From Actinomycetales bacterium (GTDB lineage Bacteria; Actinomycetota; Actinomycetes; JAJZTN01), in assembly GCA_051960855.1 (NCBI GenBank), contig JBQCDV010000207.1, positions 146-64,145 of the forward strand: a stretch of DNA of 64,000 nucleotides. Direction: 5' to 3'. Shown here piece by piece: positions 1 through 64,000 of this stretch. The position numbers were made by a program, and so were the translations under genes. The notes beneath the pieces were generated by a model. The model did not search any database and had not been told where the DNA came from. It saw only the letters and a program-made list of their open reading frames with translations. The stretch's first letter is position 1, and the number at the start of each line of letters is the position of its first letter.

Positions 1-3
1 CGC

Positions 4-522
4 TTGTTCGTCGGCCGCACAACGTTCGTCAGCGCGCGCGACGAGCTCGTGCAGTCACTCGGGGCCCATCTCGAGGCCGAGGAGGTGGTGGTGCACCGGG
101 CCGCTGCCGCGAAGGGTGCCCCGTCTGAGCTGCTGGTGTCGGCACGCGAGATAGCCGAGGAGCTGCGCCAGGCGCTCAGTGAGCTCGCCACGGTGCCGGA
201 ACGCCACCAGGGCGGCGACCTCGACACACGCCTGCTCGGCCTGCTGAAGAGCCACATCGAGGTCGAGGACGAGATCGGGGAGACGTTGGCGGGCGGCTTG
301 CCGGAGGCGATGCGCCGCCTGGGAGGTGACTACGGCAGGGCTCGAGACGCGGCAGCCGCTCGACTCCGCCGCACGACGGTCGTGCCGCGGCGGCTCGACC
401 GACCCCGGACAGAGCTCTACGAGATGGCGCGCAGGGTCGGGGTCGAGGGCCGCACCCGCATGAGCCGCGAGCAGCTCATCCAGGCGCTGCTCGACCACGA
501 GGCGCTCAAGGTCGCTCGCTAG
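4..522 (+). CDS. Rho termination factor N-terminal domain-containing protein (probably 5'-truncated at window edge)
   Basis: C-terminal motif ELYEMARRVGVEGRTRMSREQLIQAL resembles the Rho_N domain signature. The ORF begins at the window edge, so the called start is not reliable. Confidence 0.45.
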   Translation: MFVGRTTFVSARDELVQSLGAHLEAEEVVVHRAAAAKGAPSELLVSAREIAEELRQALSELATVPERHQGGDLDTRLLGLLKSHIEVEDEIGETLAGGLPEAMRRLGGDYGRARDAAAARLRRTTVVPRRLDRPRTELYEMARRVGVEGRTRMSREQLIQALLDHEALKVAR

Positions 523-884
523 CGCCCCATTTCTGGCGCCTCCACCCCACCGCCAACGCATGGGCGGCGGCCCCGCGGCGGCTGAGCTCCATGAGCGCTG
601 TCGCGCCGCAGTCGGCGGCCCCACCCAACTGCTTGCCGTGTGGCGCCCACTTCCACCCCTAGGTGTTTGTTGCGCTTAAACGTGGAGAAGTGTCCGATTC
701 GTCAGGGAGGTGCTGAAGACAGCGGCACACCAGGGTTGGGGCTCGCAAAGCCCCCAGGCCCGACCACCCGGGCTGGCCCGCCCGGCACCCGCCCCGCACC
801 CGCGGGGGCTGGGACACGAGTTCCACACGAGCCGCCGGAGGTCGCGATGACCGCACGATCTGCCTGTCAGGCAGGACTCTCGCG

Positions 885-2525
885 GTGAAGGTCCTCGGCA
901 TCAACTCGCTGTTCCACGACCCGTCGGCTGCCCTCGTCATCGACGGAGTGACGGTCGCGGCGGCGGAAGAGGAGCGCTTCTCCCGTCGCAAGCACGGCCA
1001 CCGTCCCGTCCCCTTCGCGGCGTGGGAGCTGCCGGAGCTCGCCGCCCGCTGGTGCCTCGAGAGCGCCGGCCTCGCTCCGTCCGATCTCGACGTCGTCGCC
1101 TACTCCTACGATCCCTCGCTCGCGGTGGCAGCGGACGACCTCGGCCTCAACGACCCCTGGGACTGGCTGCGGCAGCTGTACGCCGAGCGGGCGGCCGGGT
1201 TCCTCGCCTCGGCCCTGCCCGGCCTCGACCCAGCCCAGGTACGCCACGTGCCCCACCACGTCGCCCATGCCGCGAGCGCCGGCCTGGCCGGCCTCGGTGG
1301 CGACGGAGCGGTCCTCGTGCTGGACGGCCGCGGCGAGCAGGCGAGCTCCTTGCTGGGGCACTACCGCGACGGCAAGCTCGACGTGCTGGCCACACAGCCT
1401 CTCCCCCACAGTGTCGGCTTCCTGTTCGAGGACCTCACCGAGCACCTCGGCTTCCTGCGCTCCAGCGACGAGTACAAGGTGATGGCCCTCGCCAGCCACG
1501 GCACGCCGCGCTTCCTCGACCTCTTCCGTGAGCGCCTCACGACCGACGGCTCCGGCGGCTTCCGCGTCAACCGACTGCATGGCTCAGACCTCGGCGAGCT
1601 CGTGCCGGCACGCCACCCGGACGAGCCATGGCAGCAGGCCCACGCCGACCTCGCGGCCAGCGCCCAGCGCCGGCTGGAGGAGCTGCTGCTCGAGCTGGGC
1701 GGGTGGCTGCACGAGCAGACCGGCGCCCTCCGGGTAGGGCTCGCCGGCGGCGTCGCCCTCAACTGCGTCGCCAACTCGGTGCTCGCCACTCGCGGCCCCT
1801 TCGAGCAGGTCTGGGTGCAACCGGCCGCCGGCGATGCTGGCACTGCGCTCGGCGCGGCCCTCAGCGTCGTCGCTGAGCACGGCCAGCCGGTGCAGCCCTT
1901 CACCGGAGCCGACCTCGGTCGCAGTTGGGACGACGGAGCGCTCGAGACGGAGCTTCGGCGCAGCGGCCTCGCGTGGCAGCGTCCACGGGACATCGCCGAG
2001 GCGTGTGCCGAGGTCCTAGCCGCCGACGGCATCGTGGCCTGGTACCAGGGACGCTCCGAGTTCGGCCCGCGCGCGCTGGGACACCGCAGCCTGCTGGCCC
2101 ATCCGGGACCCGCCGTGAACCTCGACCGCCTCAACGACATCAAGGGACGTGAGTCCTTCCGCCCCGTGGCGCCGATGGTGCTGGAGGAGCGGGCGGGCGA
2201 CATCTTCAGCGGGCCGCTTCCCAGCCCCTACATGCTCTTCGTGCACGACGTCGCGCCGGAGTGGCGCGACCGTGTAGCCGCTGTCGTCCATGTCGACGGC
2301 ACTGCCCGTGTGCAGACAGTCGGAGCCTCGGAACCCTTGCTACGCAAGCTTCTCGGCGCGTTCGAGACTCGGACCGGACTTCCAGTCCTCGTCAACACCA
2401 GCCTCAACACGGCGGGACGTCCCATGGTCGACTCACCGCAGGACGCTCTCGAGTGCTTCGGTTCTGCCCCGATCGACGCCCTCGCCCTCGGTCCCTTCCT
2501 CGTGCGCAAGGCGGCGGTGGCATGA
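885..2525 (+). CDS. Carbamoyltransferase, NodU/CmcH family
   Basis: The N-terminus (MKVLGINSLFHDPSAALV...) and the protein as a whole fit NodU/CmcH O-carbamoyltransferases. The stop overlaps the next gene's ATG (ATGA at 2522-2525). Confidence 0.8.
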   Translation: MKVLGINSLFHDPSAALVIDGVTVAAAEEERFSRRKHGHRPVPFAAWELPELAARWCLESAGLAPSDLDVVAYSYDPSLAVAADDLGLNDPWDWLRQLYAERAAGFLASALPGLDPAQVRHVPHHVAHAASAGLAGLGGDGAVLVLDGRGEQASSLLGHYRDGKLDVLATQPLPHSVGFLFEDLTEHLGFLRSSDEYKVMALASHGTPRFLDLFRERLTTDGSGGFRVNRLHGSDLGELVPARHPDEPWQQAHADLAASAQRRLEELLLELGGWLHEQTGALRVGLAGGVALNCVANSVLATRGPFEQVWVQPAAGDAGTALGAALSVVAEHGQPVQPFTGADLGRSWDDGALETELRRSGLAWQRPRDIAEACAEVLAADGIVAWYQGRSEFGPRALGHRSLLAHPGPAVNLDRLNDIKGRESFRPVAPMVLEERAGDIFSGPLPSPYMLFVHDVAPEWRDRVAAVVHVDGTARVQTVGASEPLLRKLLGAFETRTGLPVLVNTSLNTAGRPMVDSPQDALECFGSAPIDALALGPFLVRKAAVA

Positions 2526-4054
2526 CGAACGCCGCTGCGTCCCTCACCTACGTCGTCGTCATTCCCGCGACGCGCCCCCCGCTCGTCACTCGTGTGCTCG
2601 CATCCCTGACGGCGCAGGGAGTTCCGGCCTCGCAGGTGGTCGTGGTCGATGACAGCGCGGACGCGTCGGTGGGCGCCGCGCTGGCGCGGAGCGAGGTCAA
2701 CGTCGTTCGAGGGCCTCGGCGCGGACCTGCGGCCGCCCGGAACACGGGGTGGCGGGAGGCGACGAAGGCGGGGCGGGTTGACTGGGTCGTCTTCCTCGAC
2801 GACGACGTCATCCCTTCCCCGCGCTGGGCCACGGAGCTGGTAGCGGACCTCGCCGACGCTGCCGGGGATGTTGCGGGGATCACTGCTCGCCTTAGCGTCC
2901 CACTGACGACAAGCCGGCCTAACGACTGGGAGCGGCAGACGCAGGCCCTCGAGACGGCTTCGTGGATCACCGCTGATATGGCCTACCGGGTCGAGGTGCT
3001 TCTGGCGACGGGCGGCTTCGACGAGCGATTCCCGCGTGCCTTCCGAGAGGACAGCGACCTCGCCCTGCGCGTGCTCGCGGCCGGTTGGCGCGTCACGCAG
3101 GGTCGCCGGGAGACCGCTCACCCGGTCCGGCCCGCCCCCTGGCACGTGAGCCTGTCGCGTCAGGCCGGAAACGCCGACAACGCCCTGATGCGTCGCCTGC
3201 ATGGCCGGGACTGGCGGTCGCTCTCCGACAACCCATCCAGTCCGCTCCCCGCGTACGGCCTCACGATCGCCGCTCTGGCTGTCGGTGCAGCCGGCGCAGC
3301 CACGGCCGCTGCCTCCCCTGACCGCCGCAGGCTGGCGGGCACCGTTGCTGCGCTGGGGCTGGCGTGGTGGCTGCAGCGCACCGCCGGCTTCGCCTGGCGG
3401 CGGATCGCTCCCGGCCCTCGCACCGCAACCGATATCGCCGCCATGGCTGTCACCAGCGCGCTGATCCCGCCGCTGGCGCTCTGGCACCGGCTGCGCGGTG
3501 AGCTGCGACACCGCCACGTCCAGCCCGCGCTGCCCCCCGTGCGCGCCGTGCTCTTCGACAAGGACGGCACGCTCGTCCATGACGTCCCCTACAACGGCGA
3601 CCCGGAGCTGGTGCAGCCGGTGGCGGATGCCCACCGGAGCGTCCAGCGGCTGCGCGAGGCAGGACTGCGACTCGGCTTGGTTTCCAACCAGTCCGGCATC
3701 GCCCGGGGCCTGCTCGACCGCTCCCAGGTGGAGGCCGTGCTGGCCCGCACCGCCGAGCTCGTCGGACCCTTCGACACGGTGCACATCTGCCCCCACGACG
3801 ACTCCGCCGGCTGCGCGTGCCGTAAGCCGAAGCCGGGGATGGTGCTCGACGCTGCGCGGGCGCTGGGAGTGCCACCGCAGCAGTGCGTGGTCGTCGGCGA
3901 CATCGGCGCCGATGTCGGAGCGGCACTGGCTGCCGGGGCACGTGCGGTGCTCGTGCCGACCGCTGCTACCCGTCGCGAGGAGAGGCAGTCCGCCCCCCAC
4001 CGTGCGGACACCCTCACCGAGGCTGTCGACCTCATCCTGGGAGGTCGGGTATGA
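2522..4054 (+). CDS. gmhB: Bifunctional GT2 glycosyltransferase / D-glycero-D-manno-heptose 1,7-bisphosphate phosphatase (GmhB-like HAD-IIIA) fusion
   Basis: The N-terminal half is GT2-like (VVVIPATRP...VVVVDDSADA, DxD in VVFLDDDV). It is followed by hydrophobic helices. The C-terminal half has the HAD motif FDKDGTLV and the GmhB zinc motif CPHDDSAGCACRKP. The start ATG (MTNAAAS) overlaps the previous stop. Confidence 0.75.
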   Translation: MTNAAASLTYVVVIPATRPPLVTRVLASLTAQGVPASQVVVVDDSADASVGAALARSEVNVVRGPRRGPAAARNTGWREATKAGRVDWVVFLDDDVIPSPRWATELVADLADAAGDVAGITARLSVPLTTSRPNDWERQTQALETASWITADMAYRVEVLLATGGFDERFPRAFREDSDLALRVLAAGWRVTQGRRETAHPVRPAPWHVSLSRQAGNADNALMRRLHGRDWRSLSDNPSSPLPAYGLTIAALAVGAAGAATAAASPDRRRLAGTVAALGLAWWLQRTAGFAWRRIAPGPRTATDIAAMAVTSALIPPLALWHRLRGELRHRHVQPALPPVRAVLFDKDGTLVHDVPYNGDPELVQPVADAHRSVQRLREAGLRLGLVSNQSGIARGLLDRSQVEAVLARTAELVGPFDTVHICPHDDSAGCACRKPKPGMVLDAARALGVPPQQCVVVGDIGADVGAALAAGARAVLVPTAATRREERQSAPHRADTLTEAVDLILGGRV

Positions 4055-5202
4055 GCCGGCCACCCTCGACCCACTCCTCGAGCCGACCCCATGTCCTCGT
4101 AGTCCGGCTCGACAGCGCCGGCGACGTGCTGCTCACGGGTCCGGCGATCCGTGCCGTCGCGGCGGGCGCCCGCCGGGTGACCGCCCTCGTCGGTCCGGGT
4201 GGCGCGGCTGCGGCGGCCCTCCTTCCGGGCGTCGACGAGACCGTGGTCTGGGAGTGCCCCTGGATCGTGGGAGACCCGGAGGCGGTCGCCCCCGACGACA
4301 TCGGCGACATCGTGAGCCGGCTGTCGGTCCTCGACTGCGACGAAGCCGTCATCTTCACGTCCTTCCACCAGTCGCCACTGCCGACCGCGCTCGTGCTGCG
4401 GCTGGCCGGCGTCCCGCGGATCAGCGCGACGAGCGTCGACTACCCCGGCTCCCTGCTCGACGTACGACACCGCCCGCAGCCCACCGACGGACCGCACGAG
4501 GTGGAGTTCTGCCTGTCGACGGCGCGCGCCGCCGGCTTCGAGCTCCCGAACGACGATGCTGGCCTGCTCGCCGTCCGCGGGCCGCTGCCCGACGTGACTC
4601 ACCTGCTCGCCGACCCGAGCGGGACCGACGCTCCTCGCGTCGCCCTCCACGTCGGCGCCAGCGTCCCGGCACGCAGCCCCGAACCGGCCTCCCTCGCGCA
4701 GGCGGCGACGCTGCTGGCCGGCCGCGGCTGGGACGTCGTGGTCACGGGCGGCCCTGCCGAGATCGCACTGGCCGCCGAGGTCGCCGGGGAGGCAGCCCGG
4801 TCGCTCGCGGGCCGCACGAGCCTCGGCGAGCTGGCCGCCGTCCTGGCGCAGTCAGATGTCGTCGTGTCGGGCAACACGGGGCCCGCGCACCTGGCCGCAG
4901 CCGTCGGGACACCGGTGGTGTCGCTGTTCGCCCCCGTCGTGCCCCTCGAACGGTGGCGCCCGTGGGGCGTCCCGACCGTCGTTCTCGGCGACCTCCACGC
5001 GTCGTGCCGCGACACCCGGTCCCGGGTCTGCCCGATACCCGGCCACCCCTGTCTGTCCGGCGTCAGCGGCAGCCAGATCGCAGCGGCGGTCGAGTCGCTG
5101 CTCTCCCCGTCCTCGCTCGGCGACGCGTCGTCAGCGTCCTCAGGGTCGTCCCCCACCACCGCGGTCCCGGCGACCGCGCCATCCATGGAAGGAGCACGGT
5201 GA
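4051..5202 (+). CDS. Glycosyltransferase family 9 (ADP-heptose:acceptor heptosyltransferase-like)
   Basis: GT9 hallmarks are present: HVLVVRLDSAGDVLLTGPAIRAV near the N-terminus and SGNTGPAHLAAAVGTPVVSLF near the C-terminus. ATGA overlap at 4051-4054. Confidence 0.75.
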   Translation: MSRPPSTHSSSRPHVLVVRLDSAGDVLLTGPAIRAVAAGARRVTALVGPGGAAAAALLPGVDETVVWECPWIVGDPEAVAPDDIGDIVSRLSVLDCDEAVIFTSFHQSPLPTALVLRLAGVPRISATSVDYPGSLLDVRHRPQPTDGPHEVEFCLSTARAAGFELPNDDAGLLAVRGPLPDVTHLLADPSGTDAPRVALHVGASVPARSPEPASLAQAATLLAGRGWDVVVTGGPAEIALAAEVAGEAARSLAGRTSLGELAAVLAQSDVVVSGNTGPAHLAAAVGTPVVSLFAPVVPLERWRPWGVPTVVLGDLHASCRDTRSRVCPIPGHPCLSGVSGSQIAAAVESLLSPSSLGDASSASSGSSPTTAVPATAPSMEGAR

Positions 5203-6161
5203 GGATCCTCGTCTGGCACGTCCACGGCTCATGGACGACCGCCTTCGTCTCCGGGTCGCACACGTACCTGCTGCCGACCCTGCCCGAGCGCGGCGCCTGG
5301 GGCGGTGGGCGGTCCACCTCCTGGGACTGGCCGGCCTCCGCGGTCGAGGTCCCCGCCGACCAGCTGGCGACGACCGACGTGGACGTCGTGATCCTGCAGC
5401 GGCCGGAGGAGCTCGAGCTCGCGGAGCGCTGGCTGGGACGCCGGCTGGGCCGTGAGATCCCCGCGGTCTACGTCGAGCACAACACCCCCAAGGGCGACGT
5501 CCCCTCGACCCGACACCCGCTGGCGGACCGGTCCGACATCCCGATCGCGCACGTGACGTGGTTCAACGCCGCGATGTGGGACAACGGCCGCGCTCCCGTC
5601 ACCGTCATCGAGCACGGGATCCCCGATCCGGGCGCGCGCTGGACCGGCAACGACGTTCGGGTCGCCTGCTCCATCAACGAGCCCATCCGACGCACCCGCG
5701 TCGCAGGCACCGACCTGCTGCCGCGGTTTGCCGAGATCGCTCCGGTGGACGTGTACGGCATCGGCACGGCCGGCCTCGGCGAGCACCTCGGGCTGCCGCC
5801 GGACCGGCTCGGAGAGTTCGACGTCCAGCAGGACGAGCTCTACCGGCAGCTGGCCGAGCACCGTGTCTACCTGCACCCGTACCGGTGGACCAGCCTGGGG
5901 CTCTCCCTGCTGGAGGCGATGCACCTGGGCATGCCGGTGGTCGTGCTCGGCACGACGGAGGCCTACGAAGCGGTGCCGCCCGAGGCCGGCGTCTGCACCA
6001 CGAAGGTGCCGGACCTGCTGGATGCAGTCCGCACCTACTGCAAGGACCACGACGCCGCGCGGGACGCGGGTCGTGCCGCCCGAGAGGCGGTGCTGCGCCG
6101 CTACGGCCTGGCCCGCTTCCTCTCCGACTGGGACCGACTACTCCTGGAGGTGACCCGATGA
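5199..6161 (+). CDS. Glycosyltransferase (GT4/GT1-like)
   Basis: A GTG start overlaps the upstream stop (GTGA at 5199-5202). The C-terminal half resembles retaining GT-B glycosyltransferases (EAMHLGMPVVV...). Confidence 0.6.
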   Translation: MRILVWHVHGSWTTAFVSGSHTYLLPTLPERGAWGGGRSTSWDWPASAVEVPADQLATTDVDVVILQRPEELELAERWLGRRLGREIPAVYVEHNTPKGDVPSTRHPLADRSDIPIAHVTWFNAAMWDNGRAPVTVIEHGIPDPGARWTGNDVRVACSINEPIRRTRVAGTDLLPRFAEIAPVDVYGIGTAGLGEHLGLPPDRLGEFDVQQDELYRQLAEHRVYLHPYRWTSLGLSLLEAMHLGMPVVVLGTTEAYEAVPPEAGVCTTKVPDLLDAVRTYCKDHDAARDAGRAAREAVLRRYGLARFLSDWDRLLLEVTR

Positions 6162-7402
6162 GGATCGCGATGGTGTCAGAGCACGCCAGCCCGCTAGCTG
6201 TGCTGGGCGGCGTGGACGCCGGCGGCCAGAACGTCCACGTGGCCGACCTGTCACGCGCCCTCGCCCGCGCGGGTCACGAGGTGACGGTGTACACGCGCCG
6301 CGACGATGAGGCGTTGGCCGACAAGGTCAAGCTGTGCAAGGGCGTCACCGTCGAGCACGTGACCGCGGGACCGGCGGCCGCGCTGCCGAAGGACGAGCTG
6401 CTGCCCTACATGGACGAGTTCGGCGACGAGCTCGCGCGCCGCTGGTCGAAGAAGGCGCCGGACCTGGTGCACACCCACTTCTGGATGTCGGGGCTGGCCG
6501 GCCTGCGGGCACGGGAGCACACCGGCGTCCCGGTCGTGCACACCTATCACGCGCTGGGCCTGACCAAGCGTCGGCACCAAGGCGCCGCGGACACCAGTCC
6601 CGTCGAGCGTGTGGACCTGGAGGCACACCTCGCGCGGTCGGTTGACCACATCGTGGCGACCGCCACCGAGGAGGCCTTCGAGCTGCGGCGGATGGGCGCC
6701 CGGCGCGACCAGATCACGATCGTGCCGTGCGGCGTCGACGTCGAGAGGTTCACACCGCACGGTCCCGTCGCGCCCCGCGGCAGCAGTCCGCGCATCCTGT
6801 CACTCGGGCGTCTGGTCGAGCGCAAAGGCGTCGACATGATCATCACCGCACTGCGGATGGTGCCCGACGCCGAGCTGGTGATCGCCGGTGGCCCCGACCA
6901 GCACGAGCTGGACCACGACGCGGACGCCCAACGTCTGATGGCCGCTGCGGCCGCTGCCGGTGTCGCCGGGCGCGTGCACCTGGTGGGCCGGGTCAGCCGA
7001 GAGGAGGCGCCGGCGCTGATCCGCTCCGCCGACGTCGTCGTCTGCGTGCCCTGGTACGAGCCCTTCGGCATCGTCCCGCTCGAGGCCATGGCCTGCGCCC
7101 GCCCCGTCGTCGCGGCGGCCGTGGGCGGTCTCGCGGACACGGTGGTCAACGGTGTGACCGGCGTCCTCGTCCCCCCCAAGCGACCGCAGGAGCTCGCGAT
7201 GGTGCTCCGGCGCCTGCTCGCCGACGACATGGAGCGCGAGGGGATGGGTCAGGCGGGGCTCGACCGCGTGCTCGCCCGCTACTCGTGGGAGCGCGTGGCC
7301 CACGAGACCGAGGCCGTCTACCAGGGCCTCGGCCTGGCCGAACGACGCCTCACCGCGACGGTCGACCTGCGGGAGGCCGTTCCGGCTGGGGCCGCCCGAT
7401 GA
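6158..7402 (+). CDS. Glycosyltransferase family 4 (MshA-like GT-B)
   Basis: GT4 sequence features are present: MRIAMVSEHASPL...GGQNVHVADLSRALARAGHEVTVYT and a C-terminal EPFGIVPLEAMACARPVVAAAVGGLADTV. The start ATG overlaps the previous stop. Confidence 0.8.
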   Translation: MRIAMVSEHASPLAVLGGVDAGGQNVHVADLSRALARAGHEVTVYTRRDDEALADKVKLCKGVTVEHVTAGPAAALPKDELLPYMDEFGDELARRWSKKAPDLVHTHFWMSGLAGLRAREHTGVPVVHTYHALGLTKRRHQGAADTSPVERVDLEAHLARSVDHIVATATEEAFELRRMGARRDQITIVPCGVDVERFTPHGPVAPRGSSPRILSLGRLVERKGVDMIITALRMVPDAELVIAGGPDQHELDHDADAQRLMAAAAAAGVAGRVHLVGRVSREEAPALIRSADVVVCVPWYEPFGIVPLEAMACARPVVAAAVGGLADTVVNGVTGVLVPPKRPQELAMVLRRLLADDMEREGMGQAGLDRVLARYSWERVAHETEAVYQGLGLAERRLTATVDLREAVPAGAAR

Positions 7403-8106
7403 GCCGGCACCCGCGCGGCGTGCGGGCCGGCGGCTGCGGTGACGGCGGCGAAGGCCCCCCGCGGGCGTTCGCGCGCCCCGGCCAGCACGCTCGTGATCTG
7501 GCCGCGGTGCTGGAGCGCTCGGCGTCTCAGCTCGACCTGCTCGCCGCTCGCGGCGCCGTGCTGGCCGCCCGGCTGCGCGATGGCGCCCGGCTCATCGCCG
7601 CCGGCAACGGCGGCAGTGCGGCGGAGGCCCAGCACCTCACCGCCGAGCTGGTGGGCCGGCTGCGCGACGACCGCGCCCCGATGTCCGCGATCGCGCTGTG
7701 CGCGGAGACCTCCAGCCTCACCGCGATCGTCAACGACTACGGCTCCGATGCGATGTTCGCCCGGCAGGTCCTGGCCCACGGGCGACCCGGCGACGTCGTC
7801 CTGCTGCTCTCGACGTCCGGCTCCAGCAGCAACCTGCTGTCGGCCGCCGACGCCGCGAAGAGCGCCGGCATCGAGGTGTGGTCCTTCACCGGACCGGACC
7901 CCAACCCGCTGGCCGCCATGTCCGACTGGTCGCTGTGCATCGACGCCCCCGACTCGGCCACCATCCAGGAGGTTCATCTCGTCGCGGTGCACGCGCTGTG
8001 CGCCGCGGTCGACGTCGAGCTCGGCGTGGCACCGTGGGCCGGTGAGGCAGCCGCAACCCCGCAGGTCGTCGACCTGCGCGAGCCGGCCTCCGAGGTCGCC
8101 CGGTGA
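7399..8106 (+). CDS. gmhA: D-sedoheptulose-7-phosphate isomerase GmhA (SIS domain)
   Basis: SIS/GmhA motifs are present: IAAGNGGSAAEAQHLTAELVGR, DVVLLLSTSGSSSNLL. ATGA overlap with the previous gene. Confidence 0.75.
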   Translation: MSRHPRGVRAGGCGDGGEGPPRAFARPGQHARDLAAVLERSASQLDLLAARGAVLAARLRDGARLIAAGNGGSAAEAQHLTAELVGRLRDDRAPMSAIALCAETSSLTAIVNDYGSDAMFARQVLAHGRPGDVVLLLSTSGSSSNLLSAADAAKSAGIEVWSFTGPDPNPLAAMSDWSLCIDAPDSATIQEVHLVAVHALCAAVDVELGVAPWAGEAAATPQVVDLREPASEVAR

Positions 8107-9770
8107 CCCGCCCGACGACCGGGCCGGCGACCGGCCCCGCGGCGCACCCTGTCCGCGTCCTCGTCGTCGGGGATGCCCTCATCGACGCCGACGTGGAGGG
8201 CGCCAGCTCCCGGCTCTGCCCCGACGCTCCGGTGCCCGTCGTCGATGTCGCCCGCACCCGACGCCGTCCGGGAGGGGCAGCGCTCGCGGCGCTGCTGGCC
8301 GCGTTCGGCACCCAGGGGGGCCAGCCGGCGCAGCCGGCGCAGGGGGCACAGGAGCCGCCGGGCGACAGCCGCTTCGGTTCTCCCGCCGTCGAGGTCGCCC
8401 TCGCGTCGCCGGTGCCGGAGGCCGATCGTGAGGACCTCGCGGCCCTGCTGGGCAACCGGGTGCGGCTCGTTCCACTCGGCGCTGCGGGGCGCCTCCCGCG
8501 CAAGACGCGCATCCGGGTGAGCGGTCAGTCGCTGCTCCGGCTGGACGACGGTGTCCTCGAGACTCCCGACGACCTCAGCGCCGACGACTCGGACCGCCTG
8601 ACCGCAGAGCTGGCCGAGGCCGACGCCGTTCTGGTGTCGGACTATGGGCTGGGGGCGACGTCGCTGCCCGCCCTGCGCAAGGCCCTGTCCACGGCTGCCG
8701 CCGGACGCCCGGTCGTCTGGGACCCGCATCCCCGCGGGAGCCGCCCCACGCGGGGGACGACCGTCGTCACGCCGAACCTCAGCGAAGGACACGGCCTCGA
8801 CCCGGAGGCGAAACCGGTGCCTCAGGGACTGCCGGAGGCGAGCGCACTGGCTGCCCGGCTCCATCAGCACCTGGGCGCCGCCGTCGCCTTGACCCTCGGC
8901 TCCCGCGGAGCGCTGCTCTCGCAACCCGATGGCGGCGCCCCCCTGGTGGCGCCCTGTCCGCCGGTGAGCGGTGCCGACACCTGCGGGGCGGGCGACGCCT
9001 TCGCCTCCGCTGTCGCGGTGGCGCTGGCACAGGGCGATGAGCTTCCCGAGGCCGTCCTGAGAGCCGTGCGGCGCGCCGCGTCCTTCGTCGCCGACGGCGC
9101 AGCCGCACGCATCGGCGTGGTGACGACACCTGCGCAGCCACATCCGGACGGCGAGGCGCCGGCTGCGCCGCGGCCAGCCGAGTCCTCGACCGGTGCCGTC
9201 CCACGACTGGGGTCGCTCGAGGCTGCTGCGCCGGTCCTCGAACGCGCCCGCGTCGACGGCCGGACCATCGTGGCCGCCGGTGGCTGCTTCGACCTGCTGC
9301 ACGCCGGGCATGTCGAACTGCTGGAGGCAGCCGCGGCTCTCGGCGACGTACTCGTCGTCTGCGTCAACTCCGACAGCTCCGTGCGGCGCCTGAAGGGCCC
9401 GCAGCGGCCCGTGACGCCACAGGAGGACCGCGTCCGGCTGCTGATGGCCCTCGACTGCGTCGACGCCGTCGTCCTCTTCGACGAGGACACCCCCGAGGCC
9501 GTGCTCGCGCAGGTGCGCCCGCACCTGTGGGCCAAGGGCGCGGACTACACCGGCCGCCATCTGCCAGAGGCAGACGTCCTGGCCCAGTGGGGCGGAGAGG
9601 TCGTCCTCCTGCCGGTACTGCCCGGCCGCAGCACCACCCGGCTCATCGCTGCCGCGCGCACCGAACGACAGAGCGAGCAGACATTGGACCTGACCGACCC
9701 CGGCTCCCGGCCGGGCGGTCAGACATTGGACAGCAATTCCACAACCGAGAGGAACATTCATGTCGGCTGA
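8103..9770 (+). CDS. hldE: Bifunctional D-beta-D-heptose 7-phosphate kinase / D-beta-D-heptose 1-phosphate adenylyltransferase HldE (RfaE)
   Basis: The N-terminal half is ribokinase-like (VLVVGDALID...CGAGDAF). The C-terminal half is cytidylyltransferase-like (AGGCFDLLHAGHVELLEAAAALGD...VNSDSSVRRLKGPQRP). GTGA overlap at 8103-8106. Confidence 0.85.
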   Translation: MTRPTTGPATGPAAHPVRVLVVGDALIDADVEGASSRLCPDAPVPVVDVARTRRRPGGAALAALLAAFGTQGGQPAQPAQGAQEPPGDSRFGSPAVEVALASPVPEADREDLAALLGNRVRLVPLGAAGRLPRKTRIRVSGQSLLRLDDGVLETPDDLSADDSDRLTAELAEADAVLVSDYGLGATSLPALRKALSTAAAGRPVVWDPHPRGSRPTRGTTVVTPNLSEGHGLDPEAKPVPQGLPEASALAARLHQHLGAAVALTLGSRGALLSQPDGGAPLVAPCPPVSGADTCGAGDAFASAVAVALAQGDELPEAVLRAVRRAASFVADGAAARIGVVTTPAQPHPDGEAPAAPRPAESSTGAVPRLGSLEAAAPVLERARVDGRTIVAAGGCFDLLHAGHVELLEAAAALGDVLVVCVNSDSSVRRLKGPQRPVTPQEDRVRLLMALDCVDAVVLFDEDTPEAVLAQVRPHLWAKGADYTGRHLPEADVLAQWGGEVVLLPVLPGRSTTRLIAAARTERQSEQTLDLTDPGSRPGGQTLDSNSTTERNIHVG

Positions 9771-10449
9771 CACCCGCACCGTGCTCGTGACAGGCGGGTC
9801 CTCGGGCCTGGGAGCAGCGGTCGTCGACGCGCTCCTGCAGCGTGGCGACCGCCCCTGCGTGATCGACATCAACCCCCCGAAGGCCGACGTCCCCTTCCGG
9901 CAGGTCGACCTGTCGGACACCCGCGCGGCCGAGGCCGCGGTGGAGGAGCTCGCCGACGAGCTCGGCGGCCTGAACGGCGTTGTCGCCGCGGCGGGCGTCG
10001 ACACGCCCGGCAAGCTCGACGAGGTGCCCGCGAAGGAGTGGGAGCGGATCGTCACCATCGACCTGCTCGCGGTGGCGGCCGTGTCGCGGGCGGCCCTGCC
10101 GCACCTGAAGCAGAGCAGCGGCCGGCTGGTCACGGTGGCTTCCACGCTCGGCGTGAAGGCGGTCAGCGACGCCACCGCCTACTGCGCCGCCAAGTTCGGC
10201 GTGGTCGGATTCACCCGCGCGCTCGCAGCGGAGACCGCCGGTGAGATCGGCGTCACGCTGCTCATCCCCGGCGGCATGAGCACCGCCTTCTTCGACGGGC
10301 GGACCGAGCAGTACAAGCCCGGCCCGGATGCGAAGCTGAACGACCCCTCACACGTCGCCGCGGCGATCCTCTTCGCCCTCGACCAGCCCGCCGGGTGCGA
10401 GCTGCGCGAGATGGTCGTGGCAGCGGCCACCGAGCCCTCGTGGCCGTGA
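9760..10449 (+). CDS. SDR family oxidoreductase
   Basis: Rossmann motif TGGSSGLGAAV and catalytic YCAAK are present. The gene overlaps the hldE 3' end by 11 nt. Confidence 0.75.
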   Translation: MSADTRTVLVTGGSSGLGAAVVDALLQRGDRPCVIDINPPKADVPFRQVDLSDTRAAEAAVEELADELGGLNGVVAAAGVDTPGKLDEVPAKEWERIVTIDLLAVAAVSRAALPHLKQSSGRLVTVASTLGVKAVSDATAYCAAKFGVVGFTRALAAETAGEIGVTLLIPGGMSTAFFDGRTEQYKPGPDAKLNDPSHVAAAILFALDQPAGCELREMVVAAATEPSWP

Positions 10450-10456
10450 GTCGCTC

Positions 10457-11452
10457 GTGACCGAGGCTGCGCGCCGCCCGCTGCCCACCCAGACGGGTGC
10501 GGCAGCGGGCGGCCCTCCGCCGGGGCCGAGCACCGTGCTGGTGCTGCGCGCGCTCGGCATGGGTGACCTGCTCACGGGTGTCCCCGCGCTGCGCGCCGTG
10601 CGCGCCCACTACCCGCGCGCTCGCCTGCTGCTCGCCGCCCCGACGTGGCTGGCACCGCTCGTGCGCCTGGTGGGCTGCGTCGACGAGATCGTTCCGCACG
10701 ACGGGGTCGCAGCCCTGCCCTGGCCGTGGGACCCGCCGGAGGTAGCGGTGAACCTCCACGGCCGGGGGCCGCAGAGCCACCGGCTCCTGCAGGCGGTGCG
10801 CGCCGGCCGGATGCTGGCCTTCGCCAGTCCGGACGCGGACTTCACGGACGGCCCGCAGTGGCTGCCCGATGAGCACGAGGTCGAGCGCTGGTGCCGCATG
10901 CTGGCCGCGTACGACATCGCCAGCGACCCCGACGACCTGCTCATTCAGCGGCCTGGGGCCGCCCCCGACCAGCGCGGCGTCGTCGTCATCCATCCCGGTG
11001 CCAGCGTCGCGTCGCGACGGTGGTCGGCGGCCAGGTTCGGTGTGGTGGCTGCAGATCTGGCCGCCCGCGGACATCGCGTCGTTGTGACGGGAAGTCCGGC
11101 GGAGGAGGCGCTGGCGCGCCAGGTGGTGACAGCGGCGAAGCTGCCCCGGGCCGCCCTGCTCGCCGGCCGGCTCAGCCTCCTGCAACTGGCCTCCGTCGTC
11201 AGTGGCGCAGCCCTCGTCATCTCCTCCGACACCGGCATCGCCCACCTTGCCACCGCACTGCGGACCCCGTCGGTCACCGTCTTCGGGCCGGTCCCGCCGT
11301 CGCAGTGGGGAGCACGCATCGACACCGCGATCCATCGAGCGCTGTGGGTGCCGGACGCCGACGGGGTCGGCCAGCTCGCCCGCGTGCAGCCCAGCTACGT
11401 CGTTCGGGAAGCTCTCGCTCTGCTGCGCAGCCGTCGCCTGGCGACGCGGTAA
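10457..11452 (+). CDS. Glycosyltransferase family 9 (heptosyltransferase-like), paralogue 2
   Basis: GT9 motifs are present: VLVLRALGMGDLLTGVPALRAV and a C-terminal SSDTGIAHLATALRTPSVTVFGP. A GTG start is assumed. Confidence 0.75.
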   Translation: MTEAARRPLPTQTGAAAGGPPPGPSTVLVLRALGMGDLLTGVPALRAVRAHYPRARLLLAAPTWLAPLVRLVGCVDEIVPHDGVAALPWPWDPPEVAVNLHGRGPQSHRLLQAVRAGRMLAFASPDADFTDGPQWLPDEHEVERWCRMLAAYDIASDPDDLLIQRPGAAPDQRGVVVIHPGASVASRRWSAARFGVVAADLAARGHRVVVTGSPAEEALARQVVTAAKLPRAALLAGRLSLLQLASVVSGAALVISSDTGIAHLATALRTPSVTVFGPVPPSQWGARIDTAIHRALWVPDADGVGQLARVQPSYVVREALALLRSRRLATR

Positions 11453-11458
11453 CGGGCG

Positions 11459-12438
<980 letters not shown>

Positions 12439-12442
<4 letters not shown>

Positions 12443-13920
12443 GAGCGGCTCGGGAGCGGCTCGAGGTGGACCACCTTGGTCCGCGACAGCTCGTCGAGCA
12501 GCTCGGGCCCGTAGCCGAAGCCGCGTCCGCTCGCGCCGCGCGGGTGGGCGGCGCCGCCGGGGGCTCCCCCGAAGACGGCGTTGATCTTGACGGTACCGAC
12601 GGGCAGGTCCCGCCACGCCTGCTGCGCGTGAGCGAGGTCCGGGGTCAGCACGGTCGCCGCCAGGCCGTAGGGGCTGTCGGCGGCCACCTCCAGCGCCTCG
12701 TCGAAGGAGTCGACGACGAGGACCGGAGCCACGGGCCCGAAGTTCTCCTCGCGCCAGATCCGCATGTCGGGCCGGACGTCGGCGAGCACAGTGGGCGGGT
12801 AGAACGAACCGTCGCCCTCGGGGACCTCGCCGCCGCAGACCACGCGGGCGCCGGCCTCGACGGCCTCGCGGACCTGCGCGTGCACCTCGTCGCGGTGGCG
12901 CCGGTCGACGAGCGGTCCCATGAACGCGCCCTCGTCGTGCTGGGCGCCGACCGTGACGGCCCGGGCGCGCTGCTCGAGGGCGTCGAGGAAGGCGTCGGCG
13001 ACGTCGCGCAGCACGACCACGCGCTCGACGCCGGTGCAGAGCTGCCCGGCGTTGATGAAGCCGCCGAGGACGACCTGATCGGCGGCCCAGCCGGCGTCGA
13101 CGCCGCTGTGCACGACGAGGGCGTCCGCGCCGCCGTTTTCGACGATGCAGTGCGCGCCCGTCTGCGCGGTCGCCGCGGCGATGGCGCGCCCGGCGCGCGT
13201 GGAGCCGACGTGGGCGACCGCGCGGACGCGAGAGTCGGCGACCAGTGCGGCGCCGGTCTCACCCGCGCCGAAGACGCAGGTGAAGACGCCGTCCGGCAGC
13301 TCCTCGGCGAAGACCTCGGCGAGCAGCGCCGCCGACCACGGGGAGCGCTCAGAGGGCTTGAAGACGACGGTGTTGCCCATGACGAGGGCGGCGGCGAGCA
13401 GGCCGGCGGGGACCGCGACCGGGTCGTTCCACGGGGTGATGACGGCGACGACCCCGTGCGGCTCGAGCACCATCAGGTCGGTCGCGTCCCAGTTGCCATT
13501 GAGGCTGCGACCGCGGTGCACCGGACCCAGCTCGGAGTACTGCCGGATGGTGGAGATCCCGGCCCGGACGCCGTCGAGCGACATTCCGACGGGACGCCCC
13601 ATCTCCGCCGAGGCGGCCTCGGCGAGCCGGTCGGCGCGCTCCTCGAGCCGGTCGGCGATGCGCGCCAGGGTCGCTCCCCGGGCTCCGGCCGGCGTCTGCG
13701 CCCAGCTCCGCCGGGCGGCCTCAGCCGCATCTACTGCGGCGGTCACCGTGGCGTGCGACCCGACCGGGAAGTCCACGACGGGGACCCCGGTCGCGGGGTC
13801 GACGACGGTCAGCACCGGCTCGTCCGAGGCCGGGACCCCGAGGTGGCTCAGGTGGACGGTGACCTCGGACCGGGAGGACCCGGCGGTCGGGACGGCAGTG
13901 GGCTCGGACAGATCGAGCAC
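12439..13920 (-). CDS. Aldehyde dehydrogenase family protein
   Basis: ALDH fold features are present, including the catalytic Cys context GQLCTGVERVVV and a glycine-rich cofactor region. The protein is about 490 aa. Confidence 0.8.
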
Positions 13921-14026
13921 GAACGACTCCTCGTCGGTGGGCGGCTGACGCAGCGCTTCTTCACGTTTACGTCCGCCTCCTGCCCCGAAGTGCCCGCCTC
14001 AACCGGGTCAGCCCCGCAAATCCCCC

Positions 14027-14908
14027 TTACCGTGCCAGGGCGTCGGCCACCTCCGGTGAGCCGTAGAGGTCGCCTACCTCGGCGAGCGCGTCGAGCCCCA
14101 GCACGTCGTACGCCTCGGCACGGCGGTCCCGCACCGTCGTCGGCGCCTCCTGGTGGAAGGCCAAGCTCGGCAGGATCCCCGCGCCCCCGCGCTGCTCCAT
14201 CACGGCCAGTTGGGCCACGACGTCCTCGCCGCAGTGCACGGGCGGCAGCTGGGGCCAGAAGCCGAACGCCCCGGCCTCCAACAGCGCCTGCCGGTCGTAC
14301 AGGACGCAGCCTCCGACCCAGGCCACCCGGTAGGCCACGTACCCGTCGGCTCCGTCGGGCGAGAGCGCGAGCCGCTGCGCCAGGTGCAGGGGGTTCGCCG
14401 CATTGTGCAGCCGCCAACGCTGCCAGGCCGGCGTCGAGCGCCGGACCCGCTCGGGTCGTACCCGGTCCTCCCAGGGCTCGAAGTCCGCCAGCTCCTCCGG
14501 CCGCACGTCGTCTCGGTAGCTCAAGCCGACGACGGGCATGCCGACGAAGCCGCAACCGAGCTCGACCAGTGCCTGCCGCATCAGCCCGAGCGCAGCGGGT
14601 GCGAGCAAGACGTCGTCGTCGAGCAGCAGCAACTCGCGGCGGGACGTCGCCTCCACCAGGTGCTGCCGCTGCTCGGCGAGGCCGCGGCGCGGCAGGTGCC
14701 GGTGCAGGTCGACCGCCACACCGAGGTGCTCCAGCAGCCGAAGGGCGGCCACCACGGCCGGCTCCGCTGCTGCCGGCGACTCGCCCTGGTCGCTGACCAC
14801 GACCCGCGCGGGCCGCACCCGCTGGCCGGCGAGGGACGTCAGCGTCGCCGCCAGGCAGGCGGGACGGTCGGCTGTGGGTATGGCGACCTCGAGGTCCGTC
14901 CGCGTCAC
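14027..14908 (-). CDS. Glycosyltransferase family 2
   Basis: GT2-like N-terminus (LEVAIPTADRPACLAATLTSLAGQ...VVVSDQGESP) and a DxD-like LLLLDDDV. The start overlaps the upstream hldE2 stop. Confidence 0.65.
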   Translation of the reverse strand: MTRTDLEVAIPTADRPACLAATLTSLAGQRVRPARVVVSDQGESPAAAEPAVVAALRLLEHLGVAVDLHRHLPRRGLAEQRQHLVEATSRRELLLLDDDVLLAPAALGLMRQALVELGCGFVGMPVVGLSYRDDVRPEELADFEPWEDRVRPERVRRSTPAWQRWRLHNAANPLHLAQRLALSPDGADGYVAYRVAWVGGCVLYDRQALLEAGAFGFWPQLPPVHCGEDVVAQLAVMEQRGGAGILPSLAFHQEAPTTVRDRRAEAYDVLGLDALAEVGDLYGSPEVADALAR

Positions 14909-16425
14909 CGGCCACCCTCCGGGAGCTCACCGAGAGGCGCGCGCAGGTCGATCGTCACCGAGGCGTCCAACGGCCCGTCCAGGCTGCGGATCCGGTCCAG
15001 CAGCCTGGTCGTCGAGTGATCCGCGACGAAGTCGACGAAGCGCACCGCCCCGCCGTACGACTCGACGACGGGAGCCTCCGGCAGGGTCTCGGGTGTGTAG
15101 TCGCCGCCCTTGGCGTAGACGTCGGGCTGCAGTCTCGCGATCAGCTCCGCGGGGCTGTCTTCGTCGAAGACGACGAGGTGGTCGACGCATGACAGCGCGG
15201 CGAGCACGCGCAGCCGGTCGCCGAGCGGGTTGACCGGTCGGTCTGGCCCCTTGAGGCGGCGCACGCTCTCGTCGCTGTTGACCGCCACGACGAGCACGTC
15301 GCCGAGCCGACGGGCACCGTCCAGCATCGCGACGTGACCGGAGTGCAGGACGTCGAAGCAGCCGTTGGTGAAGACCACCCGCCTCCCAGCGGCCCGGTGC
15401 TCGGCCACCACATCGACGAGGACGTCCGGCGCCGCGACGGGCTCGAGGATGCCGATCTGCTCGAGCAGGGCCGACTGCGTGCAGGTGGCCGTCCCCGACT
15501 TGCGAACGACGACGCCCGCTGCCGCCACCGCCGCCTCCAGGGCGACGCTCGGGTCGGCCCCCTGGGCCAGGCTCAGGGTGAGCGCCGCGGTGAAGGAGTC
15601 ACCGGCACCGCAGGTGTCGGGATGGGACACCGGGTGGGCATACGCACGGTGAGGTCGCTGCTGGCGGGCGATGAAGACCGCTCCCTCGGAGTCGAGGGTG
15701 ACGGCGGCCGACCGCGCGCACCACTCGTCGAGCAGCGTCTCCCCGTGCTGGGACAACCATTGCGTGCGGTCGACGCCCTCGTCGGCCGGCAGCGTCAGCA
15801 CTGCCTCGTCCCAGTTCGGCGCCACCACGTCGGGGCACAGGTCACGCCACCGGCGCGGGTCGTGCGCGTCGAGGACCACCAGTGGACGACCCTCCCGAAC
15901 CAGCGCTCCAAGCCGGGGGCGCAGGTCGGCGTCGAGCAGCCCGGTGGCGTAGTCGCACACGACCAGGACCGGGACGCGACGGAGCAGCTCGCGTGCGGCG
16001 GCCAGCAGCTGGCCCACCGTCTCCTCGCTGGCCGCGCCGTCTCCCAGCCCCTCGTCGAAGCGGGCCAGCATCGTGCCATCGGCGACCAGCCGCTGTTTCG
16101 CGACCGTGTGTCGGCCGGCTTCGACGATGACACCGCTGACGTCGACCCCGGCCTCCGCGCAGCGCCGCACCAGACGCTCGCCGTCCGCGTCGTCACCGAC
16201 GACGCTGACGAGGTGCACGCGCGCGCCCAGGGCGGCGAGGTTCGCGGCGGCGTTCGCTGCTCCCCCGGGCTCCTCGCGGCGTCGCTTCACGGTCAGGGCC
16301 GGCACGGGTGCCTCGCGGCACAAGCGTGTCGCGGAGCCCTCCAGCCAGGTGTCCAACATCGCGTCGCCGAGCACGACGACCTCGGTGCCACTGAAGCGGG
16401 CGACGACATCCGTCAGGCTGTCCAC
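14905..16425 (-). CDS. hldE: Bifunctional heptose 7-phosphate kinase / heptose 1-phosphate adenylyltransferase HldE, second paralogue
   Basis: Same two-domain architecture as the 8103-9770 gene (VVVLGDAMLD...CGAGDSF, TNGCFDVLHSGHVAMLDGARRLGD...VNSDESVRRLKGPDRP). Confidence 0.85.
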   Translation of the reverse strand: MDSLTDVVARFSGTEVVVLGDAMLDTWLEGSATRLCREAPVPALTVKRRREEPGGAANAAANLAALGARVHLVSVVGDDADGERLVRRCAEAGVDVSGVIVEAGRHTVAKQRLVADGTMLARFDEGLGDGAASEETVGQLLAAARELLRRVPVLVVCDYATGLLDADLRPRLGALVREGRPLVVLDAHDPRRWRDLCPDVVAPNWDEAVLTLPADEGVDRTQWLSQHGETLLDEWCARSAAVTLDSEGAVFIARQQRPHRAYAHPVSHPDTCGAGDSFTAALTLSLAQGADPSVALEAAVAAAGVVVRKSGTATCTQSALLEQIGILEPVAAPDVLVDVVAEHRAAGRRVVFTNGCFDVLHSGHVAMLDGARRLGDVLVVAVNSDESVRRLKGPDRPVNPLGDRLRVLAALSCVDHLVVFDEDSPAELIARLQPDVYAKGGDYTPETLPEAPVVESYGGAVRFVDFVADHSTTRLLDRIRSLDGPLDASVTIDLRAPLGELPEGGR

Positions 16426-17615
16426 ACACGGTCCTCTCGAGGAAGTTCGTCGCGGGAGGCGGCCCCGCGGGCAAGATGGGCGAGGGTGGCCTCGACGACC
16501 TCACCGACCGGGACGTCGAGGCAGGCGGTGTCGCCGTAGGGGCAGCGGAACTGGTGGCACGGCGAGCACGAGGTCGGCACGCGCAGCAGGTTCGCGGGGA
16601 CGTCGCGCGGCGCCATGTGCTCGATGGGCTCGGTGCCACCCCAGGTGACGACGACCGGAGTGCCGAGCGCGTCGGCGACGTGGAGTCCGCCGGAGTTGTT
16701 GACGACGGCGACGTCGACCCGCGCGAGCAGCGCCACCCACGCGGGAATGGGCAGCCCGGCGAGGACGGCAGCGGCATCGCCCGCCACGTCGTCGAGCAGG
16801 GGCTGCTCCTTCGCCGACCCGACGACCACGACGCAGGCGTGCTCGGAGAGGGCGGCGACCGATCGCCGGAACCGCTCGGGAGCCCAGCGTCTGGCTGGGG
16901 CGCTTGCGCCGGGTGCCACCGCGACCGTCGTTGCGCCGAGGGTGACACCGCGAGAGCGCAGTTCCCGCTCGAGCTGCACCTGCGCCTGCCCGGGCACCGC
17001 CAGCTGCAGCTCGCGGCTCTCGCAGGGCACGCCGAGACTGGCGAGCAGGAACAGCTGCCGGTCCACCTGATGCGTCAGGTAGTCCGGCGGTGAGACCGGG
17101 TGGGTCAAGACGCCGCCGCCGAAGTCGCGGCTCAGCCCGGCACGCACCGGGATCTCGGCCAGCAGGCCCACCAGGGCAGGCGGCAGCGGCGACTGTGAGA
17201 ACGACGTCAGCACGACCATCGCGTCGTAGCGGCGGCCGGCCACCTCGGCCACGAGCGATTCGAACGACGCCCGCGCACGCTGCGCCGTTCGGGCCGGGTC
17301 CGCCTCCGCGGGGGATGCGTCCTGCCAGACCGGGGACGCGACGAGCAGGTCGTCGAGACCCGGCAGCAGCGGCGCGATCGCCGCGCCGGCGGGCGAGCAG
17401 AGCAGGTCGATCCGGGCGTGCGGCGCTGCGGCTCGCACCGCCCGGACCGCCGGGCCCGTCATGACGACGTCACCGAGGTTGTCCGCGCGCACCAGCAGGA
17501 TCGCGCCCATGCCCGCCCAGTCGCCGGCCGTGAGGACCGGTCCCTGGTCGACCGCCGGGTGACGGCGGGGACGGGGCCGCCGGAGCAGGTCCGGGGCAGG
17601 AGGCGCTGGTGTCAC
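16413..17615 (-). CDS. Glycosyltransferase family 9 (heptosyltransferase-like), paralogue 3
   Basis: GT9 motifs are present (ILLVRADNLGDVVMTGPAVRAV, NNSGGLHVADALGTPVVV). The start could be GTG at 17615 or the internal ATG at 17510. Confidence 0.7.
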   Translation of the reverse strand: MTPAPPAPDLLRRPRPRRHPAVDQGPVLTAGDWAGMGAILLVRADNLGDVVMTGPAVRAVRAAAPHARIDLLCSPAGAAIAPLLPGLDDLLVASPVWQDASPAEADPARTAQRARASFESLVAEVAGRRYDAMVVLTSFSQSPLPPALVGLLAEIPVRAGLSRDFGGGVLTHPVSPPDYLTHQVDRQLFLLASLGVPCESRELQLAVPGQAQVQLERELRSRGVTLGATTVAVAPGASAPARRWAPERFRRSVAALSEHACVVVVGSAKEQPLLDDVAGDAAAVLAGLPIPAWVALLARVDVAVVNNSGGLHVADALGTPVVVTWGGTEPIEHMAPRDVPANLLRVPTSCSPCHQFRCPYGDTACLDVPVGEVVEATLAHLARGAASRDELPREDRVWTA

Positions 17616-17705
17616 TCAGCGCCCCTCCCCTGGTGAAGATCCGGCAAACGCGCCAGCGACGCGAGCGGAGGGCGGGCGGCCGTGCGGGGGCCGAGCGGCG
17701 CGGCC

Positions 17706-20700
17706 TCAGGCTCCTGGCGTCGTCGACGGGCTGGAACTCGGGCTGGTCGTCGGGCTGGTCGTCGGGCTGGTCGATGGCTTCGCCGCTGACTGCGAGGCGC
17801 TCACGGCCCGGTTGATCGCGTCCTGGAGCCGCTTCTGCGCCTCGCCGTAGGCCGCGAAGTCCCCGGACTGCAGCGCCTTCTGCGCGTCGGCCAGGGCCTT
17901 CTGCGCGTCGGACAGCGCCTGCGCCACGCTGGGGCTAGTCGTGCCACCGGTGCCGGTCCCGCCATTGCCGGTGCCGCCATTGCCGGTGCCGCCGTTGCCA
18001 GTGCCACCGTTACCAGTGCCACCGTTGCCAGTGCCCCCGTTGCCGGTCCCGCCGTTGCCACCCGTCGTCGGGCTGGCCGTGAAGACCTGGGCCAGAGCCT
18101 GGTCGAGGGTGTCGGCGAACCCGACCTTGTCAGCGAAGCCGACGAGCACCTTCTGCAGCAGCGGGTAGCTCGTGCCGCCGGTGTTGGCCGAGACGTAGAC
18201 CGGCTCGACGTAGATGAACCCGCCGCCGAAGGGCAGCGTCAGCAGGTTGCCTCGGGTGACCTGCGAGCCACCCTGGCGCAGCAGCGTCAGCGTCGTCCCG
18301 ACAGCCGGGGTCGCCTCGAAGTTGTTGTGCGCCTGGCCCGGACCCGGGATCGTCGAGTTGCTGGGCAGCTTGAGCAGCGTCAGCTTGCCGTAGTCCTTGC
18401 CCGGCTGGGAGTTGACCGACAGGAAACCGGTCAGGTTGGCCTTGTTGCCCTGCGGGATGTAGGTCGTGGTGAGCGAGAAGGACGGCGAGCTCTGCCCGGG
18501 CAGCTGCGTGCTCAGGTAGTACGGCGGCTGGTCCTCGCGCTGGGAGCCCTCGTTGGTCGGGTCATCCGGCACCCGCCAGAAGTCCTGTCCGGAGTAGAAG
18601 GCCTGCGGGTCGGTGACGTGGAACTTCGCCAGCAGCGCGCGCTGCACCTTGAAGAAGTCCTCCGGGTAGCGCAGGTGGGCCATGAGGGCCGACGAGATGT
18701 CGGCCTTCGGCTTCACACTGCCGGGGAAGACCCGCTCCCAGGTCTTGAGGACGGGATCCGACTCGTCCCACGCGTAGAGCGTCACCGTGCCGTCGTAGGC
18801 GTCCACGGTCGCCTTGACCGAGTTGCGGATGTAGTTGATCGGAGCCTGGATCTGCGCGGCCACCGCACTCGTCGTCGCGGTGAGGCTGTCGGCCGTCGTG
18901 TCGCCGAGCACGGTGCGCTTGGAGTAGGGGTAGCTGTTGGACGTGGTGTAGCCATCGACGATCCACACGATGCGGCCGTCCACCACCGCCGGATAGGGGT
19001 CACCGTCGACCGTGAGCCAGGGCGCCGCCTTCTCCACGCGGTCACGGGGCTCCCGGTCGAAGAGGATCTTCGACTGCGGCGTGAAGACGTCGGAGAGCAG
19101 GATGTTGCTCTCCTGGAACCGGGTCGCGAACAGGATGCGGTTCCACAGCGAACCGATCGGGACGCCGCCCTTGCCGTCGTAGGTGTAGTTGGCCTGCCCC
19201 GTGGGGCTCTGCACGCTGGGGTAGTCGAGCTCCAGAGTGCGCCCGCCCGGCTTGCCGCCGACGATGCTGTAGCTCGGCGACTCTTCCCCGAAGTACACCC
19301 GCGGCTGGAACTTCGGCAGCACGCCCTTCGAGGGCAGGTCCGACTCGAAGAAGTCCGGCTTGCCGTCGGTCACCTGCGTGCCGTAGGCGCCGACGAAGCC
19401 GAAGCCGTGCGTGTAGACGGTGTGGTCGTTGATCCAGTTGCGCGAGGGGACCCCGTCGAGGTTGATCTCGCGGACAGCGACGACGGCGTCGCGCTCACGG
19501 CCACCGATCGTGTACCGGTCGACGTCGAGGGAGTCCGGGAAGCTGTAGTACTGCCGGATCTGCTGCAGCTGCTGGAAGGTGGGCGAGACCACCGCCGGGT
19601 CCAGCAGCCGGATGCCGGGCACGCCGGAGCTGGCGTCGACCTGCTTGGGGTCGGCCTGCGGCACGTAGTCGTTCACCGTCGTGTCGTTGATGGCGTAGGC
19701 CTGCCGCGTGTTGCCGATGAACCGTGTCAGGTAGGGCGACTCCTTCTGGTTCTCGGTCGGCCGGACCTGGAAGTACTGCACGATCGCCGGGTAGATGCCG
19801 CCGACGAGCAGGGCGGACAGCACGAGCAACCCGACGCCCACCCCGGGCAGCAGCCACGACCTCGTGAAGATGGTCGCGAAGAACAGGACGGCGCAGATCA
19901 GCGCGATCACCGCAAGGATGGTCTTGCCCGGCAGGACGGCGTTGACGTCGGTGTAGGTGAGGCCGGTGAAGGACTCTCGACCCACCTGGCCATCCGCGGT
20001 CGCCAGCGCGTAGCGGTCCAGCCAGTAGCCGATGGCCTTGAGCAGCACGAAGATGCCGAGCAGGACCGAGAGGTGGACGCGGGCGCCGGTGGTGGTGCGC
20101 GCCTGCCTGCGCCCCGTGACGCGCAGCCCCCCGTAGAGCCAGTGCGAGGCCAGCGCGACGATGATGCTGGCGACGACGATCGCGAAGGCGAAGCTGAGCA
20201 GGAACTGCCACCACGGCAGGGTGAACACGAAGAACGACAGGTCCTTGTGGAACTGCGGGTCGCGCGTCCCGAACGGCGTGGCGTGCGCCCACTGCTGGTA
20301 GGTGGCCCACTCCGAGGACGCCGTCGAGCCGGCAAAGAGGAACAGCAGGATCCCGGCCGCGATGAGGATCACCCGACGCAGCGGGTCGAGCATGCGCTGG
20401 TACCGAGCCAGAACGACGTCGTCCGGGGTCAGGCCGGTCAGCTCGGCGCGGGTGCGCCGCGCGAGGACGACGTTGAGCAGCACGAGCACCGCGAAGGCGA
20501 GTCCGAAGACGACGAACAGCACCGCTCGTGTCACCAACTCGGTGCGGAAGACGCCCTGGAAGCTGATCGAGCGGTACCAGAGCCAGTCGGTCCAGAACGA
20601 CGCGAAGATGCCGAAGACCAGCACGAGCACGACGAGAACGGCGATGGTCGGCAGCAGCACGAGCCGCCGGCGCGGCCGGGCGGGACCGGGACGGCGAGGG

Positions 20701-20726
20701 GCCGCTTCCGGGAAGTCAAAGCTCAC
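17706..20726 (-). CDS. UPF0182 family membrane protein
   Basis: About 1000 aa, with N-terminal multi-pass helices and a large extracytoplasmic domain. This is the architecture of the actinobacterial UPF0182 family (Mtb Rv3193c-like). The C-terminus carries a (GNGGT)7 repeat and an S/T/P-rich tail. Confidence 0.85.
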   Translation of the reverse strand: MSFDFPEAAPRRPGPARPRRRLVLLPTIAVLVVLVLVFGIFASFWTDWLWYRSISFQGVFRTELVTRAVLFVVFGLAFAVLVLLNVVLARRTRAELTGLTPDDVVLARYQRMLDPLRRVILIAAGILLFLFAGSTASSEWATYQQWAHATPFGTRDPQFHKDLSFFVFTLPWWQFLLSFAFAIVVASIIVALASHWLYGGLRVTGRRQARTTTGARVHLSVLLGIFVLLKAIGYWLDRYALATADGQVGRESFTGLTYTDVNAVLPGKTILAVIALICAVLFFATIFTRSWLLPGVGVGLLVLSALLVGGIYPAIVQYFQVRPTENQKESPYLTRFIGNTRQAYAINDTTVNDYVPQADPKQVDASSGVPGIRLLDPAVVSPTFQQLQQIRQYYSFPDSLDVDRYTIGGRERDAVVAVREINLDGVPSRNWINDHTVYTHGFGFVGAYGTQVTDGKPDFFESDLPSKGVLPKFQPRVYFGEESPSYSIVGGKPGGRTLELDYPSVQSPTGQANYTYDGKGGVPIGSLWNRILFATRFQESNILLSDVFTPQSKILFDREPRDRVEKAAPWLTVDGDPYPAVVDGRIVWIVDGYTTSNSYPYSKRTVLGDTTADSLTATTSAVAAQIQAPINYIRNSVKATVDAYDGTVTLYAWDESDPVLKTWERVFPGSVKPKADISSALMAHLRYPEDFFKVQRALLAKFHVTDPQAFYSGQDFWRVPDDPTNEGSQREDQPPYYLSTQLPGQSSPSFSLTTTYIPQGNKANLTGFLSVNSQPGKDYGKLTLLKLPSNSTIPGPGQAHNNFEATPAVGTTLTLLRQGGSQVTRGNLLTLPFGGGFIYVEPVYVSANTGGTSYPLLQKVLVGFADKVGFADTLDQALAQVFTASPTTGGNGGTGNGGTGNGGTGNGGTGNGGTGNGGTGNGGTGTGGTTSPSVAQALSDAQKALADAQKALQSGDFAAYGEAQKRLQDAINRAVSASQSAAKPSTSPTTSPTTSPSSSPSTTPGA
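17956..18060 (-). repeat. 7 tandem in-frame 15-bp repeats (GGYGCCRCCRTTRCC) encoding (GNGGT)7 in the UPF0182 C-terminus
   Basis: Direct reading of 17941-18060 shows seven near-identical 15-mers. Confidence 0.9.
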
Positions 20727-20847
20727 GCGCGCGCACTCCTGTCAGCGGCCGACCTGTCACCGTCCACCCGACAACTTACCGATCAAGCGTTCGGTTCCCC
20801 CTGCCCGCCGCGGGTGGTCCAGCGCGCCCCGACCCGCAGGCAGCAGG

Positions 20848-21438
20848 ATGGAGGACGTGACACCCACCGAACCCACCTCAGACCCGTCCCCTCCGGCGCC
20901 CCGGATGTCCCTCCCGTTGGAGGCGGCGCTGCGCGACATCGAGAACGACGCTGTCGAGCGTGGCTGGGACGTCCCTCCCCGACTGTTCGCCCTCGTCGCG
21001 ACCAGCGACCTGCTCGCTCGCGAGCCGGCGCTCGCCGCCTCCCTGGACATCGATGCCATCACCGGGGCTGGCTCGCTGACTCCTGTCGAGCAGGAAGACC
21101 TGCCGCCGGGCCACTCGCTCGAGGAGTCCCTCGAGCGGATCGCGTGGCCGCCGGAGGTGCTGGGAGCGGCGGTGGTGGTGGAGCGCCTGATGGTGCCGGC
21201 CGCCGCCGAGGGCGCGATGCCCCAGGTGGGGTCGGAGGCACTCGAGTGGCTCTCGCAGCATCCCGACCGCCAGGACGTGCGACTGTGCGTGGCCGTGCTG
21301 CGCGATGGGTCGGCCAGCTGCGCCGTTCGGCTGCGCAGCCACGACGAGGACGCCTCCGTCCTGTGGGGACCCCGGCTCGTCCCGAGCCTCGTCGACGCGC
21401 TGGCCGCCACACTGGAGGCGCCCAGCGACGAGGGCTAG
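20848..21438 (+). CDS. Conserved hypothetical protein (possibly PPA1309 family)
   Basis: The frame has strong high-GC third-position bias. Its stop is convergent with, and overlaps, the PDZ gene stop. No motif was recognised. Confidence 0.5.
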   Translation: MEDVTPTEPTSDPSPPAPRMSLPLEAALRDIENDAVERGWDVPPRLFALVATSDLLAREPALAASLDIDAITGAGSLTPVEQEDLPPGHSLEESLERIAWPPEVLGAAVVVERLMVPAAAEGAMPQVGSEALEWLSQHPDRQDVRLCVAVLRDGSASCAVRLRSHDEDASVLWGPRLVPSLVDALAATLEAPSDEG

Positions 21439-22487
21439 GAGCACCTCGGGAGGGCGCCCTTGCCCGTGCGGATCGTCTCAACGGCTGCGAGGGCGCTGTC
21501 CAGCGAGGTCACCTTGACCAGCGTCAGGCCGGACGGCACGGCAGGCACAGCGGCGGCGCAGTCCCCGGCCGGTGCCAGGAACCACTTCGCCCCGGCGGCT
21601 CGCGCCCCGAGCATCTTCTGCTGGATGCCTCCGATGGGACCGACAGCGCCGTTCGGGGCGATGGTGCCCGTTCCTGCGATCTTGCGTCCGCCGGTGAGGT
21701 CTCCCGGCGTGAGCAGGTCGACGATGCCGAGGGTGAACATCAGGCCTGCGCTGGGGCCACCGATGTCGCCCGGGTCGATCGAGACCTCGAACGGGAAGTT
21801 GTAGTGGGCGTCGGGCACGAAGCCGACCACGGCAACGCCGTTCTGGTTGGCGGTCGTGAGCGAGATCGTCTGCGTGGAGCCCTTCCGGCGGATGGTGAAC
21901 GAGACCCGCTCGCCGGGCTGGTGCTTGCGCACCGCTGCGACCACGTCCTCCGGCGTCTTCACAGGAGTGCCGTCCACCTCCGCGATGACGTCGCCGGGCC
22001 GCAGCTGGCCGTCGGCAGGAGAGCCCTGGACGACCTCCGACACGACGACCGTGCCACCGAACGGGATTCCCAGATGCTGTAGCGCCGCGACGGTGGCCGC
22101 CTCCTGCGACGAGGTCATCTCCTGCGTGTTCTGCCGTTCGACCTCGGACTGGGTCGACGACGGCGGATAGACCTCGTCCTGAGGGACGACCGCGGTGCTC
22201 GAGTCCAACCACCCGTGGAGCGCGGCGAGCAGCGACACGCGCTGACCGGGCCCACCGGAGACATAGACGGTGACGAGGTCGAGGGCGCCGCTGGCGGGAT
22301 AGGTCCGCTTGCCCTTGATCGCGATCAGCGGGCGGCCGTCATGCGTGCCCAGAGTGTTCTCGACCGGACCCGGCGACAGCAGCACGTAGGGCACGGGCAG
22401 GACCGCGGCGAGCACCGCGAGCACAAGCACGACGACGCCGGTCACCCCCAGGGCACGTCGTCGCTGCCGTCCGACGGCACCTGTCAC
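21435..22487 (-). CDS. PDZ domain-containing Lon-like (S16) protease, YlbL family
   Basis: N-terminal transmembrane helix, then a PDZ domain (PGDVIAEVDGTPV), then a Lon C-terminal proteolytic-like domain (DIGGPSAGLMFTLGIVDLL). The start is set at GTG 22487 because it overlaps the upstream small-ORF stop (GTGA). Confidence 0.75.
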   Translation of the reverse strand: MTGAVGRQRRRALGVTGVVVLVLAVLAAVLPVPYVLLSPGPVENTLGTHDGRPLIAIKGKRTYPASGALDLVTVYVSGGPGQRVSLLAALHGWLDSSTAVVPQDEVYPPSSTQSEVERQNTQEMTSSQEAATVAALQHLGIPFGGTVVVSEVVQGSPADGQLRPGDVIAEVDGTPVKTPEDVVAAVRKHQPGERVSFTIRRKGSTQTISLTTANQNGVAVVGFVPDAHYNFPFEVSIDPGDIGGPSAGLMFTLGIVDLLTPGDLTGGRKIAGTGTIAPNGAVGPIGGIQQKMLGARAAGAKWFLAPAGDCAAAVPAVPSGLTLVKVTSLDSALAAVETIRTGKGALPRCS

Positions 22488-22705
22488 CGGTCTTCCTCCC
22501 GCTGCTGAGGGCGTCTGCCCTGTCCTCGCCGCTGCCACCATGGACGGCGCGAGGGGCGTGGCTCGAGCGCCGCCTTGAACCGCTCGTAGCTCTCCAGGGA
22601 CTCGTGCAGGTCCTCGGGAGGCCGCGGGCGGCTGACCCAAAAGACCCAGACGAGCGCGAGGACGGTCGCGACCAGGGGGATCGTCCACCAGACGATGACC
22701 TCCAT
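22484..22705 (-). CDS. Small membrane protein (hypothetical)
   Basis: 73 aa with an N-terminal transmembrane helix (MEVIVWWTIPLVATVLALVWVFWV). Its stop is translationally coupled (GTGA) to the PDZ protease start. Confidence 0.5.
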   Translation of the reverse strand: MEVIVWWTIPLVATVLALVWVFWVSRPRPPEDLHESLESYERFKAALEPRPSRRPWWQRRGQGRRPQQREEDR

Positions 22706-22775
22706 GCCCGCCCTTCAGCCCGCCCTTCAGCCCGCCACGACACCCGACCACCCACCGCGCCACCCGGCGCTGCCA

Positions 22776-23375
22776 TCACTCCAACGCCCCGACCCACTCC
22801 TGCGTGCCGTCGGCGAACGCCTGATGCTTCCAGATCGGGACCCGTGCCTTGAGCCGGTCGATGACCGCCCGGGCCGCCTCGAACGCCTGAGCCCGGTGCA
22901 CGGCACTCGCGCCGACCACGGTGGCGAGGTCGCCGATCTGCAGCAGGCCAACCCGGTGGGTGGCAGCAACGGCCACGACGTCGAAGTCCGCGGCCACGCC
23001 CTCGAGCACCTCGCGCAGCGTTTCCTCGGCCCGCGGGTGCGCCTCGTACTCCAGCTGGTCGACGTCCTTGCCCGAGTCGCGGTCCCGCACGACACCCAGG
23101 AAGAGCACCACACCCCCGGCGGTGCGGTCGGAGACGGCGGCAAGCACCTCGTCGAGTGAAAGGTCGGTGTCCCGCACGGCGCAGAGCGAGACCCGCCCCG
23201 AACGGCGCGGCTCGCCCACCCCGGACGCCGACTCCTCGCCCACGTTGCCCTCCCAGTTCTGCCCGTTCCCGCTCTGCCCGTTCGTGCTCTGCCCGTTCCC
23301 GCTCTGCCCGTTCGTGCTCTGCCCGTTCGTGCTCTGCCCGTTCGTGCTCTGCCCGGTGCCGGACACGCTCCTCAC
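22776..23375 (-). CDS. moaE: Molybdopterin synthase catalytic subunit MoaE, with N-terminal (GQSTN)n repeat extension
   Basis: MoaE core is recognisable: VRDRDSGKDVDQLEYEAH...HRVGLLQIGDLATVVGASAVHRAQAFEAARAVIDRLKARVPIWKHQ. The GTG start at 23375 overlaps the upstream gene stop (GTGA), which supports a coding repeat. Confidence 0.8.
   Translation of the reverse strand: MRSVSGTGQSTNGQSTNGQSTNGQSGNGQSTNGQSGNGQNWEGNVGEESASGVGEPRRSGRVSLCAVRDTDLSLDEVLAAVSDRTAGGVVLFLGVVRDRDSGKDVDQLEYEAHPRAEETLREVLEGVAADFDVVAVAATHRVGLLQIGDLATVVGASAVHRAQAFEAARAVIDRLKARVPIWKHQAFADGTQEWVGALE
23265..23354 (-). repeat. 6 tandem in-frame 15-bp repeats (GTTCSYGCTCTGCCC) encoding (GQST/GN)6 at the MoaE N-terminus
   Basis: Direct reading of 23261-23354. 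Confidence 0.9.
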
Positions 23376-24445
23376 CGCAGTCTTCTGGCTCGCCGCGTCC
23401 GACGCACGATGGCGGCGGTGCCGAGCACAGCGACTGCCGCCCCCGCGGCGCCGAGGGTGGTCGCATCTCGGCGGCCCACTCGTCTACCTGCGACCGCGTG
23501 GCGGCCTTCGACCTCGGCGAGCAGCAGGCGCAGGCAGGCCTGGTTGTCCCGCTCCGGGCGCCAGCCGGCCGCCCGCAGCGCGGCGCAGTCCACGACCCAG
23601 GGGGACACGACGAAGGCCAGGTCGGTCGCAGCCGTCGGCAGCACCCCGACGCGGTGCAGGCGCTCGGCGGTGGCGAAGGCAAGGGCCGGAGACAGCTCGA
23701 CCGAGCGCATGCCGGACACGCGCTCGACGTCGGCCTGCTCCAGCCAGCCGTCGCAGCCGACGGCGACGTGGCCCGTCACCGTCCCGAGGGCGGCGAGCTC
23801 GAGAGCGCTGGCGAGGTCGTCGACATGGCAGAACTGCCACCGCTGGTCCACCCCTCGCAGCCGGACCAGCCGCGGCGCCTCGAAGTGCCGGGGCACGACA
23901 CCGTCCACTCCCGGCCCGACGAGGGCGGCGGGTCGCACGACGGTGATGGACAGGCCGGGGTGGATCTCTGGGCCGCGAGCTGCGAGCCGCTCCACCTCGA
24001 CCAGGTCGCCGACGAAGGACTCGTCCGCGGGCGCCCGCAGCGGAGCGTCCTCAGCCAGCGGAACGGCGTTGTCTGCCCGCGCGCCGTAGACCATGGCCGA
24101 GGTGACGAGCACCAGGCGCGGCACCCGGGCCGCCGCGGCGCACGTGATGACGGTCTGGGCGGCCCGCACGGTCGCCGCCCGGCGTTCCTCGATCCCGGCA
24201 TCCGGCTGCTCGGGGCCGACCACGTGCACGAGGACATCCAGTCGCTGCAGTTTCGCGGCGAGGGAGGGGTCCAGCACGTCGGCCACGCGCCAGGTGACCC
24301 CGGTGAGCGATCCCCGCTGGCTGTCCAGCGCGACGACCTGGACGTCGGGACGGGGCGCCAGCCGCTGGGCGAGTAGCGAGGGGACCAGCTGGGTGGCGCC
24401 GGTGATGCCGACCGTCGTTCGCCGCGAGCGGAGCCGGGAACTCAT
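23372..24445 (-). CDS. NAD-dependent epimerase/dehydratase family protein (atypical SDR)
   Basis: The N-terminus (VGITGATQLVPSLLAQRL) and the overall length fit an extended or atypical SDR fold. The start is taken at internal ATG 24445. Confidence 0.65.
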   Translation of the reverse strand: MSSRLRSRRTTVGITGATQLVPSLLAQRLAPRPDVQVVALDSQRGSLTGVTWRVADVLDPSLAAKLQRLDVLVHVVGPEQPDAGIEERRAATVRAAQTVITCAAAARVPRLVLVTSAMVYGARADNAVPLAEDAPLRAPADESFVGDLVEVERLAARGPEIHPGLSITVVRPAALVGPGVDGVVPRHFEAPRLVRLRGVDQRWQFCHVDDLASALELAALGTVTGHVAVGCDGWLEQADVERVSGMRSVELSPALAFATAERLHRVGVLPTAATDLAFVVSPWVVDCAALRAAGWRPERDNQACLRLLLAEVEGRHAVAGRRVGRRDATTLGAAGAAVAVLGTAAIVRRTRRARRLR

Positions 24446-24579
24446 CGGCGCCACGACCCGGTTACCGTGGGCAGAGCGAAGGCGGTCGCTTGGCGCGGGC
24501 ACTGCGCGCTGTGCTGCCCGTCGACGTCCGCCCCACCGATCACCGCCCCATCCTTCCACTGGACCCCCGAGGTGTTGTC

Positions 24580-25920
24580 GTGAGCAACCTGCCTTTCGGC
24601 TTCGGAGTCGGCGACGACGACGAGCGGCGCCGGTCGGGAGACGAGAGCGGCCACCCGTTCGGCGGCATGCTCGGCGGCTTCGGGATGGGCGGCGGCGACC
24701 TTGGCGCGGCGCTGCAGCACATCGGTCGGCTCTTGCAGTGGCAGGGCGGCCCCGTCAACTGGGACCTGGCGCGGGACGTGGCGCGGCAGCTGGCCGTCAA
24801 GGACGGCGACCCCAGCGTGAGCGCTGCCGAGCGGCGCGACGTCGAGGAGGCGCTGCGGCTGGCCGACCTGTGGCTGGACCAGGTGACCGACTTCCCCGCC
24901 GTCTCCTACGCACCGGTGGCGTGGTCGCGCTCGGAGTGGGTCGAGGGGACCGCCGGTGGCTGGTCCGCCCTCGTCGAGCCGGTCGCCGAGCGCGTCGTCG
25001 ACAGCGTCGGTTCCTCGATGCAGTCGCAGGTGCCGCCGGAGATGGCGGCCATGGTCGGGCAGCTGTCCGGGATGATGCGACAGGTCGGCGGCGCGATGTT
25101 CGGCGCGCAGGTCGGCCAGGCGATCGGACAGCTCTCCACCGAGGTGACCTCGTCGACCGACGTGGGACTCCCCCTCGCGCAGGGCCGCCTGGTGCTGGTG
25201 CCCTCGGGCGTGCGCGCCTTCGGGGACGGCCTGGGACTGTCCGAGAACGACGTCCGCGTCTACCTCGCACTGCGCGAGGTGGCCCACCAGCGTCTGCACG
25301 CCCGGGCCCCCTGGCTGCGGTCGCGCATCGTCGCAGCCGTCGAGGAGTACGCCCGCGGCATCGTCATCGACCCCTCCCGTCTCGAGTCGGCGATGGGCGG
25401 GATCGACCCGGCGTCCCTGCAGAGCATGGACCCCGAGAGCATGCAGTCGCTGACCGAAAGCCTGTTCACCCACGAGGACACTCCGGCGCAGGAGGCCGTC
25501 CTCGCCCGCCTCGAGACGCTGCTGGCGCTGATCGAGGGCTGGGTCGACCTCGTCGTCCACCAGGCCGCGTCCGCCCACCTGCCCAGCGCCGAGCAGCTGC
25601 GGGAGACGATGCGCCGCCGTCGGGCGCTCGGTGGGCCGGCCGAGGCGACGTTCGCCGCCCTCGTCGGACTCAAGCTGCGACCGCGTCGGCTGCGCGACGC
25701 CGCCACGCTGTGGGCGACGCTCGAGGAGCTGCGTGGCGTCAGCGGCCGCGACGAGGTCTGGTCACACCCGGACCTGCTTCCCAGCGCCGACGACCTCGAC
25801 GACCCGCAGGGCTACGCCGCGCGGTCGACCGACGAGGCCATGGACGCCTTCGACCTGTCGGCACTCGAGGACTCCTCGGAGCCAGAGCCGCCGGCAGACG
25901 AGACGGGTTCCTCGCACTGA
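24580..25920 (+). CDS. Zincin-like metallopeptidase family protein (DUF2342-like)
   Basis: Conserved actinobacterial protein of about 445 aa with a putative GTG start (VSNLPFGFG). The family assignment is from overall resemblance, and no HExxH was confirmed. Confidence 0.55.
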   Translation: MSNLPFGFGVGDDDERRRSGDESGHPFGGMLGGFGMGGGDLGAALQHIGRLLQWQGGPVNWDLARDVARQLAVKDGDPSVSAAERRDVEEALRLADLWLDQVTDFPAVSYAPVAWSRSEWVEGTAGGWSALVEPVAERVVDSVGSSMQSQVPPEMAAMVGQLSGMMRQVGGAMFGAQVGQAIGQLSTEVTSSTDVGLPLAQGRLVLVPSGVRAFGDGLGLSENDVRVYLALREVAHQRLHARAPWLRSRIVAAVEEYARGIVIDPSRLESAMGGIDPASLQSMDPESMQSLTESLFTHEDTPAQEAVLARLETLLALIEGWVDLVVHQAASAHLPSAEQLRETMRRRRALGGPAEATFAALVGLKLRPRRLRDAATLWATLEELRGVSGRDEVWSHPDLLPSADDLDDPQGYAARSTDEAMDAFDLSALEDSSEPEPPADETGSSH

Positions 25921-25967
25921 GCGGGCGAGAGCGCCAGCGCCTCGCCGCCGCCCGCGTCCTGCAGGCG

Positions 25968-26480
25968 ATGCCGCTGCCAGACGCCGAGCAGCGGGCCCTT
26001 CGAGCCGAGTTCCTGTCCGTCCTCGCGGCCCAGCCGCTCGCGACGAGCCGCGAGGGCGCACCCGGCCATGTCACCGCGAGTGCCGCTGTCCTCGACGCCG
26101 CCGGCGCTCGCACTGCGCTCGTGCACCACCGGCGGCTGGGACTCTGGGTGCAGCCCGGCGGCCATCTCGAGGCCGACGACGGCGACCTGGGCGCGGGCGC
26201 CGTTCGGGAAGTGCGCGAGGAGCTCGGGCTGACCGGCCATCTCGACCCGCTGCCGATCCTGCTCAGCAAGCACCCGGCGCCCTGCCGTCCGGAGGTGGAC
26301 TGGCATCTCGACGTGCAGCACCTCGTCGTGGCATCAGAGACCGAGCTGCGGCTGTCGGAGGAGTCGAACGCCGTGCGCTGGTGGCCCATCGAGGGGCTGC
26401 CCGACCAACTGGCACCCGGCGTCGACCTCCTCGTCCGCGCCGCGGTGCAGCGGTGGCACGAGCGGTCAGTCGTCGCCTGA
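25968..26480 (+). CDS. NUDIX hydrolase
   Basis: A Nudix box is present: GGHLEADDGDLGAGAVREVREELGL. Confidence 0.7.
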   Translation: MPLPDAEQRALRAEFLSVLAAQPLATSREGAPGHVTASAAVLDAAGARTALVHHRRLGLWVQPGGHLEADDGDLGAGAVREVREELGLTGHLDPLPILLSKHPAPCRPEVDWHLDVQHLVVASETELRLSEESNAVRWWPIEGLPDQLAPGVDLLVRAAVQRWHERSVVA

Positions 26481-27023
26481 CCCCTCGTCTCCGGTGGGCT
26501 CGGGAGCCCCCTCGGCGTGGGCGATGCCATCGAGGAAGCCGCGGGCCCGCTCCGCCCGCGGATAGTTCGCCACGAGGCGCCAGAAGTCCTGTGTGTGGCC
26601 CGGCACAAGCAGATGCGCCAGCTCATGCACGATCACGTAGTCCAAGACCCACGAGGGCACGCCCTGCAGCCGCGCCGAGAGCCGGATCGAGCGGTCCGAG
26701 GGAGTGCACGATCCCCAACGCCCGCGCTGTCGCTCCGACCAGGCGACCGAGGCCGGCTGCGCCCGCCCCCGCAGATAGCGGCGCGAGAGCTCCTCGGCTC
26801 GGCTGAGCAGGTCGGCATCACTCGGCCGGCGCTTGGCCTCAGCAGCATGCAGGCGGGCGAGCATCTCGTCGACCCAGCGGCGCTCCTCGGCCGCTCCGAG
26901 CCGCGCAGGCAGCAGGACCACAATCTGGTCGCCCTCGCGGTGCGCGGACACGGTGCGACGGCGCCGCGCGCTGCGGCGCACGACGACCTCCAGCCCCGTG
27001 TCGGGGTCGCGCAGCGCCGACAT
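26466..27023 (-). CDS. M48-family/YgjP-like metal-dependent hydrolase (DUF45)
   Basis: An HExxH motif (VIVHELAHLLVPGH) lies near the C-terminus of a roughly 185 aa protein, which is typical of YgjP/DUF45. Confidence 0.7.
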   Translation of the reverse strand: MSALRDPDTGLEVVVRRSARRRRTVSAHREGDQIVVLLPARLGAAEERRWVDEMLARLHAAEAKRRPSDADLLSRAEELSRRYLRGRAQPASVAWSERQRGRWGSCTPSDRSIRLSARLQGVPSWVLDYVIVHELAHLLVPGHTQDFWRLVANYPRAERARGFLDGIAHAEGAPEPTGDEGSGDD

Positions 27024-27377
27024 GATCCGACGGTACTGCCCGACGGACCCGCTGCACGGATATCCAGCCTCAGAGATTTCTGTCGTCCACATCCCGCTGC
27101 CCGCGTCAGCGCAGGTCAGGGCGGGAGGCGGGCCACGAATCCCCTGGCCTCCACAGCGGCGTGCACAGGGCCATCGACAGGTTCCCGCCGGACACGCCGC
27201 AGGCGTTCACACGCCGTCCCCAACCTTGTCCACAGGTGGGGATGAGAGTTTTCGCGAAGCCGTTGACGCAGCGCCAGCAACAGCCATAGCGTCGCCTCCC
27301 GACGAAGCCCCCGGATAACCGGCCGGGCGCCCGCAGGGGAAGGCGGGCGACCGGACGTGCGCCCCGGGGGCTTCGAT

Positions 27378-27472
27378 GTCTGCCGACCCGCCTGTCCGCC
27401 GACTCAGCCTGTCTGCCGACCCCGCCTGTCTGCCGACCCCGCCTGTCTCCCGCCCCCGCCTGTCTCCCGCCG
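27378..27472. repeat. About 5 imperfect tandem copies of a 16-17-bp unit CCGCCTGTCTGCCGAC(C) in the intergenic region upstream of the DUF5679 gene
   Basis: Direct reading of 27361-27480. The encoded peptide in any frame is implausible (Cys/Pro/Arg-rich), so this is taken as non-coding. Confidence 0.8.
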
Positions 27473-27644
27473 GCGGCTGCACACGCCGCGCGCGCCGCGA
27501 TGCACTGCCGTGCTCGCCGTCTGCCGTAGGGTGACCTCCGATCGCACGGGTGACGGCGTCCCAGCTGGAGAAGCTGACAGCCGCACCCTGACCGGCAGGA
27601 CCGGCCGATGGACCGGCTCAGACGTGACAACAAGGAGGGCCGAG

Positions 27645-27800
27645 ATGGCCGAGACCTACAAGGGCGACGCGTACTGCGTGAAGTGCAAGGAGAAGCGGGA
27701 GTTCGAGGGCAACGTCGAGGTGACCAACGGTCGTCGCATGGCCAAGGGCACCTGCCCCGTCTGCGGCACCAAGCTCAACCGCATCCTCGGCAAGGCCTGA
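27645..27800 (+). CDS. Small zinc-ribbon protein (DUF5679-like)
   Basis: 51 aa, with CxxC...CxxC (YCVKCKEKREF...CPVCGTK). The ribosome-binding site AAGGAGGG sits 6 nt upstream of the ATG. Confidence 0.6.
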   Translation: MAETYKGDAYCVKCKEKREFEGNVEVTNGRRMAKGTCPVCGTKLNRILGKA

Positions 27801-27885
27801 CGCCGCCGACTACCTGCCCGCCTGCCGGCGTTCGCCGCGGCAGTGCGACAGTGCGGCTGTACGGCAGTGCGGCAGCTGCTCATCC

Positions 27886-27913
27886 GTGGGGAGAGGCACC
27901 AGCCTCTCCCCAC
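27886..27913 (+). terminator. Perfect 12-bp stem-loop (GTGGGGAGAGGC-ACCA-GCCTCTCCCCAC) downstream of the DUF5679 gene. It may be an intrinsic terminator without a U-tract
   Basis: Direct reading. There is no U-tract, as is common in actinobacteria. Confidence 0.4.
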
Positions 27914-28044
27914 GCGCATGTTCCGCTCGCCTGCCGACGTCCACCTCCCGGAGCTGGTAGGCGCCCCGACCCGAACGTCGCTGCCCCTGCCGCGCCTGTG
28001 GAGAACCAGCGGGGCCACTGCCGCTGCTTTGACACGCTGGGCCG

Positions 28045-29088
28045 GTGACGGCACAGACGGCGACAGGACACATCCCGGCGAGCCCGGCAGCAGGTCCTGA
28101 TCGACCGAGGGTCCGCCTGCGTCGGGGACTGCGGGTGGTCGAGCGCGGCGAGGACGTCGTCGAGCTCGGTTCTGGACCCGGCGCCGTCGTGCTGCGCGGC
28201 CTCACCGCCGAGCAGCGGCAGGTGCTGCGAAGCCTCGAGCTGTCGGCTCTCACCCCCGACGAGATCAGTCGCCCGCTGTGGGCGCTCCTCGACGACGCCG
28301 ACCTGCTCGAGGACGCGGGGATGGTCGCGCGTCAGCTCGCTGAGCTGCCGCTGTCCGCCGCCGAGAGAGCTCAGCTCGGTCCCGACCTGGTGGCCGCCGG
28401 CCTGACCTCCACTCCCGCCGACGGCGGGGTGTCGGTCATACGGGCCCGCCGCGCCGCGGTCATCGAGATCCGGGGGCTGGGCCGCGTCGGCGCCGTCCTG
28501 GCCAACCTGCTGCGAGGGTCAGGGGTGGGCACCGTCCGAGGAGCCGACGACGACGTCGTGACCAACACCGACGTCGCCCCCGGTGGCCACCAGGACAGCG
28601 ACGTTGGAGAGGGGCGGCTGCGGCTGCTCCAGCCCGCAGTGGGTTCCCCCTCGCCTCACCTCGTCGTCGTCGTCGAGGACGGCGCCTCGCGTCGACTGGC
28701 GTGCGAGGAACTCGTCCGCGCCAGCCAACCCCACCTGATCGTGTCCGCGTCGCTGCTCTCGGCCGTCGTCGGTCCTCTCGTGCTTCCCGGCGCCACCGCG
28801 TGCCGCCGCTGCGTCGACTGCGCTCGCGGCGACCGCGACCGCGAGTGGGCTGCTGTCGCGGCCTCGGAGGAACGACTGGCGCCCTCGCCGCCGCCCGTCC
28901 TGCTGGCCGTGGCAGCCGCGGCGGTGGCGGCCGGGGAGGTCCTGGCGTGGGTCGAGGGGCGGACCTGCCCGAGCGTCAACGCCACCCTCGAACTCGGCCC
29001 GACGCTGCTCGCCGCCCGCAGGAGCTGGACGACTCACCCCCGCTGCGGCTGCCGATGGTCCGTAGCGGAGGGACAATGGACCGTGTGA
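28045..29088 (+). CDS. ThiF/E1-like domain protein (hypothetical)
   Basis: Rossmann-like RGLGRVGAVLANLLRGSGVGTV and a downstream CRRCVDC...CGC cysteine cluster. The assignment is weak. Confidence 0.45.
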   Translation: MTAQTATGHIPASPAAGPDRPRVRLRRGLRVVERGEDVVELGSGPGAVVLRGLTAEQRQVLRSLELSALTPDEISRPLWALLDDADLLEDAGMVARQLAELPLSAAERAQLGPDLVAAGLTSTPADGGVSVIRARRAAVIEIRGLGRVGAVLANLLRGSGVGTVRGADDDVVTNTDVAPGGHQDSDVGEGRLRLLQPAVGSPSPHLVVVVEDGASRRLACEELVRASQPHLIVSASLLSAVVGPLVLPGATACRRCVDCARGDRDREWAAVAASEERLAPSPPPVLLAVAAAAVAAGEVLAWVEGRTCPSVNATLELGPTLLAARRSWTTHPRCGCRWSVAEGQWTV

Positions 29089-30416
29089 GCGACGTGCCCC
29101 GCAAGGCGGTGACCCGCGGCATCAAGCTGGCGTCCCTTCCCCTGGGTTTCGCCGGGCGCGCCACCGTCGGCCTGGGCAAGCGCATCGGGGGTCGTCCCGC
29201 CGAGATCGTCGCCGCCGAGATCCAGGCGCGCACCGCCGAGCAGATCTTCCGCGTCCTGGGCGAGCTCAAGGGCGGCGCGATGAAGTTCGGCCAGGCCATG
29301 AGCGTGTTCGAGGCTGCGCTCCCCGAGGAGGTCGCGGGCCCCTACCGCGCCACCCTGACCAAGCTGCAGGAGGCAGCGCCGCCGCTGCCCGCGCGTGCCG
29401 TCCACCAGGTGCTCTCCGAGCAGCTCGGCCCGGAGTGGCGCCAGCTGTTCGAGAGTTTCGATGACAAGCCGGCGGCGGCCGCCTCGATCGGGCAGGTGCA
29501 CCGCGCGGTCTGGCATGACGGGCGCGCGGTGGCGGTCAAGGTCCAGTACCCCGGTGCCGGCGAGGCGCTGCTCGGCGACCTCGCACAGATCTCGCGCCTG
29601 GCCCGCGTCTTCGGATCCCTTGCCCCCGGCCTCGACATCAAGCCGCTGCTGGCCGAGCTGCGCGAGCGGGTGGCCGAGGAGCTGGACTACGAGCTGGAGG
29701 CAGAGGCGCAGCAGCGGTGCGCCGAGGTCTACGACGCGGACCCTGACATCGCCGTGCCGCACGTCGTCCACTCCAGCGAGCGCGTACTGGTGACCGAGTG
29801 GCTGGAAGGCACGCCGCTCTCGCGGATCATCGCCGAGGGCACTCAGGACGAGCGCAACCTCGGCGGCCGGCTCCTGGTCCGCTTCCTCTTCAGCGGGCCG
29901 CAGCGCGCCGGGCTGCTGCATGCCGACCCGCATCCCGGCAACTTCCGGATCCTCGAGGACGGCCGCCTCGGCGTGCTCGACTTCGGCGCCGTCAACCGGC
30001 TGCCCGACGGCCTGCCCGAGCCCATCGGTCCACTGCTCGCCCTCGCAATCGACGGGCAGGCCGAGGCCGTGCTGGACGGCCTCCAGGCGCTGGGCTTCGT
30101 CAAGCCCGACGTCCGCCTCGACGCCCAGCGGCTGCTCGACTACCTCTCGCCGCTTCTCGAGCCGGCGGTCGTCGAGGAGTTCCACTTCAACCGCGCCTGG
30201 ATGCGAGAGCAGGCCCTGCGCGTCGGCGACCCCCGCTCCCCCGCCTACACGGTTGGCACCCAGCTCAACCTGCCGCCGGAGTACCTGCTGATCCACCGCG
30301 TCACCATGGGGGCTATCGGCATCCTGTGCCAGCTCGAGGCGATGGCTCCCTTCCGGCAGGAGCTGCTCGACTGGGTCCCGGGATTCGCGGAGACCTCCGA
30401 GCAACTAGCCGGCTGA
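29076..30416 (+). CDS. ABC1/UbiB-family atypical protein kinase
   Basis: ABC1 kinase motifs are present (AAASIGQVHRAVWHDGRAVAVKVQYPG, LLHADPHPGNF, VLDFGAV). Confidence 0.8.
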   Translation: MDRVSDVPRKAVTRGIKLASLPLGFAGRATVGLGKRIGGRPAEIVAAEIQARTAEQIFRVLGELKGGAMKFGQAMSVFEAALPEEVAGPYRATLTKLQEAAPPLPARAVHQVLSEQLGPEWRQLFESFDDKPAAAASIGQVHRAVWHDGRAVAVKVQYPGAGEALLGDLAQISRLARVFGSLAPGLDIKPLLAELRERVAEELDYELEAEAQQRCAEVYDADPDIAVPHVVHSSERVLVTEWLEGTPLSRIIAEGTQDERNLGGRLLVRFLFSGPQRAGLLHADPHPGNFRILEDGRLGVLDFGAVNRLPDGLPEPIGPLLALAIDGQAEAVLDGLQALGFVKPDVRLDAQRLLDYLSPLLEPAVVEEFHFNRAWMREQALRVGDPRSPAYTVGTQLNLPPEYLLIHRVTMGAIGILCQLEAMAPFRQELLDWVPGFAETSEQLAG

Positions 30417-30432
30417 GGCCGCGCCTCCGCGG

Positions 30433-30636
30433 TCACCACCAGGCCTGGTCGAGCCGGCCTTCGATGCTGCGCAGGTGCTCCCGGGTGCACGCCGGGCACA
30501 GCAGATCCTGCCGTCCCGGCTGGTCGCGCAGGACGCTCCACGCGTGCAGCGCGAGCAGAGCCGGCCGATCGGACTCGCTCACCTGCTGGGTCTCGGGCGG
30601 CTCGGCGGCGCCGCATCGGGCGCAGGTGGCGACCAT
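30433..30636 (-). CDS. Small Cys4 zinc-ribbon protein (hypothetical)
   Basis: 67 aa with two CxxC pairs (CARCG...CPAC). A ribosome-binding site GGAAGGA lies upstream of the ATG. Confidence 0.4.
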   Translation of the reverse strand: MVATCARCGAAEPPETQQVSESDRPALLALHAWSVLRDQPGRQDLLCPACTREHLRSIEGRLDQAWW

Positions 30637-30715
30637 GCCCCCATCCTTCCCTGGCAGAGACGACAGCGGGCGCGGACGGACGCCGGCAGGAGTGCCGCCG
30701 GTCCGCCCGCGCCCG

Positions 30716-30742
30716 GCAGGTCACAGGGGGCAGGTCACAAGG
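30716..30742. repeat. Direct repeat GGCAGGTCACA x2 (3-bp spacer) in the intergenic region upstream of the Cys4 small ORF
   Basis: Direct reading (ggcaggtcacagggggcaggtcacaag). Confidence 0.6.
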
Positions 30743-30758
30743 GCCGGTCCGATCTCGC

Positions 30759-31028
30759 TCAGTACATGCTCGCCGCACTCAGGGCACGACGGGCACGAGC
30801 ACTGGCGGTCTCGGCTCGGCGGACTGCTCGCTTGGCGACAAGCAGGCGCCGGGCCTGGCGACTTCGCTCCGCTTCCCGCAGTCGTGACTGCATATTGGCG
30901 CGGGCGAGGTCCTCGTGCAGAAGCTGGTGCATGGCTGTACTCCGGTCTTGGTAGCCCGTCGACGGGACGTCGCGGGCGGTGGCAACGGGAAAGGGGTGGA
31001 GGGACAGAGAGGGCAGCAGGAGGCTCAT
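30759..31028 (-). CDS. Hypothetical protein translationally coupled to whiB7
   Basis: An ATGA overlap links the whiB7 stop and this ORF's ATG at 31028-31025. The product is a 90-aa charged, coil-like protein. Codon bias is moderate. Confidence 0.3.
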   Translation of the reverse strand: MSLLLPSLSLHPFPVATARDVPSTGYQDRSTAMHQLLHEDLARANMQSRLREAERSRQARRLLVAKRAVRRAETASARARRALSAASMY

Positions 31029-31303
31029 GCCGCCACCTCGGTCTTGCGCGGGCGCCCGCGGGGGCGCTTGCGGGGGACGACGACGCCCTGGTTGAACAGC
31101 TCGCCGCCCCAGACGCCCCACGGCTCCTGCCGCTGAAGCGCGCCCAGCAGGCAGGCGTCAACAGCAGGGCACGTACGGCACAGGGCCTTGGCGAACTCAA
31201 CGTCGTCGGGGGTCTCGGCGAAGAAGAGCTCCGGGTCGTAGCTGCGACACGGGAGTCCGTCCTCGATGCGTGATAGCTCGTCGCACAGAGCTGCGAGCTG
31301 CAC
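31025..31303 (-). CDS. whiB7: WhiB7-like transcriptional regulator (WhiB family with C-terminal AT-hook)
   Basis: The four Fe-S cysteines (CRSYDPELFF...CRTCPAVDAC), the GVWGG turn and the C-terminal AT-hook RPRGRPRK are all present. The start is taken at GTG 31303, 8 nt after AGGAGGTGA. An alternative GTG at 31312 overlaps the ribosome-binding site. Confidence 0.8.
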   Translation of the reverse strand: MQLAALCDELSRIEDGLPCRSYDPELFFAETPDDVEFAKALCRTCPAVDACLLGALQRQEPWGVWGGELFNQGVVVPRKRPRGRPRKTEVAA

Positions 31304-31420
31304 GGCGGTCACCTCCTGCAGGTGGGTTGTCGGGGCTGGTTCGGTCTCGGTCGAACCGGCTGGCTGCCGGATCGTCGGCGATGGATCCGGGAGCGCTGCC
31401 CTCGTGCCGGCCAGAGAAGG

Positions 31421-31470
31421 GGCCGGACAAACAACGAGGCCGCGGATCCCGAGTCGGGTTCCGCGGCCTG
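31421..31470 (-). terminator. Intrinsic terminator/attenuator between the uORF and whiB7
   Basis: On the minus strand, GGCCGCGGAACCCGA-C-UCGGGAUCCGCGGCC forms an about-20-bp stem with one mismatch. It is followed by CUCGUUGUUUGUCC. Confidence 0.65.
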
Positions 31471-31492
31471 GGCCTGCAGGTCTGAGAGGTCT

Positions 31493-31706
31493 CTAGACCG
31501 GAGGACTCCAGGTGCGAACACCCGGGTCGAACTGCGGGGCATCGGTGAAACGGATGCCCGCGGGCGCGCCGGTGAGAGGCGCGACGACAGGAGCCACAAA
31601 GGCGCCAGTGCTGGCGACGCAGTAGACCTTCACGCCGGAGGCGACACGAGTCGCGGCGGCAGCCATCAGCTGCGAACGCTGAGCGGTGGAAATCGTCGTC
31701 GACATT
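31493..31706 (-). CDS. whiB7 leader peptide / upstream ORF (71 codons)
   Basis: The ATG at 31706 is preceded by a perfect AGGAGGTGA ribosome-binding site. The ORF ends 24 nt before a strong terminator hairpin, and the peptide is Ala/Val-rich. Its position matches uORF-controlled attenuation of whiB7. Confidence 0.5.
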
Positions 31707-31776
31707 GCGTCACCTCCTAGGTCGTGGATGTCGGCTTGCCAACCGAGCATGGTCCGGCGCGGTGCCGGTGAGAAGG

Positions 31777-31830
31777 AGAGTAGGCCCTGGCCGTTGTCAG
31801 CGGCAACCATATTTTTCGACAGTTACTCGA
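31777..31830 (-). promoter_or_regulatory. Putative whiB7 promoter: AT-rich box (AGTAACTGTCGAAAAATATGG) abutting -35 TTGCCG, 18-bp spacer, -10 TACTCT
   Basis: The only AT-rich stretch in a high-GC neighbourhood lies immediately 5' of a sigma-A-like -35. This matches the known WhiB7 autoregulatory architecture, in which the AT-hook binds an AT-rich site next to -35. Confidence 0.5.
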
Positions 31831-31847
31831 TCGAGATCTTGTGGAGA

Positions 31848-33953
31848 TTACGAGGCTGTCGTCCCGGCGACGAGCGCGAGGACGTCCTCGCCGAACTTCT
31901 CCAGCTTCGCCGCTCCCACTCCAGACACCGCGGACAGCGCACACCGGTCCGCGGGCCGACGCTCGGCGATGGCCAGCAGCGTCGCGTCGGTGAAGACCAC
32001 GAAGGCGGGCACGCTGGCGGCCTTGGCCGTGGCGGTACGCCATTCCCGCAGCCGCTCCAGCAGCGCGAGGTCGACGTCGCCGGGGCACTGCGGGCAGCGG
32101 CCGAGCTTGCGGGAGACCCCGTCGGGCAGCAGCGCGCCGCACGACCGGCAGGTGGCCGGACGCCGTTCGACAGTCGAGCGCGAACGTCGCCCGCGCGCGG
32201 CCCCCGTGGCGCCTGGGCGCGGCCGCGACTCAGACTCCGACTCCGACTCCGGCAGCAGCGGCGCCAGGAACCGGCTGGGGCGGCGGTTGGCGGGACCACC
32301 CGGGGTGCGAGCGGTCGTCCAGCTCAGCTGGAGCCGGCGTCGCGCCCGCGTGACACCGACGTAGAGCAGCCGCCGCTCCTCCTCGATCGCCGCAGCGGTC
32401 TGCGCGTGAGAGATCGGCAGCAGCCCTTCGCCCACTCCCACGAGGTAGACCTCGTCCCACTCCAGGCCCTTCGCGGCGTGCAGGCTGGCGAGTGTGACGC
32501 CCTCGACAGCGGGCGCGTGCGCGCTCGCGGCGCGCTCGGCCAGCTCTGCGACGTAGTCGGCGAACGTCGCGGCCGGAGCTGCGGCCTGCAGCTCCTCGGC
32601 CAGGCGCACCAGGGCGGACAGCGACTCCCACCGCTCCCGAGCCGGGCCCGCCGCTGGCGGCTCATCCGCCGACCAGCCCGACGACGAGAGCACGTCGCGG
32701 ACGGCGGCGACCAGCGACGGCCCCTCTGGCGCCGTGGCGCCCCGGGCGGCGCCGCGCAGCAGGACCAGAGCCTGGCGCACCTCGGGCCGCTCCCAGAAGC
32801 GTTCGGTGCCGCGCAGCACAAACGGCACGTTGACGTCGGTGAGGGCCTCTTCGAGGCTCTGGGACTGGGCGTTGGTCCGGAAGAGCACGGCGACCTGCGA
32901 GGCCGGGACCCCCTCGGCGACGCGTCGTGCGATGTCGGCCGCTACCCCCCGGGCCTCGGCGACCTCGTCGGCGAAGGACAGCACGCGCGGCTCGGGTCCG
33001 TCGGCAACGACGCTGCGCAGCGCCACCCCACCGTGCTGCCGGCTCGGCAGCACCGCGTTGGCCGCGGCCACGATCTGCGGCGTGCAGCGGTAGCTGCGGA
33101 CCAGTCGCACGACCTGTGCCCCCGGGTGACGCTCCTGGAAACCGAGCAGATATCTCGGGTCGGCTCCGGCGAAGGAGTAGATCGTCTGGCCCGGATCGCC
33201 CACCACGGTGAGGTCGTGGCGGCCGGCCAGCCACTGCTCGAGCAGCTGCTGCTGCAGGGCCGAGACGTCCTGGTACTCGTCCACGACGAAGGTGGTGTAC
33301 TGCGCCGTCACCTCCCGGCGGACGTCGGGATAGTCGGCGAGCAGCCCGATCGTGAGCAGCAGGACGTCCTCGAAGTCCATGAGGCCGCGATCGCGCTTGA
33401 CCTCCTCGTAGCCCTCGAGAACCGTCTGCACCCGGGGCAGCTCCCAGCCGGGCGGAGCGGTGCGCCGAGCTGCGGCGGCCGCCTCCGCGTAGCCCTCGAC
33501 CGGCACGAGCGCGGACTTGCGCCACTCGACCTCGGCGGCGAGATCGCGCAGGACGGTGCGGTCGCTGCGCAGCGCCGCACGCGAGCATGCCTCTGCGAGG
33601 ACCGGGAGTTTGGAGTCCACCAGGCGTGGGGGCGGCGAGCCAACCGCCCGCGGCCAGAAGAACTGCAGCTGGCGCAGCGCCGCCGCGTGGAAGGTGCGGG
33701 CCTGGACGCCTCCGACATCCATCGCCCGCAGCCGGCCGCGCATCTCGCCAGCAGCGCGGGCGGTGAACGTGACCGCGAGCACGGAGGTCGGAGCAACCTG
33801 GTCGGTGAGGACGGCGTGGGCGATGCGAGCGGTAATCGCGCGGGTCTTGCCCGTGCCGGCGCCGGCGAGCACGCACAGCGGGCCGGCGGGCGCGGTCGCC
33901 ACCTGCCGCTGCTCGGGGTCCAGGCTGGCGAGCAGGTCCTGCGACGGCGTCAC
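31848..33953 (-). CDS. uvrD2: ATP-dependent DNA helicase UvrD2 (UvrD motor + tetracysteine + HRDC)
   Basis: Walker A AGAGTGKT and UvrD motifs are present. The C-terminus has CRSCG...CPQCPGD followed by an HRDC-like domain (VPAFVVFTDATLLAIAE). With a GTG start at 33953 the product is 701 aa, like Mtb UvrD2. Confidence 0.8.
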   Translation of the reverse strand: MTPSQDLLASLDPEQRQVATAPAGPLCVLAGAGTGKTRAITARIAHAVLTDQVAPTSVLAVTFTARAAGEMRGRLRAMDVGGVQARTFHAAALRQLQFFWPRAVGSPPPRLVDSKLPVLAEACSRAALRSDRTVLRDLAAEVEWRKSALVPVEGYAEAAAAARRTAPPGWELPRVQTVLEGYEEVKRDRGLMDFEDVLLLTIGLLADYPDVRREVTAQYTTFVVDEYQDVSALQQQLLEQWLAGRHDLTVVGDPGQTIYSFAGADPRYLLGFQERHPGAQVVRLVRSYRCTPQIVAAANAVLPSRQHGGVALRSVVADGPEPRVLSFADEVAEARGVAADIARRVAEGVPASQVAVLFRTNAQSQSLEEALTDVNVPFVLRGTERFWERPEVRQALVLLRGAARGATAPEGPSLVAAVRDVLSSSGWSADEPPAAGPARERWESLSALVRLAEELQAAAPAATFADYVAELAERAASAHAPAVEGVTLASLHAAKGLEWDEVYLVGVGEGLLPISHAQTAAAIEEERRLLYVGVTRARRRLQLSWTTARTPGGPANRRPSRFLAPLLPESESESESRPRPGATGAARGRRSRSTVERRPATCRSCGALLPDGVSRKLGRCPQCPGDVDLALLERLREWRTATAKAASVPAFVVFTDATLLAIAERRPADRCALSAVSGVGAAKLEKFGEDVLALVAGTTAS

Positions 33954-34135
33954 TCCGCCAGTCTCCCAGCCCGCGTCCGCGCCCTCCGCGGTTATCCCCT
34001 GCCATGCTGGCGGGAAGAGAGGTCGTGACGGGGGGGCGGAGCCCGCCGGTGCCGGATTAGAACGCCGGTCGCGCGGGTTGCTCTCCGGTGACAGCAACGG
34101 GCGCGGCAGTCGCCGCCTGAGCAGAGGAGCGTCCT

Positions 34136-34378
34136 GTGGGTGCCTCGATCACGATGTACAGCACGAGCTGGTGTGGCTACTGCCGACGGCTGAAGAGCCA
34201 GCTCGAGCGTGAGGGCATCGGCTACGACGAGGTCAACATCGAGGAGCACCCCGACGCCGCCGCCCTGGTCGAAAAGATCAACAACGGCAACCAGACAGTG
34301 CCCACCGTGGTCTTCCCTGACGGCAGCGCCATGACCAATCCCTCGCTCATCCAGGTCAAGGACAAGCTCGGCGTCTGA
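34136..34378 (+). CDS. mrx1: Mycoredoxin / glutaredoxin-like protein
   Basis: CGYC active site (YSTSWCGYCRRLK) and a downstream TVPTV motif, in a protein of about 80 aa. A GTG start follows the ribosome-binding site AGGAGCG. Confidence 0.8.
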   Translation: MGASITMYSTSWCGYCRRLKSQLEREGIGYDEVNIEEHPDAAALVEKINNGNQTVPTVVFPDGSAMTNPSLIQVKDKLGV

Positions 34379-34379
34379 G

Positions 34380-35417
34380 CTAGCGCCAGGTCCCGTCTGC
34401 CGTTAGCGGATCCCCCGCCCACGCCTCGATGAGGCGGCGCGCAATGGAGATCGACGGGGGCAGCCGCAGCTCGCCGGAGGCGAGTGCGGCCTCGAGCTCG
34501 CCGTGGTCGAACCACCGGGCCTCGGCGATCTCGACCCCGTCGACGCGCGGCTCCTCCCCCTCGACGCGGGCGACGAACCCGAGCATGAGTGAGGACGGGA
34601 ACGGCCACGGCTGGCTGCCGACGTAGCGGACCTCGCGGACCGTGAGGCCGACCTCCTCGGCCACCTCCCGAGCAACGGCTCGCTCCAGGCTCTCCCCCGG
34701 CTCGACAAAACCGGCCAGGGTCGAGAACCGTCGCTCCGGCCACGACGCCTGCCTGCCCAGGAGCAGCCGGTCGCTCTCGTCGACGACGGTCATGATCACT
34801 GCCGGGTCCGTGCGCGGATAGTGCTCCGTGGCGTCCTTCGGGCACCGGCGCACCGTCCCGGCCAGGACCGGCTCGGTGGGTGCGCCGCAGCGCGGGCAGT
34901 GGGTGTGGCTGCGGTGCCACGCCGCGAGCGCGACGGCATGCACGACCAGCCCCGCCTCCAGGTCATCGAGCACCGCCCCCACGTCGCGCAGGCCCGCCCA
35001 GCGCACGTGGCCGGCCGCCACTCCGGGAAACTCCCGAACGACGCTGCTCGCCGCCGCGCCGTCGTCGACACCCGATCCGTCCGCGGTCGTCGCGGCCCTG
35101 GCCGCCACACCACCGGCGTCGAGGTCCAGCGCGGCGAAGTAGGTGGTCTCGCCCATCCGCCCGAGGTAGGCGACGACCACGCCGGGCGATCCCGCTCCGT
35201 CTGAGACCGAAAGCGGCACCTGCGTCGCCGGCAGGAGGACCAGCCGGCCGTCGTCGTCCACCGGGACCTGGCCGTCGTGAACGACGAGGACACGCCCGGT
35301 GGCGGCCCACTGGCGTGCGAGCCACTCCGGGTCGCCACGGTGGTCGGCGTCGCGGTCGACGACCGCCCGGGAGAGCGCGAGGTCGATCAGCGGCTGCTGG
35401 TCATCGATGGAGGGCAC
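34380..35417 (-). CDS. nudC: NAD(+) diphosphatase NudC (NADH pyrophosphatase)
   Basis: Zinc ribbon CPRCGAPTEP...RRCP followed by a Nudix box (GFVEPGESLERAVAREVAEEVGL). Confidence 0.85.
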   Translation of the reverse strand: MPSIDDQQPLIDLALSRAVVDRDADHRGDPEWLARQWAATGRVLVVHDGQVPVDDDGRLVLLPATQVPLSVSDGAGSPGVVVAYLGRMGETTYFAALDLDAGGVAARAATTADGSGVDDGAAASSVVREFPGVAAGHVRWAGLRDVGAVLDDLEAGLVVHAVALAAWHRSHTHCPRCGAPTEPVLAGTVRRCPKDATEHYPRTDPAVIMTVVDESDRLLLGRQASWPERRFSTLAGFVEPGESLERAVAREVAEEVGLTVREVRYVGSQPWPFPSSLMLGFVARVEGEEPRVDGVEIAEARWFDHGELEAALASGELRLPPSISIARRLIEAWAGDPLTADGTWR

Positions 35418-35474
35418 CCCTCGACACTAGGTCCCGAATCGCCGGTGCTCGCCACAGCCCCTAGCGTCGACCCC

Positions 35475-36314
35475 GTGCGACTGGTCACCGCGAACCTCCT
35501 CAGCGGCAGGGCCCTCGGCCCGCGAGACGGCGACCGGTCCTCCCCCGGAGCCGACCTCGCGGGCCGCTCGACTCCCGATCAGCTGCGCTCGGCGATGCGA
35601 CAACTAAGGGACGACCTCGAGCCCGACATCGTGGCCCTGCAGGAGGTCGACTGCCACGCGGAGCGGTCCGGAGGGGTCGACCAGGCAGCCCTCGCCAGTG
35701 AGCAGCTGGGCCTGCCACATCAGCGCTTCGCGGCTGCCGTCATCGGAACTCCCGACGGGTCGCGGTCATCGTGGCGCGCGGCCACGAACGCCGACGAGCC
35801 CGTAGGGGGCGCCAACGGCCTCGCCTCGTACGGCGTCGCGCTGCTCAGCCGCTGGCCGGTGACGGACTGGCGCGTGCTGCGGCTGCGCGGCGCGCCGGTC
35901 TCGGTGCCGATTCCGCTGCCGGCGGGGCAGGGGTGGCTCCGGGTCGCGGACGAGCCCCGCGTGGTTCTCGCCGCGACCGTGCGCACGCCAGGCGCGGAGG
36001 TAACGGTGGCATGCACCCATCTGTCCTTCGTCCCGGGCTGGCAGATGTGGCAGCTGAAGCGGGCGGTCTCCTGGCTGGGCGACGCACCGGGTCCCCGGCT
36101 GCTCCTCGGCGACCTCAACCTGCCCGGACGGTTCGCGGCAGGGGTCTCTCGCTGGCGGTCCCTGGGCTCGGCGGCCACCTTCCCGGCGGCGGCGCCGCGG
36201 CTGCAGCTCGACCACATGCTCACCGACGCGCCGCAGCTGACCGCTGCGTCGTTCGGGAGCTACACGATGACCGTGTCCGACCACCGCGCCCTGGTCGCCG
36301 AGATCGGCTGGTAG
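35475..36314 (+). CDS. Endonuclease/exonuclease/phosphatase (EEP) family protein
   Basis: EEP motifs are present (VRLVTANLL..., [10 protein letters not shown]-terminal [10 protein letters not shown]). A GTG start is assumed. Confidence 0.7.
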
Positions 36315-36351
36315 CCGACGTCGCGCCTGCGACGTCTGTGAGGATGCGTGC

Positions 36352-37077
36352 GTGAGCACGCACATCGGCGCCCGTGCCGGCGACATCGCCCCCAACGTCC
36401 TGCTGCCCGGGGACCCCCTGCGCGCGAAGTGGATCGCGGAGACGTTCCTCGAGGACCCGGCGTGCTACTCGACGGTCCGCAACATGCTCGGCTACACCGG
36501 GAGCTTCCGCGGCACCCCGGTGTCGGTGCAGGGGACGGGCATGGGGCAGCCGTCGCTTGCCATCTACGTGCACGAGCTGCTCGCGGAGTACGGCGTCAGG
36601 CGGCTCATCCGCGTCGGCTCGTGCGGTGCCCTGGCGCAGAGCCTTCGCTTGCGCGACGTGATCGTGGCGACCAGCGCCTCGACCGACTCCGCCATCAACC
36701 GCCACCGCTTCGAGGGGGTCGACTTCGCACCGACGGCGGACTTCGGGCTGCTGCGCGCCGCAGTCGAGGCGGCGGAGGCGGCGGGGCAGCCCGTCACGGT
36801 CGGCCCGGTCGCCTCCTGGGACAGCTTCTACAGCGACCGTCCGGAGCTGCTGCAGCGGCTCGGCGAGTACGGCGTGCTGGCCGTGGAGATGGAGACGGCG
36901 GCTCTCTACACGCTCGCCGCCAAGCACCGTGCCGCTGCCGTCTCGCTGCTCACCGTCAGCGACTCGCTGGTGTCGGGCGAGGAGACCAGCGCCCACGAGC
37001 GAGAGCAAACCTTCGCCGACATGGTGCACGTCGCACTCGAGGCGGTCGTCGCACATGCCGCACAGGTCCGAGGCTGA
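36352..37077 (+). CDS. deoD: Purine nucleoside phosphorylase DeoD-type
   Basis: PNP/UDP family 1 motifs are present ([44 protein letters not shown]). Confidence 0.8.
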
Positions 37078-37113
37078 GCCGGCGACCGTCAGGCTAGGAC
37101 ATCGCGCCAGTTG

Positions 37114-40100
37114 TCAGGTGCGAGCTGCTCCGGAGAAGAGCGCCTTGAGCTCGCTGACGTCGGGCAGCTCCGTCGGCCGCCACGTCTCGCCAGTCGCCGC
37201 GTAGTAGAGCGCCACGCGCACCGTCTCCATGGGAACGCCGTGCAGTCGTGACCACGCGAGCCGGTAGAGCGCGAGCTGTGCCACGTGCGACTTTTCGTCG
37301 CGATGACGCGAACCAGTCTTCCAGTCAACGATCTCCACCTCGCCGGCTCGGCCCGGCACCGCGAAGACAGCGTCGATACGGCCACGCACGACCACGTCGC
37401 CCATCGGTGTCTCGAAGGGCACCTCGACGCCCAGCGGCAGCCGCGTCGCCCACTCGCTCGCGAGGAAGGTCGATTTGAGCTGCTCGAGTTCGGGCTCGGG
37501 CACGAGCTCGTCGAGCTCGTCGAGATCCAGCAGTGCCGCATCAGCGAAGTGCTGCTCGACCCACGCATGGAAGGACGTGCCCCGGCGGGCGCCCCGGGCC
37601 GGTGGCCGTGGGACGGGCCGCCGCAGCTCGAGCAGGAACGACTGTGGGTCGTCGCGGTAGTCGACGACGGCCGACACCGACAGCGACGGCGGCAGCCGCC
37701 TGTCCGCACCTGCGCTGCCCTCGCCACGTTCGGCGCGTTCCCGCAGCAGCGCGTCGAGGTCCGCGGTCCACCTCGTCTCTGGCGGCTGTGGGGGCGCGTC
37801 TATGTCGCCGGCGAGCGCTTCTCGAGCGGCGAGGACGCGCTGGGCAGCGGCCTGCCGTCCGGCCCGGCGGGGACCGAGGGGATCCAGGGGCCAGGAGACG
37901 CGGCGCTGTCCCAGCTCCTCGGGGCGGGGCGACTCGTCGTCGACCCAGACCGCCACCTCGACCCCGGGCACGGCGATGCTCGTCGCCTGCGCCGTGGCGT
38001 CCTCAGTCGGCCGTGCCGCGACCGAGGCCATCTCCTCGAGGAAGCGTGACACCGTGCGGGGCCGTTTCGCTTCGCTCCAGAGGTGGGCGCTGGCTAGCAG
38101 CACCTCGCGCGCCCTGGTGACCGCGACATAGGCCAGGCGCCGCTCGTCGCGGACCTGGTGCGCCCCACTGTCAGAGCGGAACGTGGCGAGGGCGTCCCGG
38201 AGCTCCTCCTGCGACTCGGCCTCGCGCCAGCGCCACTCCGGAAGCTCTCCGGCGTCACCGCGCAGCGGGTAGGGCAGCGGTCCGAGGCCGACGAGCCAGC
38301 CTCCGTCGGTGTCCTTCGCCGCAGGGAACTGGCCCTCGACCATTCCGGGCACCGCCACGACGTCCCATTCCAGCCCCTTGGCCGCGTGCACGGTGAGGAC
38401 CTGCACGGCCTCCGGGTCGACGGTCACCTCACCTGGCTGCAGCCCGCGCTCCTGCTCGACGGCCACGTCGAGCCATGCGAGAAACGCCGTCAGCTCGTGG
38501 GCAGCCCCGCCCGTCCCGCCAGTCGTTCCGCCGCCGCTGGATGCGGCCGCGTCGAAGTCGGCGGCGGTCTGCAGGAACGCGTCGAGGTGGACGCGGGCGT
38601 CGTCGGGAGGCACACCCGGCCGGGCCGCAACCTCGATGTCGAGGTCCAGCGCCCGCTCGCACTCCAGCACCAGCTCCGCCAGGAGCAGGGTCGTGCTCAA
38701 CCGCGAGCGCAGCGCCGCGACGGTGCGCGCCACGTCGCGCAGCCGGCCGCGCGCCTCCTCGCTGAGGGCAATCGCCCCCGGAAGCGTCGACACGCGCAGC
38801 GCCTCCAGCGCGTCGACGATGGACAGCGGCTCCGCCGGCTCCGACGCGGCGAGAGGGGGCTCTCCGTCGATTCCCGGGCTGTCGCCCTGGGCTGCGCCGA
38901 CCTGCCTCGCCGCGCCATGGGTCACCGCCGTGGTCAGCTGCCGGGCGAGACGACCCAGGACATCGAGATCGCGCGGGGCCATGCGCACGCGTGGCCCACT
39001 CAGGAGGCGGATGAGCGCGTCACCGCGGGTCGGGTCGGCGACCACCTGCAGCAGCGCGACGAGCTCGTCGACCTCCGGCACCGACAGCAGGCCGCCGAGA
39101 CCGACGACCTGCACGGGAAGCCCGCGGGCCTCGAGAGCGTCGACGACCGCAGGGAACTGGCTGCGGGCCCGGCACAGAACGGCGCAGCTGCGATGGCCGC
39201 CGTCGGGAAGTGCGCGCAGCTGCTCGAGCTGGACCGCTACCCAGGCAGCCTCGTCGAGGTCGGTCAGCGCACGAGCCAGGCGGACGAGACCCGCTCCAGC
39301 TCCGGGCCGCGGCTGCAGCTCGGGAAGTTCCGCCTCAGCGCGCAGCTCCGCGCTGACGACATTCGCGATGTCGAGGATGGCGGCGTCGTTGCGCCAGCTG
39401 GTCGAGAGCGTGACGACCGGTGCCGGCTCCCCGCCCTCCTCCGGCGCGGTGCGGAAGACCTGGGGAAAGCGCAGCAGAGCCCCGGCGCTCGCACCGCGCC
39501 ATCCGTAGATCGACTGGCTCGGGTCGCCCACGGCGGTGACGGGGTGACCCTGACCGAAGAGCGAGGACAGCAGCAGCAGCTGGGCGTGGCTGGTGTCCTG
39601 GAACTCGTCCAGCAGCACCACCCGATGGCGCGCCCTCGCGGCGGCGACCACTTCCGGGAAGCGGGAGGCGAGCTGGGCGGCCAGGGCCATCTGGTCGCCG
39701 AAGTCGAGCAGCCCGCGGTGGCGCTTGACCTCCGCGTAGCGCCGCACCAGCGGAATCAGCTCGCGCCGCCCACGCAGCACGCTCAGCGCCTTCGCCACGT
39801 CCGCGAACGGAGCGCCGGGCGCGGCCTGCCCGACCTTGCGCGGCAGCACCTCGACCTCCCTCAGCAGCTGCTCGAGCCAGCCCTCGACGTCCTCGAGGGC
39901 GACCAGGTGCTCCGCGCACTCGGCTGCGAGGGCCAGCACGGCGTCGATGACAGTGCTGACGGCGGCCGTGACCGAGGGCAGATCGTCGGTCCAGTGCTCG
40001 ACGACGCCAGCTGCCAGCTGCCAGCCGGCGGCCTCGGTGAGCAACCGGGCGTCCGGCTCGACACTGAGGCGCAGGCCGTGCTCCTTGACCAGCGCGCCGG

Positions 40101-40527
40101 CGAAGCCGTGGTAGGTCGAGACCTCGGCACCGGCAGCGAGGCCGTCGGCGGCGGCGAGCCCGAGACGCCCCAGCCCCCGAAGTCGGCGACGGATCCGGGC
40201 GCTGAGCTCGGTGGCGGCCTTGCGGGTGAACGTCAGCCCGAGGACGGCGTCAGGCTCGACGAGGCCGTTGGCGACCAGCCACACGACACGCCCGGCCATC
40301 GTCTCGGTCTTGCCGGAGCCCGCGCCCGCGACCACGAGGGCCGGGCCGAGTCCGAGCTCGATGACGGCGACCTGCTCGTCGGTGGGAGCGGGGAGCCCGA
40401 GGGCGGCTGCCACGGCCTCCGCACTCCAGAGGGTGCCGTCTGTGCCATCCCTGCCACCACCGCTACTGCCACCGCTGCTGCCGTTGCTGCCGCCGGCCGC
40501 GGCGTGCCACCTCGCGTCGGCGGTCAT
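37114..40527 (-). CDS. adnB: Helicase-nuclease AdnB-like (UvrD-like motor + RecB-type nuclease)
   Basis: Walker A AGAGSGKTE and UvrD motifs are present. The C-terminus has a PD-(D/E)XK nuclease (IDAVFAVPG...EIVDWKTG...QLALYRLAW). The ATG at 40527 overlaps the adnA stop. Confidence 0.75.
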   Translation of the reverse strand: MTADARWHAAAGGSNGSSGGSSGGGRDGTDGTLWSAEAVAAALGLPAPTDEQVAVIELGLGPALVVAGAGSGKTETMAGRVVWLVANGLVEPDAVLGLTFTRKAATELSARIRRRLRGLGRLGLAAADGLAAGAEVSTYHGFAGALVKEHGLRLSVEPDARLLTEAAGWQLAAGVVEHWTDDLPSVTAAVSTVIDAVLALAAECAEHLVALEDVEGWLEQLLREVEVLPRKVGQAAPGAPFADVAKALSVLRGRRELIPLVRRYAEVKRHRGLLDFGDQMALAAQLASRFPEVVAAARARHRVVLLDEFQDTSHAQLLLLSSLFGQGHPVTAVGDPSQSIYGWRGASAGALLRFPQVFRTAPEEGGEPAPVVTLSTSWRNDAAILDIANVVSAELRAEAELPELQPRPGAGAGLVRLARALTDLDEAAWVAVQLEQLRALPDGGHRSCAVLCRARSQFPAVVDALEARGLPVQVVGLGGLLSVPEVDELVALLQVVADPTRGDALIRLLSGPRVRMAPRDLDVLGRLARQLTTAVTHGAARQVGAAQGDSPGIDGEPPLAASEPAEPLSIVDALEALRVSTLPGAIALSEEARGRLRDVARTVAALRSRLSTTLLLAELVLECERALDLDIEVAARPGVPPDDARVHLDAFLQTAADFDAAASSGGGTTGGTGGAAHELTAFLAWLDVAVEQERGLQPGEVTVDPEAVQVLTVHAAKGLEWDVVAVPGMVEGQFPAAKDTDGGWLVGLGPLPYPLRGDAGELPEWRWREAESQEELRDALATFRSDSGAHQVRDERRLAYVAVTRAREVLLASAHLWSEAKRPRTVSRFLEEMASVAARPTEDATAQATSIAVPGVEVAVWVDDESPRPEELGQRRVSWPLDPLGPRRAGRQAAAQRVLAAREALAGDIDAPPQPPETRWTADLDALLRERAERGEGSAGADRRLPPSLSVSAVVDYRDDPQSFLLELRRPVPRPPARGARRGTSFHAWVEQHFADAALLDLDELDELVPEPELEQLKSTFLASEWATRLPLGVEVPFETPMGDVVVRGRIDAVFAVPGRAGEVEIVDWKTGSRHRDEKSHVAQLALYRLAWSRLHGVPMETVRVALYYAATGETWRPTELPDVSELKALFSGAART

Positions 40528-43500
40528 CTGGTGCGCTGCCCGTCGAGAGGGCACGAACGGCGCACCGGGCAGGTGCGGCAGTGCGTGCCCTGGGCTGCCT
40601 CGAACTCCGCCGCCGCCATGCCCTCCGCGGCGGTCGTCAGCATGGTCTCGGCCCACAACGGGTCCTCGGAGTCCGCCAGTGCCTCCTGCCGCTGCTCGTC
40701 GACACGCTTGGTAGCGCCGAGCTGGACCAGCAGGCCGCCGCCCGCTCCCGCGTCATGGCCCTCGACGCCACCGCGCTCGATCGCCAGCTGGTAGACCCCC
40801 AGCTGCGGGTGCTGCGGCAGCTCCTCGGGCCGCGGCTTGTGCTTGCCCGTCTTGAGGTCCACGACGACCAGGCGACCATCGCCGTCGCGCTCGAGCCGGT
40901 CGGCGCGGCCCACGACGCGCACCGGGTGGGTCTCGGAGGCGATGACGACCTCGACCTCCACCTCGACGCCGACGAGAGCACGGGAGGTGCTGCGCTGGTA
41001 GTCCGCCAGCTTGCCGAGCATCTCCTCGGCCTGCTGGCGCACGAGTCGGGAGCGCCAGCTCGTCGGCAGGTCGAGCTCGTGCCACCGCTCGTCGAGCCGG
41101 GCGAGCATCGCCGCCAGATCGCCGCCCTGCGGCAGCTCGGCGGCGATCTCGTGCACGAGCGTGCCGAGCGTCTGCGACGTGCTGTCAGCGCGTCGCCCTC
41201 CGCTGGTCTCGAGGTGCCAGCGCAGCGGGCAGGTGAGGAAGGACTCGACGCGGGAGGGCGACACCCGCACCTCCTCCCCCGGCGACCGCAGCGGCTCCAC
41301 CGAGCTCAGCGGCAGGAGCCCGTGCCAGCTCCGGGGGTCCGCGCCGCGGATGCCGAGGGCGGCGAGCCGCGCGAGCTCGCGAGCCGCCGCTTCCGCCTCG
41401 TCCTCGGGTCCGGAGACCACGGCCTGCCGCAGCTCGGCCACGACGGCGGGCAGGGTGAGCTGGCGCGGGGCGACCGTGCAGCGTCGTTCGTCGGTTGCGC
41501 CTTCGGGGTCGAGGACGTCGAGGAAGACCGATGGCTCGTGGTCGTCGTCAGCAACCGCCGTGACCAGGAGGTCGCATCGGGGCCGGGTGACCGCCAGGTA
41601 GAGCAGGCGCAGCTCCTCGCGGCGCAGGGCCGCCACCGCGTCGCGCGGCGCGAGCGCCGGACGCCCGGCGAGGACGTCGACCAGGCGGTCGGCGCCCAGC
41701 AACGTCCCCCGGACCCGCAGGTCGGGCCACACCCCTTCCTGCATCCCAGCGAGGGCCACGACGTCCCACTCGCGCCCGGCGGCTTCGTGGACGGTAAGCA
41801 CGTCGACCTGCTCGCTGGCCACGCCCGTCGCACGCAGGGTGTCGGCCCGGACCTGGGCGGAGGAGACCGTCTCGATCAGCTCGGCGACACCGGCCCCGCC
41901 GTCGGCGGCACGCGCGGCGAGGGCGAACAGTGCCATCACCGCATCCAGGTCGCGGTCGGCACGGGCGCCGTCCATCCCGCCGCGCAGCGCCCGCTCCTGC
42001 CACCGACCCGCGACGCCACTGGCGTCCCACACCGCCCACAGCAGGGACTCCGCGCTGAGATCGTCAGCGCGAGCGGCCCTGCGGCCGGCAGCGAGGATCC
42101 GTCGCAGCCGCACCTCGGGCGCCCGGTCTCGGCGGTCGCCGCCAGCCCACCAGCTCGCGTCCTGCGCCGCCGGGAGCCGGGGCAGCAGCCGCCGCAGCTG
42201 CACCGGGTCCACCCCGACCAGAGGCCCGGCGAGCAGGGCGCCCAGCGCGGCGGTGTCGAGAAGCTCGGGCTGCAGGCAGACCTGCATCGCGGTCACCAGG
42301 GCGGCGACGGCGCGCTCCTGAGCCAGCGGAAGGTCGCCTGCAGTGCCGCGCACCGGTACCCCCGCGCTGGCGAGCAGGCGACGCAGCTCCTCCGCGCGGC
42401 CGCGGGTGCGGGTGAGCACGGCCAGCCGCGACCACGGCGTGCCGCGGTGCAGGTGCTCCTGGCGCAGCCGCGTGGCGAGGAAGGTCGCCTCCCGCGCCGG
42501 AGAAGCCAGGACGTGGACCTCAGCGCCGCTCACGTGCTCCCTGCTGACCTCCCCGGCCGCAGCGACCTTCCCGGCCGAGTGGAGCTCTGCGGCTGGGTCG
42601 ACCTCCCCGGCCGCCGGCCGCAGGACGCGTCGGTGCGTGCCGCTTCCGGGCAGCAGGCGGCCGACCCGCTCGGCCGCGCTCAGGAGTGAGGCGCCGCGAC
42701 GCCAGCTCGTGGTGAGGACCGTCGTCTCCGCCGCGCGGCCGCCCGGGCGACGGAACACGTCGGGGAACTCCGCCAGGCGTTGGACGTCAGCGCCGCGGAA
42801 CGTCTGCACCGTGACGTCGGGGTCACCGGCCACGACGACGTCAGCGTGTCGGGCCAGCAGGAGCAGCAGTCGCTCGTGGTCTGGGTCGGCCTCGTGGTAG
42901 TCGTCGACGAGCACCAGCCGCCACGGGAGCGCGACCTCGCCAGTCTCGAGCACGGCCACGGCGGCCGCGATGAGGCCTGCTGGGTCGCGCGCTCCCGGCT
43001 CCCGCAGCTCCAGGACGTCGAGGTACTCCCGCCAGAGCCCCCCGGCCGCCACCCAGGCGGGCTCGTCGTGCCGCAGACCCAGCTCACGCAGGTCCTCCGG
43101 CTCCAGGCCACGCTCGGTCGCCCGCGCGAAGAGGTCGCGCAGCTGGGTGCGGAAGGTCCGGGTCGGCAGCGCGTCGGCGCACTCGGCGGGCCACACCACG
43201 GCGCCGCCCTCGCCTGCCCGGTGCCCCTCGAGCAGCTCGCGCAGCATGCGGTCCTGCTCGGGGGCGGACACCAGCCGGGGCGCGGGCGCTCCCGTGAGCA
43301 GCGCGTGGCGGCGCAGCAGCCCGAAGGCGAGCGAGTGCATGGTGCGAGCGGCGGGCTCGCGCATGGTGCGTCGCAGCCTGCGGGAGAGCCGCTCGCGCAG
43401 GTCGTCCGCGCGACGTCGCGAGGCGGCCAGCACCAGCAGCTCGTCGGGGTCGAGCCCAGCGGCCACCCGACGCGCGGCGAGCTCGACGAGGAGGCTGGTC

Positions 43501-43661
43501 TTGCCTGTGCCAGGAGCGCCGATGATGCGGTGCGCGCCGACGCCCGCGGGGAGGCAGGCGACGATCTCGGCGGGATCGAAGAGCCCGAGCTGGGCGGCCT
43601 CGGAGGCAGCGGCGGGGGCGGCGGTGCCGGCGGTGCTGGCAGGAGGAGCAGTCGTCGTCAT
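40524..43661 (-). CDS. adnA: Helicase-nuclease AdnA-like subunit
   Basis: GAPGTGKT Walker A is present. The C-terminus carries a RecB-like nuclease (VVVDLKTGKHKP...QLGVYQLAIE) and a cysteine cluster (C..C....C). The start is taken at ATG 43661. Confidence 0.75.
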   Translation of the reverse strand: MTTTAPPASTAGTAAPAAASEAAQLGLFDPAEIVACLPAGVGAHRIIGAPGTGKTSLLVELAARRVAAGLDPDELLVLAASRRRADDLRERLSRRLRRTMREPAARTMHSLAFGLLRRHALLTGAPAPRLVSAPEQDRMLRELLEGHRAGEGGAVVWPAECADALPTRTFRTQLRDLFARATERGLEPEDLRELGLRHDEPAWVAAGGLWREYLDVLELREPGARDPAGLIAAAVAVLETGEVALPWRLVLVDDYHEADPDHERLLLLLARHADVVVAGDPDVTVQTFRGADVQRLAEFPDVFRRPGGRAAETTVLTTSWRRGASLLSAAERVGRLLPGSGTHRRVLRPAAGEVDPAAELHSAGKVAAAGEVSREHVSGAEVHVLASPAREATFLATRLRQEHLHRGTPWSRLAVLTRTRGRAEELRRLLASAGVPVRGTAGDLPLAQERAVAALVTAMQVCLQPELLDTAALGALLAGPLVGVDPVQLRRLLPRLPAAQDASWWAGGDRRDRAPEVRLRRILAAGRRAARADDLSAESLLWAVWDASGVAGRWQERALRGGMDGARADRDLDAVMALFALAARAADGGAGVAELIETVSSAQVRADTLRATGVASEQVDVLTVHEAAGREWDVVALAGMQEGVWPDLRVRGTLLGADRLVDVLAGRPALAPRDAVAALRREELRLLYLAVTRPRCDLLVTAVADDDHEPSVFLDVLDPEGATDERRCTVAPRQLTLPAVVAELRQAVVSGPEDEAEAAARELARLAALGIRGADPRSWHGLLPLSSVEPLRSPGEEVRVSPSRVESFLTCPLRWHLETSGGRRADSTSQTLGTLVHEIAAELPQGGDLAAMLARLDERWHELDLPTSWRSRLVRQQAEEMLGKLADYQRSTSRALVGVEVEVEVVIASETHPVRVVGRADRLERDGDGRLVVVDLKTGKHKPRPEELPQHPQLGVYQLAIERGGVEGHDAGAGGGLLVQLGATKRVDEQRQEALADSEDPLWAETMLTTAAEGMAAAEFEAAQGTHCRTCPVRRSCPLDGQRTR

Positions 43662-43670
43662 GTCCCTGGC

Positions 43671-43692
43671 ATTCGACCACGGCCCACTGACA
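43671..43692 (-). promoter_or_regulatory. Candidate DNA-damage (RecA-independent, PafBC-type) promoter motif TGTCAGTG-N8-TCGAAT immediately upstream of the adnA ATG. It would give a near-leaderless transcript
   Basis: TGTCAGTG matches the actinobacterial RecA-NDp core tTGTCRgtg. The -10-like hexamer is only 9 nt from the ATG. Confidence 0.3.
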
Positions 43693-43704
43693 GAGTCCGG
43701 AGAC

Positions 43705-43735
43705 GACACGGGGCCACCCCGGGAAGGGGTGGCCC
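43705..43735 (-). terminator. Terminator-like hairpin after moeZ (GGGGCCACCCC-GGGAA-GGGGTGGCCCC)
   Basis: An 11-bp perfect stem lies 40 nt downstream of the moeZ stop on the minus strand. Confidence 0.45.
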
Positions 43736-43773
43736 CGTCGATGGCTCGCGGTGTGAGGCGGCGGCTGTGCCTG

Positions 43774-44988
43774 TCAGTAGGCGGGCAGCGAGGGGTCGAC
43801 CTGGTTGACCCAGGCCACGACGCCCCCGCCAACGTGGACAGCATCGGTGAAGCCCGCACCCTTCACCACAGCGAGCGCCTCGGCCGAGCGACCCCCGGAT
43901 TTGCAGTGCAGGACCACCTGCTTGTCCTGCGGCAGCTTGCCGAGGGCCTCGCCTGAGAGGAACTCGCCCTTGGGGATGAGCACCGAACCAGGGATCCGGA
44001 CGATCTCGAACTCGTGCGGCTCGCGGACGTCGACGAGGACGAAGTCGCGCTCGCCACGCTCCCGCTCGGCCAGCATCTGCTCGAGGTCCTTGACCGAGAT
44101 GGTCGCGTCCCGCGCGGCGTCGGCAGCCTCCGCAGAGATGGTGCCGCAGAAGGCCTCGTAGTCGATGAGCTCCGTCACCGTCGGGTTGGTGCCGCAGATG
44201 GCGCACTCGGGGTCCTTGCGGACCTTGATGTCGCGGTAGGTCATCTCGAGGGCGTCGTAGACCTTGAGGCGCCCGACCAGCGGCTCACCGATGCCCGCGA
44301 TGAGCTTGATGGCCTCGGTGACCTGGATCGAGCCGATCGAGGCGCACAGCACCCCGAGCACGCCACCCTCCGCGCACGACGGGACCATGCCGGGCGGCGG
44401 GGGCTCCGGGTAGAGGCAGCGGTAGCAGGGGCCGTACTCCGCCCAGAAGACCGACGCCTGCCCGTCGAAGCGGAAGATCGAGCCCCAGACATAGGGCTTG
44501 CCGAGCAGGACACAGGCGTCGTTGACGAGGTAGCGCGTCGCGAAGTTGTCGGTGCCGTCGATGATGAGGTCGTAGCCGGAGAAGATGTCGAGCGCGTTGC
44601 TGGACTCCAGCCGCTCCTCGTGCAGGACGACCTCGACCAGCGGGTTGATCTCGCGGATCGAGTCGCGTGCCGAGGCTGCCTTGGACCGGCCCACGTCGCT
44701 CTGGCCGTGGATGACCTGGCGCTGCAGGTTGGACTCGTCGACGACGTCGAAGTCGATGATGCCGAGAGTGCCCACGCCAGCAGCGGCGAGGTAGAGCAGC
44801 GCCGGTGAGCCGAGGCCGCCAGCGCCGATGACGAGGACCTTGGCGTTCTTCAGGCGCTTCTGCCCGTCCATCCCGACGTCGGGAATGATCAGGTGGCGCG
44901 AGTAGCGGCGGACCTCGTCGACAGTGAGCTCAGCGGCCGGCTCAACGAGCGGCGGGAGGGACACGGCAGGGAGGGACACAGCAGTCAC
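43774..44988 (-). CDS. moeZ: Molybdopterin-synthase adenylyltransferase MoeZ/MoeB with C-terminal rhodanese domain
   Basis: ThiF/MoeB core (VLVIGAGGLGSP, dual CxxC) plus a C-terminal rhodanese active site (CKSGGRS). Confidence 0.85.
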   Translation of the reverse strand: MTAVSLPAVSLPPLVEPAAELTVDEVRRYSRHLIIPDVGMDGQKRLKNAKVLVIGAGGLGSPALLYLAAAGVGTLGIIDFDVVDESNLQRQVIHGQSDVGRSKAASARDSIREINPLVEVVLHEERLESSNALDIFSGYDLIIDGTDNFATRYLVNDACVLLGKPYVWGSIFRFDGQASVFWAEYGPCYRCLYPEPPPPGMVPSCAEGGVLGVLCASIGSIQVTEAIKLIAGIGEPLVGRLKVYDALEMTYRDIKVRKDPECAICGTNPTVTELIDYEAFCGTISAEAADAARDATISVKDLEQMLAERERGERDFVLVDVREPHEFEIVRIPGSVLIPKGEFLSGEALGKLPQDKQVVLHCKSGGRSAEALAVVKGAGFTDAVHVGGGVVAWVNQVDPSLPAY

Positions 44989-45941
44989 GACCCGGCCAAC
45001 CTGCCGGTGGCGTCGCTGATTCCCAGCAGGAACTGGCGAAACGCCGCTGCGACCAGGTGCGGCTGCTCCATCTGCGCGACGTGCCCGGCCCCAGGCAGCT
45101 CGACCTGCGCAACGGCCTGCGGGAGCCGGTCATAGAGGCGCCGCGCCGTCGTCGGGTGCACGAGCCGGTCGTGCAGTCCCTGAACGACGAGGCTGGGGAC
45201 CTCGACTCGCGCGAGCGCGCCCCACACCCTGCGAGCCGCCGACGGGGAGAAGTAGGACGACATGAGCCCACGCAGGCTGCCCAGCAGCGCCGCGCCCGCG
45301 TAGTCGAGCTCGTCTCGTCGGGCGGCTTCGGCGAGGGCCTCCTGCCGCCGCTGCTCGGGGACGAGGTCCGGCTCGGCGTAGATGAGTCCCATCGACGTCG
45401 CGACCCGCCGCTCGACGGGCAGTGCGGCGACCCGGCGACCGAGGACCTCCCCGACCCGCGGCAGCGCCAGCAGCGGCAGGTGGGCGTTGGTGCGGCGCAG
45501 CCGGTACTGCGGGAGCGCCGCACTGACGAGGGTCAGCGAGGCGACAGCGCCGTTCGGGCCCTCCGCGGCGGCAGCCAAGGCCGCCACCACTCCCCCTAGG
45601 CTGTTGCCGAGCAGGTGGACGGGTCGGCTGGACGCAGCGGCGAGCTCCCGGCAGAGGGACACCACGGCGTCGACGTGGGCACCCAGGCTCAGGTCGCCGT
45701 CGGCGGGCATCGGCGAGAAGCCGTGACCGGGCAGGTCCGGCATCACGGTGGTGACGTCGGGCAGCAGCGCGGCGGCAAGGTCGGTCCAGTTGGCGGCTGA
45801 GCCGGCCAGCCCGTGGACGGCGACCGCGACGGCAGCCGCGGCGCCATCCTGGGCGCGCCGGACATGCAGCTCGTGGCGTCCCACGACGCGCGTCTGACCG
45901 GGCCAGGGAGGTGGAAGGGTCACTCCTGCATCCTCTGCCAC
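44985..45941 (-). CDS. Alpha/beta hydrolase
   Basis: HGLAGS and the nucleophile elbow GNSLGG are present, with a C-terminal HDRLV. Confidence 0.7.
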   Translation of the reverse strand: MAEDAGVTLPPPWPGQTRVVGRHELHVRRAQDGAAAAVAVAVHGLAGSAANWTDLAAALLPDVTTVMPDLPGHGFSPMPADGDLSLGAHVDAVVSLCRELAAASSRPVHLLGNSLGGVVAALAAAAEGPNGAVASLTLVSAALPQYRLRRTNAHLPLLALPRVGEVLGRRVAALPVERRVATSMGLIYAEPDLVPEQRRQEALAEAARRDELDYAGAALLGSLRGLMSSYFSPSAARRVWGALARVEVPSLVVQGLHDRLVHPTTARRLYDRLPQAVAQVELPGAGHVAQMEQPHLVAAAFRQFLLGISDATGRLAGS

Positions 45942-46002
45942 CTGCTGTCACGGCGGCATCGGCGGGAGTGCAGGGCGCTGCGAGCGGGGTACTGCACCTG
46001 AC

Positions 46003-46296
46003 ATGACGACTGCGACTCCCTCTGCCAGCGGCCCTCACGACCAGCCCGACCGGGACGACGTGCCGGCTGCTGTCCCCGCTGAGGCTGTCCCCGCTGAGGC
46101 TGTCCCCGCCGAGGCGAACGAGGCCGATGCCCTGGAGCAGCAGCTGCCCGCGGTGCCGGGGCTGGCAGCAGCGGAGGACGGATCGGAGTCCGCTGCTCAG
46201 GAGCTGCTCGCCAACCCGGTGGAGGAGGCCAACCCCGCTGACGTCGTCGAGCAGGACACCGTCGTCGGCGTCGACGAGGACGACGAGCCGCGCTGA
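46003..46296 (+). CDS. Acidic low-complexity protein with (AVPAE)3 repeat
   Basis: 97 aa and strongly acidic. The codon third-position bias is consistent with coding. The product is not recognisable. Confidence 0.35.
   Translation: MTTATPSASGPHDQPDRDDVPAAVPAEAVPAEAVPAEANEADALEQQLPAVPGLAAAEDGSESAAQELLANPVEEANPADVVEQDTVVGVDEDDEPR
46069..46113 (+). repeat. 3 tandem 15-bp repeats (GCTGTCCCCGCTGAG) encoding AVPAE x3
   Basis: Direct reading. Confidence 0.85.
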
Positions 46297-46356
46297 GCAC
46301 GGGCGCGCCGTCCCGGGGCCGCCCTGCCCGGGTTACCCGCCGGTAGGCTGCCGCGC

Positions 46357-47064
46357 ATGGCCAGCGGCAGCTCCACCGCGAGCGCGACGACCTCCGAGTC
46401 CGAGGGGAGCCGGGCGCGGCTGCCCCGCAGCGAGCGCCGCGAGCAGCTGCTGGCAGCCGCCCAGGAGGTGTTCGTCAGCGCTGGCTACCACGCGGCCGGC
46501 ATGGACGACATCGCCGAGCGCGCCGGTGTCAGCAAGCCGGTGCTCTACCAGCACTTTCCGAGCAAGCTCGACCTCTATCTCGCCCTGTTCGACCTGCGCG
46601 GGCAGGAGATGGTCGCTGCCGTGCGGTCGGCGCTGGAGCGCACCTCCGACAACAAGCAGCGCGTCGCGGCCGCCATCGAGGCCTACTTCGCCTTCGTCGA
46701 TGCCGAAGGCGAGGCCTTCCGGCTGCTGTTCGAGTCCGACCTGCTTAACGACGCTGCGGTGCGCAGCAGGATCGACGGAGTGACCCGCGCCTGCGCCGAG
46801 CCCATCAGCGAGGTGATCATCAACGACGCCGGCCTGCCCCGCGAGCACGCGATGCTGCTGGCGGTCGGCATGGTGGGAATGGCCCAGGTGGCCGCTCGCT
46901 TCTGGTTGGACAGCGAGGCAGGGGCCGGCGAGGCTCCCGTGCCGCGGCCCACCGCCGTCGAGCTGATGGCAGCGCTGTCCTGGCGTGGCATCCGCGGGTT
47001 CCCCCGCACCCACCTCGCCGTTCCCTCCGGCTCACCGGGGGCCGGCGAGCAGACCGGCAGATAG
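46357..47064 (+). CDS. TetR/AcrR family transcriptional regulator
   Basis: N-terminal helix-turn-helix (LLAAAQEVFVSAGYHAAGMDDIAERAGVSKPVLYQHF). Confidence 0.8.
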   Translation: MASGSSTASATTSESEGSRARLPRSERREQLLAAAQEVFVSAGYHAAGMDDIAERAGVSKPVLYQHFPSKLDLYLALFDLRGQEMVAAVRSALERTSDNKQRVAAAIEAYFAFVDAEGEAFRLLFESDLLNDAAVRSRIDGVTRACAEPISEVIINDAGLPREHAMLLAVGMVGMAQVAARFWLDSEAGAGEAPVPRPTAVELMAALSWRGIRGFPRTHLAVPSGSPGAGEQTGR

Positions 47065-47089
47065 CCTGCCGGCTACCGACTTCGAAGGG

Positions 47090-47323
47090 ATGGCCGTGGA
47101 GGTCAAGATCGGCGTCCAGTACGCCCCGCGCGAGATCGTCATCGAGAGCACCCAGTCCTCCGAGGAGGTGGCCGGGCTCGTGCAGCAGGCCTTCGAGGGC
47201 AGCGCGAAGGTGCTCTCCCTGACCGATGACAAGGGCCGTCAGGTGATCGTGCCGACGGACAAGCTGGCTTACGTGGAGATCGGCGAGCCCGAGGTGCGCC
47301 GCGTCGGGTTCGGCACCCTCTAG
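47090..47323 (+). CDS. DUF3107 domain protein (TB9.4-like)
   Basis: 77 aa (MAVEVKIGVQYAPREIVIEST...). It is conserved next to the TetR gene in actinobacteria. Confidence 0.7.
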   Translation: MAVEVKIGVQYAPREIVIESTQSSEEVAGLVQQAFEGSAKVLSLTDDKGRQVIVPTDKLAYVEIGEPEVRRVGFGTL

Positions 47324-47343
47324 CCCGACCCGACCCGTGCCAG

Positions 47344-47373
47344 CGCCGGCTCCGGTACGACCCGGAGCCGGCG
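47344..47373 (+). terminator. Terminator-like hairpin after the DUF3107 gene (CGCCGGCTCCGG-TACGA-CCGGAGCCGGCG, then GGTCGTTTCTCGG)
   Basis: Direct reading shows a 12-13-bp perfect stem with a U-rich tail. Confidence 0.5.
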
Positions 47374-47467
47374 CGGTCGTTTCTCGGCGATCACTCTGGG
47401 GCACACCCTCCGGCGGAGGGCGGTAACACCCGCATCGGGTGCCCGCAAGCGCACAAAGGAGGCTTCC

Positions 47468-47731
47468 GTGTCCATCATTGGACTGATCATCGCCGGCATC
47501 ATCATCGGCGCCCTGGGTCGTCTGGTCGTGCCCGGCCGTCAGGCGATGGGCTGGATCCTGACCATCGTCCTCGGCATCGTCGGGACGCTCATCGGCTGGT
47601 GGATCGCCGGCGCGCTGGGGGTCCAGAGCACCAACGGCATCGACTGGATCCGTTGGATCATCAGCATCGTCGTCGCCGCGATCCTCGTGGCGATCGCTGC
47701 CGGTGCGACGAGCGGCCGCTCGCGCGTCTGA
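47468..47731 (+). CDS. GlsB/YeaQ/YmgE family stress-response membrane protein
   Basis: 87 aa with three transmembrane helices and glycine-zipper-like IIGALGRLVVPG. A ribosome-binding site AAAGGAGG lies upstream. Confidence 0.8.
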   Translation: MSIIGLIIAGIIIGALGRLVVPGRQAMGWILTIVLGIVGTLIGWWIAGALGVQSTNGIDWIRWIISIVVAAILVAIAAGATSGRSRV

Positions 47732-47783
47732 CCCAGCCGCTTGAGCGCCTGAGCAGCGGGCAGCACGCGGGACAAGCAGATCG

Positions 47784-47817
47784 ACGAACGGCGAGGAGCG
47801 TGCTCCTCGCCGTTCGT
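47784..47817. terminator. Strong, possibly bidirectional, terminator hairpin between glsB and the ferritin-like gene (15-bp perfect stem, 2-nt loop)
   Basis: ACGAACGGCGAGGAGC-GT-GCTCCTCGCCGTTCGT is followed by CGTCGGTGTG. Confidence 0.55.
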
Positions 47818-47900
47818 CGTCGGTGTGCGTCGTTCGGCTGTCGTCGGCTGTCGGTGCGCTCTCGTTCGGCTGTCGGTGCGACGTCGTTCGGTCGCTGCCT
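47817..47900. repeat. Degenerate about-22-bp tandem repeats (CTCGTTCGGCTGTCGGTGCG-like) between convergent genes
   Basis: Direct reading. The repeat unit resembles the 3' arm and tail of the adjacent terminator hairpin. Confidence 0.6.
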
Positions 47901-47914
47901 CTCGTGCAGTCGCG

Positions 47915-48586
47915 TCAGGCGCTGAGCCCGAGGCTGCTCATCCGCCGGGTGTGGTTCTCGGTCAGCCGGGCGAGCATCCGGCCGAACTCCGCGAGGTCAG
48001 CCCCGGGCCGCTCGACCCCGCCAACGAGCAGCGCCGCAAGGGCGTCGCGCTCGGCCGCGACCCGCTGGGCCTGGCTCAGCGCCTCCCCGACCAGCCGACG
48101 CCCCCACAGCGCCAGCCGTCCGGCAACCGTCGGCTGGGCGGCGATCGCCCGCCGGACGGCGTCGACGACGAACTCGGCATGACCGGTGTTGGCGAGCACC
48201 TCCAGCACGATGGCGCGGCTGTCCTCGTCGAGCCATTGCGCGACCTCGCGGTAGAAGTCCACGGCTATGCCGTCGCCGACGTAGGCCTTGACCAGACCCT
48301 CGAGCCAGTCCGCCGGCTTCGTGCGGTCGTGGAACGCGTCGATCGCCGGCACGAACGGGTCCATCGCCGCCTCCGCCGACGTCCCCTGCGACTCCAGCAG
48401 GTCCACCAGCCGCTGGTAGTGGCTGAACTCCGCGACCGCCATGCGCGCGAGCGCGGCCTTGTCGGCGATCGTCGGCGCCAGCGTCGAGTCCTGCGACAGC
48501 CGCTCGAAAGCCATGAGCTCGCCGTAGGCCAAGGCGCCGAGCAGGTCGACGAGGGCGGCGCGGTAGTCGGGGTCGTCGTCGGCCAC
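47915..48586 (-). CDS. Ferritin-like domain protein
   Basis: The four-helix-bundle heptad pattern and conserved E/H positions resemble the ferritin-like superfamily. The GTG at 48586 has a GGAGG ribosome-binding site. Confidence 0.6.
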   Translation of the reverse strand: MADDDPDYRAALVDLLGALAYGELMAFERLSQDSTLAPTIADKAALARMAVAEFSHYQRLVDLLESQGTSAEAAMDPFVPAIDAFHDRTKPADWLEGLVKAYVGDGIAVDFYREVAQWLDEDSRAIVLEVLANTGHAEFVVDAVRRAIAAQPTVAGRLALWGRRLVGEALSQAQRVAAERDALAALLVGGVERPGADLAEFGRMLARLTENHTRRMSSLGLSA

Positions 48587-48642
48587 GGATCCTCCAGCTG
48601 CTCGGTCGCGGGATGCGCGCGTGATCGCCGCTAGACTAGGGG

Positions 48643-50469
48643 TTGACAGGATGCCCGGTCGGAGCCCCGATCGGCTCCCACCCATCCATCGCAGGTGCGG
48701 CCCTACGCGCTGTGGCGAGTGACGCCAGCGCTGCCCCTGCACGAACGACAGAAGAGGCGATCTCTCTGACCTCCGTTTCCGACCTTCCCCTGGCCGAGCC
48801 CACCCTGACGGTCGAGACGGGTGCGGCCACCCCCGACGGCGCCGCGTCCGACAGCCATGCCGCAGCGGCCGCTCCGACGTTCGAGGAGCTCGACGTCCAC
48901 CCGGCCATCGTGCAGGCCCTGTCGGCCGCGGGCATCACCCACGCTTTCCCCATCCAGGCGATGACCCTGCCGGTCGCGCTGTCAGGCAGCGACATCATCG
49001 GCCAGGCCAAGACCGGCACGGGCAAGACCCTCGGCTTCGGGATCCCGCTGCTGCAGCGCGTGATGGACGCGGTCGACGCGACGGGCGCGACCAAGACGAA
49101 GACCCCGCGCGCGCTGGTTGTGGTCCCCACTCGCGAGCTGTGCGTGCAGGTCACCCGCGACCTCGAGCTCGCGGGCCGCGAGCGCGACGTGACCGTGCTG
49201 TCCGTCTACGGCGGCCGCGCCTACGAGCCGCAGATCGAGGCGCTGCGTCGCGGCGTCGACGTCGTCGTCGGGACTCCGGGACGACTCCTCGACCTCGCGC
49301 AGCAGCGCCACCTCGACCTGTCCGGTGTCCGGACCCTCGTCCTCGACGAGGCCGACGAGATGCTCGACCTCGGCTTCCTGCCCGACGTCGAGCGCATCGT
49401 CGCCCAGGTCCCCGCGGAGCGCCAGACCATGCTCTTCTCGGCCACCATGCCCGGTCAGGTCGTCGCGCTGGCGCGGCGCTACATGTCCCGCCCCACGCAC
49501 ATCCGGGCCGTCGACCACAGCACCGGCACGACCGCGGACAACGTCGAGCAGCACGTCTTCCGCGCCCACGCGATGGACAAGACGCAGATGCTCGCGCGCC
49601 TCCTGCAGGCCGAGGGTCGCGGACTGGCGATGATCTTCGCGCGCACCAAGCGCACCGTCGCGAAGGTGGCCGAGGACCTTACCGAGCGCGGCTTCGCCGT
49701 CGCCGCCGTCCACGGCGACCTGGGTCAGGGCGCGCGTGAGCAGGCACTGCGGGCGTTCCGCTCCGGCAAGGTCGACGTGCTCGTCGCCACCGACGTCGCG
49801 GCCCGCGGCATCGACGTCGAAGGCGTCACCCACGTCATCAACTACCAGTGCCCGGAGGACGAGAAGGTCTACCTGCACCGCATCGGGCGCACCGCCCGCG
49901 CGGGCCGCTCCGGGGTGGCCGTCACGTTTGTCGACTGGGACGAGCTGCCCCGCTGGTCGCTGATCAACAAGGCGCTCGGCCTCGACTTCGCCGAGGTACC
50001 GGAGACCTACTCGACCTCCCCACACTTCCTCGCGGCCCTCGGCATCGACCCTGGCACCAAGGGCGTCCTCCCCCGCGCTGAGCGCACCCGCGCCGGCCTG
50101 GCCGCTGAGGAGATCGAAGACCTCGGCGAGACCGGCAAGTCGCACGGCTCGGGTGGCACGAAGAGCCGTCGCACGGGACGGGGCCCGTCGGCCGGCAGTG
50201 GCAATGGCAGTGGCAATGGCGACGGTGGGGCAGCCGACGACGGCGACTCGCCCCGTGGGCGCCGTTCGTCCCGGACTCGCCGGCGCACCCGCGGGGGCTC
50301 CGCTGTCAGCGGTGACGCTCCCGCGAGCACAGTGGACGCGACCCCGGACGGGAGCGGCGACTCGGCCGCGAGTGGCGAGCGGGCTTCCGCTGGTTCGAGC
50401 GACGCGGAGGGCGCAGCGCCTCGGCGCCGCCGTCGCCGCTCGCGCGGTTCAGGGGCGGGCGAGGCATGA
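48643..50469 (+). CDS. rhlE: DEAD-box ATP-dependent RNA helicase (RhlE-like) with RG/S-rich C-terminal tail
   Basis: Q-motif (TFEELDVHPAIVQAL...FPIQ), AKTGTGKT, DEAD, SAT and HRIGRTARAG are all present. The start is uncertain: it could be the ATG at 48643 or an in-frame GTG near 48712. Confidence 0.8.
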   Translation: MTGCPVGAPIGSHPSIAGAALRAVASDASAAPARTTEEAISLTSVSDLPLAEPTLTVETGAATPDGAASDSHAAAAAPTFEELDVHPAIVQALSAAGITHAFPIQAMTLPVALSGSDIIGQAKTGTGKTLGFGIPLLQRVMDAVDATGATKTKTPRALVVVPTRELCVQVTRDLELAGRERDVTVLSVYGGRAYEPQIEALRRGVDVVVGTPGRLLDLAQQRHLDLSGVRTLVLDEADEMLDLGFLPDVERIVAQVPAERQTMLFSATMPGQVVALARRYMSRPTHIRAVDHSTGTTADNVEQHVFRAHAMDKTQMLARLLQAEGRGLAMIFARTKRTVAKVAEDLTERGFAVAAVHGDLGQGAREQALRAFRSGKVDVLVATDVAARGIDVEGVTHVINYQCPEDEKVYLHRIGRTARAGRSGVAVTFVDWDELPRWSLINKALGLDFAEVPETYSTSPHFLAALGIDPGTKGVLPRAERTRAGLAAEEIEDLGETGKSHGSGGTKSRRTGRGPSAGSGNGSGNGDGGAADDGDSPRGRRSSRTRRRTRGGSAVSGDAPASTVDATPDGSGDSAASGERASAGSSDAEGAAPRRRRRRSRGSGAGEA

Positions 50470-51347
50470 GCCGACCGCCGTTCCTGTCGCTGCCCGCGCA
50501 GGCCGAGGCAACGACGTTCGAGACCGACCGCGGCCCGCGCGCCGGCTTCCTCGCCACGCCCTCGGGTTCGGCGCGAGGCACGGTGCTGCTGGTGCCGGGG
50601 TTCACGGGCAGCAAGGAGGACTTCATCGCCGTCCTCGGGCCGCTGGCTGAGCGCGGCTGGCGGGTCGCCACCTACGACCAGGGCGGCCAGTATGAGAGCC
50701 CGCGGCTGCCCGAGGAGCGCTACTCGGCCGACGAGCTCGGTCTTGACGCCGTCGCGCTCGCCTCGGCGCTGCGCCAGTCCTACGGGACTCCGGTGCACCT
50801 GGTGGGCCACAGTTTCGGCGGCTTGGTGGCGCGGGCGGCGGTGCTGGCCGACGCGGAGCCGTTCGCCTCGTTGATGCTGCTGTGCACCGGCCCCGGTCCG
50901 GTGCCGCAGGTCCGGCACGAGGCGCTGCGCCAGCTCGTGGTCGCTCTCGACGCCGGGACTCCGCTGGAGCAGATCTTCGAGGTCGTGCTGCAGTTGGACG
51001 AGGCGGCCGGCGTCGCGCGTCCCGAGCCGGAGATCCTCGACTTCCTCCGCGAGCGCTACGTCGCCAACGACCCGGCGAACCTGCGCAGTCTGGCCGTGCA
51101 GCTGCTCGACACCGGCGACCGCACCGAGGAGCTGCGCAAGGTCCTCGACACCGCGGCGCTGCCAGCGTTCGCGGTGTTCGGCGAGCTCGATGATGCCTGG
51201 ACGCCGCAGGAGCAGCGGGAGACGGCGGCCGCGCTAGGCATTGACGCGGTGGAGATCCCCAGCGCGGGGCACTCGCCGGCGGCGGAGGTGCCGGAGGAGA
51301 CCGTCGAGGTCTGGGACCGGCTCTGGTCGAGCGTCGCTCCGCGCTGA
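50466..51347 (+). CDS. Alpha/beta hydrolase
   Basis: LVPGFTGS and the nucleophile elbow GHSFGG are present. An ATGA overlap links it to the rhlE stop. Confidence 0.7.
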   Translation: MSRPPFLSLPAQAEATTFETDRGPRAGFLATPSGSARGTVLLVPGFTGSKEDFIAVLGPLAERGWRVATYDQGGQYESPRLPEERYSADELGLDAVALASALRQSYGTPVHLVGHSFGGLVARAAVLADAEPFASLMLLCTGPGPVPQVRHEALRQLVVALDAGTPLEQIFEVVLQLDEAAGVARPEPEILDFLRERYVANDPANLRSLAVQLLDTGDRTEELRKVLDTAALPAFAVFGELDDAWTPQEQRETAAALGIDAVEIPSAGHSPAAEVPEETVEVWDRLWSSVAPR

Positions 51348-51392
51348 CACCGCCCGCGACTGCCGCCCGAGCCGGTGCTGACGGGGGCTCGA

Positions 51393-51695
51393 TCAGTCCT
51401 CGGGAAGCGCGAGCACGCGAGCGTGGATGGCCGTGCGCTGTCGCAGCGCCGCCCGGAGGGCGCGGTGCAGCCCGTCCTCCAGGTAGAGCGTGCCTCGCCA
51501 TGCCACCACGTGCGCGAACAGGTCCCCGTAGAACGTGGAGTCTTCGGCGAGCAGCGTCTCGAGGTCCAGTGAGCGCTTGGTCGTGACCAGCTCGTCGAGG
51601 CGCACCTGGCGCGGCGGGATCTCGGCCCAGTCCCGGGTGGTGACAAACCGGTGCTCGGGATAGGGACGACCGTCGCCGACCGACCGGAAGATCAC
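51393..51695 (-). CDS. Hypothetical protein
   Basis: 100 aa from a GTG at 51695, with the ribosome-binding site GAGGTGAGG upstream. No domain was recognised. Confidence 0.45.
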   Translation of the reverse strand: MIFRSVGDGRPYPEHRFVTTRDWAEIPPRQVRLDELVTTKRSLDLETLLAEDSTFYGDLFAHVVAWRGTLYLEDGLHRALRAALRQRTAIHARVLALPED

Positions 51696-51768
51696 TGCCT
51701 CACCTCGCCCACGCGTCCAGCCTAGAAGGTCCACTCGCTCTGCTCCGGGGCGCCCGCTGCCTCGCCGC

Positions 51769-52383
51769 TCAGCTGGTGGCGATGAACGCGCGGACGGCAT
51801 CGACCACGAGCTGCACGGCGATGGCCGACAGCAGCAGCCCGGAGATCCGCGTGACCAGCGTGACGCCGCCCTCTTTGATCAACGTGATGATGCCGACGCT
51901 GTAGCGCAGGGCCAACCACAGCACCAGGTGCAGGGCGACGATCCCGAGGGCCAGGGCGAGCGCCGACCAGGGCCCGTCGACCCGCTGGACGAAGACGATG
52001 GTGGCCGCGATCGCGCCGGGACCTGCCAGCAGCGGGGTGCCGAGCGGCACCAGCGCAACGTTGACGTTCGCGGTCTCGGTGGGCTGGTCGGCGCGACCCG
52101 TGAGCAGCTCCAGCGCGACGAGGAGCAGCAGCAGGCCGCCGGCGCACTGCAGCGAGGGCAGGGTGATGCCCAGGTAGCGCAGGATCGTCTGCCCAAAGAG
52201 CGCGAACACCGTGATCACCAGGAACGAGACGGTCACCGCCTGCGACGACAGCCGCCGCCGCACCTTGCGGGAGCGACCGCTGGTGAGGCTCAGGAACAGC
52301 GGCACCGTGCCCACCGGGTCGACGATCACGAACAGCGTCACAAAGACCTCGATCGCGAAGCGGCCGGCCTCCGCGACCGTCAC
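51769..52383 (-). CDS. MarC family (UPF0056) membrane protein
   Basis: About 200 aa with six transmembrane helices and an N-terminus typical of MarC/NAAT (FVTLFVIVDPVGTVPLFLSLT). Confidence 0.8.
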   Translation of the reverse strand: MTVAEAGRFAIEVFVTLFVIVDPVGTVPLFLSLTSGRSRKVRRRLSSQAVTVSFLVITVFALFGQTILRYLGITLPSLQCAGGLLLLLVALELLTGRADQPTETANVNVALVPLGTPLLAGPGAIAATIVFVQRVDGPWSALALALGIVALHLVLWLALRYSVGIITLIKEGGVTLVTRISGLLLSAIAVQLVVDAVRAFIATS

Positions 52384-53255
52384 CGGCCCGCCTCCTCGGG
52401 CAGGGGACCCACCTTCCCGAACGGCGCCCGCACCCGTGCGCGCAGCTCGGCCAGGCTGGCCGCCGTTGTGCCGTCGGCCGCCAGCGCCGTCGTCTTGCCG
52501 GTGCCGTGGTAGTCGCTGCCGCCTGTCGTGATCAGCCCGAGCTGCTCGGCCCGCTCTCGCAGCTGCGCCCGGGTCGCGGCATCGTGCTCCGGATGGTCGA
52601 CCTCGACGCCGTCCAGCCCCTCGTCTGCCAGCTGGGCGAGCAGCTCGTCGGGGACGCCCTTGCGGCCTCGGGGGTGGGCGACCACGGCGACTCCGCCGGC
52701 GGCGTGCACGAGCCGGAGGGCCTCGGACGGGTCGAGGGCCACGTGCCCGATGTAGTAGGGCGAGTCGTCGTGGAGCACGTCGGCGAAGGCCGCGGCCCGG
52801 TCGGGGAAGGCCCCGTTGTCGACGAGGACGTCTGCGAGGTGCGGCCGGCCGAGGGACGCAGCCTCAGCGGCCTTGTCCAGCACCTGCTGGAGGGTGATCG
52901 GATAGCCGTCGCCCGCCAGCCGGCGCACCATCTCCCTGGCCCGCGGCAGACGATCGTCCCTCAGACCGGCCATCGCCTCGCGCAGCTGCTCGTCAGCCGG
53001 GTCGAAGCCGTAGGCGAGCAAGTGCAGCTGCCGCCGCTCCCCCTGGTGGGCGAAGACGCAACTGAGCTCGGCGCCCGGCAGCAGGTCGAGGTGGAGCTGC
53101 GCTGCCTCGGCGGCGGCCTCCGCCCATCCGGCCCCGCTGTCGTGGTCGGTCAGGCCCAGCGTGGTCACACCGGCGGCGGCGGCCGCCCGCACGAGGTCAG
53201 CGGGAGTGTCGGTGCCGTCGGAGACCGTCGAGTGCGTGTGCAGGTCGATGGTCAC
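52380..53255 (-). CDS. PHP domain-containing protein (metal-dependent phosphoesterase)
   Basis: N-terminal IDLHTHSTVSDGT and C-terminal GGSDYHG are present. Confidence 0.8.
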   Translation of the reverse strand: MTIDLHTHSTVSDGTDTPADLVRAAAAAGVTTLGLTDHDSGAGWAEAAAEAAQLHLDLLPGAELSCVFAHQGERRQLHLLAYGFDPADEQLREAMAGLRDDRLPRAREMVRRLAGDGYPITLQQVLDKAAEAASLGRPHLADVLVDNGAFPDRAAAFADVLHDDSPYYIGHVALDPSEALRLVHAAGGVAVVAHPRGRKGVPDELLAQLADEGLDGVEVDHPEHDAATRAQLRERAEQLGLITTGGSDYHGTGKTTALAADGTTAASLAELRARVRAPFGKVGPLPEEAGR

Positions 53256-53294
53256 ACAGTCACGATATTGCCTGCGACAGATCAGCCACCGCGG

Positions 53295-53948
53295 TCAGGC
53301 AGGGCCCAGGGCGGCGGTGAGCCGCGGCGAGGGCGCTCCGACCGGGACCTCCCTCACCACGTCGGCGCTGCCGTCCCGCAGGTCGCTGAGGACGAGCTCC
53401 TCGACCAGCAGGACGCCCGCCGTGGCCGGCCAGAGCACGGCCCACAGCCAGTGCCCGAGGGCCTCACCGACGAAGACCGCGCGATCGGCCGGAGCCTCCA
53501 GGCACCACAGCGACGTCGGGTGGCCGGCGGCGTGCACCTTGGCGTGGGGAGGTGTGCTGTCGGGGATGCCGCCGCCATCGATACCGGCCAGGCCGCCGAG
53601 CCGTGCCCCCACGCCGACACCGGGTTCCTCCGCGACCACGACCATCTCGCCGAGACCATCGCCGAGGGGCGCCGGACCCGACAGTCCGAGGACCACCGCC
53701 CGGTGACCGGTGCGGTCGTCGCCGACGGTGGCAGTGCCGGTCAGCAGCCACCCCCGTGGCAGCGGCCACGGCAGCCACACGGGGACGGCCGCACGCCGCA
53801 CGACCTCGCCGAGCAGCTCGGCACTGGCCCGGGGCGCCACCCGCAGCGGTGCGACGCTGCCGTGGGAGGCGCACATCCAGGAACTCGACCAGAGACCAGG
53901 CGCCCGCAGAGCCGACCCGCAGCGCGGACAGCTCGGAGCGTCCTTCAT
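53295..53948 (-). CDS. Conserved actinobacterial protein with N-terminal zinc ribbon (DUF6758-like)
   Basis: CPRCGSAL...C.SHG at the N-terminus. The ATG at 53948 has an AGGAGG ribosome-binding site. The family assignment is tentative. Confidence 0.55.
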   Translation of the reverse strand: MKDAPSCPRCGSALRAPGLWSSSWMCASHGSVAPLRVAPRASAELLGEVVRRAAVPVWLPWPLPRGWLLTGTATVGDDRTGHRAVVLGLSGPAPLGDGLGEMVVVAEEPGVGVGARLGGLAGIDGGGIPDSTPPHAKVHAAGHPTSLWCLEAPADRAVFVGEALGHWLWAVLWPATAGVLLVEELVLSDLRDGSADVVREVPVGAPSPRLTAALGPA

Positions 53949-54060
53949 CTGCGCCTCCTGCCTCGTCGGCCACACCTCGGGCTCTGGCAACGGTCCCGCG
54001 CCGGGGTGGAGGCGTCAAGCCGCGCGCGAAGGGGCGCACCAGCGGTGCGAGAGTGGCAGC

Positions 54061-54507
54061 GTGCCGATTCCCCCTGGGCCGATTCCCCCTGGGCCGATTC
54101 TCCCTGGGCGGGTGCCCTGCGTGGGCGCCGTCGTCCACGACGACGAGCACCGCCTGCTCCTGGTACGCCGCGCCCATCCGCCGGAGGCGGGTCGCTGGAG
54201 CCTGCCCGGCGGCCGCGTCGAGGCCGGCGAGGACGACGTCGCAGCGGTGCGGCGCGAGGTGCTGGAGGAGACCGGCCTGCACGTCACCGTTGGTCAGCAT
54301 TTGGGCACGGTGCAGCGCTACGGCCCGGGCGGCGAGATCTACGACATCCGCGACTACGTCTGTCTGCTCGCCGTGCCCGGCACGTCACCGCTCGCCGGCG
54401 ACGACGCCGCTGAGGTCGGCTGGTTCAGCCGACGCCAACTGGAGGAGACGGAGCTGGTCAGCGAGCTCTACGAGACGCTGCAGCTGTGGGGGCTGCTCCC
54501 CCGCTGA
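54061..54507 (+). CDS. NUDIX hydrolase with N-terminal (PIPPG)3 repeat
   Basis: Nudix box GGRVEAGEDDVAAVRREVLEETGL. The start could be GTG 54061, which includes the repeat, or GTG 54112, which excludes it. Confidence 0.7.
   Translation: MPIPPGPIPPGPILPGRVPCVGAVVHDDEHRLLLVRRAHPPEAGRWSLPGGRVEAGEDDVAAVRREVLEETGLHVTVGQHLGTVQRYGPGGEIYDIRDYVCLLAVPGTSPLAGDDAAEVGWFSRRQLEETELVSELYETLQLWGLLPR
54066..54110 (+). repeat. 3 tandem 15-bp repeats (GATTCCCCCTGGGCC) encoding PIPPG x3 at or upstream of the NUDIX start
   Basis: Direct reading. Confidence 0.85.
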
Positions 54508-54520
54508 GGGCGCCCCACCT

Positions 54521-57500
54521 CTATCCAGCCAGATGTCCCCACTGAGGCTCGATCTCCTGCCAGCTGGCGTTAGCCACGACGCGGCCCGCCGCCAGGACGA
54601 CGACTCGGTCGGCCCGCGACAGGGCGGCTCGCTTCGTGCTGGACCCGACGACGGTGGAGCCGCGAGAGCGCAGCGACTGCCACAGCTCGACTTCGGTCGT
54701 GGCGTCCAACGCCGAGGACACGTCGTCGGCGACCAGGACGTCGGCCGAGGCGGCGAGCGCCCGGGCGAGAGCGAGACGTTGCACCTGGCCCCCGGACAGC
54801 CTCACCCCGCGGTGACCGACGAGCGACGTCAGGCCTCCCGCCTCCATGACATCGCGGCCGAGCCGTGCATCCTCGATCGCCCGCTGCACCTGCCGGTCAT
54901 CGAAATCGAGCCGGATGTTGTCTCGGAAGGTGCCGGACAGCACGCGCGGGACCTGGGCGACGTGAGCGACGCGAGGGGGACGCAGGAAGTCCTCGGCATC
55001 CTCCACGGGGCGGCCGTTCCAGCGCATCGTGCCGCGGTGGTCCACGAGGCCGGCCAGGGCCGAGAGCAGACTCGACTTGCCCGAGCCGATCTGCCCCAGG
55101 AGCAGGACCAGCTCGCCGCGTCGCACGACGAGGTCCACGTGGGCGACGCCAATCGTGCCGTCCTCGTGCACCGCGGTCAGGTCGACGAGCTCGAGCTCGC
55201 GGAACGGCTGCGAGCGCGGCGGCGGCACCGGCCGCGGCGCCTGGCCGGTCACCAGATCGACGCCCTGCGGTAGCGCCATGAGGTCCGCTCCGCCGGCGAA
55301 GCGGCTCGTCTGCTGCTGCCACGCACGGGTCCCGGGCGCCTCGGTGATCACGGCGCCGGCCACGCGGCCGAACCAGTCGAACCCGCTCACCGCGTTCGCG
55401 ACCAGCAGCGCGGTCGCGAGGCCCCAGATGCCTGCCGCGTGGGCCGCCCACGCCGCGACGGCGCCAGCCTGGACGAGGACCACGGGGACCCCGGCAAGGA
55501 GGGCCTGGACCCGGTGCTCGTGCACGGCGGCGTCGACGCGGCCGGAGTCGACCTGACGCAGGTGAGCGTGCACGTCGGGGGTGGCGGCGGCCAGCTTCAC
55601 GGTGCGGATCCCGTCGAGCACGGAGACCAGCGAGCGCCCGAACGCCGCCCGTGCTGTGGACGCCGACGCGGCCGACCTGCCCGCCACCGGGGAGCCGATC
55701 GCGGAGATCAGCGCCGTTAACGCCATGACGGCCAACAGCACGGCGGCCGCAAGCACGCTGGCACCGACGAGACCCGTCACGGTCGCGATCAGCAGGCCGT
55801 TGACCAGGTCGACCCACCGGTCGCCGTAGCGGGCGAAGCGGTCGGCGTCGAGGGCGCGGCCGACGACCTCGCCTGGCGGCGTCGGAGGCAGCCGGTGCTG
55901 TGAGGTCTGGCCGAGCAGGACGGCGGTGCGCACCCGCAGGAGGACCGCCACCCACCACCGCGGGTAGCGGCGGATTGCCTCGGCCAGCATGAAGGGGGCG
56001 AACAGCAGCGACGCAACGAGCGCGGTGAGGGGGACGGTGACCGACGCATGGTGCTGTAACTGGACGACGAGGTGTCCCCACAGCCAGCCGGTGACAGCGC
56101 CGTACGCGCCGGTCAGCGCCGAGAGCAGGAACAGCCCGATGCTCAGCGCACCCCAGGCCGGGTGGATACGGAGGACGCGCCAGGTGCCGCGGGCGAGAGA
56201 CAGGCCCGCGCCAGGCTCACGGCTGGGAGGCGCCTCACCGACGCGGCGTGCGGTCCCGATAGCGGCGGCATCAGAGGGCACCTGCCCAGCGGTCGCGGAG
56301 GCGGCCGCCGGACCCTGCAGAGCCTGCGCTCCATAGGCGCCCGCGTCCTCCCCGGCGGCCTCCAGCAAGCTCCGGAAGGGGCCGTCGGCGGCGGCGACCG
56401 CGGCGCGAGGACCCTGCTGGACGACCCTTCCGCTGTCGAGCACGACGACCAGGTCGGCCCTCGCGGTGGTGCTCAGCCGGTGGGCCACGAGCAGCCCGGT
56501 CCGACCGCTCAGGAGCCGCTGCGACGCCTGCACGACGCGCGCCTCCGTCACCGGGTCCATGCGCGCGGTGGCCTCGTCCAGGACAACGACGCGCACGTCG
56601 CGGACGAGCAACCGGGCGAACGCGACGAGTTGCTGCTCCCCTGCGGACAGGGTGGTGCCGCTGGGACCGAGGACCGTGTCGAGCCCCTCGGGCAGCCCGT
56701 CGACCCAGTCGGTCAGTCCCAGCTCGTCGACCGCCCCCTGGACACGAGAGCGCGGGAGGTCGGCGAAGAGGGTGATGTTGTCGGCCAGCGACCCGGCGAG
56801 GATCTCGGTGCGCTGGGTGACCACGCCCACCGCCGCACGCAGCCGCTGCAGGTCGAGGTCACGGACGTCTCTGCCCCCGACGAAGACAGTGCCGCGCTCC
56901 GGCTCGACGGCGCGCGACAGCAGCGACGCCAAGGTCGACTTGCCCGAACCGCTGCGTCCCACGAGCGCCACCGTGTGCCCGGCGGGCACCTGCAGGCTGA
57001 TGTCCCGGAGGGCGAAGTCGCCGTCGGGATAGGAGAAGCGCAGGTGGCGGATCTCGACGTCCGGCACGCCCGGTGGGACGTCGAGGCCCCCGGTCGGCTC
57101 CGGCGGCGCCGCCAGCAGGGCGCGCAGGCGGACCAGCGCGCCGACGCCCGCCTGCAGGTCGGGCACGTGACGCGCCACCTGGTCGACCTGGCCGACGAAG
57201 GTCGTGGTGACCAGGAAGAGGGTCACGAGCGCGGCGGTCGACTCCAGCCCGTGGACCACGAGGACCACGCCCACGACGGCGACGACGGCGAGCAGCCCGT
57301 GCAGCAGCAGGCCAGCGCGGCGACTGATGCGTCCTTCGAGCCCGACCACCTCGGCGAAGCGTGCGTGCACGACGGCGCTCAGCTCCGCACATCGACGTAC
57401 GACGTAGCTCTGGCCGAGGCTGGTGCGCAGGTCGTCGCGCGCGGCGACGCCCTCCTCCATCGCGGCCGCGTGATCCGTCCACGCCACCTCTTCCGCGACC

Positions 57501-58177
57501 TTGCGGTCGCGCATCTGCGCCAGCAGGGGCCGGATCAGCACGGTGACGCCGAGCGCCGCCAGCGGCAGCAGGAACCACGCCGGCCACCAGGTGGCCCCGG
57601 CGACGGCGAGCAGCGGGAGGGTGCCGAGCAGCACGCGGATCACGGCCCACGCGTTCTGGCGCAGCAGCGTGCCGATCTCGTGGGTGTCGTCGTCGACGCG
57701 GTCGAGGACCTCACCCACCGCCTGCTCGCTGAGCTCGGACAGCGGCTGATGCATCACCGCATCGAGCAGGTCTCCCCGCAGCTCCCCCTCCGCTCGGTCG
57801 ACCGCAACGGACCAGAAGGTGCGGCCGAGAGTGTCAGCGACCGCGGCACCGACCACGCAGAGAGCGAGGACGCCGACGAGGGAGTAGGTGGCTGACTCGG
57901 CGAGCCGACCGGCCACGACGGTGCCGAGGGCCTGTCCGAGCCCCGCGAGCAGGGAGGCGGCGAGCGCCAGGACCGTGAGTGGGCCCCGCAGGCGCCGCCA
58001 GTCGAGGCGGCGCCGCGACGCGGCGAGTGCCTCGTCAGAGGACGCCGGCGCGTGCGACGCCGCGCGCGCACCGGCCCGCGCTGCGTCAGCCCCCGCCGAG
58101 GGGTCGGCGTGAGCACCGGCGGCGTCCGGGGCGGTCGCGGGGCCGGTCTGCGCGGAGGCGGGAGGAGGGGTGGGCAC
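54521..58177 (-). CDS. Fused ABC exporter (two TMD-NBD halves in one polypeptide)
   Basis: Two Walker A motifs (GRSGSGKST, GQIGSGKSS), two ABC signatures (LSAGEQQ, LSGGQVQ) and two Walker B motifs (VVLDEATA, LVADDVSSALD). Each half has six-helix transmembrane domains. Confidence 0.8.
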   Translation of the reverse strand: MPTPPPASAQTGPATAPDAAGAHADPSAGADAARAGARAASHAPASSDEALAASRRRLDWRRLRGPLTVLALAASLLAGLGQALGTVVAGRLAESATYSLVGVLALCVVGAAVADTLGRTFWSVAVDRAEGELRGDLLDAVMHQPLSELSEQAVGEVLDRVDDDTHEIGTLLRQNAWAVIRVLLGTLPLLAVAGATWWPAWFLLPLAALGVTVLIRPLLAQMRDRKVAEEVAWTDHAAAMEEGVAARDDLRTSLGQSYVVRRCAELSAVVHARFAEVVGLEGRISRRAGLLLHGLLAVVAVVGVVLVVHGLESTAALVTLFLVTTTFVGQVDQVARHVPDLQAGVGALVRLRALLAAPPEPTGGLDVPPGVPDVEIRHLRFSYPDGDFALRDISLQVPAGHTVALVGRSGSGKSTLASLLSRAVEPERGTVFVGGRDVRDLDLQRLRAAVGVVTQRTEILAGSLADNITLFADLPRSRVQGAVDELGLTDWVDGLPEGLDTVLGPSGTTLSAGEQQLVAFARLLVRDVRVVVLDEATARMDPVTEARVVQASQRLLSGRTGLLVAHRLSTTARADLVVVLDSGRVVQQGPRAAVAAADGPFRSLLEAAGEDAGAYGAQALQGPAAASATAGQVPSDAAAIGTARRVGEAPPSREPGAGLSLARGTWRVLRIHPAWGALSIGLFLLSALTGAYGAVTGWLWGHLVVQLQHHASVTVPLTALVASLLFAPFMLAEAIRRYPRWWVAVLLRVRTAVLLGQTSQHRLPPTPPGEVVGRALDADRFARYGDRWVDLVNGLLIATVTGLVGASVLAAAVLLAVMALTALISAIGSPVAGRSAASASTARAAFGRSLVSVLDGIRTVKLAAATPDVHAHLRQVDSGRVDAAVHEHRVQALLAGVPVVLVQAGAVAAWAAHAAGIWGLATALLVANAVSGFDWFGRVAGAVITEAPGTRAWQQQTSRFAGGADLMALPQGVDLVTGQAPRPVPPPRSQPFRELELVDLTAVHEDGTIGVAHVDLVVRRGELVLLLGQIGSGKSSLLSALAGLVDHRGTMRWNGRPVEDAEDFLRPPRVAHVAQVPRVLSGTFRDNIRLDFDDRQVQRAIEDARLGRDVMEAGGLTSLVGHRGVRLSGGQVQRLALARALAASADVLVADDVSSALDATTEVELWQSLRSRGSTVVGSSTKRAALSRADRVVVLAAGRVVANASWQEIEPQWGHLAG

Positions 58178-58207
58178 GACGAGCCACCGTAACGACCCCT
58201 ACCGACA

Positions 58208-58242
58208 GATCGCTTCTTCTTTTCGCTGCAGGAGAAGCGATC
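58208..58242. other. Stem-loop (GATCGCTTCT...AGAAGCGATC, 10-bp stem, 15-nt loop) between the stress-protein gene and the ABC exporter gene
   Basis: Direct reading. This may be a terminator for the Dps/GSP transcription unit. Confidence 0.3.
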
Positions 58243-58294
58243 CGCCGGCAATCGTCCTGTCGGGGCCCACCCAGACAGGCCTACCCGTGCCGAC

Positions 58295-58792
58295 TCACCC
58301 GCGCAGGCTCAACCGCGCGAGCAGCTCGCGCGCCAGCTCGGCCTGCTGGTGCTGGCACAGCACGTCGTAGCGGCGGGCCACCACCTGCGTGCGGGAGGTG
58401 AAGTCGCGGCGACCCCCCGTGAGGCTGTAGCCGATGACACCGAAGATGACGCCGAAGACAGCGCCGTAGACCAGCGACAGCAGGATCACGCCGAAGCCGG
58501 TGCTGCCGCCGCCGAAGAACGAGAGCAGGACACCGACGAAGAGCCCCCACCACGCTCCTGCGGCAGCACCGCTGCCGGCAGCGCGCGGATAGCTCAGCCG
58601 GCCGGTGACGCGCTCGACCAGCTGCAGGTCGCTGCCGACGATCGTGACGTTCTCGACGGCGAACTTCTCGTCGCTGAGGAAGTCCACCGCCCGCTGCGCC
58701 TGCTCATAGGTGTCATACGACCCCACGGGAAGGCCGGTCGGGGGAAGGGGCAGCCCGGGTGCGGAGCGGCCGAAGCCTCCGAGAGAGCTCAT
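58295..58792 (-). CDS. General stress protein 17M-like (DUF1269) membrane protein
   Basis: The N-terminal motif (YDTYEQAQRAVDFLSDEKFAVENVTIVGSDLQLVE) and a C-terminal glycine-zipper transmembrane region are present. The ATG at 58792 has an AGGAGG ribosome-binding site. Confidence 0.6.
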   Translation of the reverse strand: MSSLGGFGRSAPGLPLPPTGLPVGSYDTYEQAQRAVDFLSDEKFAVENVTIVGSDLQLVERVTGRLSYPRAAGSGAAAGAWWGLFVGVLLSFFGGGSTGFGVILLSLVYGAVFGVIFGVIGYSLTGGRRDFTSRTQVVARRYDVLCQHQQAELARELLARLSLRG

Positions 58793-58847
58793 TGCTGTCA
58801 CGCCTCCTGCCGTGTCGGACGACCCGTGGCCGCCGCACGAGTGATGG

Positions 58848-59534
58848 TCACCGTCGAAGATCCAACGTGTCGCCGGAGCCTGAGGTGCCCGAGCCGGCGG
58901 TGTCGCCGTCACCGACCGTCGCCGATGTGGCGGCGGCACCGGCGGCTCCCTGCTCGTCCCCGGTGCGCGCGGTGCTGATCTGGCCGCCGGCGTTCTCCAG
59001 GTGGGCCCGGATGAACCACTGGAACAGCTCCAGGTCCTTGAGCTGGTCGATGAGCAGGTCCTGGGTAACGGGGTCCAGCTCCTCGGTCTCCCGCATGGCG
59101 TCACGGTGGTCGCTGATCACGCCGCGGTAGACCACCTCCAGCGCCCCGAGGTGCTCGATCGCCCCCGCCCGGCCGAGGGAGTAGTCGTCCCAGGAGCGGT
59201 CCTCGACGAGCTTGCCGGGGGTCCCGACGGGGCTGAAGCCGAGGGTGGCGATGCGCTCCGCAACCGCGTCGGACATGCCGCGGACGGCGTCGACCTGCGG
59301 GTCGAGCATCTCGTGGACGCTGATGAAGTTGGGCCCGACGACGTTCCAGTGGACGTGCTTGAGCGTCAGGTGCAGGTCGGTCAGGGCGTTCAGCCGCTGC
59401 TGCAACAGCGCCGCCACCTTGCCTGCGGCCTGAGGGTCGAGCCCGGGAATCGTGAACGACGGCGTGTCCCCCTGTGCCGGCGCTCCGGCTCCCAGGGGCG
59501 ACTGTCCCGTGCGGCCAGTGGCTGCGCTCGTCAT
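58848..59534 (-). CDS. dps: Dps family DNA-protection/ferroxidase protein with low-complexity C-terminal tail
   Basis: Dps motifs are present (LTLKHVHWNVVGPNFISVHEMLD, ERIATLG). The ATG at 59534 has an AAGGAG ribosome-binding site. Confidence 0.8.
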   Translation of the reverse strand: MTSAATGRTGQSPLGAGAPAQGDTPSFTIPGLDPQAAGKVAALLQQRLNALTDLHLTLKHVHWNVVGPNFISVHEMLDPQVDAVRGMSDAVAERIATLGFSPVGTPGKLVEDRSWDDYSLGRAGAIEHLGALEVVYRGVISDHRDAMRETEELDPVTQDLLIDQLKDLELFQWFIRAHLENAGGQISTARTGDEQGAAGAAATSATVGDGDTAGSGTSGSGDTLDLRR

Positions 59535-59547
59535 TGCTTCTCCTTCG

Positions 59548-60546
59548 TCACATGTCGCGAGTTGACCATCCCTTGCCACGATCCCTACCCGTCACTCCGG
59601 GCTCCCCAACCCGGGAGAGGATCCGCTCCGCGAGCTTGCGCGAGGCCTCGTCGACCATCTCGCCGTCGACGGCGATGGCCCCGCGCGAGCCGCCGGCGGC
59701 CGACGTCGCCTCGCCGTAGGCGGCCAGCACGCGCCGCGCCCGCTCGACTGCGACCTGCGAGGGCGTGAAGGCCGCGTTGCACGCCGCGATCTGGGACGGG
59801 TGGATGACCCACTTGCCGTCGTAGCCGAGCGCCGCGGCACGACCGGCGCTACGGGCGAACCCGTCGGCATGAGCGATGTCGACGTAGGGCCCGTCGACCG
59901 CGGCGACGCCAGCGGCCCGCGCCGCGACCAGGATCCGTGTGAGCACGTAGTGGAAGGCATCGCCCGGATAGCCCTCCGGCTGCTCGCCGATGGTCGGGCT
60001 CGTCATGCCCAGGGACGCCATGAAGTCGCCGGGGCCGAAGACGAGCGCGGTCAGCCGGGGTGAGGCCGCTGCGATCTGGTCCACGTGCTGCAGCCCCGTC
60101 GCGTCCTCGATCTGGGCGTCGATGCCGATCCTGCCGACTGGCAGGCCGCGGGCCCGCTCTACCTGCGTGAGCAGCAGGTCCAGCCACACCACGTGCTCGC
60201 GATGCTGCACCTTCGGCAGCACGAGCACGTCGAGGCCCTCCCCCGCCTGCTCCACGACGTCGATCACGTCGCGGTACGCCCACGGCGTGTCGACCGCGTT
60301 GACGCGGACCGCGACCAGGCGCTCGCCCCAGCCGCCGACCTTGAGCGCGGCGACGACCGCTGAGCGGGCGGACGCCTTTGCCTCCGGTGCCACCGCGTCC
60401 TCGAGGTCGAGAAAGAGCATGTCGGTGGGCAGGGAGCGGGACTTCTCGATCATTCGATCGCTCGACCCAGGCACGGCAAGGCACGAACGGCGGGGGCGCC
60501 GGCTGGCCGCCGGAGCGAACGTCTCTGTGGTCACGTCGGTGGTCAT
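59548..60546 (-). CDS. HpcH/HpaI aldolase / citrate-lyase beta (CitE)-like lyase
   Basis: CitE-like motifs are present (SCLAVPGSSDRMIEKS, FLDLEDAV, VFGPGDF). The start ATG at 60546 was verified from the sequence. Confidence 0.75.
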   Translation of the reverse strand: MTTDVTTETFAPAASRRPRRSCLAVPGSSDRMIEKSRSLPTDMLFLDLEDAVAPEAKASARSAVVAALKVGGWGERLVAVRVNAVDTPWAYRDVIDVVEQAGEGLDVLVLPKVQHREHVVWLDLLLTQVERARGLPVGRIGIDAQIEDATGLQHVDQIAAASPRLTALVFGPGDFMASLGMTSPTIGEQPEGYPGDAFHYVLTRILVAARAAGVAAVDGPYVDIAHADGFARSAGRAAALGYDGKWVIHPSQIAACNAAFTPSQVAVERARRVLAAYGEATSAAGGSRGAIAVDGEMVDEASRKLAERILSRVGEPGVTGRDRGKGWSTRDM

Positions 60547-60611
60547 GCCCGCAAGGTAGCCACGCCGAAGTCCGTCGGCTCGAACCGTGGCCCGACCGGA
60601 GGCGCGCCCGG

Positions 60612-61499
60612 CTACTCCACGGGGACCGCCTCGGGCGGCGTTCGGGACGAGACGACGAGCGCGAGGCCGGCGAGTAGGAGCAGCAGCGCGGGCAGCACCT
60701 GCAGCGGCACGTGCTGGTGCACGGTGAGCGCCGCCACCAAGGTGGCGCCGGGCACCTCGAAGAGGATCGACAGGCTGACGACGGTGGGGCCGACGCGCTT
60801 GACGACGGTGTTGAACACCGAATGCCCCAGCAGCTGGGCTCCGACCGTCAGAGCGCCGATCTTGACCCACGTGTCGGCGGAGTAGCCACCCAGTGACGAT
60901 CCGGAGACGAGGCAGGTGACGAGGAGGGCGGCCGCTGCCATCGGGTAGCAGATCGCGGTGTACGTCGTCGTGCTCACCCCCTGGCGCACGCGGGAGCCGG
61001 CGACCGTGTAGGCGGCCGCGAGGATCGCACCGACCAGTGCCAGCAGGTCGCCGGTGAGCGCCTCTCCCGAGGCACGCAGGTCGGTGCCCGACAGCAGCAG
61101 CGCACCCAGGATGGCAACCCCGGTGCCCGCCCACACGCGCCCCGACAGCCGCTCCCCGAGCGCCCGGGCGATCAGCGCCGTCCAGACCGGCTGCGTCGAC
61201 GCCATCGCCGTCGAGCTCGCCACCGTGGTGAAGCGGAGGCTCGGCACCCAGGTCGCGAAGTGACCCGCCAGCAGCAACCCCGCCAGCAGCGCCAGCAGCC
61301 ACTGCTGTCGCGCCATGCCGCGGATCTCGTCACGACGACGCCAAGCCGCGACAGGGACGACCGCAAGGGACCCGAAGGCGTTGCGCCAGAAGGCGATCGC
61401 GAGCGCCGGTGCCGCGGTGACGGTGATCAGAGGCCCGGAGGTGGAGACCGCAGCGACTGCGACCGCGAGCAGCAGCAGATCGACAGCGGGGCGGCGCAC
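60612..61499 (-). CDS. EamA/DMT family transporter
   Basis: Ten predicted transmembrane helices and about 295 aa. The start is taken at GTG 61499 to avoid a divergent overlap with the next gene. Confidence 0.7.
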   Translation of the reverse strand: MRRPAVDLLLLAVAVAAVSTSGPLITVTAAPALAIAFWRNAFGSLAVVPVAAWRRRDEIRGMARQQWLLALLAGLLLAGHFATWVPSLRFTTVASSTAMASTQPVWTALIARALGERLSGRVWAGTGVAILGALLLSGTDLRASGEALTGDLLALVGAILAAAYTVAGSRVRQGVSTTTYTAICYPMAAAALLVTCLVSGSSLGGYSADTWVKIGALTVGAQLLGHSVFNTVVKRVGPTVVSLSILFEVPGATLVAALTVHQHVPLQVLPALLLLLAGLALVVSSRTPPEAVPVE

Positions 61500-61557
61500 C
61501 CGCGCATTCTGCTCGACGCAACCGGGCAAGCCGCGTCCGCCCCGGTAACCTCGCGTC

Positions 61558-62952
61558 GTGAGCGGCGCACCGACGAGAGTGTTCATCGCGCGCCTCGCCG
61601 GCACCGCGGTCTTCGACCCCATCGGGGACCCGGTCGGGCGGGTGCGCGATGTCGTCGTCATCCTCCGCATCGGCCGGCAGCAGCCCCGCGTCCTCGGTCT
61701 CGTGGTCGAGGTCCCGGGCCGCCGCCGCATCTTCGTCCCGATGACCCGGGTGACCAGCGTCGACGCCGGCCAGGTCATCACGACCGGCGTCGTCAACATG
61801 CGCCGCTTCGAGCAGCGCCCGACCGAGACCCTCGTGATCGGCGAGCTCCTCGACCGGCGGGTGCGGTTGCTGGCCGACGCTGGTGTCGCGGGCGCTGGTG
61901 AGGAGGTGACGGTCGAGGACGTCGCCATGGAGCAGACCCGCTCCCGCGACTGGGTCATCTCCAAGGTCTATGTGCGCCGTCACGGCAAGGGCCTGCGCCG
62001 ACGCGGCGAGGGGCAGGTCGTCGACTGGGACGCGGTGACCGGCTTCTCCCTCAGCGAGGAGGGCCAGGGCGCGGCCAACCTGCTGGCGACGTTCGAGAAG
62101 CTGCGTCCGGCCGACCTCGCCAGCGTGCTGCATGACCTCTCCCCCAAGCGGCGCGCCGAGGTGGCCGCCGCCCTGCCTGACGACAAGCTGGCGGACGTCC
62201 TCGAGGAGCTGCCCGAGGACGACCAGGTGGAGATCCTCGGCAAGCTCGCCGAGGAGCGCGCCGCCGACGTGCTCGAGGCAATGGACCCGGACGACGCCGC
62301 CGACCTGCTCGGCGAGCTGCCGCCGGAGGAGGCCGAGAAGCTCCTCGAGCTGATGGAGCCCGAGGAGGCCGAGCCGGTCCGGCGACTGCTGGAGTACAGC
62401 GACGACACCGCCGGCGGCATGATGACGACCGAGCCGGTCATCCTGCCCCCGGACGCCACCGTCGCCGACGCCCTCGCCCGCGTCCGCAACCCCGAGCTCA
62501 CGCCAGCGCTGGCCAGCCAGGTCTACGTGGTCCGCCCACCGCTCGAGACGCCCACCGGCCGGTTCATCGGGATCGCCCACATCCAGCGGCTGCTGCGCGA
62601 GCCACCGGCCTCGCTGGTCTCCGGCATCGTCGACAGCGACCTCGAGCCCGTCCGTCCGGACGCCCCACTGCAGACGGTCACGCAGCACCTCGCGACGTAC
62701 AACCTGGTCGCGGTGCCCGTGGTCGACGAGGACGACCACCTCGTGGGCGTCGTCACCGTGGATGACGTCCTCGACCACCTGCTGCCCGAGGACTGGCGGG
62801 AGACCGGGGGCGACGGGGCGCCGACCCGGTCGGCGAGCAGTGCCGCCGCACTGGCCGCGGTCCGTCGACGCGGCCTGCGCTCTAGGCCGGCATCCGCCGG
62901 CAACGGTGCGAGCACGTCGTCCTCACCGTCGGGGGGCGACCATGGCGCGTGA
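61558..62952 (+). CDS. MgtE N-terminal domain + CBS-pair cytosolic protein
   Basis: A PRC-like N-terminus, an acidic MgtE_N helical region (DDKLADVLEELPEDDQVEILG...) and a CBS pair (VVDEDDHLVGVVTVDDVLDHL). There is no transmembrane domain. Confidence 0.75.
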   Translation: MSGAPTRVFIARLAGTAVFDPIGDPVGRVRDVVVILRIGRQQPRVLGLVVEVPGRRRIFVPMTRVTSVDAGQVITTGVVNMRRFEQRPTETLVIGELLDRRVRLLADAGVAGAGEEVTVEDVAMEQTRSRDWVISKVYVRRHGKGLRRRGEGQVVDWDAVTGFSLSEEGQGAANLLATFEKLRPADLASVLHDLSPKRRAEVAAALPDDKLADVLEELPEDDQVEILGKLAEERAADVLEAMDPDDAADLLGELPPEEAEKLLELMEPEEAEPVRRLLEYSDDTAGGMMTTEPVILPPDATVADALARVRNPELTPALASQVYVVRPPLETPTGRFIGIAHIQRLLREPPASLVSGIVDSDLEPVRPDAPLQTVTQHLATYNLVAVPVVDEDDHLVGVVTVDDVLDHLLPEDWRETGGDGAPTRSASSAAALAAVRRRGLRSRPASAGNGASTSSSPSGGDHGA

Positions 62953-63568
62953 GCAGCGCACCGGGCGCGCGGCGGGACAGCGCCGTTCGGACGGGGTGGC
63001 CCGGCTGGACCAGCCGATGGAGTCCCGCCGCAACCTCGTGCCGCGGCCCAGTTTCGACCCCGACGTCTTCGGGCGGTTCGCGGAGTCCTTCGCCCGCTTC
63101 ATGGGGACCGCGCGGTTCCTGCTCTACATGACGATCTTCGTGCTGGTGTGGCTGGCGTGGAACACGTTCCTGCCCGAGCACCTGCAGTTCGACCCCAAGC
63201 ACCTGAACTACACGCTGCTGACACTGATCCTGTCCCTGCAGGCCTCCTACGCCGCCCCGCTGATCCTGCTCGCGCAGAACCGGCAGGCCGACCGCGACCG
63301 CGTGCAGTACGAGCAGGACCGGGCTCGCGCCGAACGCTCCGTGGCCGACACGGAGTACCTGACGCGCGAAGTTGCGGCGCTGCGCATCGCGCTCGGCGAC
63401 GTGGCCACCCGCGACTTCCTGCGCTCGGAGCTGCGCGGGCTGCTGGAGGAGATCGACGAACGCGCCCGGCAGGCGGCTGCCGAGGCGGCGGGAGCCGCCG
63501 AGGACGCGGAGGACGCCGACCCGCAGCAGCAGCAGCCACAGCACCCCACGGAGCGCACCGCGTCGTGA
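62942..63568 (+). CDS. DUF1003 domain membrane protein
   Basis: Two transmembrane helices with the conserved LSLQASYAAPLILLAQNRQADRDRVQ motif. It overlaps the upstream gene by 11 nt. Confidence 0.7.
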   Translation: MAREQRTGRAAGQRRSDGVARLDQPMESRRNLVPRPSFDPDVFGRFAESFARFMGTARFLLYMTIFVLVWLAWNTFLPEHLQFDPKHLNYTLLTLILSLQASYAAPLILLAQNRQADRDRVQYEQDRARAERSVADTEYLTREVAALRIALGDVATRDFLRSELRGLLEEIDERARQAAAEAAGAAEDAEDADPQQQQPQHPTERTAS

Positions 63569-63588
63569 GCGCCACGTAGCATCGGGGC

Positions 63589-64000
63589 ATGTCCTCCCCG
63601 ACCTCTTCCCCCTCCGCGAACGGCGCTGCCGGTGCCGGAGCGACCGGCTCAGGCGAGCTCGTCGAGCGGATTCGGACCGCCCTCGCGACGGTGCAGGACC
63701 CGGAGATCCACCGGCCGATCACCGAGCTCGGCATGGTCAAGTCGATCGAGGTCGACGAGGGCGGGACCGCGCACATCGACGTGTACCTGACCGTGGCCGG
63801 CTGTCCCATGCGGGACCGCATCACCCGCGACGTCACCGCGGCGGTGTCGCCGATCCCCGGCGTCGCCTCGGTCACCGTCGGGCTGGACGTGATGTCGCAG
63901 GAGCAGCGGGAGGCGCTCAAGCAGACGCTGCGCGGCGGCGACTCGCGGCCCGAGCGGGAGATCCCCTTCGCAAAGCCGGACTCGCTGACCCGCGTCTACG
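63589..64000 (+). CDS. mrp: Mrp/ApbC Fe-S cluster carrier ATPase (N-terminal DUF59 part, 3'-truncated at window end)
   Basis: The N-terminal DUF59 motif is present (VQDPEIHRPITELGMVKSIEVDEGGTAHIDVYLTVAGCPMRD). The gene runs off the end of the window. Confidence 0.7.
   Translation, partial: MSSPTSSPSANGAAGAGATGSGELVERIRTALATVQDPEIHRPITELGMVKSIEVDEGGTAHIDVYLTVAGCPMRDRITRDVTAAVSPIPGVASVTVGLDVMSQEQREALKQTLRGGDSRPEREIPFAKPDSLTRVY

Follow-up and report, generated by a model that had tools for sequence, protein, structure and literature searches.

Gene content and organization

Within the window, as we call the whole 64,000-nucleotide stretch analyzed here, two convergent operons hold 14 intact, mostly overlapping genes (Table 1). 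A GC3 frame plot together with start-codon analysis places nine on the plus strand (885-11452) and five on the minus strand (17615-11459), the same limits that the first-pass annotation had drawn. Most neighboring genes overlap by 4-13 bp, indicating translational coupling, and 6 bp separate the stop codons of the two converging operons. Pfam, NCBIfam and PDB searches verified the domain families of the 14 genes, including every domain named earlier, and Pfam likewise confirmed the flanking Rho_N-domain and UPF0182 genes. The core block adjoining the locus comprises UPF0182, a PDZ/Lon protease, MoaE, UvrD2, NudC, AdnAB and MoeZ. All 14 genes are intact, with catalytic motifs kept in both HldE, the HAD domain, GmhA and the three GT9; most of the enzymes score under NCBIfam equivalog cutoffs. 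No convincing transmembrane segment or signal peptide was found in any of the 14 proteins, and the locus holds no flippase, ABC exporter, polyprenyl-phosphate priming transferase or LCP ligase.

Table 1. Features of the locus, with positions in the window.
Feature	Position	Strand	Assignment	Support
Left flank	4-522		Hemerythrin/Rho_N gene	
Leader	523-884	+	Intergenic leader/promoter region of plus operon (candidate only)	Sequence reading
g1	885-2525	+	O-carbamoyltransferase, NodU/CmcH/TobZ family; cwgB homologue	Pfam Carbam_trans_N + Carbam_trans_C
g2	2522-4054	+	Soluble GT2 (cwgC) fused to GmhB-like HAD-IIIA phosphatase (cwgD)	Pfam, NCBIfam
g3	4051-5202	+	GT9 glycosyltransferase "a" (cwgE)	PF01075, 80.6 bits (cutoff 22)
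g4	5199-6161	+	Divergent GT-B protein, GT1/GT4-like C-terminal half (cwgF)	Weak Pfam
g5	6158-7402	+	GT4 resembling sucrose-phosphate synthase and MshA (cwgG)	Pfam Glyco_transf_4, Glycos_transf_1
g6	7399-8106	+	Sedoheptulose-7-phosphate isomerase GmhA (cwgH)	SIS_2 domain
g7	8103-9770	+	HldE1, bifunctional heptose-7-P kinase/heptose-1-P nucleotidyltransferase (cwgI)	PfkB, CTP_transf_like
g8	9760-10449	+	Classical short-chain dehydrogenase/reductase (SDR)	adh_short, 131 bits
g9	10457-11452	+	GT9 glycosyltransferase "b" (cwgJ)	PF01075, 99.9 bits
g10	11459-12442	-	UDP-glucuronate decarboxylase (UDP-xylose synthase, UXS) type SDR; cwgA homologue	PDB
g11	12439-13920	-	Aldehyde dehydrogenase	PF00171 (Aldedh), 432 bits
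g12	14027-14908	-	Soluble GT2, third gene of add-on triad	Pfam Glycos_transf_2
g13	14905-16425	-	HldE2, second bifunctional HldE, full-length	HldE model, 342.5 bits
g14	16413-17615	-	GT9 glycosyltransferase "c", opens minus operon	PF01075, 71.3 bits
Right flank	17706-20726		UPF0182 gene	

The candidate leader contains an AT-rich island (~655-720) with AAC-N18-CGTCA (679-704) and GGAGAAGTG (685-693). The AAC..CGTC motif occurs eight times in the window against 5.2 expected, which is not above chance. No sigma-70 site or terminator was found in 523-884, no Rfam family matched there, and no sigma-E-type promoter could be established at the locus.

Heptose-donor genes

The C-terminal domain of g2 (residues ~336-500, behind a GT2 domain at ~10-250) has heptose 1,7-bisphosphate phosphatases as its top PDB matches and keeps DxDGT, SNQSG, CxCRKPxPGM and GDxxxD, so that all HAD and Zn-site motifs are there. 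The two domains are separate genes in Streptomyces and differently fused elsewhere: the HAD partner is GT2 in the window and its two nearest relatives, and GT9 in Micromonospora. The isomerase g6 stays under the gmhA cutoff (150.7 bits against 209), matches the solved GmhA 5I01 with 130 bits and keeps the GNGGSAA-AQH motif. HldE1 (g7), whose kinase domain has a low-complexity insert, scores 249.6 bits with the HldE model and 178.3 for domain II, where the cutoff is 181.5; HldE2 (g13) passes the same cutoff with 198.9. HxGH and DTxGAGD are present in both. HldE1 also has GRSTT, kept in most orthologues, where HldE2 has DHSTT; the paralogues thus diverge at a motif that is reported to determine which nucleotide is used. 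As summarized in PMC11573728, work on the STTR5 motif (Science 2024) gives the GRSTT arginine, present in HldE1, as a hallmark of enzymes that form CDP- and UDP-heptose as well.

The first-pass annotation had described a complete ADP-heptose pathway. GmhA, two HldE and a GmhB-like phosphatase are indeed encoded; there is no HldD-type epimerase among the locus genes, and the heptose therefore probably keeps its D,D configuration. Since the cwg-type HldE carries GRSTT, "ADP-heptose based" may be too narrow a label, and nucleotides besides ADP may serve as carrier.

Carbamoyltransferase, UXS and dehydrogenases

The closest solved relatives of g1 are the decarbamoylnovobiocin carbamoyltransferase (9S2T; 304 bits) and TobZ (~280 bits), and the protein is 70% identical to a gene of the Streptomyces fulvorobeus cwg cluster. 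The UXS-type g10, whose start overlaps the g11 stop, matches human UXS1 with 281 bits (E 1e-82); it shares 53% identity with the gene that opens the Streptomyces cluster and 55-58% with a convergent gene in Blastococcus (L075) and in the two nearest relatives (L087, L088), where UXS is convergent to the cluster and Ugd divergent from it. In most loci an orthologue of the SDR g8 (60-73% identical) separates HldE from GT9b; this gene is found in most non-Streptomyces versions of the cluster and is missing from S. fulvorobeus (L086) and Blastococcus (L075). The aldehyde dehydrogenase g11 reaches no NCBIfam equivalog cutoff. It is a recurrent neighbor of the cluster, with homologues (54-63% identical) adjoining it in Actinoplanes, Plantactinospora, Micromonospora, Rugosimonospora and one MAG.

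Glycosyltransferases

The N-terminal catalytic Asp is present in all three GT9 proteins. PDB alignments put Asn at the position of Escherichia coli WaaC Asp261 in g3 and in g14, where it lies within NNSGG. The GNTGPAH motif of g3 is kept in ~70 orthologues, and its N-terminal GD motif is conserved. GT9b (g9) aligns with WaaF (1PSW) and WaaC (2GT1) and has canonical GD...R-W...DTG motifs.

Two GT4-like enzymes had been proposed. One, g5, is a full GT4, with 247.7 bits for the MshA model (cutoff 462.5) and PDB matches to 6KIH (236 bits; titled Tll1590 protein, which we take to be a sucrose-phosphate synthase), 3C4Q (174 bits; titled "predicted glycosyltransferases", presumably MshA) and PimA/PimB (~63 bits). 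In the other, g4, only the C-terminal half resembles GT1/GT4 models (weak Pfam matches over residues 205-306), and the sole NCBIfam match of the protein is GlcNAc-phosphatidylglycerol synthase, at 33 bits. Few proteins belong to its family (143 clusters at E<=1e-30 were found among 1.84 billion representatives), and orthologues 53-64% identical occupy the matching place in nearly every locus.

Kinship with the cwg operon

The locus had been put forward as a candidate undescribed system. At the gene level it is not undescribed, as the core keeps the gene order of the Streptomyces cwg operon. The 12 genes of the S. fulvorobeus cluster encode, in order, a UXS-like protein, carbamoyltransferase, GT2-like, HAD, GT9, GT4-like, GT4, SIS, HldE, GT9, GT2 and GT2. 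Ten match window genes at 46-70% identity and nine keep the same order; the tenth, the UXS homologue, is relocated to the minus operon in the window. The tie to S. coelicolor runs via this genome and matching published annotations. There the cwg genes (cwgA-L, SCO6179-SCO6190) form a 12-gene "putative cell wall glycan" operon that is a sigma-E target and is induced by vancomycin (Hong, Paget & Buttner 2002; Tran et al. 2019, PMC6767563). The published descriptions, whose order S. fulvorobeus reproduces for cwgA-J, are nucleotide sugar dehydratase (cwgA); transferase, transferase, dehydratase and transferase (cwgB-E, with cwgE described as a heptosyl transferase); and transferase, phosphoheptose isomerase, bifunctional synthase/transferase and transferase (cwgG-J), cwgF/SCO6184 not being listed.

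The window and cwg thus share the carbamoyltransferase, GT2, GmhB-like HAD, GT9, GT4-like, GT4, GmhA, HldE, second GT9 and UXS-like cwgA, and in both all enzymes are soluble and no exporter is linked. Unlike the Streptomyces operon, the window has GT2 and HAD fused, an SDR between HldE and the second GT9, and the cwgA homologue convergent downstream rather than first; it lacks the two GT2 genes cwgK and cwgL, to which g12 shows no similarity, and adds the aldehyde dehydrogenase and a GT9-HldE-GT2 triad. Sigma-E regulation, known for cwg, is not demonstrable at the window locus.

This arrangement is widespread. Relatives of g9 are encoded in at least 591 stretches of species-representative genomes. 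In the best 80 of these matches, g1-g9 follow one another in the same order in every case where the fetched flank is long enough to show it, the loci compared coming from Micromonospora, Plantactinospora, Salinispora, Actinoplanes, Actinomadura, Blastococcus, Nocardia and MAGs. Judged by gene content, intactness, collinearity and wide conservation, the locus represents a variant of a gene cluster already known rather than a new system. We consider it probable that it is the form which the actinobacterial cwg operon takes in this lineage, with a second heptose module added.

An add-on triad beside a conserved core

What is particular to the window is the added GT9-HldE-GT2 triad (g14-g13-g12), which is also found alone or within other heptose clusters. 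Homologues of g14 (44-60% identity) occur in Pseudonocardia, Streptoalloteichus, Phytohabitans and Carbonactinospora. The gene order is the same in Pseudonocardia (L084) and in L089, where the triad stands alone between unrelated genes (60/74/65% identity for GT9/HldE/GT2); in Phytohabitans (L085) the same three genes are nearby with the HldE-GT2 pair on the opposite strand. The GT2 that follows HldE in these three loci is 55-65% identical to g12.

Could the whole 17-kb locus be a recently acquired accessory island, as its placement had suggested? It abuts the conserved actinobacterial core block (UPF0182 to MoeZ), the chromosomal position and flanks of the cluster differ in the nearest relatives fetched (L087, L088), and the triad has unrelated flanks elsewhere. 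Against this, GC is even, at 0.72-0.76 in the locus and 0.70-0.76 in most of the remaining window, with a dip to 0.67-0.69 confined to the adjacent UPF0182 region and comparable GC3. No tRNA was found, and Pfam detected no integrase or transposase domain in the 14 genes and six flanking ORFs (4-522; 17.7-26.3 kb). The core is conserved widely across Actinomycetes, its order kept in several families, in a vertical-looking pattern. No genome closer than ~72% protein identity was found for an empty-site comparison. Recent acquisition of the whole is quite unlikely; the triad is the only part that behaves like an add-on module.

What might the locus make?

Chemistry, acceptor and product location are here read from sequence. 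On the family assignments and intact motifs, the locus enzymes would supply NDP-heptose. The UXS g10 would turn UDP-glucuronate, from a dehydrogenase unlinked to the locus, into UDP-xylose as a xylose donor. The soluble cytoplasmic GT2, GT9a, GT4-like, GT4 and GT9b enzymes would assemble a short heptose-containing oligosaccharide on an acceptor encoded outside the locus, which g1 would O-carbamoylate; the 7-O-carbamoyl heptose of the Pseudomonas LPS core is a precedent (PMC8005017). The SDR and aldehyde dehydrogenase may oxidise a sugar or supply the acceptor, and the triad would add its own NDP-heptose supply and two further transfers. The earlier proposal of a glycoconjugate that contains heptose, in an organism that lacks LPS, is supported, and the glycoconjugate is probably carbamoylated. 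Several points count against the reading as a cwg-type heptose glycan: the Asn at the WaaC Asp261 position in GT9a and GT9c, the absence of cwgK and cwgL, the scores under equivalog cutoffs, the failure to establish a sigma-E-type promoter, and the lack of linked membrane, export and priming genes. Similar clusters, with an actinobacterial NDP-heptose synthetase gene linked to several glycosyltransferase genes, have been discussed by Tang et al. (Sci China Life Sci 2022), who, as quoted in PMC9978623, proposed heptose-containing oligosaccharides as products. Their enzyme is a tridomain isomerase/kinase/nucleotidyltransferase, whereas g6 and g7 are separate overlapping genes.

A specialised metabolite is another conceivable outcome, since septacidin and hygromycin B draw their heptose from ADP-heptose in Streptomyces, using sedoheptulose-7-phosphate in an actinomycete as the window locus would, and the nearest matches to g1 are NovN, TobZ and GdmN, all of them natural-product enzymes. 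However, none of the 14 genes corresponds to the FAD oxidase SepI, TIM-barrel epimerase SepJ, VOC epimerase SepA or aminotransferase SepG of the septacidin cluster (PMC9978623), and aminocyclitol, acylation, NRPS/PKS, regulator, resistance and transporter genes are absent from the locus. Collinearity across several actinomycete families and hundreds of species is typical of a conserved physiological cluster, and a product of this kind is very improbable.

The lack of membrane, export, priming and ligase genes makes "cell wall" an assumption inherited from the literature name. Might the product instead be a soluble cytoplasmic heptose oligosaccharide or glycoside, either a stress or osmoprotective solute or an intracellular polysaccharide like mycobacterial MGLP/MMP? 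The g5-type GT4 would build on a small phosphorylated acceptor and the HAD domain would dephosphorylate the result; the top structural matches of g5 take sugar or inositol phosphates as acceptors and work alongside a dedicated phosphatase. All 14 proteins are predicted to be soluble, export, priming and ligation genes are unlinked here and in the Streptomyces, Micromonospora and nearest-relative clusters, and the solved enzymes most similar to g1 transfer carbamoyl groups to small molecules. The HAD domain, however, is closest to GmhB, which the heptose pathway needs anyway, known GT9 enzymes work on membrane-bound acceptors, and we know of no heptose-containing solute from actinomycetes. Expression data pull both ways: the literature has S. 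coelicolor cwgA induced by salt and by cold, and a Frankia heptosyltransferase induced by salt, but vancomycin induction via sigma-E points to the envelope. We regard a solute as rather unlikely.

An envelope product could also be a membrane-anchored glycolipid or lipoglycan, in which a phospholipid or polyprenyl anchor would carry a carbamoyl-heptose oligosaccharide like the LPS inner core. Assembly would take place at the cytoplasmic face, and export would fall to machinery unlinked to the locus. In its enzymes the locus mirrors the inner-core toolkit of Pseudomonas, which has two GT9, WapO as carbamoyltransferase and a glycosyltransferase of the WaaG type. WaaG belongs to the GT4 class. PMC10579960 gives it as a core enzyme. 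More broadly, the Gram-negative inner core (GmhA/HldE/GmhB, WaaC/WaaF/WaaQ, WaaG) has the NDP-heptose pathway families, the GT9 fold and the catalytic Asp in common with the window, and g9 keeps the (K/R)xW and DTG motifs. The window departs from that machinery in having no Kdo, lipid A or HldD genes; none of its GT9 comes near the equivalog cutoffs for WaaC, WaaF and WaaQ, two of the three have the Asn substitution, and the organism, by the affiliation of every homologue found, is an actinomycete. The likeness of g5 to PimA and PimB, which glycosylate phosphatidylinositol, and the NCBIfam match of g4 favor a lipid-anchored product, but resemblance to lipid-acting GT4 enzymes is weak. Kdo, lipid A and lipid-anchor genes are absent from the window, no membrane-association motif was identified, and the literature searched reports no heptose-containing lipoglycan of actinomycetes. 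A glycolipid of this sort is unlikely.

The literature searched up to 2026 holds no chemical characterisation of a cwg product, and a cwg-type operon is present in hundreds of actinomycete species. By analogy with the Streptomyces operon, which is induced by envelope stress, the product of the window locus most likely serves the cell envelope.

Architecture of the locus

The G+C content of the window is 72-75%, so raw ORF lists are crowded with shadow ORFs. Gene calls based on a codon-position GC plot, with start codons inspected together with upstream purine-rich tracts, give 14 genes (g1 to g14, see the table), none of them interrupted. The two convergent operons that the first-pass annotation had placed at 885-11452 (plus strand) and 17615-11459 (minus strand) are recovered with the same coordinates by the GC plot and start-codon analysis, its gene assignments all agree with Pfam, NCBIfam and comparison with solved structures, and a Pfam scan of the flanking ORFs identifies the Rho_N and UPF0182 neighbours that it had named. 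Most neighbouring genes overlap by 4-13 bp, but g8 and g9 are separated by 7 bp and g12 and g11 by 106 bp; the stop codons of the two operons lie 6 bp apart.

Genes of the locus and its immediate flanks
Gene	Coordinates	Strand	Assignment
left flank	4-522		hemerythrin/Rho_N gene
g1	885-2525	+	NodU/TobZ/NovN-type O-carbamoyltransferase (Pfam, NCBIfam, solved structures)
g2	2522-4054	+	soluble GT2 fused to HAD-IIIA phosphatase, GmhB-like
g3	4051-5202	+	GT9 (GT9a)
g4	5199-6161	+	cwgF-like; GT1/GT4 models match C-terminal half only
g5	6158-7402	+	complete GT4
g6	7399-8106	+	GmhA
g7	8103-9770	+	bifunctional HldE (HldE1)
g8	9760-10449	+	classical SDR
g9	10457-11452	+	GT9 (GT9b)
g10	12442-11459	-	UDP-glucuronate decarboxylase homologue (281 bits against human UXS1)
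g11	13920-12439	-	generic aldehyde dehydrogenase
g12	14908-14027	-	second soluble GT2
g13	16425-14905	-	bifunctional HldE (HldE2)
g14	17615-16413	-	GT9 (GT9c)
right flank	17706-20726		UPF0182

Relation to the Streptomyces cwg operon

Judged by gene order and sequence comparison, the locus is best described as a lineage-specific variant of a widely conserved heptose cluster of the cwg type, named after the "cell wall glycan" operon of Streptomyces coelicolor (SCO6179-6190, cwgA-L), together with a detachable GT9-HldE-GT2 module. A protein of an 'Actinomycetes bacterium' MAG shares 99% identity with the product of g9, and two metagenomic relatives follow at 84% and 63%; the next relatives, about 60% identical, occur in seemingly every Micromonospora, where the locus has the same gene order as the window. 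An alignment of g9 relatives scanned against one genome per species gives at least 591 confirmed matches. The best 80 of these come from Micromonospora, Plantactinospora, Salinispora, Actinoplanes, Actinomadura, Blastococcus, Nocardia and MAGs, and wherever the flank suffices they hold the order g1-g2-g3-g4-g5-g6-g7-g8-g9 at 43-73% identity (tblastn). Intrasporangium, Dermatophilaceae, Nocardioides and many Streptomyces have proteins that share 69-73% identity with the carbamoyltransferase g1.

The link to the cwg operon itself runs through Streptomyces fulvorobeus, whose cluster comprises 12 genes: UXS-like, carbamoyltransferase, GT2-like, HAD, GT9, GT4-like, GT4, SIS, HldE, GT9, GT2 and GT2. 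Ten of the 12 match window genes at 46-70% identity (tblastn), and nine of those ten are collinear, the UXS homologue having moved to the minus operon. The S. fulvorobeus translations of cwgK and cwgL find no match in the window at E<=1e-3, and g12 is a GT2 distinct from both. The published layout of the S. coelicolor operon coincides with this 12-gene order. In S. coelicolor, cwgA is described as a nucleotide sugar dehydratase; cwgB, C, D and E are annotated as transferase, transferase, dehydratase and transferase, and cwgG, H, I and J as transferase, phosphoheptose isomerase, bifunctional synthase/transferase and transferase. The label 'dehydratase' on cwgD is what HisB-like HAD proteins are commonly given in error. 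Elsewhere, cwgE is described as the heptosyl transferase of a vancomycin-induced cell wall glycan operon. The proposed cwg identity thus rests on a congeneric S. fulvorobeus genome and the published S. coelicolor annotation order.

The first-pass annotation had presented the locus as a candidate undescribed heptoglycan or glycoconjugate system; it had the kind of system right and overstated its novelty, since the cwg-type cluster was already known. In papers up to 2026 the cwg operon is still called only 'putative' or 'predicted'; vancomycin, salt and cold are reported to induce it. The identity of the cwg product was not found in the literature searched up to 2026, in which no paper pairs cwg with heptose chemistry.

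Heptose-donor enzymes

The donor pathway is represented at each step up to the nucleotide-activated sugar. The g6 protein has a SIS_2 domain, scores 130 bits against a solved GmhA and keeps the active-site motifs, at a score under the NCBIfam gmhA equivalog cutoff (150.7 vs 209.45). Both g7 and g13 carry HxGH and DTCGAGD, with kinase and nucleotidyltransferase motifs intact; g13 aligns with the HldE model from end to end (342.5 bits; domain II 198.9, over the cutoff of 181.5), and g7 reaches 249.6 bits, with domain II slightly under the same cutoff at 178.3. The best matches of the C-terminal domain of g2 are structures and models of the GmhB heptose-1,7-bisphosphate phosphatase, and no catalytic or zinc-site motif is missing from it (DxDGT, SNQSG, CxCRKPxPGM, GDxxxD), again under the equivalog cutoff (113.8 vs 178). 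No HldD-type epimerase is found among the 14 genes, the sole extended SDR, g10, scoring 50.9 bits with the heptose epimerase model, whose cutoff is 274.6.

The two HldE proteins differ at one short signature: HldE1 ends in LPGRSTT and HldE2 has ADHSTT instead. Most cwg-type HldE orthologues of the fetched loci have GRSTT, typically as YLDGRSTT. The Arg of GRSTT is reported to be a hallmark of heptose nucleotidyltransferases that take CTP and UTP besides ATP (PMC11573728). HldE1 also bears a low-complexity Gln/Pro/Ala/Gly-rich insert inside its kinase domain at residues ~68-100 (GTQGGQPAQPAQGAQEPPGD...), because of which Pfam and NCBIfam cover only residues ~133-329 of that domain.

The GmhB-like phosphatase has different fusion partners in different lineages. 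It is joined to a GT2 in g2 and in the two nearest relatives (L087, 11629-13152; L088, 11635-13122) and to the first GT9 in Micromonospora (L002, 3250-4866), and it is free in Streptomyces (L086, the S. fulvorobeus locus, 11632-14316). This variety of partners argues for close functional coupling with the transferases.

Glycosyltransferases

All three GT9 proteins score well over the PF01075 gathering cutoff of 22 (g3 80.6, g9 99.9 and g14 71.3 bits), and all keep the Asp of the N-terminal G-D motif, which aligns with Asp13 of Escherichia coli WaaC. We take Asp13 to be the catalytic residue of WaaC and Asp261 to belong to its donor site. At the position of Asp261, g9 and its orthologues have Asp (SDTG / GDTG); g3 and ~70 orthologues have Asn (GNTGPAH), as do g14 and its orthologues (NNSGG). 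The Asn is conserved across orthologues, so in GT9a and GT9c it appears to be a lineage feature rather than a sign of decay. Loss of GT9 donor-binding residues and pseudogenization, which the first-pass annotation had named as grounds for abandoning its reading, do not seem to have occurred: the genes are intact, and the residue at the Asp261 position, Asp or Asn, is conserved among the orthologues of each protein, although the difference may bear on donor specificity. Orthology with WaaC, WaaF or WaaQ is rejected, all three scoring far under the equivalog cutoffs (for example, g14 89.2 vs 134.6 and g9 84.5 vs 185.3).

Among solved structures, 6KIH and 3C4Q are the best relatives of g5. Their names on deposition are Tll1590 protein and predicted glycosyltransferase, and we take them to be a cyanobacterial sucrose-phosphate synthase and the corynebacterial MshA, respectively; the link to MshA is given independently by an NCBIfam model. 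The cwgF-like g4 belongs to a small, tight family of 143 clusters (50% identity) at E<=1e-30 among 1.84 billion representatives, many of the clusters being fragments.

A separable triad and optional neighbours

What sets the window apart is the g14-g13-g12 triad (GT9c-HldE2-GT2), which is absent from all 80 cwg-type loci that gave the best g9 matches. Its order is repeated in Pseudonocardia cypriaca, within a larger heptose neighbourhood holding five GT9 genes, and Phytohabitans has a GT9c homologue with a homologous HldE-GT2 pair nearby, on the other strand. The triad recurs elsewhere, also on its own, and is missing from the best 80 cwg-type loci; it is therefore a module in its own right, joined here to a cwg-type cluster.

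A stand-alone copy is carried by another organism from the same sequencing run (Logan contig of SRR31761991, 2122-5692), at 60/74/65% identity and between unrelated flanks, namely a helicase gene of the DEAD/RecQ type and a gene for a membrane protein. The P. cypriaca locus (L084, 1-16568) contains, besides its five GT9 genes, HldE, a kinase-only PfkB, GT2, a HAD phosphatase, SDR, GT4 and GmhA, a gene content which indicates that Pseudonocardiales heptose clusters can greatly exceed the cwg type in size.

Among the neighbours of the cluster, the UXS homologue and the aldehyde dehydrogenase come up repeatedly but are optional. The UXS gene comes first in the Streptomyces operon and is co-directional in Actinomadura; in the window, in Blastococcus and in L087 and L088, the two nearest relatives, it is convergent with the cluster and downstream of it. 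The aldehyde dehydrogenase adjoins the cluster in some Micromonosporaceae, Actinoplanes among them. Most lineages have the SDR g8, which Streptomyces and Blastococcus lack. A UDP-glucose dehydrogenase gene (Ugd) stands divergent from the cluster in both L087 and L088, which makes credible a side pathway from UDP-GlcA to UDP-Xyl. Ugd, the GT2 upstream in L087 and the pyruvyl transferase of the S. fulvorobeus locus were searched for in the window, and all are absent.

Genomic setting

The first-pass annotation had called the placement of the locus consistent with an accessory insertion; recent insertion of the whole locus seems improbable. There is no compositional break across it, no tRNA gene in the window, and no integrase or transposase domain detected by Pfam in the 14 genes and six flanking ORFs (4-522; 17.7-26.3 kb). 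The cluster core is broadly conserved across Actinomycetes, and its chromosomal position differs from that in the nearest relatives available (L087 and L088, ~72% protein identity). Add-on behaviour is confined to the triad.

Beyond the locus, the stretches from 17706 to 26.3 kb and from 31.8 kb to 45129 hold UPF0182, a PDZ/Lon-type protease, MoaE, a Zincin_2 peptidase, UvrD2 with HRDC, NudC, an exo/endonuclease-phosphatase, a nucleoside phosphorylase, two AdnAB-like helicase-nucleases and a MoeZ-type ThiF-rhodanese; to judge by mycobacterial gene order, the run from UPF0182 to MoeZ is a conserved actinobacterial block. Between UPF0182 and the protease gene, a clear coding signal at ~20750-21438 (plus strand) marks an ORF without a Pfam match. 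The start listed for it, 20302, would make it overlap UPF0182, and the real one therefore probably lies further downstream.

Promoters and RNA features

A sigma-E-like motif, AAC-N18-CGTCA, occupies 679-704 and is 206 nt upstream of g1. Motifs of the AAC..CGTC type are no commoner in the window than chance (8 found vs 5.2 expected), and the motif shows no conservation in front of orthologous clusters. A scan of 1-18000 for sigma-70 promoters and intrinsic terminators gives none, and an Rfam search of 1-22000 returns one spurious miRNA match only.

The Micromonosporaceae clusters share a motif of their own upstream of the carbamoyltransferase gene, GGAGAAGTCGATGATCTA..GGTTAGG..12-15 nt..GGGTA(C/G)GGA, which ends ~12-20 nt before the ATG and was compiled from 150 nt upstream of that gene in 13 of the fetched loci (L002, L008, L012, L015, L016, L027, L032, L071, L074, L076, L080, L081 and L083). 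It resembles a GTT-N-GGGTA promoter, of the sigma-B/sigma-F type, following a possible operator. The window retains only GGAGAAGTG of this motif, at 685-693 in an AT-rich island.

Product and mechanism

What might such a cluster make? The enzymes would act through stepwise transfers by soluble GT2, GT9 and GT4 proteins, followed by O-carbamoylation. A precedent for O-carbamoyl heptose is the LPS core of Pseudomonas, in which WapO, a putative carbamoyltransferase, is credited with it (PMC8005017). Neither a credible membrane segment nor a credible signal peptide is predicted in any of the 14 proteins, and no priming transferase, flippase, ABC exporter or ligase is found in the window locus or in the Streptomyces, Micromonospora and nearest-relative clusters, so the 'cell wall' label rests on Streptomyces regulation rather than on chemistry. 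Because of the link to sigma-E and vancomycin, an envelope glycan is nonetheless ranked first among the product models. Substantial weight goes to two others, one a membrane glycolipid and the other a soluble oligosaccharide or glycoside that contains heptose. Tang et al., as quoted in PMC9978623, report that NDP-heptose synthetases are conservedly distributed in actinobacteria and suggest that neighbouring multi-glycosyltransferase clusters make heptose-containing oligosaccharides. The tridomain synthetase of Tang et al. 2022 has isomerase, kinase and nucleotidyltransferase fused, whereas in the window g6 and g7 are separate ORFs with a 4 bp overlap.

Two known kinds of system were considered and rejected. 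A cluster of the septacidin/hygromycin B type would carry an FAD 4'-oxidase, TIM-barrel and VOC epimerases and a PLP aminotransferase, or else aminocyclitol genes, all absent from the 14 genes (sep signature enzymes as listed in PMC9978623). A true LPS core system does not fit either, the three GT9 proteins being far under the WaaC/WaaF/WaaQ cutoffs and HldD absent.

The Streptomyces surface glycopolymers in the umbrella-toxin receptor paper are teichuronic and teichoic acids, without a link to heptose or cwg, and nothing relevant came from a literature search on heptose in the wall glycopolymers of actinomycetes. A more specific proposal, which we think improbable, is that cwg-type clusters are what physiologically consumes the newly discovered CDP- and UDP-heptoses, whose users have so far been missing. 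In it, the GRSTT and DHSTT forms of HldE would feed separate NDP-heptose pools to Asp- and Asn-type GT9 enzymes, building an LPS-core-like carbamoylated heptose glycoconjugate in monoderm actinomycetes.

Significance

The cwg operon was, more than twenty years ago, one of the first two targets of sigma-E in envelope stress to be reported from Streptomyces. The window comes from an uncultured MAG and makes the product question no easier to test; its value is comparative. The comparison does give experimental handles in culturable relatives: the phosphatase fusions, the association of UXS and Ugd with the cluster, the SDR and aldehyde dehydrogenase as optional members, the detachable triad, and two sequence signatures, GRSTT vs DHSTT in HldE and Asp vs Asn in GT9. 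Seen from the window, the cwg-type cluster is no Streptomyces peculiarity; it is a widely conserved, modular heptose system of actinobacteria.

Follow-up and report, generated by a model that had tools for sequence, protein, structure and literature searches.

The gene at 2522 to 4054 encodes a single protein of 510 residues, in which an N-terminal GT2 glycosyltransferase is followed by three long helices and a C-terminal HAD-IIIA phosphatase of the GmhB type. It is probably a two-enzyme protein of an actinobacterial heptose-glycan operon of the cwg type, in which the HAD domain would be the GmhB of the pathway and the GT2 domain would carry out a separate step. The protein belongs, as an ordinary member, to a family that is known, widespread and biochemically uncharacterised, and thousands of database entries already contain the fusion, under the names 'HAD-IIIA family hydrolase' or 'D,D-heptose 1,7-bisphosphate phosphatase'. 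The features of the gene and of its operon are listed below, with positions counted in the window, that is, the whole 64-kb stretch of DNA that was analysed.

885 to 2525, + strand: NodU/CmcH-type carbamoyltransferase, first gene of the operon (Pfam Carbam_trans_N, Carbam_trans_C)
2522 to 4054, + strand: whole fusion ORF, 510 residues, GT2 plus three-helix module plus GmhB-type HAD-IIIA (ORF reading)
2546 to 3226, + strand: GT2 catalytic domain (GT-A fold), residues ~9–235 (PF00535, PF13641, Foldseek, profile matches)
2798 to 2806, + strand: DxD motif D93-D94-D95, GAC GAC GAC (sequence; invariant in homologues)
3047 to 3052, + strand: E176-D177 of the invariant R-E-D-x-D motif (homologue alignment; HMMER against K4CP)
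3245 to 3508, + strand: three long Ala-rich helices, residues 242–264, 266–295 and 302–329 (AlphaFold)
3539 to 4000, + strand: HAD-IIIA phosphatase domain, GmhB-type, residues 340–493 (TIGR01662, NF006506, PDB matches, Foldseek)
3557 to 3571, + strand: HAD motif I, D346-K-D348-G-T350, with nucleophile and general acid/base (sequence; conservation)
3788 to 3820, + strand: zinc-binding cap C423-x-H425-(5 residues)-C431-x-C433 (sequence; conservation; PMC9798254)
4051 to 5202, + strand: GT9 heptosyltransferase (PF01075)
5199 to 6161, + strand: small GT-B-type glycosyltransferase, GTx (PF13524, PF00534)
6158 to 7402, + strand: GT4 glycosyltransferase, MshA-like (PF00534, PF13439; TIGR03449 at 247.7 bits, under its cutoff)
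7399 to 8106, + strand: GmhA, sedoheptulose-7-phosphate isomerase, SIS domain
8103 to 9770, + strand: HldE, bifunctional heptose-7-P kinase and heptose-1-P adenylyltransferase
9760 to 10449, + strand: short-chain dehydrogenase (SDR)
10457 to 11452, + strand: second GT9 heptosyltransferase

Catalytic domains of the fusion protein

The first-pass annotation had described one polypeptide carrying both a GT2 domain and a GmhB-type HAD-IIIA domain. This was borne out, in that both domains of the single ORF are matched by Pfam and NCBIfam models, and the motifs quoted at that stage (DxD, DKDGT, and C-P-H...C-A-C of the zinc site) are all present, at the positions given above.

The N-terminal domain matches PF00535 (GT2) with 60.1 bits against a cutoff of 23.3 (residues 13–126) and PF13641 with 45.9 bits against a cutoff of 27 (residues 11–192). 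The AlphaFold model, with a pLDDT of 91, matches many GT2 structures of the GT-A fold in Foldseek (E = 1e-7 to 1e-9), and profile matches of the domain include K4CP, AvpGT, TarS and DPMS. D93-D94-D95 is invariant in 30 fused and in 27 mixed homologues, and is aligned by HMMER with the DxD of K4CP, AvpGT and TarS. Equally invariant in the two sets is R175-E176-D177-x-D179, which aligns with GGEDNE of the chondroitin polymerase K4CP, in a low-scoring HMMER segment. The conserved Asp of xED-type motifs acts as a base (PMC12595478), and D177 is predicted to be the catalytic base here. The domain therefore keeps the GT2 catalytic residues on alignment, both the DxD and the xED motif being invariant, and judged by these motifs it appears to be a catalytically complete GT2 of the inverting type. 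The best-scoring named NCBIfam GT2 model for residues 11–255 is that of the mycofactocin glycosyltransferase MftF (TIGR03965), with 75 bits where the cutoff is 280, and the fusion protein is therefore no member of that family; no mycofactocin genes were found near the fusion gene.

The C-terminal domain matches the HAD-IIIA model TIGR01662 with 107.4 bits against a cutoff of 44.6 (residues 341–480), and of all NCBIfam models GmhB NF006506 gives the highest score (residues 340–493). All four HAD motifs are found (DxDxT, T/S-N-Q, R-K-P and GDxxxD), and the catalytic residues D346, D348, T350, N389, Q390, S391, R434, K435, D460 and D464 are invariant, as is G349. In the zinc cap, C423-P-H425-DDSAG-C431-A-C433, C423 is invariant and the remaining ligands are at least 90% conserved; some fused homologues, for example of the Kineococcus type, are without zinc ligands. 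A CxH-5-CxC motif so spaced has been described for both GmhB and HisB-N; the 5-residue spacing is that of the β-GmhB of β- and δ-proteobacteria, of which HisB-N is the sister group (PMC9798254). The cap is thus common to GmhB and HisB-N, and is necessary but not sufficient for assignment as GmhB.

A phmmer search of the PDB matched the domain to GmhB structures 3l8h (E = 1.2e-18, 70.4 bits), 4pnh (E = 1.8e-18, 69.8 bits) and 2gmw from E. coli (E = 1.3e-13, 53.7 bits), and to HisB-N 2fpr (E = 1.6e-7, 33.6 bits). The top five Foldseek matches are all GmhB, with TMt (the Foldseek TM-score normalised to target length) of 0.77–0.82. Identity as HisB-N was considered and rejected: HisB NF003937 scores 41.2 against 443 and hisB_Nterm TIGR01261 scores 35.5 against 140, and there are no his genes in the operon. 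TIGR01656 does pass (101.5 against 84.15), which is a domain-level model and not a HisB equivalog. The GmhB proteins of E. coli and Bordetella bronchiseptica (2gmw, 3l8e, 3l8h) have the same HAD-IIIA fold (TMt ~0.8, 29–31% identity), and the Bordetella type has the same 5-residue spacing in its CxH...CxC motif. A further likeness to GmhB is that the HAD domain is encoded beside gmhA, hldE and heptosyltransferase genes. It differs in being the C-terminal domain of a 510-residue protein, whereas GmhB is a stand-alone protein of ~180 residues, and in belonging, unlike the E. coli and Bordetella proteins, to a host without LPS.

The HAD domain does not reach the GmhB equivalog cutoffs (NF006506, 113.8 against 178; TIGR00213, 68.1 against 149.6; NF050049, 43.2 against 250). 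GmhA and HldE from the same operon are likewise under theirs (150.7 against 209.45 and 249.6 against 521, respectively), and because these are equally sub-threshold, the score of the HAD domain is read as divergence of the lineage rather than as a different function. No second GmhB-like sequence was found in the window, where gmhA, two paralogues of hldE and three GT9 genes are present.

The operon, its relatives and the split forms

Seven genes of the operon are linked by 4-nt overlaps. At its start, the fusion gene shares an ATGA overlap with the stop codon of the carbamoyltransferase gene before it, and at its end its stop codon overlaps the ATG of the gene that follows. A sigma-E-type pattern, AAC-N18-CGTC, occurs at 679–703, ~180 nt upstream of the first gene; there are 22 such occurrences on the + strand of the window, and the chance expectation at this place is ~0.12.

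The coupling of the two domains had been called unusual, and this did not hold. At least 442 fusion loci were confirmed by tblastn, and the fusion occurs in at least several hundred actinobacterial species; among the matches listed, the loci span Actinomycetes, Acidimicrobiia, Thermoleophilia and Euzebyales. The best 80 of these loci, taken as species representatives of Actinomycetota, have an uninterrupted fusion ORF in all but one case (79/80), and each of the top 120 protein clusters is ~500 residues long and carries both domains. The gene order carbamoyltransferase, fusion, GT9, GT, GT4, gmhA, hldE is common to ~70 of the best 80 loci, the carbamoyltransferase being syntenic in 68 and GT9 in 77.

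Homologues are also found split, in Streptomycetaceae, Kitasatospora and Microbispora. The two halves in Streptomycetaceae are adjacent separate genes that overlap by 4–8 nt; the GT2 protein of this cwg type keeps the three C-terminal helices, and the HAD protein keeps all of its motifs and the zinc cap. The order in Kitasatospora and S. violaceusniger is epimerase, carbamoyltransferase, GT2, HAD, GT9, GT, GT4, SIS, HldE, GT9. The HAD gene of Microbispora has moved to the opposite strand, beside a different GT. Given that split forms are common, the covalent link between GT2 and HAD is dispensable. There are also loci with a carbamoyltransferase–GT2 pair but without any HAD or heptose gene (L083, L087, L088). 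In Streptomyces of the L081 type the GT2 is present and gmhA and hldE are kept, with no HAD nearby, and there GmhB either comes from elsewhere or is not strictly needed.

By its gene order, the operon appears to correspond to the cwg operon (SCO6179–6190) of Streptomyces coelicolor. That operon is controlled by sigma-E, of which it is an established target, and its predicted product is a cell wall glycan (PMC6767563). The published annotations of SCO6180–6188 fit the conserved order, including SCO6181 ('transferase'), SCO6182 ('dehydratase'), SCO6183 (heptosyltransferase), SCO6186 (phosphoheptose isomerase) and SCO6187 (bifunctional synthase/transferase). Together with synteny in Streptomycetaceae, they give for cwg the same order as in Kitasatospora, with GmhA in the place of SIS, and by synteny with other Streptomycetaceae CwgC (SCO6181) would be the GT2 half and CwgD (SCO6182) the HAD half. 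There are two differences: the overlapping pair of genes in Streptomycetaceae is one ORF here, and the upstream epimerase gene is absent from that position in the window, where the operon begins with the carbamoyltransferase.

We therefore favour a division of labour within one operon as a working model. The HAD domain would act as the GmhB of the pathway, a heptose 1,7-bisphosphate 7-phosphatase, after which the adenylyltransferase domain of HldE would make ADP-heptose for the GT9 heptosyltransferases. The GT2 domain with its three helices would be a separate inverting glycosyltransferase that attaches a further sugar to the same glycoconjugate; in function it would stand nearest to the carbamoyltransferase encoded just upstream. 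Its step may be independent of heptose, because the carbamoyltransferase–GT2 pair persists without heptose genes. The fusion is old as well as widespread and dispensable, and its likely benefit is that two steps of one pathway are kept at a fixed stoichiometry and in one place, rather than that a substrate is handed over directly. Precedents are HldE, which joins kinase and adenylyltransferase in the same pathway and the same operon, and HisB, in which a HAD-IIIA phosphatase of the same subgroup is fused to a dehydratase. However, the fused activities of HldE and of HisB share one linear pathway, whereas the glycosyltransferase that is the partner here would have another substrate.

The helices and the alternative readings

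The three helices between the domains are predicted by AlphaFold with pLDDT of 84–98. They are retained in the stand-alone Streptomyces GT2 proteins, and belong to the GT2 module. The first-pass annotation had counted two hydrophobic helices and proposed a membrane segment. On the Hessa (biological hydrophobicity) scale, where a lower value makes membrane insertion likelier, the best 19-residue windows have additive scores of +2.4, +6.6 and +7.2 kcal/mol for helices 1, 2 and 3, and the same windows range over +0.9 to +7.3, +4.5 to +10.8 and +5.3 to +12.8 across 30 homologues. As controls, the lowest windows in soluble proteins of the same operon score +3.3 to +8.2, and eight helices of an actinobacterial MFS transporter score −1.8 to +4. 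Uncharged runs of 14–33 residues occur in soluble neighbour proteins too. All four flanks of the helices are net positive and rich in Arg. The stand-alone HAD orthologues have no signal peptide and no hydrophobic N-terminus, so that the HAD domain is probably cytoplasmic; three membrane spans would place it outside the cell, which goes against these orthologues. Charge distribution and topology thus appear to be at odds with membrane spans, and with three helices whose hydrophobicity is in the range of soluble proteins, the claim of a membrane segment is weak.

The best Foldseek match spanning both GT2 and helices (354 columns, E = 3.7e-9) is PcManGT, a GT2 mannosyltransferase from Pyrobaculum calidifontis (6yv7). 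In this protein, too, three antiparallel helices come after the GT-A domain; they are described as transmembrane (PMC10569066). The identity is only 18% and the rmsd ~12 Å over the whole alignment, meaning that the helices are not superimposable as placed; in addition, the helices of the fusion protein are weakly hydrophobic, and a cytoplasmic-type domain follows the third.

These comparisons bear on a membrane metabolon, in which the helices would span or dock on the membrane, GmhB would be held there by the transferase, and heptose intermediates would be passed to a membrane-bound assembly line. The three long and nearly uncharged helices and the match to PcManGT speak for such an arrangement, the pTM of 0.83 suggests one compact assembly, and the tight translational coupling across the operon is compatible with a multi-enzyme complex. 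We nevertheless regard it as unlikely, given the scores and flanks of the helices, the placing of a zinc-cysteine phosphatase of cytoplasmic type outside the cell by three full spans, and the frequency of split and relocated forms. There is also the chemistry. Heptose-1-phosphate, the product of GmhB, is not a glycosyl donor: HldE has to adenylylate it first, and the resulting ADP-heptose normally serves as donor for GT9 enzymes, two of which are encoded in this operon. Because the HldE and GT9 steps intervene, the fused active sites would not handle consecutive intermediates, and direct substrate channelling between them, as initially suggested, is unlikely.

Alternatively, the HAD domain might not be GmhB at all: the GT2 or a neighbouring GT would glycosylate a phosphorylated acceptor and the fused HAD would remove the phosphate. 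Known pairs of this kind are trehalose-6-P synthase/phosphatase and glucosyl-3-phosphoglycerate synthase/phosphatase, as well as MshA with the phosphatase that acts after it, and GT–phosphatase fusions are a known design. GpgS (4dec, 5jt0, 7pdo) is among the GT-A matches in Foldseek, the operon GT4 is most similar to MshA and sucrose-phosphate synthase, which both use phosphorylated acceptors, and the sub-cutoff GmhB scores are in keeping with this reading. Set against it, the HAD domain is in the zinc-capped GmhB/HisB-N subgroup with GmhB as its best match in sequence and structure, and the operon would otherwise be without the GmhB needed by GmhA, HldE and GT9. Moreover, GT2 occurs without HAD in L081, L083, L087 and L088, and the relocated HAD of Microbispora sits with a different GT. 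The idea is thus very unlikely to be correct.

We likewise see little chance that the HAD is something other than simply a housekeeping GmhB, anchored by the helices in a membrane-associated assembly complex, whether it dephosphorylates a phosphorylated glycoside or a lipid-linked intermediate that the GT2 or the MshA-like GT4 would make, or acts as a single shared phosphatase node that gates the flux into two parallel HldE/GT9 heptosylation systems of this 17-kb region. If true, it would be a handle for identifying the phylum-wide heptose glycoconjugate of Actinomycetota.

Finally, an assembly or frameshift artefact joining two genes, which had been raised at the outset and has a basis in the two genes of Streptomycetaceae and Microbispora, is effectively refuted: coding statistics are uniform along an uninterrupted ORF (GC3 = 0.84), a 99%-identical protein of 510 residues (P0001) is present in an independent MAG assembly, the same continuous ORF recurs in the 79 loci from different species, and the linker sequence is conserved.

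A predicted heptose glycan of Actinomycetota

The protein itself is ordinary, with both domains from well-known families. The main interest lies in the surrounding cluster, which has a full ADP-heptose pathway together with heptosyltransferases, conserved across Actinomycetota, which are Gram-positive and without LPS, and which in Streptomyces is switched on by cell-envelope stress. In the literature searched, we found no identification of the product of the cluster and no assay of any of its enzymes. The fused, split and relocated forms make up a clean natural experiment. They show, at the level of gene arrangement, that the predicted GmhB activity belongs to the heptose pathway and need not be tethered to the GT2.

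The fused gene and its two domains

The ORF at 2522..4054 (+) runs without interruption and encodes a protein of 510 aa (the fusion), in which a GT2 domain is followed by a HAD-IIIA domain of GmhB type. It shares 4 nt with the gene on either side: its start codon and the TGA of the preceding gene form ATGA at 2522-2525, and its own TGA runs into the ATG of the following gene at 4051-4054. Such 4-nt overlaps occur at six successive junctions and link seven genes, from 885 to 9770. Third-position GC is 0.84, similar to that of the adjoining genes. An extended in-frame ORF from a GTG at 2261 was rejected: it would overlap the carbamoyltransferase gene, and homologues begin at most about 20 residues from M1. 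An exact-sequence look-up returned no record of the protein.

Pfam places GT2 models at residues 11-192 (PF00535, 60.1 bits vs a cutoff of 23.3) and HAD models at residues 343-499. Among NCBIfam models, HAD-IIIA (TIGR01662) scores 107.4 bits against a cutoff of 44.6, while the top-scoring model, GmhB NF006506 (residues 340-493), remains below its cutoff. The first-pass annotation had described a GT2 and a GmhB-type HAD domain in one polypeptide, and this description stands, with every motif that it named present and its coordinates exact.

Invariant positions in the GT2 domain are D43/D44, D93-D95 (DxD), T150-A151-D152, R175-E176-D177-x-D179 and Q214. In profile alignments the first half of the domain aligns with K4CP, AvpGT, TarS and DPMS, and the xED segment is aligned to GGEDNE of K4CP. 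Inverting GT-A enzymes use a conserved Asp in this place as their general base (PMC12595478). Given these motifs and this Asp, the GT2 domain is predicted to be catalytically complete. Absence of GT2 catalytic residues on alignment would have counted against the first-pass annotation, but both DxD and xED are invariant.

All four HAD motifs of the fusion are invariant in the homologue alignment. The zinc cap is CxH-5-CxC, a short spacing that PMC9798254 gives for HisB-N as well as for the beta-GmhB of beta- and delta-proteobacteria. The best sequence matches of the domain are GmhB structures (70, 70 and 54 bits, vs 34 for HisB-N), as are its best Foldseek fold matches (TMt 0.77-0.82). The operon encodes GmhA, HldE and GT9 enzymes, and the HAD domain is the sole GmhB candidate there; no second GmhB-like sequence was found within the 64-kb window. 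The ADP-heptose proteins of the operon all score below the NCBIfam equivalog cutoffs (GmhA 150.7 vs 209.45, HldE 249.6 vs 521, GmhB 113.8 vs 178). As the sub-threshold GmhB score is matched by GmhA and HldE, the whole actinobacterial pathway appears to have diverged from the Gram-negative training sets, and automatic annotation in Actinomycetota consequently tends toward generic names. We predict with good but not full confidence that the HAD domain is GmhB. A role as histidinol phosphatase was rejected: his genes are absent from the operon, the domain matches HisB far less well than GmhB, and a reference cited in PMC9798254 describes the histidinol-phosphate phosphatases of Actinobacteria as IMPase-like HisN enzymes.

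In Kineococcus-type fused homologues (database proteins P0061 and P0115) the zinc-cap ligands are lost, with FCPDGPDGPSARRKP replacing CPH...CxCRKP, and the HAD catalytic motifs are kept.

Distribution of fused and split forms

The closest database protein is 99% identical, of equal length, and comes from an independent MAG. Among the matches listed, the 119 protein clusters that follow it show 52-60% identity, contain both domains and range in length from 437 to 538 aa, most of them being about 490-540 aa. A scan of one genome per species gave at least 442 confirmed loci. The best 80 of these come from Micrococcales, Geodermatophilales, Streptosporangiales, Pseudonocardiales, Mycobacteriales, Propionibacteriales, Kineosporiales, Jiangellales, Acidimicrobiia, Thermoleophilia and Euzebyales, with a few from MAGs placed in other phyla. 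In 79 of these best 80, a single reading frame spans both domains without a stop. This, together with the 99%-identical independent protein, effectively disposes of the possibility that a frameshift or sequencing error created the fusion. Residues invariant across the linker and helices in the homologue alignment include R294, G298, P299, M308, T311, S312 and P316. The first-pass annotation had called the fusion unusual, which does not hold: databases contain many proteins of this architecture, which automatic annotation already labels heptose bisphosphate phosphatase. Both domains and the operon are of known kinds, and the fusion is not a rare arrangement.

The same fused gene and cluster also occur at four loci (L050, L065, L069 and L079) in MAGs labelled Eremiobacterota, Methylomirabilota, Dormibacteria and Binatia, which could be a result of horizontal transfer or mis-binning.

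Homologues are split elsewhere, in Streptomyces, Kitasatospora and Microbispora, which carry separate GT2 and HAD genes. The single exception among the best 80 loci is a Streptomyces locus with an in-frame stop, where a 342-aa GT2-plus-helices gene is followed 6 nt on by a 221-aa HAD gene. A search with this 342-aa GT2 gave at least 120 clusters of 329-437 aa with GT2 domains only; among the matches listed, nearly all species-named clusters are from Streptomycetaceae. In Kitasatospora and S. violaceusniger (complete genome) the GT2 proteins are of 356 and 347 aa and the HAD proteins of 216 and 230 aa, the two genes overlap by 4-8 nt, and the operon is otherwise identical. In Microbispora sp. 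(locus L086) the operon has a GT2 gene without a fused HAD, and a 195-aa HAD gene and the small GT (its counterpart in the window is the GT-B-type glycosyltransferase at 5199..6161 (+)) form a divergent unit just upstream of the main operon, at 2561-4173 (-) of that locus. The N-terminus of this HAD, SHPHRHAHPPAAVLFDRDGT, is still similar to the linker of the fused proteins, which suggests that its ancestor was fused and later split.

The 150 best 50%-identity representatives of the GT2 module comprise 38 fused proteins, 61 complete modules that lack HAD, 47 fragments and 4 complete modules that have a longer tail without a HAD match. Fitch parsimony on a neighbour-joining tree of the module (60 cluster representatives) gave at least 16 fused/unfused changes, a number that we do not trust, because many "stand-alone" representatives derive from short metagenomic contigs and may be truncated, and some state calls are doubtful. 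The fused/split inference therefore rests only on complete-genome cases.

Clusters of the type of the Streptomyces coelicolor cell wall glycan operon (cwg, SCO6179-6190) are truncated at several loci. Those of L083, L087 (Nonomuraea) and L088 have essentially only the carbamoyltransferase-GT2 pair left. L081 and L082 are of Streptomyces althioticus type; L081 retains epimerase, carbamoyltransferase, GT2, GT4, gmhA and hldE, and is without HAD, GT9 and the small GT. This suggests that carbamoyltransferase-GT2 is the most persistent functional unit.

The helices between the domains

An AlphaFold2 model of the fusion, built on 30 homologues, was confident (mean pLDDT 91.3, pTM 0.83). It has three long helices between the domains, at 242-264, 266-295 and 302-329, where the first-pass annotation had seen two hydrophobic ones. 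The helices are part of the GT2 module, since stand-alone Streptomyces GT2 proteins keep them. Hydrophobicity was scored in 19-residue windows on the additive Hessa (biological hydrophobicity) scale, on which lower values mean likelier membrane insertion. Helices 1, 2 and 3 score +2.4, +6.6 and +7.2 kcal/mol (family ranges +0.9 to +7.3, +4.5 to +10.8 and +5.3 to +12.8, respectively). The lowest windows of nine soluble proteins from the same region score +3.3 to +8.2, and eight helices of an actinobacterial MFS transporter score -1.8 to +4.1. Uncharged runs in the helices are of 14-33 residues, comparable to the 19-30 of soluble neighbours. All four helix flanks are net positive, which is not the pattern of alternating membrane sides.

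The best Foldseek match spanning GT2 and helices is PcManGT (overall rmsd about 12 A), which according to PMC10569066 has a transmembrane region made of three antiparallel helices. Stand-alone HAD orthologues begin just 17-50 residues ahead of their DxD motif and have no hydrophobic leader, which indicates that the HAD domain is cytoplasmic; the membrane crossings that precede it would then number zero or two, not three. We conclude that an association with the membrane is possible, though unproven, and find no support for a classical transmembrane anchor.

Operon context and the probable reason for fusion

About 70 of the best 80 loci (of at least 442) have the genes in the order carbamoyltransferase, fusion, GT9, small GT, GT4 (MshA-like), GmhA and HldE. 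The window operon goes on with an SDR and then a second GT9. The Streptomycetaceae cwg version differs in having an epimerase first and the GT2/HAD pair split, where the window has one fused gene. In the published annotation, SCO6180 and SCO6181 are transferases, SCO6182 a "dehydratase", SCO6183 (cwgE) a putative heptosyltransferase, SCO6186 a phosphoheptose isomerase and SCO6187 a bifunctional synthase/transferase. From this gene order and annotation, the fusion is by synteny the counterpart of CwgC plus CwgD. The most economical explanation of the "dehydratase" label is that SCO6182 resembles the HisB phosphatase/dehydratase. No paper in the open-access literature searched identifies a product of the cwg operon, assays any of its enzymes or describes a GT2-GmhB fusion. 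A sigma-E-like motif, AAC-N18-CGTC, lies at 679-703 in locally AT-richer sequence, about 180 nt ahead of the carbamoyltransferase gene that opens the operon; with 22 occurrences of the pattern on the + strand of the window, it is too weak to serve as promoter evidence.

A second, convergent heptose-type gene set lies at 11459-17615 (-), directly adjoined by a further gene:

Second heptose-type gene set and adjoining gene
11459-12616, - strand, NAD epimerase/dehydratase
12439-13920, - strand, aldehyde dehydrogenase
14027-14908, - strand, GT2
14908-16500, - strand, HldE-like kinase/nucleotidyltransferase, 35% identical to the first HldE
16416-17615, - strand, GT9, the third in the window
17709-20741, - strand, UPF0182 family protein of 1011 aa (938 bits), adjoining the heptose region

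The window thus holds two HldE paralogues and three GT9 genes, and only one GmhB-like domain.

GmhB yields heptose-1-phosphate, which the HldE adenylyltransferase takes as its substrate, and the resulting ADP-heptose is the donor for GT9. Since the HldE and GT9 steps follow GmhB, the fused active sites do not handle consecutive intermediates. Where every heptose gene has been lost, the GT2 gene still accompanies the carbamoyltransferase, and the HAD gene can be separated from GT2 and relocated. These observations argue against the substrate channelling that had been proposed for the fusion. Most simply, the gene is read as a "Rosetta stone" fusion, in which two enzymes of one pathway are joined; both would then be co-expressed in a fixed ratio and might be co-localised within a complex. 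A metabolon around the fusion is possible, but is required by no result here. A synthase-phosphatase couple, in which the HAD would strip the phosphate from a phosphorylated glycoside made by a GT, is a legitimate rival but is disfavoured, both by the HAD subfamily and by the occurrence of GT2 without HAD. The chemistry of the cwg-type glycoconjugate belongs to the cluster and not to the fusion.

Follow-up and report, generated by a model that had tools for sequence, protein, structure and literature searches.

Leader region of a whiB7/wblC orthologue in an uncultured soil actinomycete: a probable ribosome-dependent transcription attenuator

A 64-kb stretch of DNA (here called the window) from an uncultured soil actinomycete, an Actinomycetes MAG, carries on its minus strand a gene for a WhiB-like protein, preceded by a short open reading frame and a hairpin. 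The question raised by this locus is whether the short frame and the hairpin are a small gene and its terminator or the sensing part of a leader that controls the gene behind them. In Streptomyces wblC and mycobacterial whiB7, translation of an open reading frame lying upstream (uORF) favors a terminator, and stalling within it favors an antiterminator (PMC10274678, PMC11550727, bioRxiv 10.1101/2025.10.10.681568). A preliminary description of the locus had recognized a whiB7 attenuation module, with promoter, uORF, hairpin, and whiB7 in 5′ to 3′ order on the minus strand. All four elements of such a leader could be read from the window sequence, and each was located in that order and on that strand (Table 1). 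With a probability of roughly 0.85, what lies here is the regulatory leader native to a whiB7/wblC orthologue, most likely a ribosome-dependent transcription attenuator combined with positive autoregulation.

Table 1. Elements of the whiB7 leader and their positions in the window
Feature	Sequence	Positions	Strand	Remarks
AT-rich WhiB7/WblC box (putative)	AGTAACTGTCGAAAAATATGG, core GAAAAATA	31807..31827	-	Adjoins -35; low GC, homology
-35 hexamer	TTGCCG	31801..31806	-	Read from sequence; TTGC conserved at this position in relatives
-10 hexamer	TACTCT (TANNNT)	31777..31782	-	Read from sequence; 18-nt spacer from -35
uORF Shine-Dalgarno	AGGAGGTGA	31710..31718	-	4 nt ahead of ATG 31705
uORF leader peptide	MSTTISTAQRSQLMAAAATRVASGVKVYCVASTGAFVAPVVAPLTGAPAGIRFTDAPQFDPGVRTWSPPV	31493..31705	-	ATG 31705, 70 sense codons + TAG (31495-31493)
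Predicted antiterminator, 5′ strand	CGGGU-g-UUCGC (31524-31514), CCUGG (31512-31508)	31508..31524	-	Last 11 uORF codons; folding
Small hairpin around uORF stop codon (predicted)	GGUCUAGAGACC	31488..31499	-	Folding
Predicted antiterminator, partners	ACCCG/GCGGA (31464-31455), CCAGG (31471-31467)		-	Folding
Terminator hairpin (predicted)	AGGCCGCGGAaCCCGacuCGGGaUCCGCGGCCU	31437..31469	-	14 bp (10+4, 1x1 internal loop), dG -28.2 kcal/mol
Interrupted U-tract	CGUUGUUUGU	31427..31436	-	Directly 3′ of hairpin; tails of relatives similarly T-rich
whiB7 Shine-Dalgarno	AGGAGGTGA	31309..31317	-	5 nt ahead of GTG 31303
whiB7 CDS, 92 aa		31025..31303	-	C-X22-C-X2-C-X5-C, EPW, GVWGG, C-terminal AT-hook RPRGRPRK

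Results

The downstream protein matched Pfam Whib (1.3e-14), with the four Fe-S cysteines (C-X22-C-X2-C-X5-C) inside the Wbl domain, and Pfam AT_hook at 17.7 bits against a cut-off of 17.4 (residues 82 to 93 of a 95-aa reading). It also contains the EPW triplet and the GVWGG turn (...QRQEPWGVWGGELF...), which belong to the SigA-binding middle domain (PMC3905903). From its cysteines, EPW/GVWGG, and AT-hook, the protein is assigned to the WhiB7/WblC subfamily of WhiB-like proteins. The earlier claim of a WhiB with a C-terminal AT-hook (RPRGRPRK), served by the same ribosome-binding site as the uORF, was borne out by these domains and by the second copy of AGGAGGTGA. The 95-aa reading, returned by an ORF tool, begins at GTG 31312, inside the Shine-Dalgarno (SD) sequence, and its product is not on record; GTG 31303 was therefore taken as the start, and public assemblies contain precisely the resulting 92-aa product. 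A total of 7,994 WhiB7 homologues were found, with Mycobacterium absent among the 120 matches listed of these 7,994, and a look-up of the Vallicoccus soli WhiB7 gave no result. NCBIfam was searched with WhiB7, the uORF peptide, and the ORF downstream, each without a match. The neighborhood of the gene is uvrD2/whiB7/ABC1, which is also the gene order in M. tuberculosis.

Upstream of the uORF, the GC content falls to 0.45 at 31800 to 31839, compared with 0.60 to 0.85 elsewhere within ~1 kb on each side, in agreement with the claim that the sole AT-rich tract of the region touches TTGCCG. When aligned, this box and the adjoining TTGC were in register with tcgaaaaaatagtTTGC of Streptomyces wblC promoters. 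Of 121 unique relatives, 83 carried a GAAAW box, TTGNNN, a 16- to 19-nt spacer, and TANNNT in this arrangement upstream of the uORF, compared with 0 control regions; in the relatives, TANNNT or ATAGGT stood 16 to 19 nt downstream of the −35 hexamer. With the hexamers as placed here, the GAAAW box of the window lies 4 to 5 nt from the −35, compared with the published 3 nt between the GAAAWY box of WblC targets and their −35 (PMC7157823), and activation by WhiB7 depends on the AT-box (PMC3905903). The AT-rich tract is accordingly named in Table 1 as the WhiB7 box of a SigA-type promoter, a putative binding site, with a transcription start predicted near 31770. A generic sigma-70 scan did not call the window promoter. 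Promoter and terminator scanning of this generic kind missed both elements and gave one plus-strand site, probably spurious; given a stem with an internal loop and hexamers that depart from consensus, it is uninformative for this leader. With the promoter scan silent, support for the promoter was taken from homology.

The 71 codons previously given for the uORF correspond to 70 sense codons plus the stop, and the perfect ribosome-binding site said to precede its ATG was found as AGGAGGTGA, a sequence that occurs three times in the 64 kb (0.42 expected), two of the three being the ribosome-binding sites of the uORF and whiB7. Two longer readings were rejected. The 105-aa version from ATG 31810, produced by some automatic gene calls, starts inside the promoter box, upstream of the predicted transcription start and without an SD, and an in-frame ATG near 31750, also without an SD, is unlikely as a start.

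Two properties attributed to the uORF did not hold. It had been called unusually long; at 70 codons it is short for the whiB7/wblC leader family, in which 133 relatives ranged from 43 to 164 codons with a median of 105, and only 7% had fewer than 70. It had also been called Ala/Val rich, and neither residue exceeded the local background. Ala accounted for 13/70 residues (18.6%) against 14.5% in seven window proteins, which was not significant (binomial P = 0.21), the mean in the uORFs of the 133 relatives being 16.8%; Val accounted for 12.9% against a protein background of 9.9% (P = 0.25). The M. smegmatis uORF, by comparison, has 83 aa with 24.1% Ala (bioRxiv 10.1101/2025.10.10.681568). Ala enrichment of whiB7 uORFs is a reported tendency (Poulton 2024), one that the mechanism does not require.

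Gene callers annotate this frame as a hypothetical protein (it is a 70-aa gene in GCA_051953285.1), its in-frame GC3 of 0.76 is somewhat above the 0.65 of the other two frames, and a stop followed by a hairpin and T-tract is normal gene-end anatomy. These observations would suit an ordinary small protein gene with its own terminator, whiB7 then being expressed from a separate downstream promoter without attenuation. However, among 5.8 billion proteins the peptide matched only itself or near-identical copies from its own cluster, it had no Pfam or NCBIfam match, and there was no paralogue in the 64-kb window; the conserved stand-alone protein that the preliminary description had named as the counter-case was thus not found. 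Among the 133 relatives, conservation of the uORF is limited to where it sits, its SD, the AU-rich codons at its start, and its final residues, with length varying as given above, and the nucleotides around the stop and hairpin are far more conserved than the peptide. Neither the GC profile nor the scan revealed an AT-rich or promoter-like site between the hairpin and whiB7, and the orthologous arrangement is experimentally an attenuator in Streptomyces and mycobacteria (PMC10274678, PMC11550727). The small-gene explanation is very improbable, and the uORF, with its SD and ATG, is presumably a translatable leader peptide and not a conserved protein.

The hairpin with its T-tail is predicted to be a Rho-independent terminator between the uORF and whiB7. 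It is somewhat smaller than described, with 14 bp (10+4 around a 1x1 internal loop) in place of ~20 bp, and begins 23 nt instead of 24 nt after the uORF stop. A simple terminator scanner did not call it, owing to the internal loop. Its pattern occurs once in the 64 kb against 0 expected. Related loci with at least 120 nt of upstream sequence, all of which were included, numbered 161, and the core GGCCGCGGA...TCCGCGGCC was present in 157 of them, including Streptomyces, Carbonactinospora, Motilibacter, and soil metagenomes; the same core with a T-tail was found in 80/80 genome loci. An SD-led uORF was present in 137 loci, with its stop 19 to 31 nt (mode, 23) before the hairpin, a spacing that would set a terminating ribosome beside the hairpin and not on top of it.

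Pairing within the hairpin was maintained across the alignment, with 94.5% of cells paired and compensatory double changes at 7/14 pairs (0/500 shuffles), compared with 25 to 52% paired in slid controls. A covariance search, suggested in the preliminary description, was carried out with a leave-one-out model built without the window. It matched at 31424 to 31531 of the minus strand with 77.4 bits (E = 4e-19), the sole match in the 64 kb, and the leaders of Carbonactinospora (84 bits) and Motilibacter (64.7 bits) were matched by the same model. In Rfam 15, no family reached its gathering score anywhere in the window, and at E values up to 10 the interval from 30500 to 32500 gave noise only. In a near strain, 98.3% identical overall, there were 0 differences across 31419 to 31931, where by our estimate ~9 were expected (Poisson P ~1e-4), and 21 in the adjoining 1.2 kb of helicase gene.

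Twelve hairpin columns were invariant in 85 diverse leaders whose WhiB7 proteins are only 55 to 80% identical to that of the window. This exceeds the needs of a generic terminator and raises the alternative that the inverted repeat serves mainly for sequence-specific binding, as the DNA operator of a dimeric regulator or as an RNA site recognized by a protein, and not only as a terminator. A symmetric site would likewise maintain symmetric changes, and the outer arms are palindromic, the opposite strand of the window site scoring 35 bits with the same covariance model. Against this, the T-tract is always one-sided, on the sense strand; G-U pairs, seen at five pair positions of the alignment, suit an RNA and not a DNA palindrome; and the loop is free to vary in length and sequence among the leaders. 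The slow drift of the hairpin is already accounted for by its 5′ arm, which must pair with two alternative partners, and Term-seq 3′ ends are reported at the M. tuberculosis whiB7 leader (PMC13236596, Extended Data Fig. 6). A mainly binding function is very unlikely, and the terminator reading is retained.

The second partner of the 5′ arm was sought by folding. With the 3′ arm withheld, the window gave an antiterminator fold of −37.6 kcal/mol, and the same topology was recovered by folding the window and 7 diverse relatives. For a consensus three-helix antiterminator, 69% of cells were paired, compared with 65.9% after shuffling (0/500), and the equivalent of the stop-codon helix was 72.9% paired across the 85 leaders, each of its 4 pairs showing double changes. 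Among 71 Streptomyces leaders, the sequence that pairs with the 5′ arm ended 21 to 25 nt before the stop in every case, with a median z of −2.6 versus shuffles, and at one locus (L155) changes in the 5′ and 3′ arms went together with a change in the upstream mimic (GCGAACCC / GGGTTCGC / GGGTTCGC). For the window alone, the best duplex that the terminator 5′ arm could form with sequence upstream of it did not surpass those of shuffled sequence (z = −0.23), and it mapped elsewhere, to a CCGCGG palindrome 60 to 77 nt before the stop. When the antiterminator pairs of the window were projected onto the MAFFT alignment, 54.7% were paired versus 53.6% in shuffles; hairpin subtypes differ in register, which makes this comparison uninformative. 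The antiterminator pairing is predicted, with moderate family-wide support.

The U-tract is weak and interrupted, and a 9-nt repeat with a self-complementary core, ACCTGCAGG, stands at 31481 to 31473 just before the hairpin and recurs at 31323 to 31315, overlapping the initial bases of the whiB7 SD; the two copies could pair. Control might on these grounds be mainly translational or Rho-dependent, with uncoupling exposing Rho sites or leader pairing masking the whiB7 SD. The repeat may be due to chance, however, and the hairpin and T-tail are conserved in 157/161 loci. Moreover, Rho-dependent control predicts a fall in whiB7 expression when ribosomes stall in the uORF, and the published behavior is the opposite (PMC10274678). 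Such control is highly improbable as the main mode.

The reading as an attenuation module is supported by homology to 157 leaders, 75 of them wblC loci of Streptomyces, in which the mechanism was shown, together with the leave-one-out match, the hairpin covariation, and a uORF peptide without a protein homologue. The module is judged to be homologous, and not merely analogous, to the known whiB7/wblC leader.

Discussion

In the proposed mechanism, a SigA-type promoter (TTGCCG, 18 nt, TACTCT) would start the transcript ~65 nt upstream of the uORF, and the AT-hook of WhiB7 would bind the adjoining GAAAAATA box and boost its own promoter. A ribosome would load at the strong SD and translate the 70-codon uORF. 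At the last codons or the stop, it would occupy or melt 31524 to 31508 and melt the stop-codon hairpin, leaving the terminator 5′ arm free for the 3′ arm, and the 14-bp hairpin and U-tract, 23 nt downstream of the stop, would end the transcript before whiB7. If translation were slowed earlier in the uORF, by ribosome-targeting drugs or scarce charged tRNA, 31524 to 31508 would pair with the 5′ arm; the antiterminator would form, RNA polymerase would continue ~130 nt into whiB7, and WhiB7 would amplify its own promoter. For the window leader, we infer the transcription start, actual termination, antiterminator pairing, and response to antibiotics or starvation, the antibiotic response from published work on Streptomyces and mycobacteria.

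The comparison loci included 75 from Streptomyces, with S. coelicolor and Mycobacterium not among them. Transcription attenuation mediated by a uORF in the S. coelicolor wblC leader was reportedly described by Lee, Lee, and Roe (Mol Microbiol 2022), and the mycobacterial whiB7 leader is said to have been studied by Burian (2012/2013), by Burian and Thompson (2018), and by Poulton (2024). PMC11550727 and PMC10274678 cite the S. coelicolor attenuation work, and PMC7157823 covers the WblC box. The Streptomyces wblC leaders resemble that of the window in the AT-rich box and TTGC −35 in the same register, the SD-led uORF, a stop 20 to 24 nt before a hairpin with core GGCCGCGGAaCCC...GGGaUCCGCGGCC and T-tail, a predicted antiterminator in which pairing of the uORF end and the 5′ arm encloses a stop-codon hairpin, and a homologous small ORF downstream of whiB7. 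They differ in that their uORFs have 100 to 118 codons and end in WSDPA (75 loci), whereas that of the window ends in WSPPV after 70 codons, and in an antiterminator strand (UUCCGYGG:CCGCGGAA) that is statistically clear (z ~−2.6) and stronger than the CGGGUgUUCGC of the window. The WhiB7 proteins are ~68 to 70% identical. The mycobacterial leader (M. tuberculosis Rv3197A, M. smegmatis) likewise has a long leader, a uORF, and a Rho-independent terminator (PMC10274678).

In the E. coli trp, leu, and his leaders and in antibiotic-sensing leaders ahead of resistance genes (Term-seq class, such as lmo0919, vmlR, and ARE-ABCF genes; PMC12421871), ribosome position also selects between terminator and antiterminator. 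Their ORFs have 3 to 30 codons and depend on specific codons or arrest motifs, whereas the whiB7 uORF is long (43 to 164 codons) and variable in sequence, a general sensor of slow translation that is coupled to positive autoregulation by WhiB7.

The constraints seen across ~160 loci exceed the published need for some uORF plus a terminator/antiterminator. They comprise the almost invariant hairpin core, the fixed spacing of 19 to 31 nt between stop and hairpin, a nearly universal uORF end of x-Pro-(Ala/Val)-stop, and an AU-rich stretch at codons 2 to 10, rich in Ile/Thr/Asn/Ser. It is conceivable, though doubtful, that the sensor is a non-generic ORF, its start and end tuned so that the ribosome is kept at particular positions with respect to the switch (for example, if elongation is slow over the first codons and termination is slow at Pro-X-stop), or that a sequence-specific factor reads the hairpin as well. 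If either were true, the weak antiterminator of the window would matter less than ribosome placement.

The preliminary description placed the mechanism in a different actinobacterial lineage, which is literally true of this MAG but is no new insight, as whiB7-type control has already been described as conserved across actinomycetes (PMC11550727, PMC10274678). The whiB7 leader here is an ordinary copy of a known control region, and it leaves the known biology unchanged. What is gained is confident annotation: the "hypothetical protein" upstream of whiB7 becomes a leader peptide, the start of whiB7 is placed at GTG 31303, and the sequence between the genes becomes a regulatory leader. More broadly, the compared sequences show the whiB7/wblC leader as one deeply conserved RNA element in many actinomycete lineages, with an almost invariant terminator core. 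Rfam 15 gave no family match for it; with a curated covariance model, genome annotation could mark whiB7-type intrinsic-resistance switches automatically.

Layout of the leader

The leader lies between the stop codon of a UvrD-type helicase gene with an HRDC domain and the WhiB gene, with all elements on the minus strand. The preliminary description of this region as an AT-rich tract, -35 and -10 hexamers, a Shine-Dalgarno (SD)-led uORF, a hairpin, and an SD-led whiB7 was correct as an observation but required correction in its details. The stem comprises 14 bp instead of ~20 bp, the gap between uORF stop and hairpin is 23 nt instead of 24 nt, and a T-rich tail does follow the hairpin, as an interrupted U-tract. 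The GC content dipped to 0.45 only within 31800 to 31839. The hairpin pattern occurred once in the 64 kb (0 expected), and AGGAGGTGA occurred at three sites (0.42 expected), two of which are the ribosome-binding sites of the uORF and whiB7. An alternative WhiB start at GTG 31312 was rejected, as it falls within the SD, and public assemblies record the 92-aa product only.

Features of the whiB7 leader and the surrounding gene block
Feature	Position	Strand	Remarks
AT-rich tract AGTAACTGTCGAAAAATATGG	31827-31807	-	read from sequence
TTGCCG	31806-31801	-	18-nt spacer to TACTCT
TACTCT	31782-31777	-	read from sequence
uORF SD AGGAGGTGA	31718-31710	-	~60 nt past TACTCT; ATG 4 nt on
uORF	31705-31493	-	70 sense codons; ATG 31705, TAG 31495-31493
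Antiterminator helix CGGGU-g-UUCGC : GCGGAACCCG	31524-31514 : 31464-31455	-	predicted by folding
Antiterminator helix CCUGG : CCAGG	31512-31508 : 31471-31467	-	predicted by folding
Small hairpin with uORF stop codon	31499-31488	-	predicted by folding; enclosed by the antiterminator helices
Terminator hairpin AGGCCGCGGAaCCCGacuCGGGaUCCGCGGCCU	31469-31437	-	14 bp; dG -28.2 kcal/mol; 23 nt past uORF stop
Tail CGUUGUUUGU	31436-31427	-	interrupted U-tract
whiB7 SD, second AGGAGGTGA	31317-31309	-	~110 nt past tail; GTG 5 nt on
WhiB protein	start GTG 31303	-	92 aa
UPF0182	17706-20726
ABC1 kinase-like	28701-30416	+	strand opposite to whiB7
uvrD2-like helicase with HRDC	31848-34097	-
nudC-like NUDIX	34380-35417
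AdnAB-like helicase-nucleases (two)	37114-40656 and 40524-43859

Conservation of the leader

For comparison, 80 related genome loci were fetched (75 Streptomyces species plus Pseudonocardiales/Actinomycetota MAGs), together with 80 loci from soil metagenomes and 2 from named genomes. The hairpin sequence with a T-rich tail was found upstream of whiB7 in all 80 genome loci. Of the 161 loci whose upstream sequence reached 120 nt or more, 157 had the GGCCGCGGA...TCCGCGGCC core, and 137 of these 157 carried an SD-led uORF whose stop lay 19 to 31 nt (mode, 23) before the hairpin. An alignment of 85 sequences had 12 invariant columns in the hairpin, 94.5% of stem cells were paired, and two-sided changes occurred at 7 of the 14 stem pairs, such as GGCCACGGA/TCCGTGGCC and GCGAACCC/GGGTTCGC. 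The observed pairing and covariation were reached by none of 500 shuffles, and sliding the partner strand reduced pairing to 25 to 52%. That the element is instead a protein-binding palindrome is unlikely.

A covariance model trained without the window and its near-identical strains matched at full length at 31424 to 31531 (minus strand; 77.4 bits; E, ~4e-19), the sole other match in the 64 kb being this hairpin in its palindromic reverse. The same model scored 84 bits on the Carbonactinospora leader and 64.7 bits on that of Motilibacter. At the sequence level, these matches indicate that the leader is a homologue of the whiB7/wblC leaders of other actinomycetes (wblC being the Streptomyces name), beyond a likeness of logic.

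Compared with the strain GCA_051953285.1 (98.3% identical overall), no substitutions were observed over the 513 nt of promoter, uORF, and terminator (31419 to 31931), against ~9 expected from the 21 differences in the adjoining 1.2 kb of the helicase gene; three clustered differences lay just past the U-tract (31414 to 31418). The nucleotide sequence of the leader, uORF synonymous sites included, thus appears to be under constraint.

Promoter

tcgaaaaaTatggTTGC of the window and tcgaaaaaAtagtTTGC from the wblC promoters of Streptomyces aligned base by base. Of 121 unique relatives, 83 had the arrangement GAAAW box, TTGNNN, 16 to 19 nt, and TANNNT at 30 to 220 nt before the uORF; no control region, taken 500 to 700 nt upstream of the uORF start, had it. 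At published WblC targets, a GAAAWY box is positioned 3 nt upstream of the -35 (PMC7157823), whereas 4 to 5 nt separate the two in the window with the hexamers as placed. The arrangement matches published descriptions; the position of the transcription start site is one that we infer. An inverted repeat, GTTGCCGCTGACAAC (31793 to 31807), overlaps the -35 hexamer and spacer and was flagged by a scanner as terminator-like on the plus strand, since on that strand the WhiB7-box A-tract looks like a run of T; it is probably incidental.

The uORF peptide

No homologue of the peptide was found outside its own cluster among 5.8 billion proteins, no match in Pfam or NCBIfam, and no paralogue within the window. 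The preliminary description was to be refuted if the uORF proved to be a conserved stand-alone protein, and on this test the results favor the description. That the ORF is an independent small gene followed by a terminator of its own is an unlikely reading. Across 133 distinct relatives, only the SD, the composition of residues 2 to 10, an x-Pro-(Ala/Val)-stop end, and the stop-to-hairpin distance were kept. Residues 2 to 10 were rich in Ile, Thr, Asn, and Ser (Ile, 19.8% versus 1.8% in the rest), the codons being AU-rich in very GC-rich genomes. The C termini were nearly always of the stated form (DPA, 70; PPV, 21; EPV, 8; DPV, 6), and the window uORF agrees at both ends (MSTTISTAQ... and ...WSPPV).

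The peptide had been called unusually long and Ala/Val rich. Lengths in relatives ranged from 43 to 164 codons (median, 105 overall and 87.5 outside Streptomyces), only 7% of the 133 were below 70 codons, and the M. smegmatis uORF has 83 aa against 70 here, which places the window uORF on the short side. Neither Ala (18.6% versus a mean of 14.5%; P = 0.21) nor Val (12.9% versus 9.9%; P = 0.25) exceeded the level of seven real proteins of the window.

When the whole leader was folded to minimum free energy, the uORF SD (GGAGGUGACGC) paired with GUGUCGCCUCC ~60 nt downstream, within the uORF (31640 to 31720, minus strand), a single prediction of a possible SD-masking helix.

Proposed mechanism and predicted antiterminator

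The best explanation is the published uORF attenuation of whiB7 with autoregulation (PMC10274678, PMC11550727, bioRxiv 10.1101/2025.10.10.681568). Translation of the uORF to its end would let the terminator form, whereas a ribosome held up earlier would let the antiterminator form and RNA polymerase read into whiB7; WhiB7 would then boost transcription from its own AT-box promoter. The constant stop-to-hairpin spacing fits the attenuation model: judging by footprint size, a ribosome at the uORF stop would lie over the antiterminator base and leave the terminator 5' arm uncovered. Rho-dependent or translational control is unlikely.

When the terminator 3' arm was withheld from folding, the 5' arm paired back on the last 11 uORF codons, and Streptomyces and MAG relatives folded into the same three-helix topology. 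The Streptomyces partner UUCCGYGG ended 21 to 25 nt before the stop in 71/71 leaders (median z, -2.6 versus shuffles), the signal was weak in 58 other leaders (median z, -0.9), and the window's own 5'-arm duplex gave no signal against shuffles (z, -0.23). The consensus structure was paired in 69% of cells, compared with 65.9% in shuffles (0/500 reaching it) and 27 to 57% when slid; the pairs predicted in the window did no better than chance when mapped to the alignment. The predicted antiterminator at this locus is plausible, backed by the family topology and one triple co-change at the related locus L155.

A 9-nt direct repeat, ACCTGCAGG, with the self-complementary core CCTGCAGG, lies just upstream of the terminator hairpin (31473 to 31481) and over the first bases of the whiB7 SD (31315 to 31323; both minus strand). 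The copies could pair with each other in read-through RNA, or the repeat may be due to chance.

The whiB7 gene and its neighborhood

The WhiB product matched Pfam Whib (1.3e-14) and AT_hook and contains C-X22-C-X2-C-X5-C, EPW, GVWGG, and RPRGRPRK, the motifs of the Fe-S, SigA-binding, and AT-hook modules of WhiB7 (PMC3905903). By these motifs, the gene is classed as WhiB7 type.

Identical WhiB7 and uORF products were found in the NCBI MAG GCA_051953285.1, where the uORF protein is labeled "MAG: hypothetical protein [Actinomycetes bacterium]," and in a few Logan assemblies. Among the matches listed, the closest named WhiB7 proteins were from Carbonactinospora (75%), Vallicoccus and Motilibacter (73%), and Streptomyces/Kitasatospora (~70%); the source lineage, which is uncultured, belongs to neither Streptomyces nor Mycobacterium. 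The gene order from UPF0182 through the ABC1 kinase-like gene, whiB7, and the uvrD2-like, nudC-like, and adnAB-like genes (17706 to 43859) forms a conserved actinobacterial block, with the same order as the Rv3193c-Rv3202c block around whiB7 in M. tuberculosis.

An 89-aa ORF (30759 to 31028, minus strand) and the whiB7 stop codon overlap at ATGA, an arrangement suggestive of translational coupling. Of 155 loci with sufficient sequence, 89 (74 Streptomyces and 15 others) have a homologue of this ORF directly after whiB7/wblC, and the window ORF shares 43% identity with the coupled ORF of Carbonactinospora. The family has a conserved Arg/Ala-rich core (LLHEALARAQ..RLREAER..RR..ARRA.RRAE) and matched nothing in Pfam or NCBIfam. 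A conserved small protein of no assigned family may share a two-gene operon with whiB7.

Relation to known leaders

Control of whiB7/wblC by a uORF and terminator is already established and has been described as conserved in actinomycetes. The window locus is one more such leader, in an uncultured lineage, and none of the features claimed as unusual proved to be so. Two points are modestly useful: a search of one copy of Rfam 15 gave no family match for the leader element, and the class-wide sequence constraints on the leader go beyond what a simple attenuation model requires.
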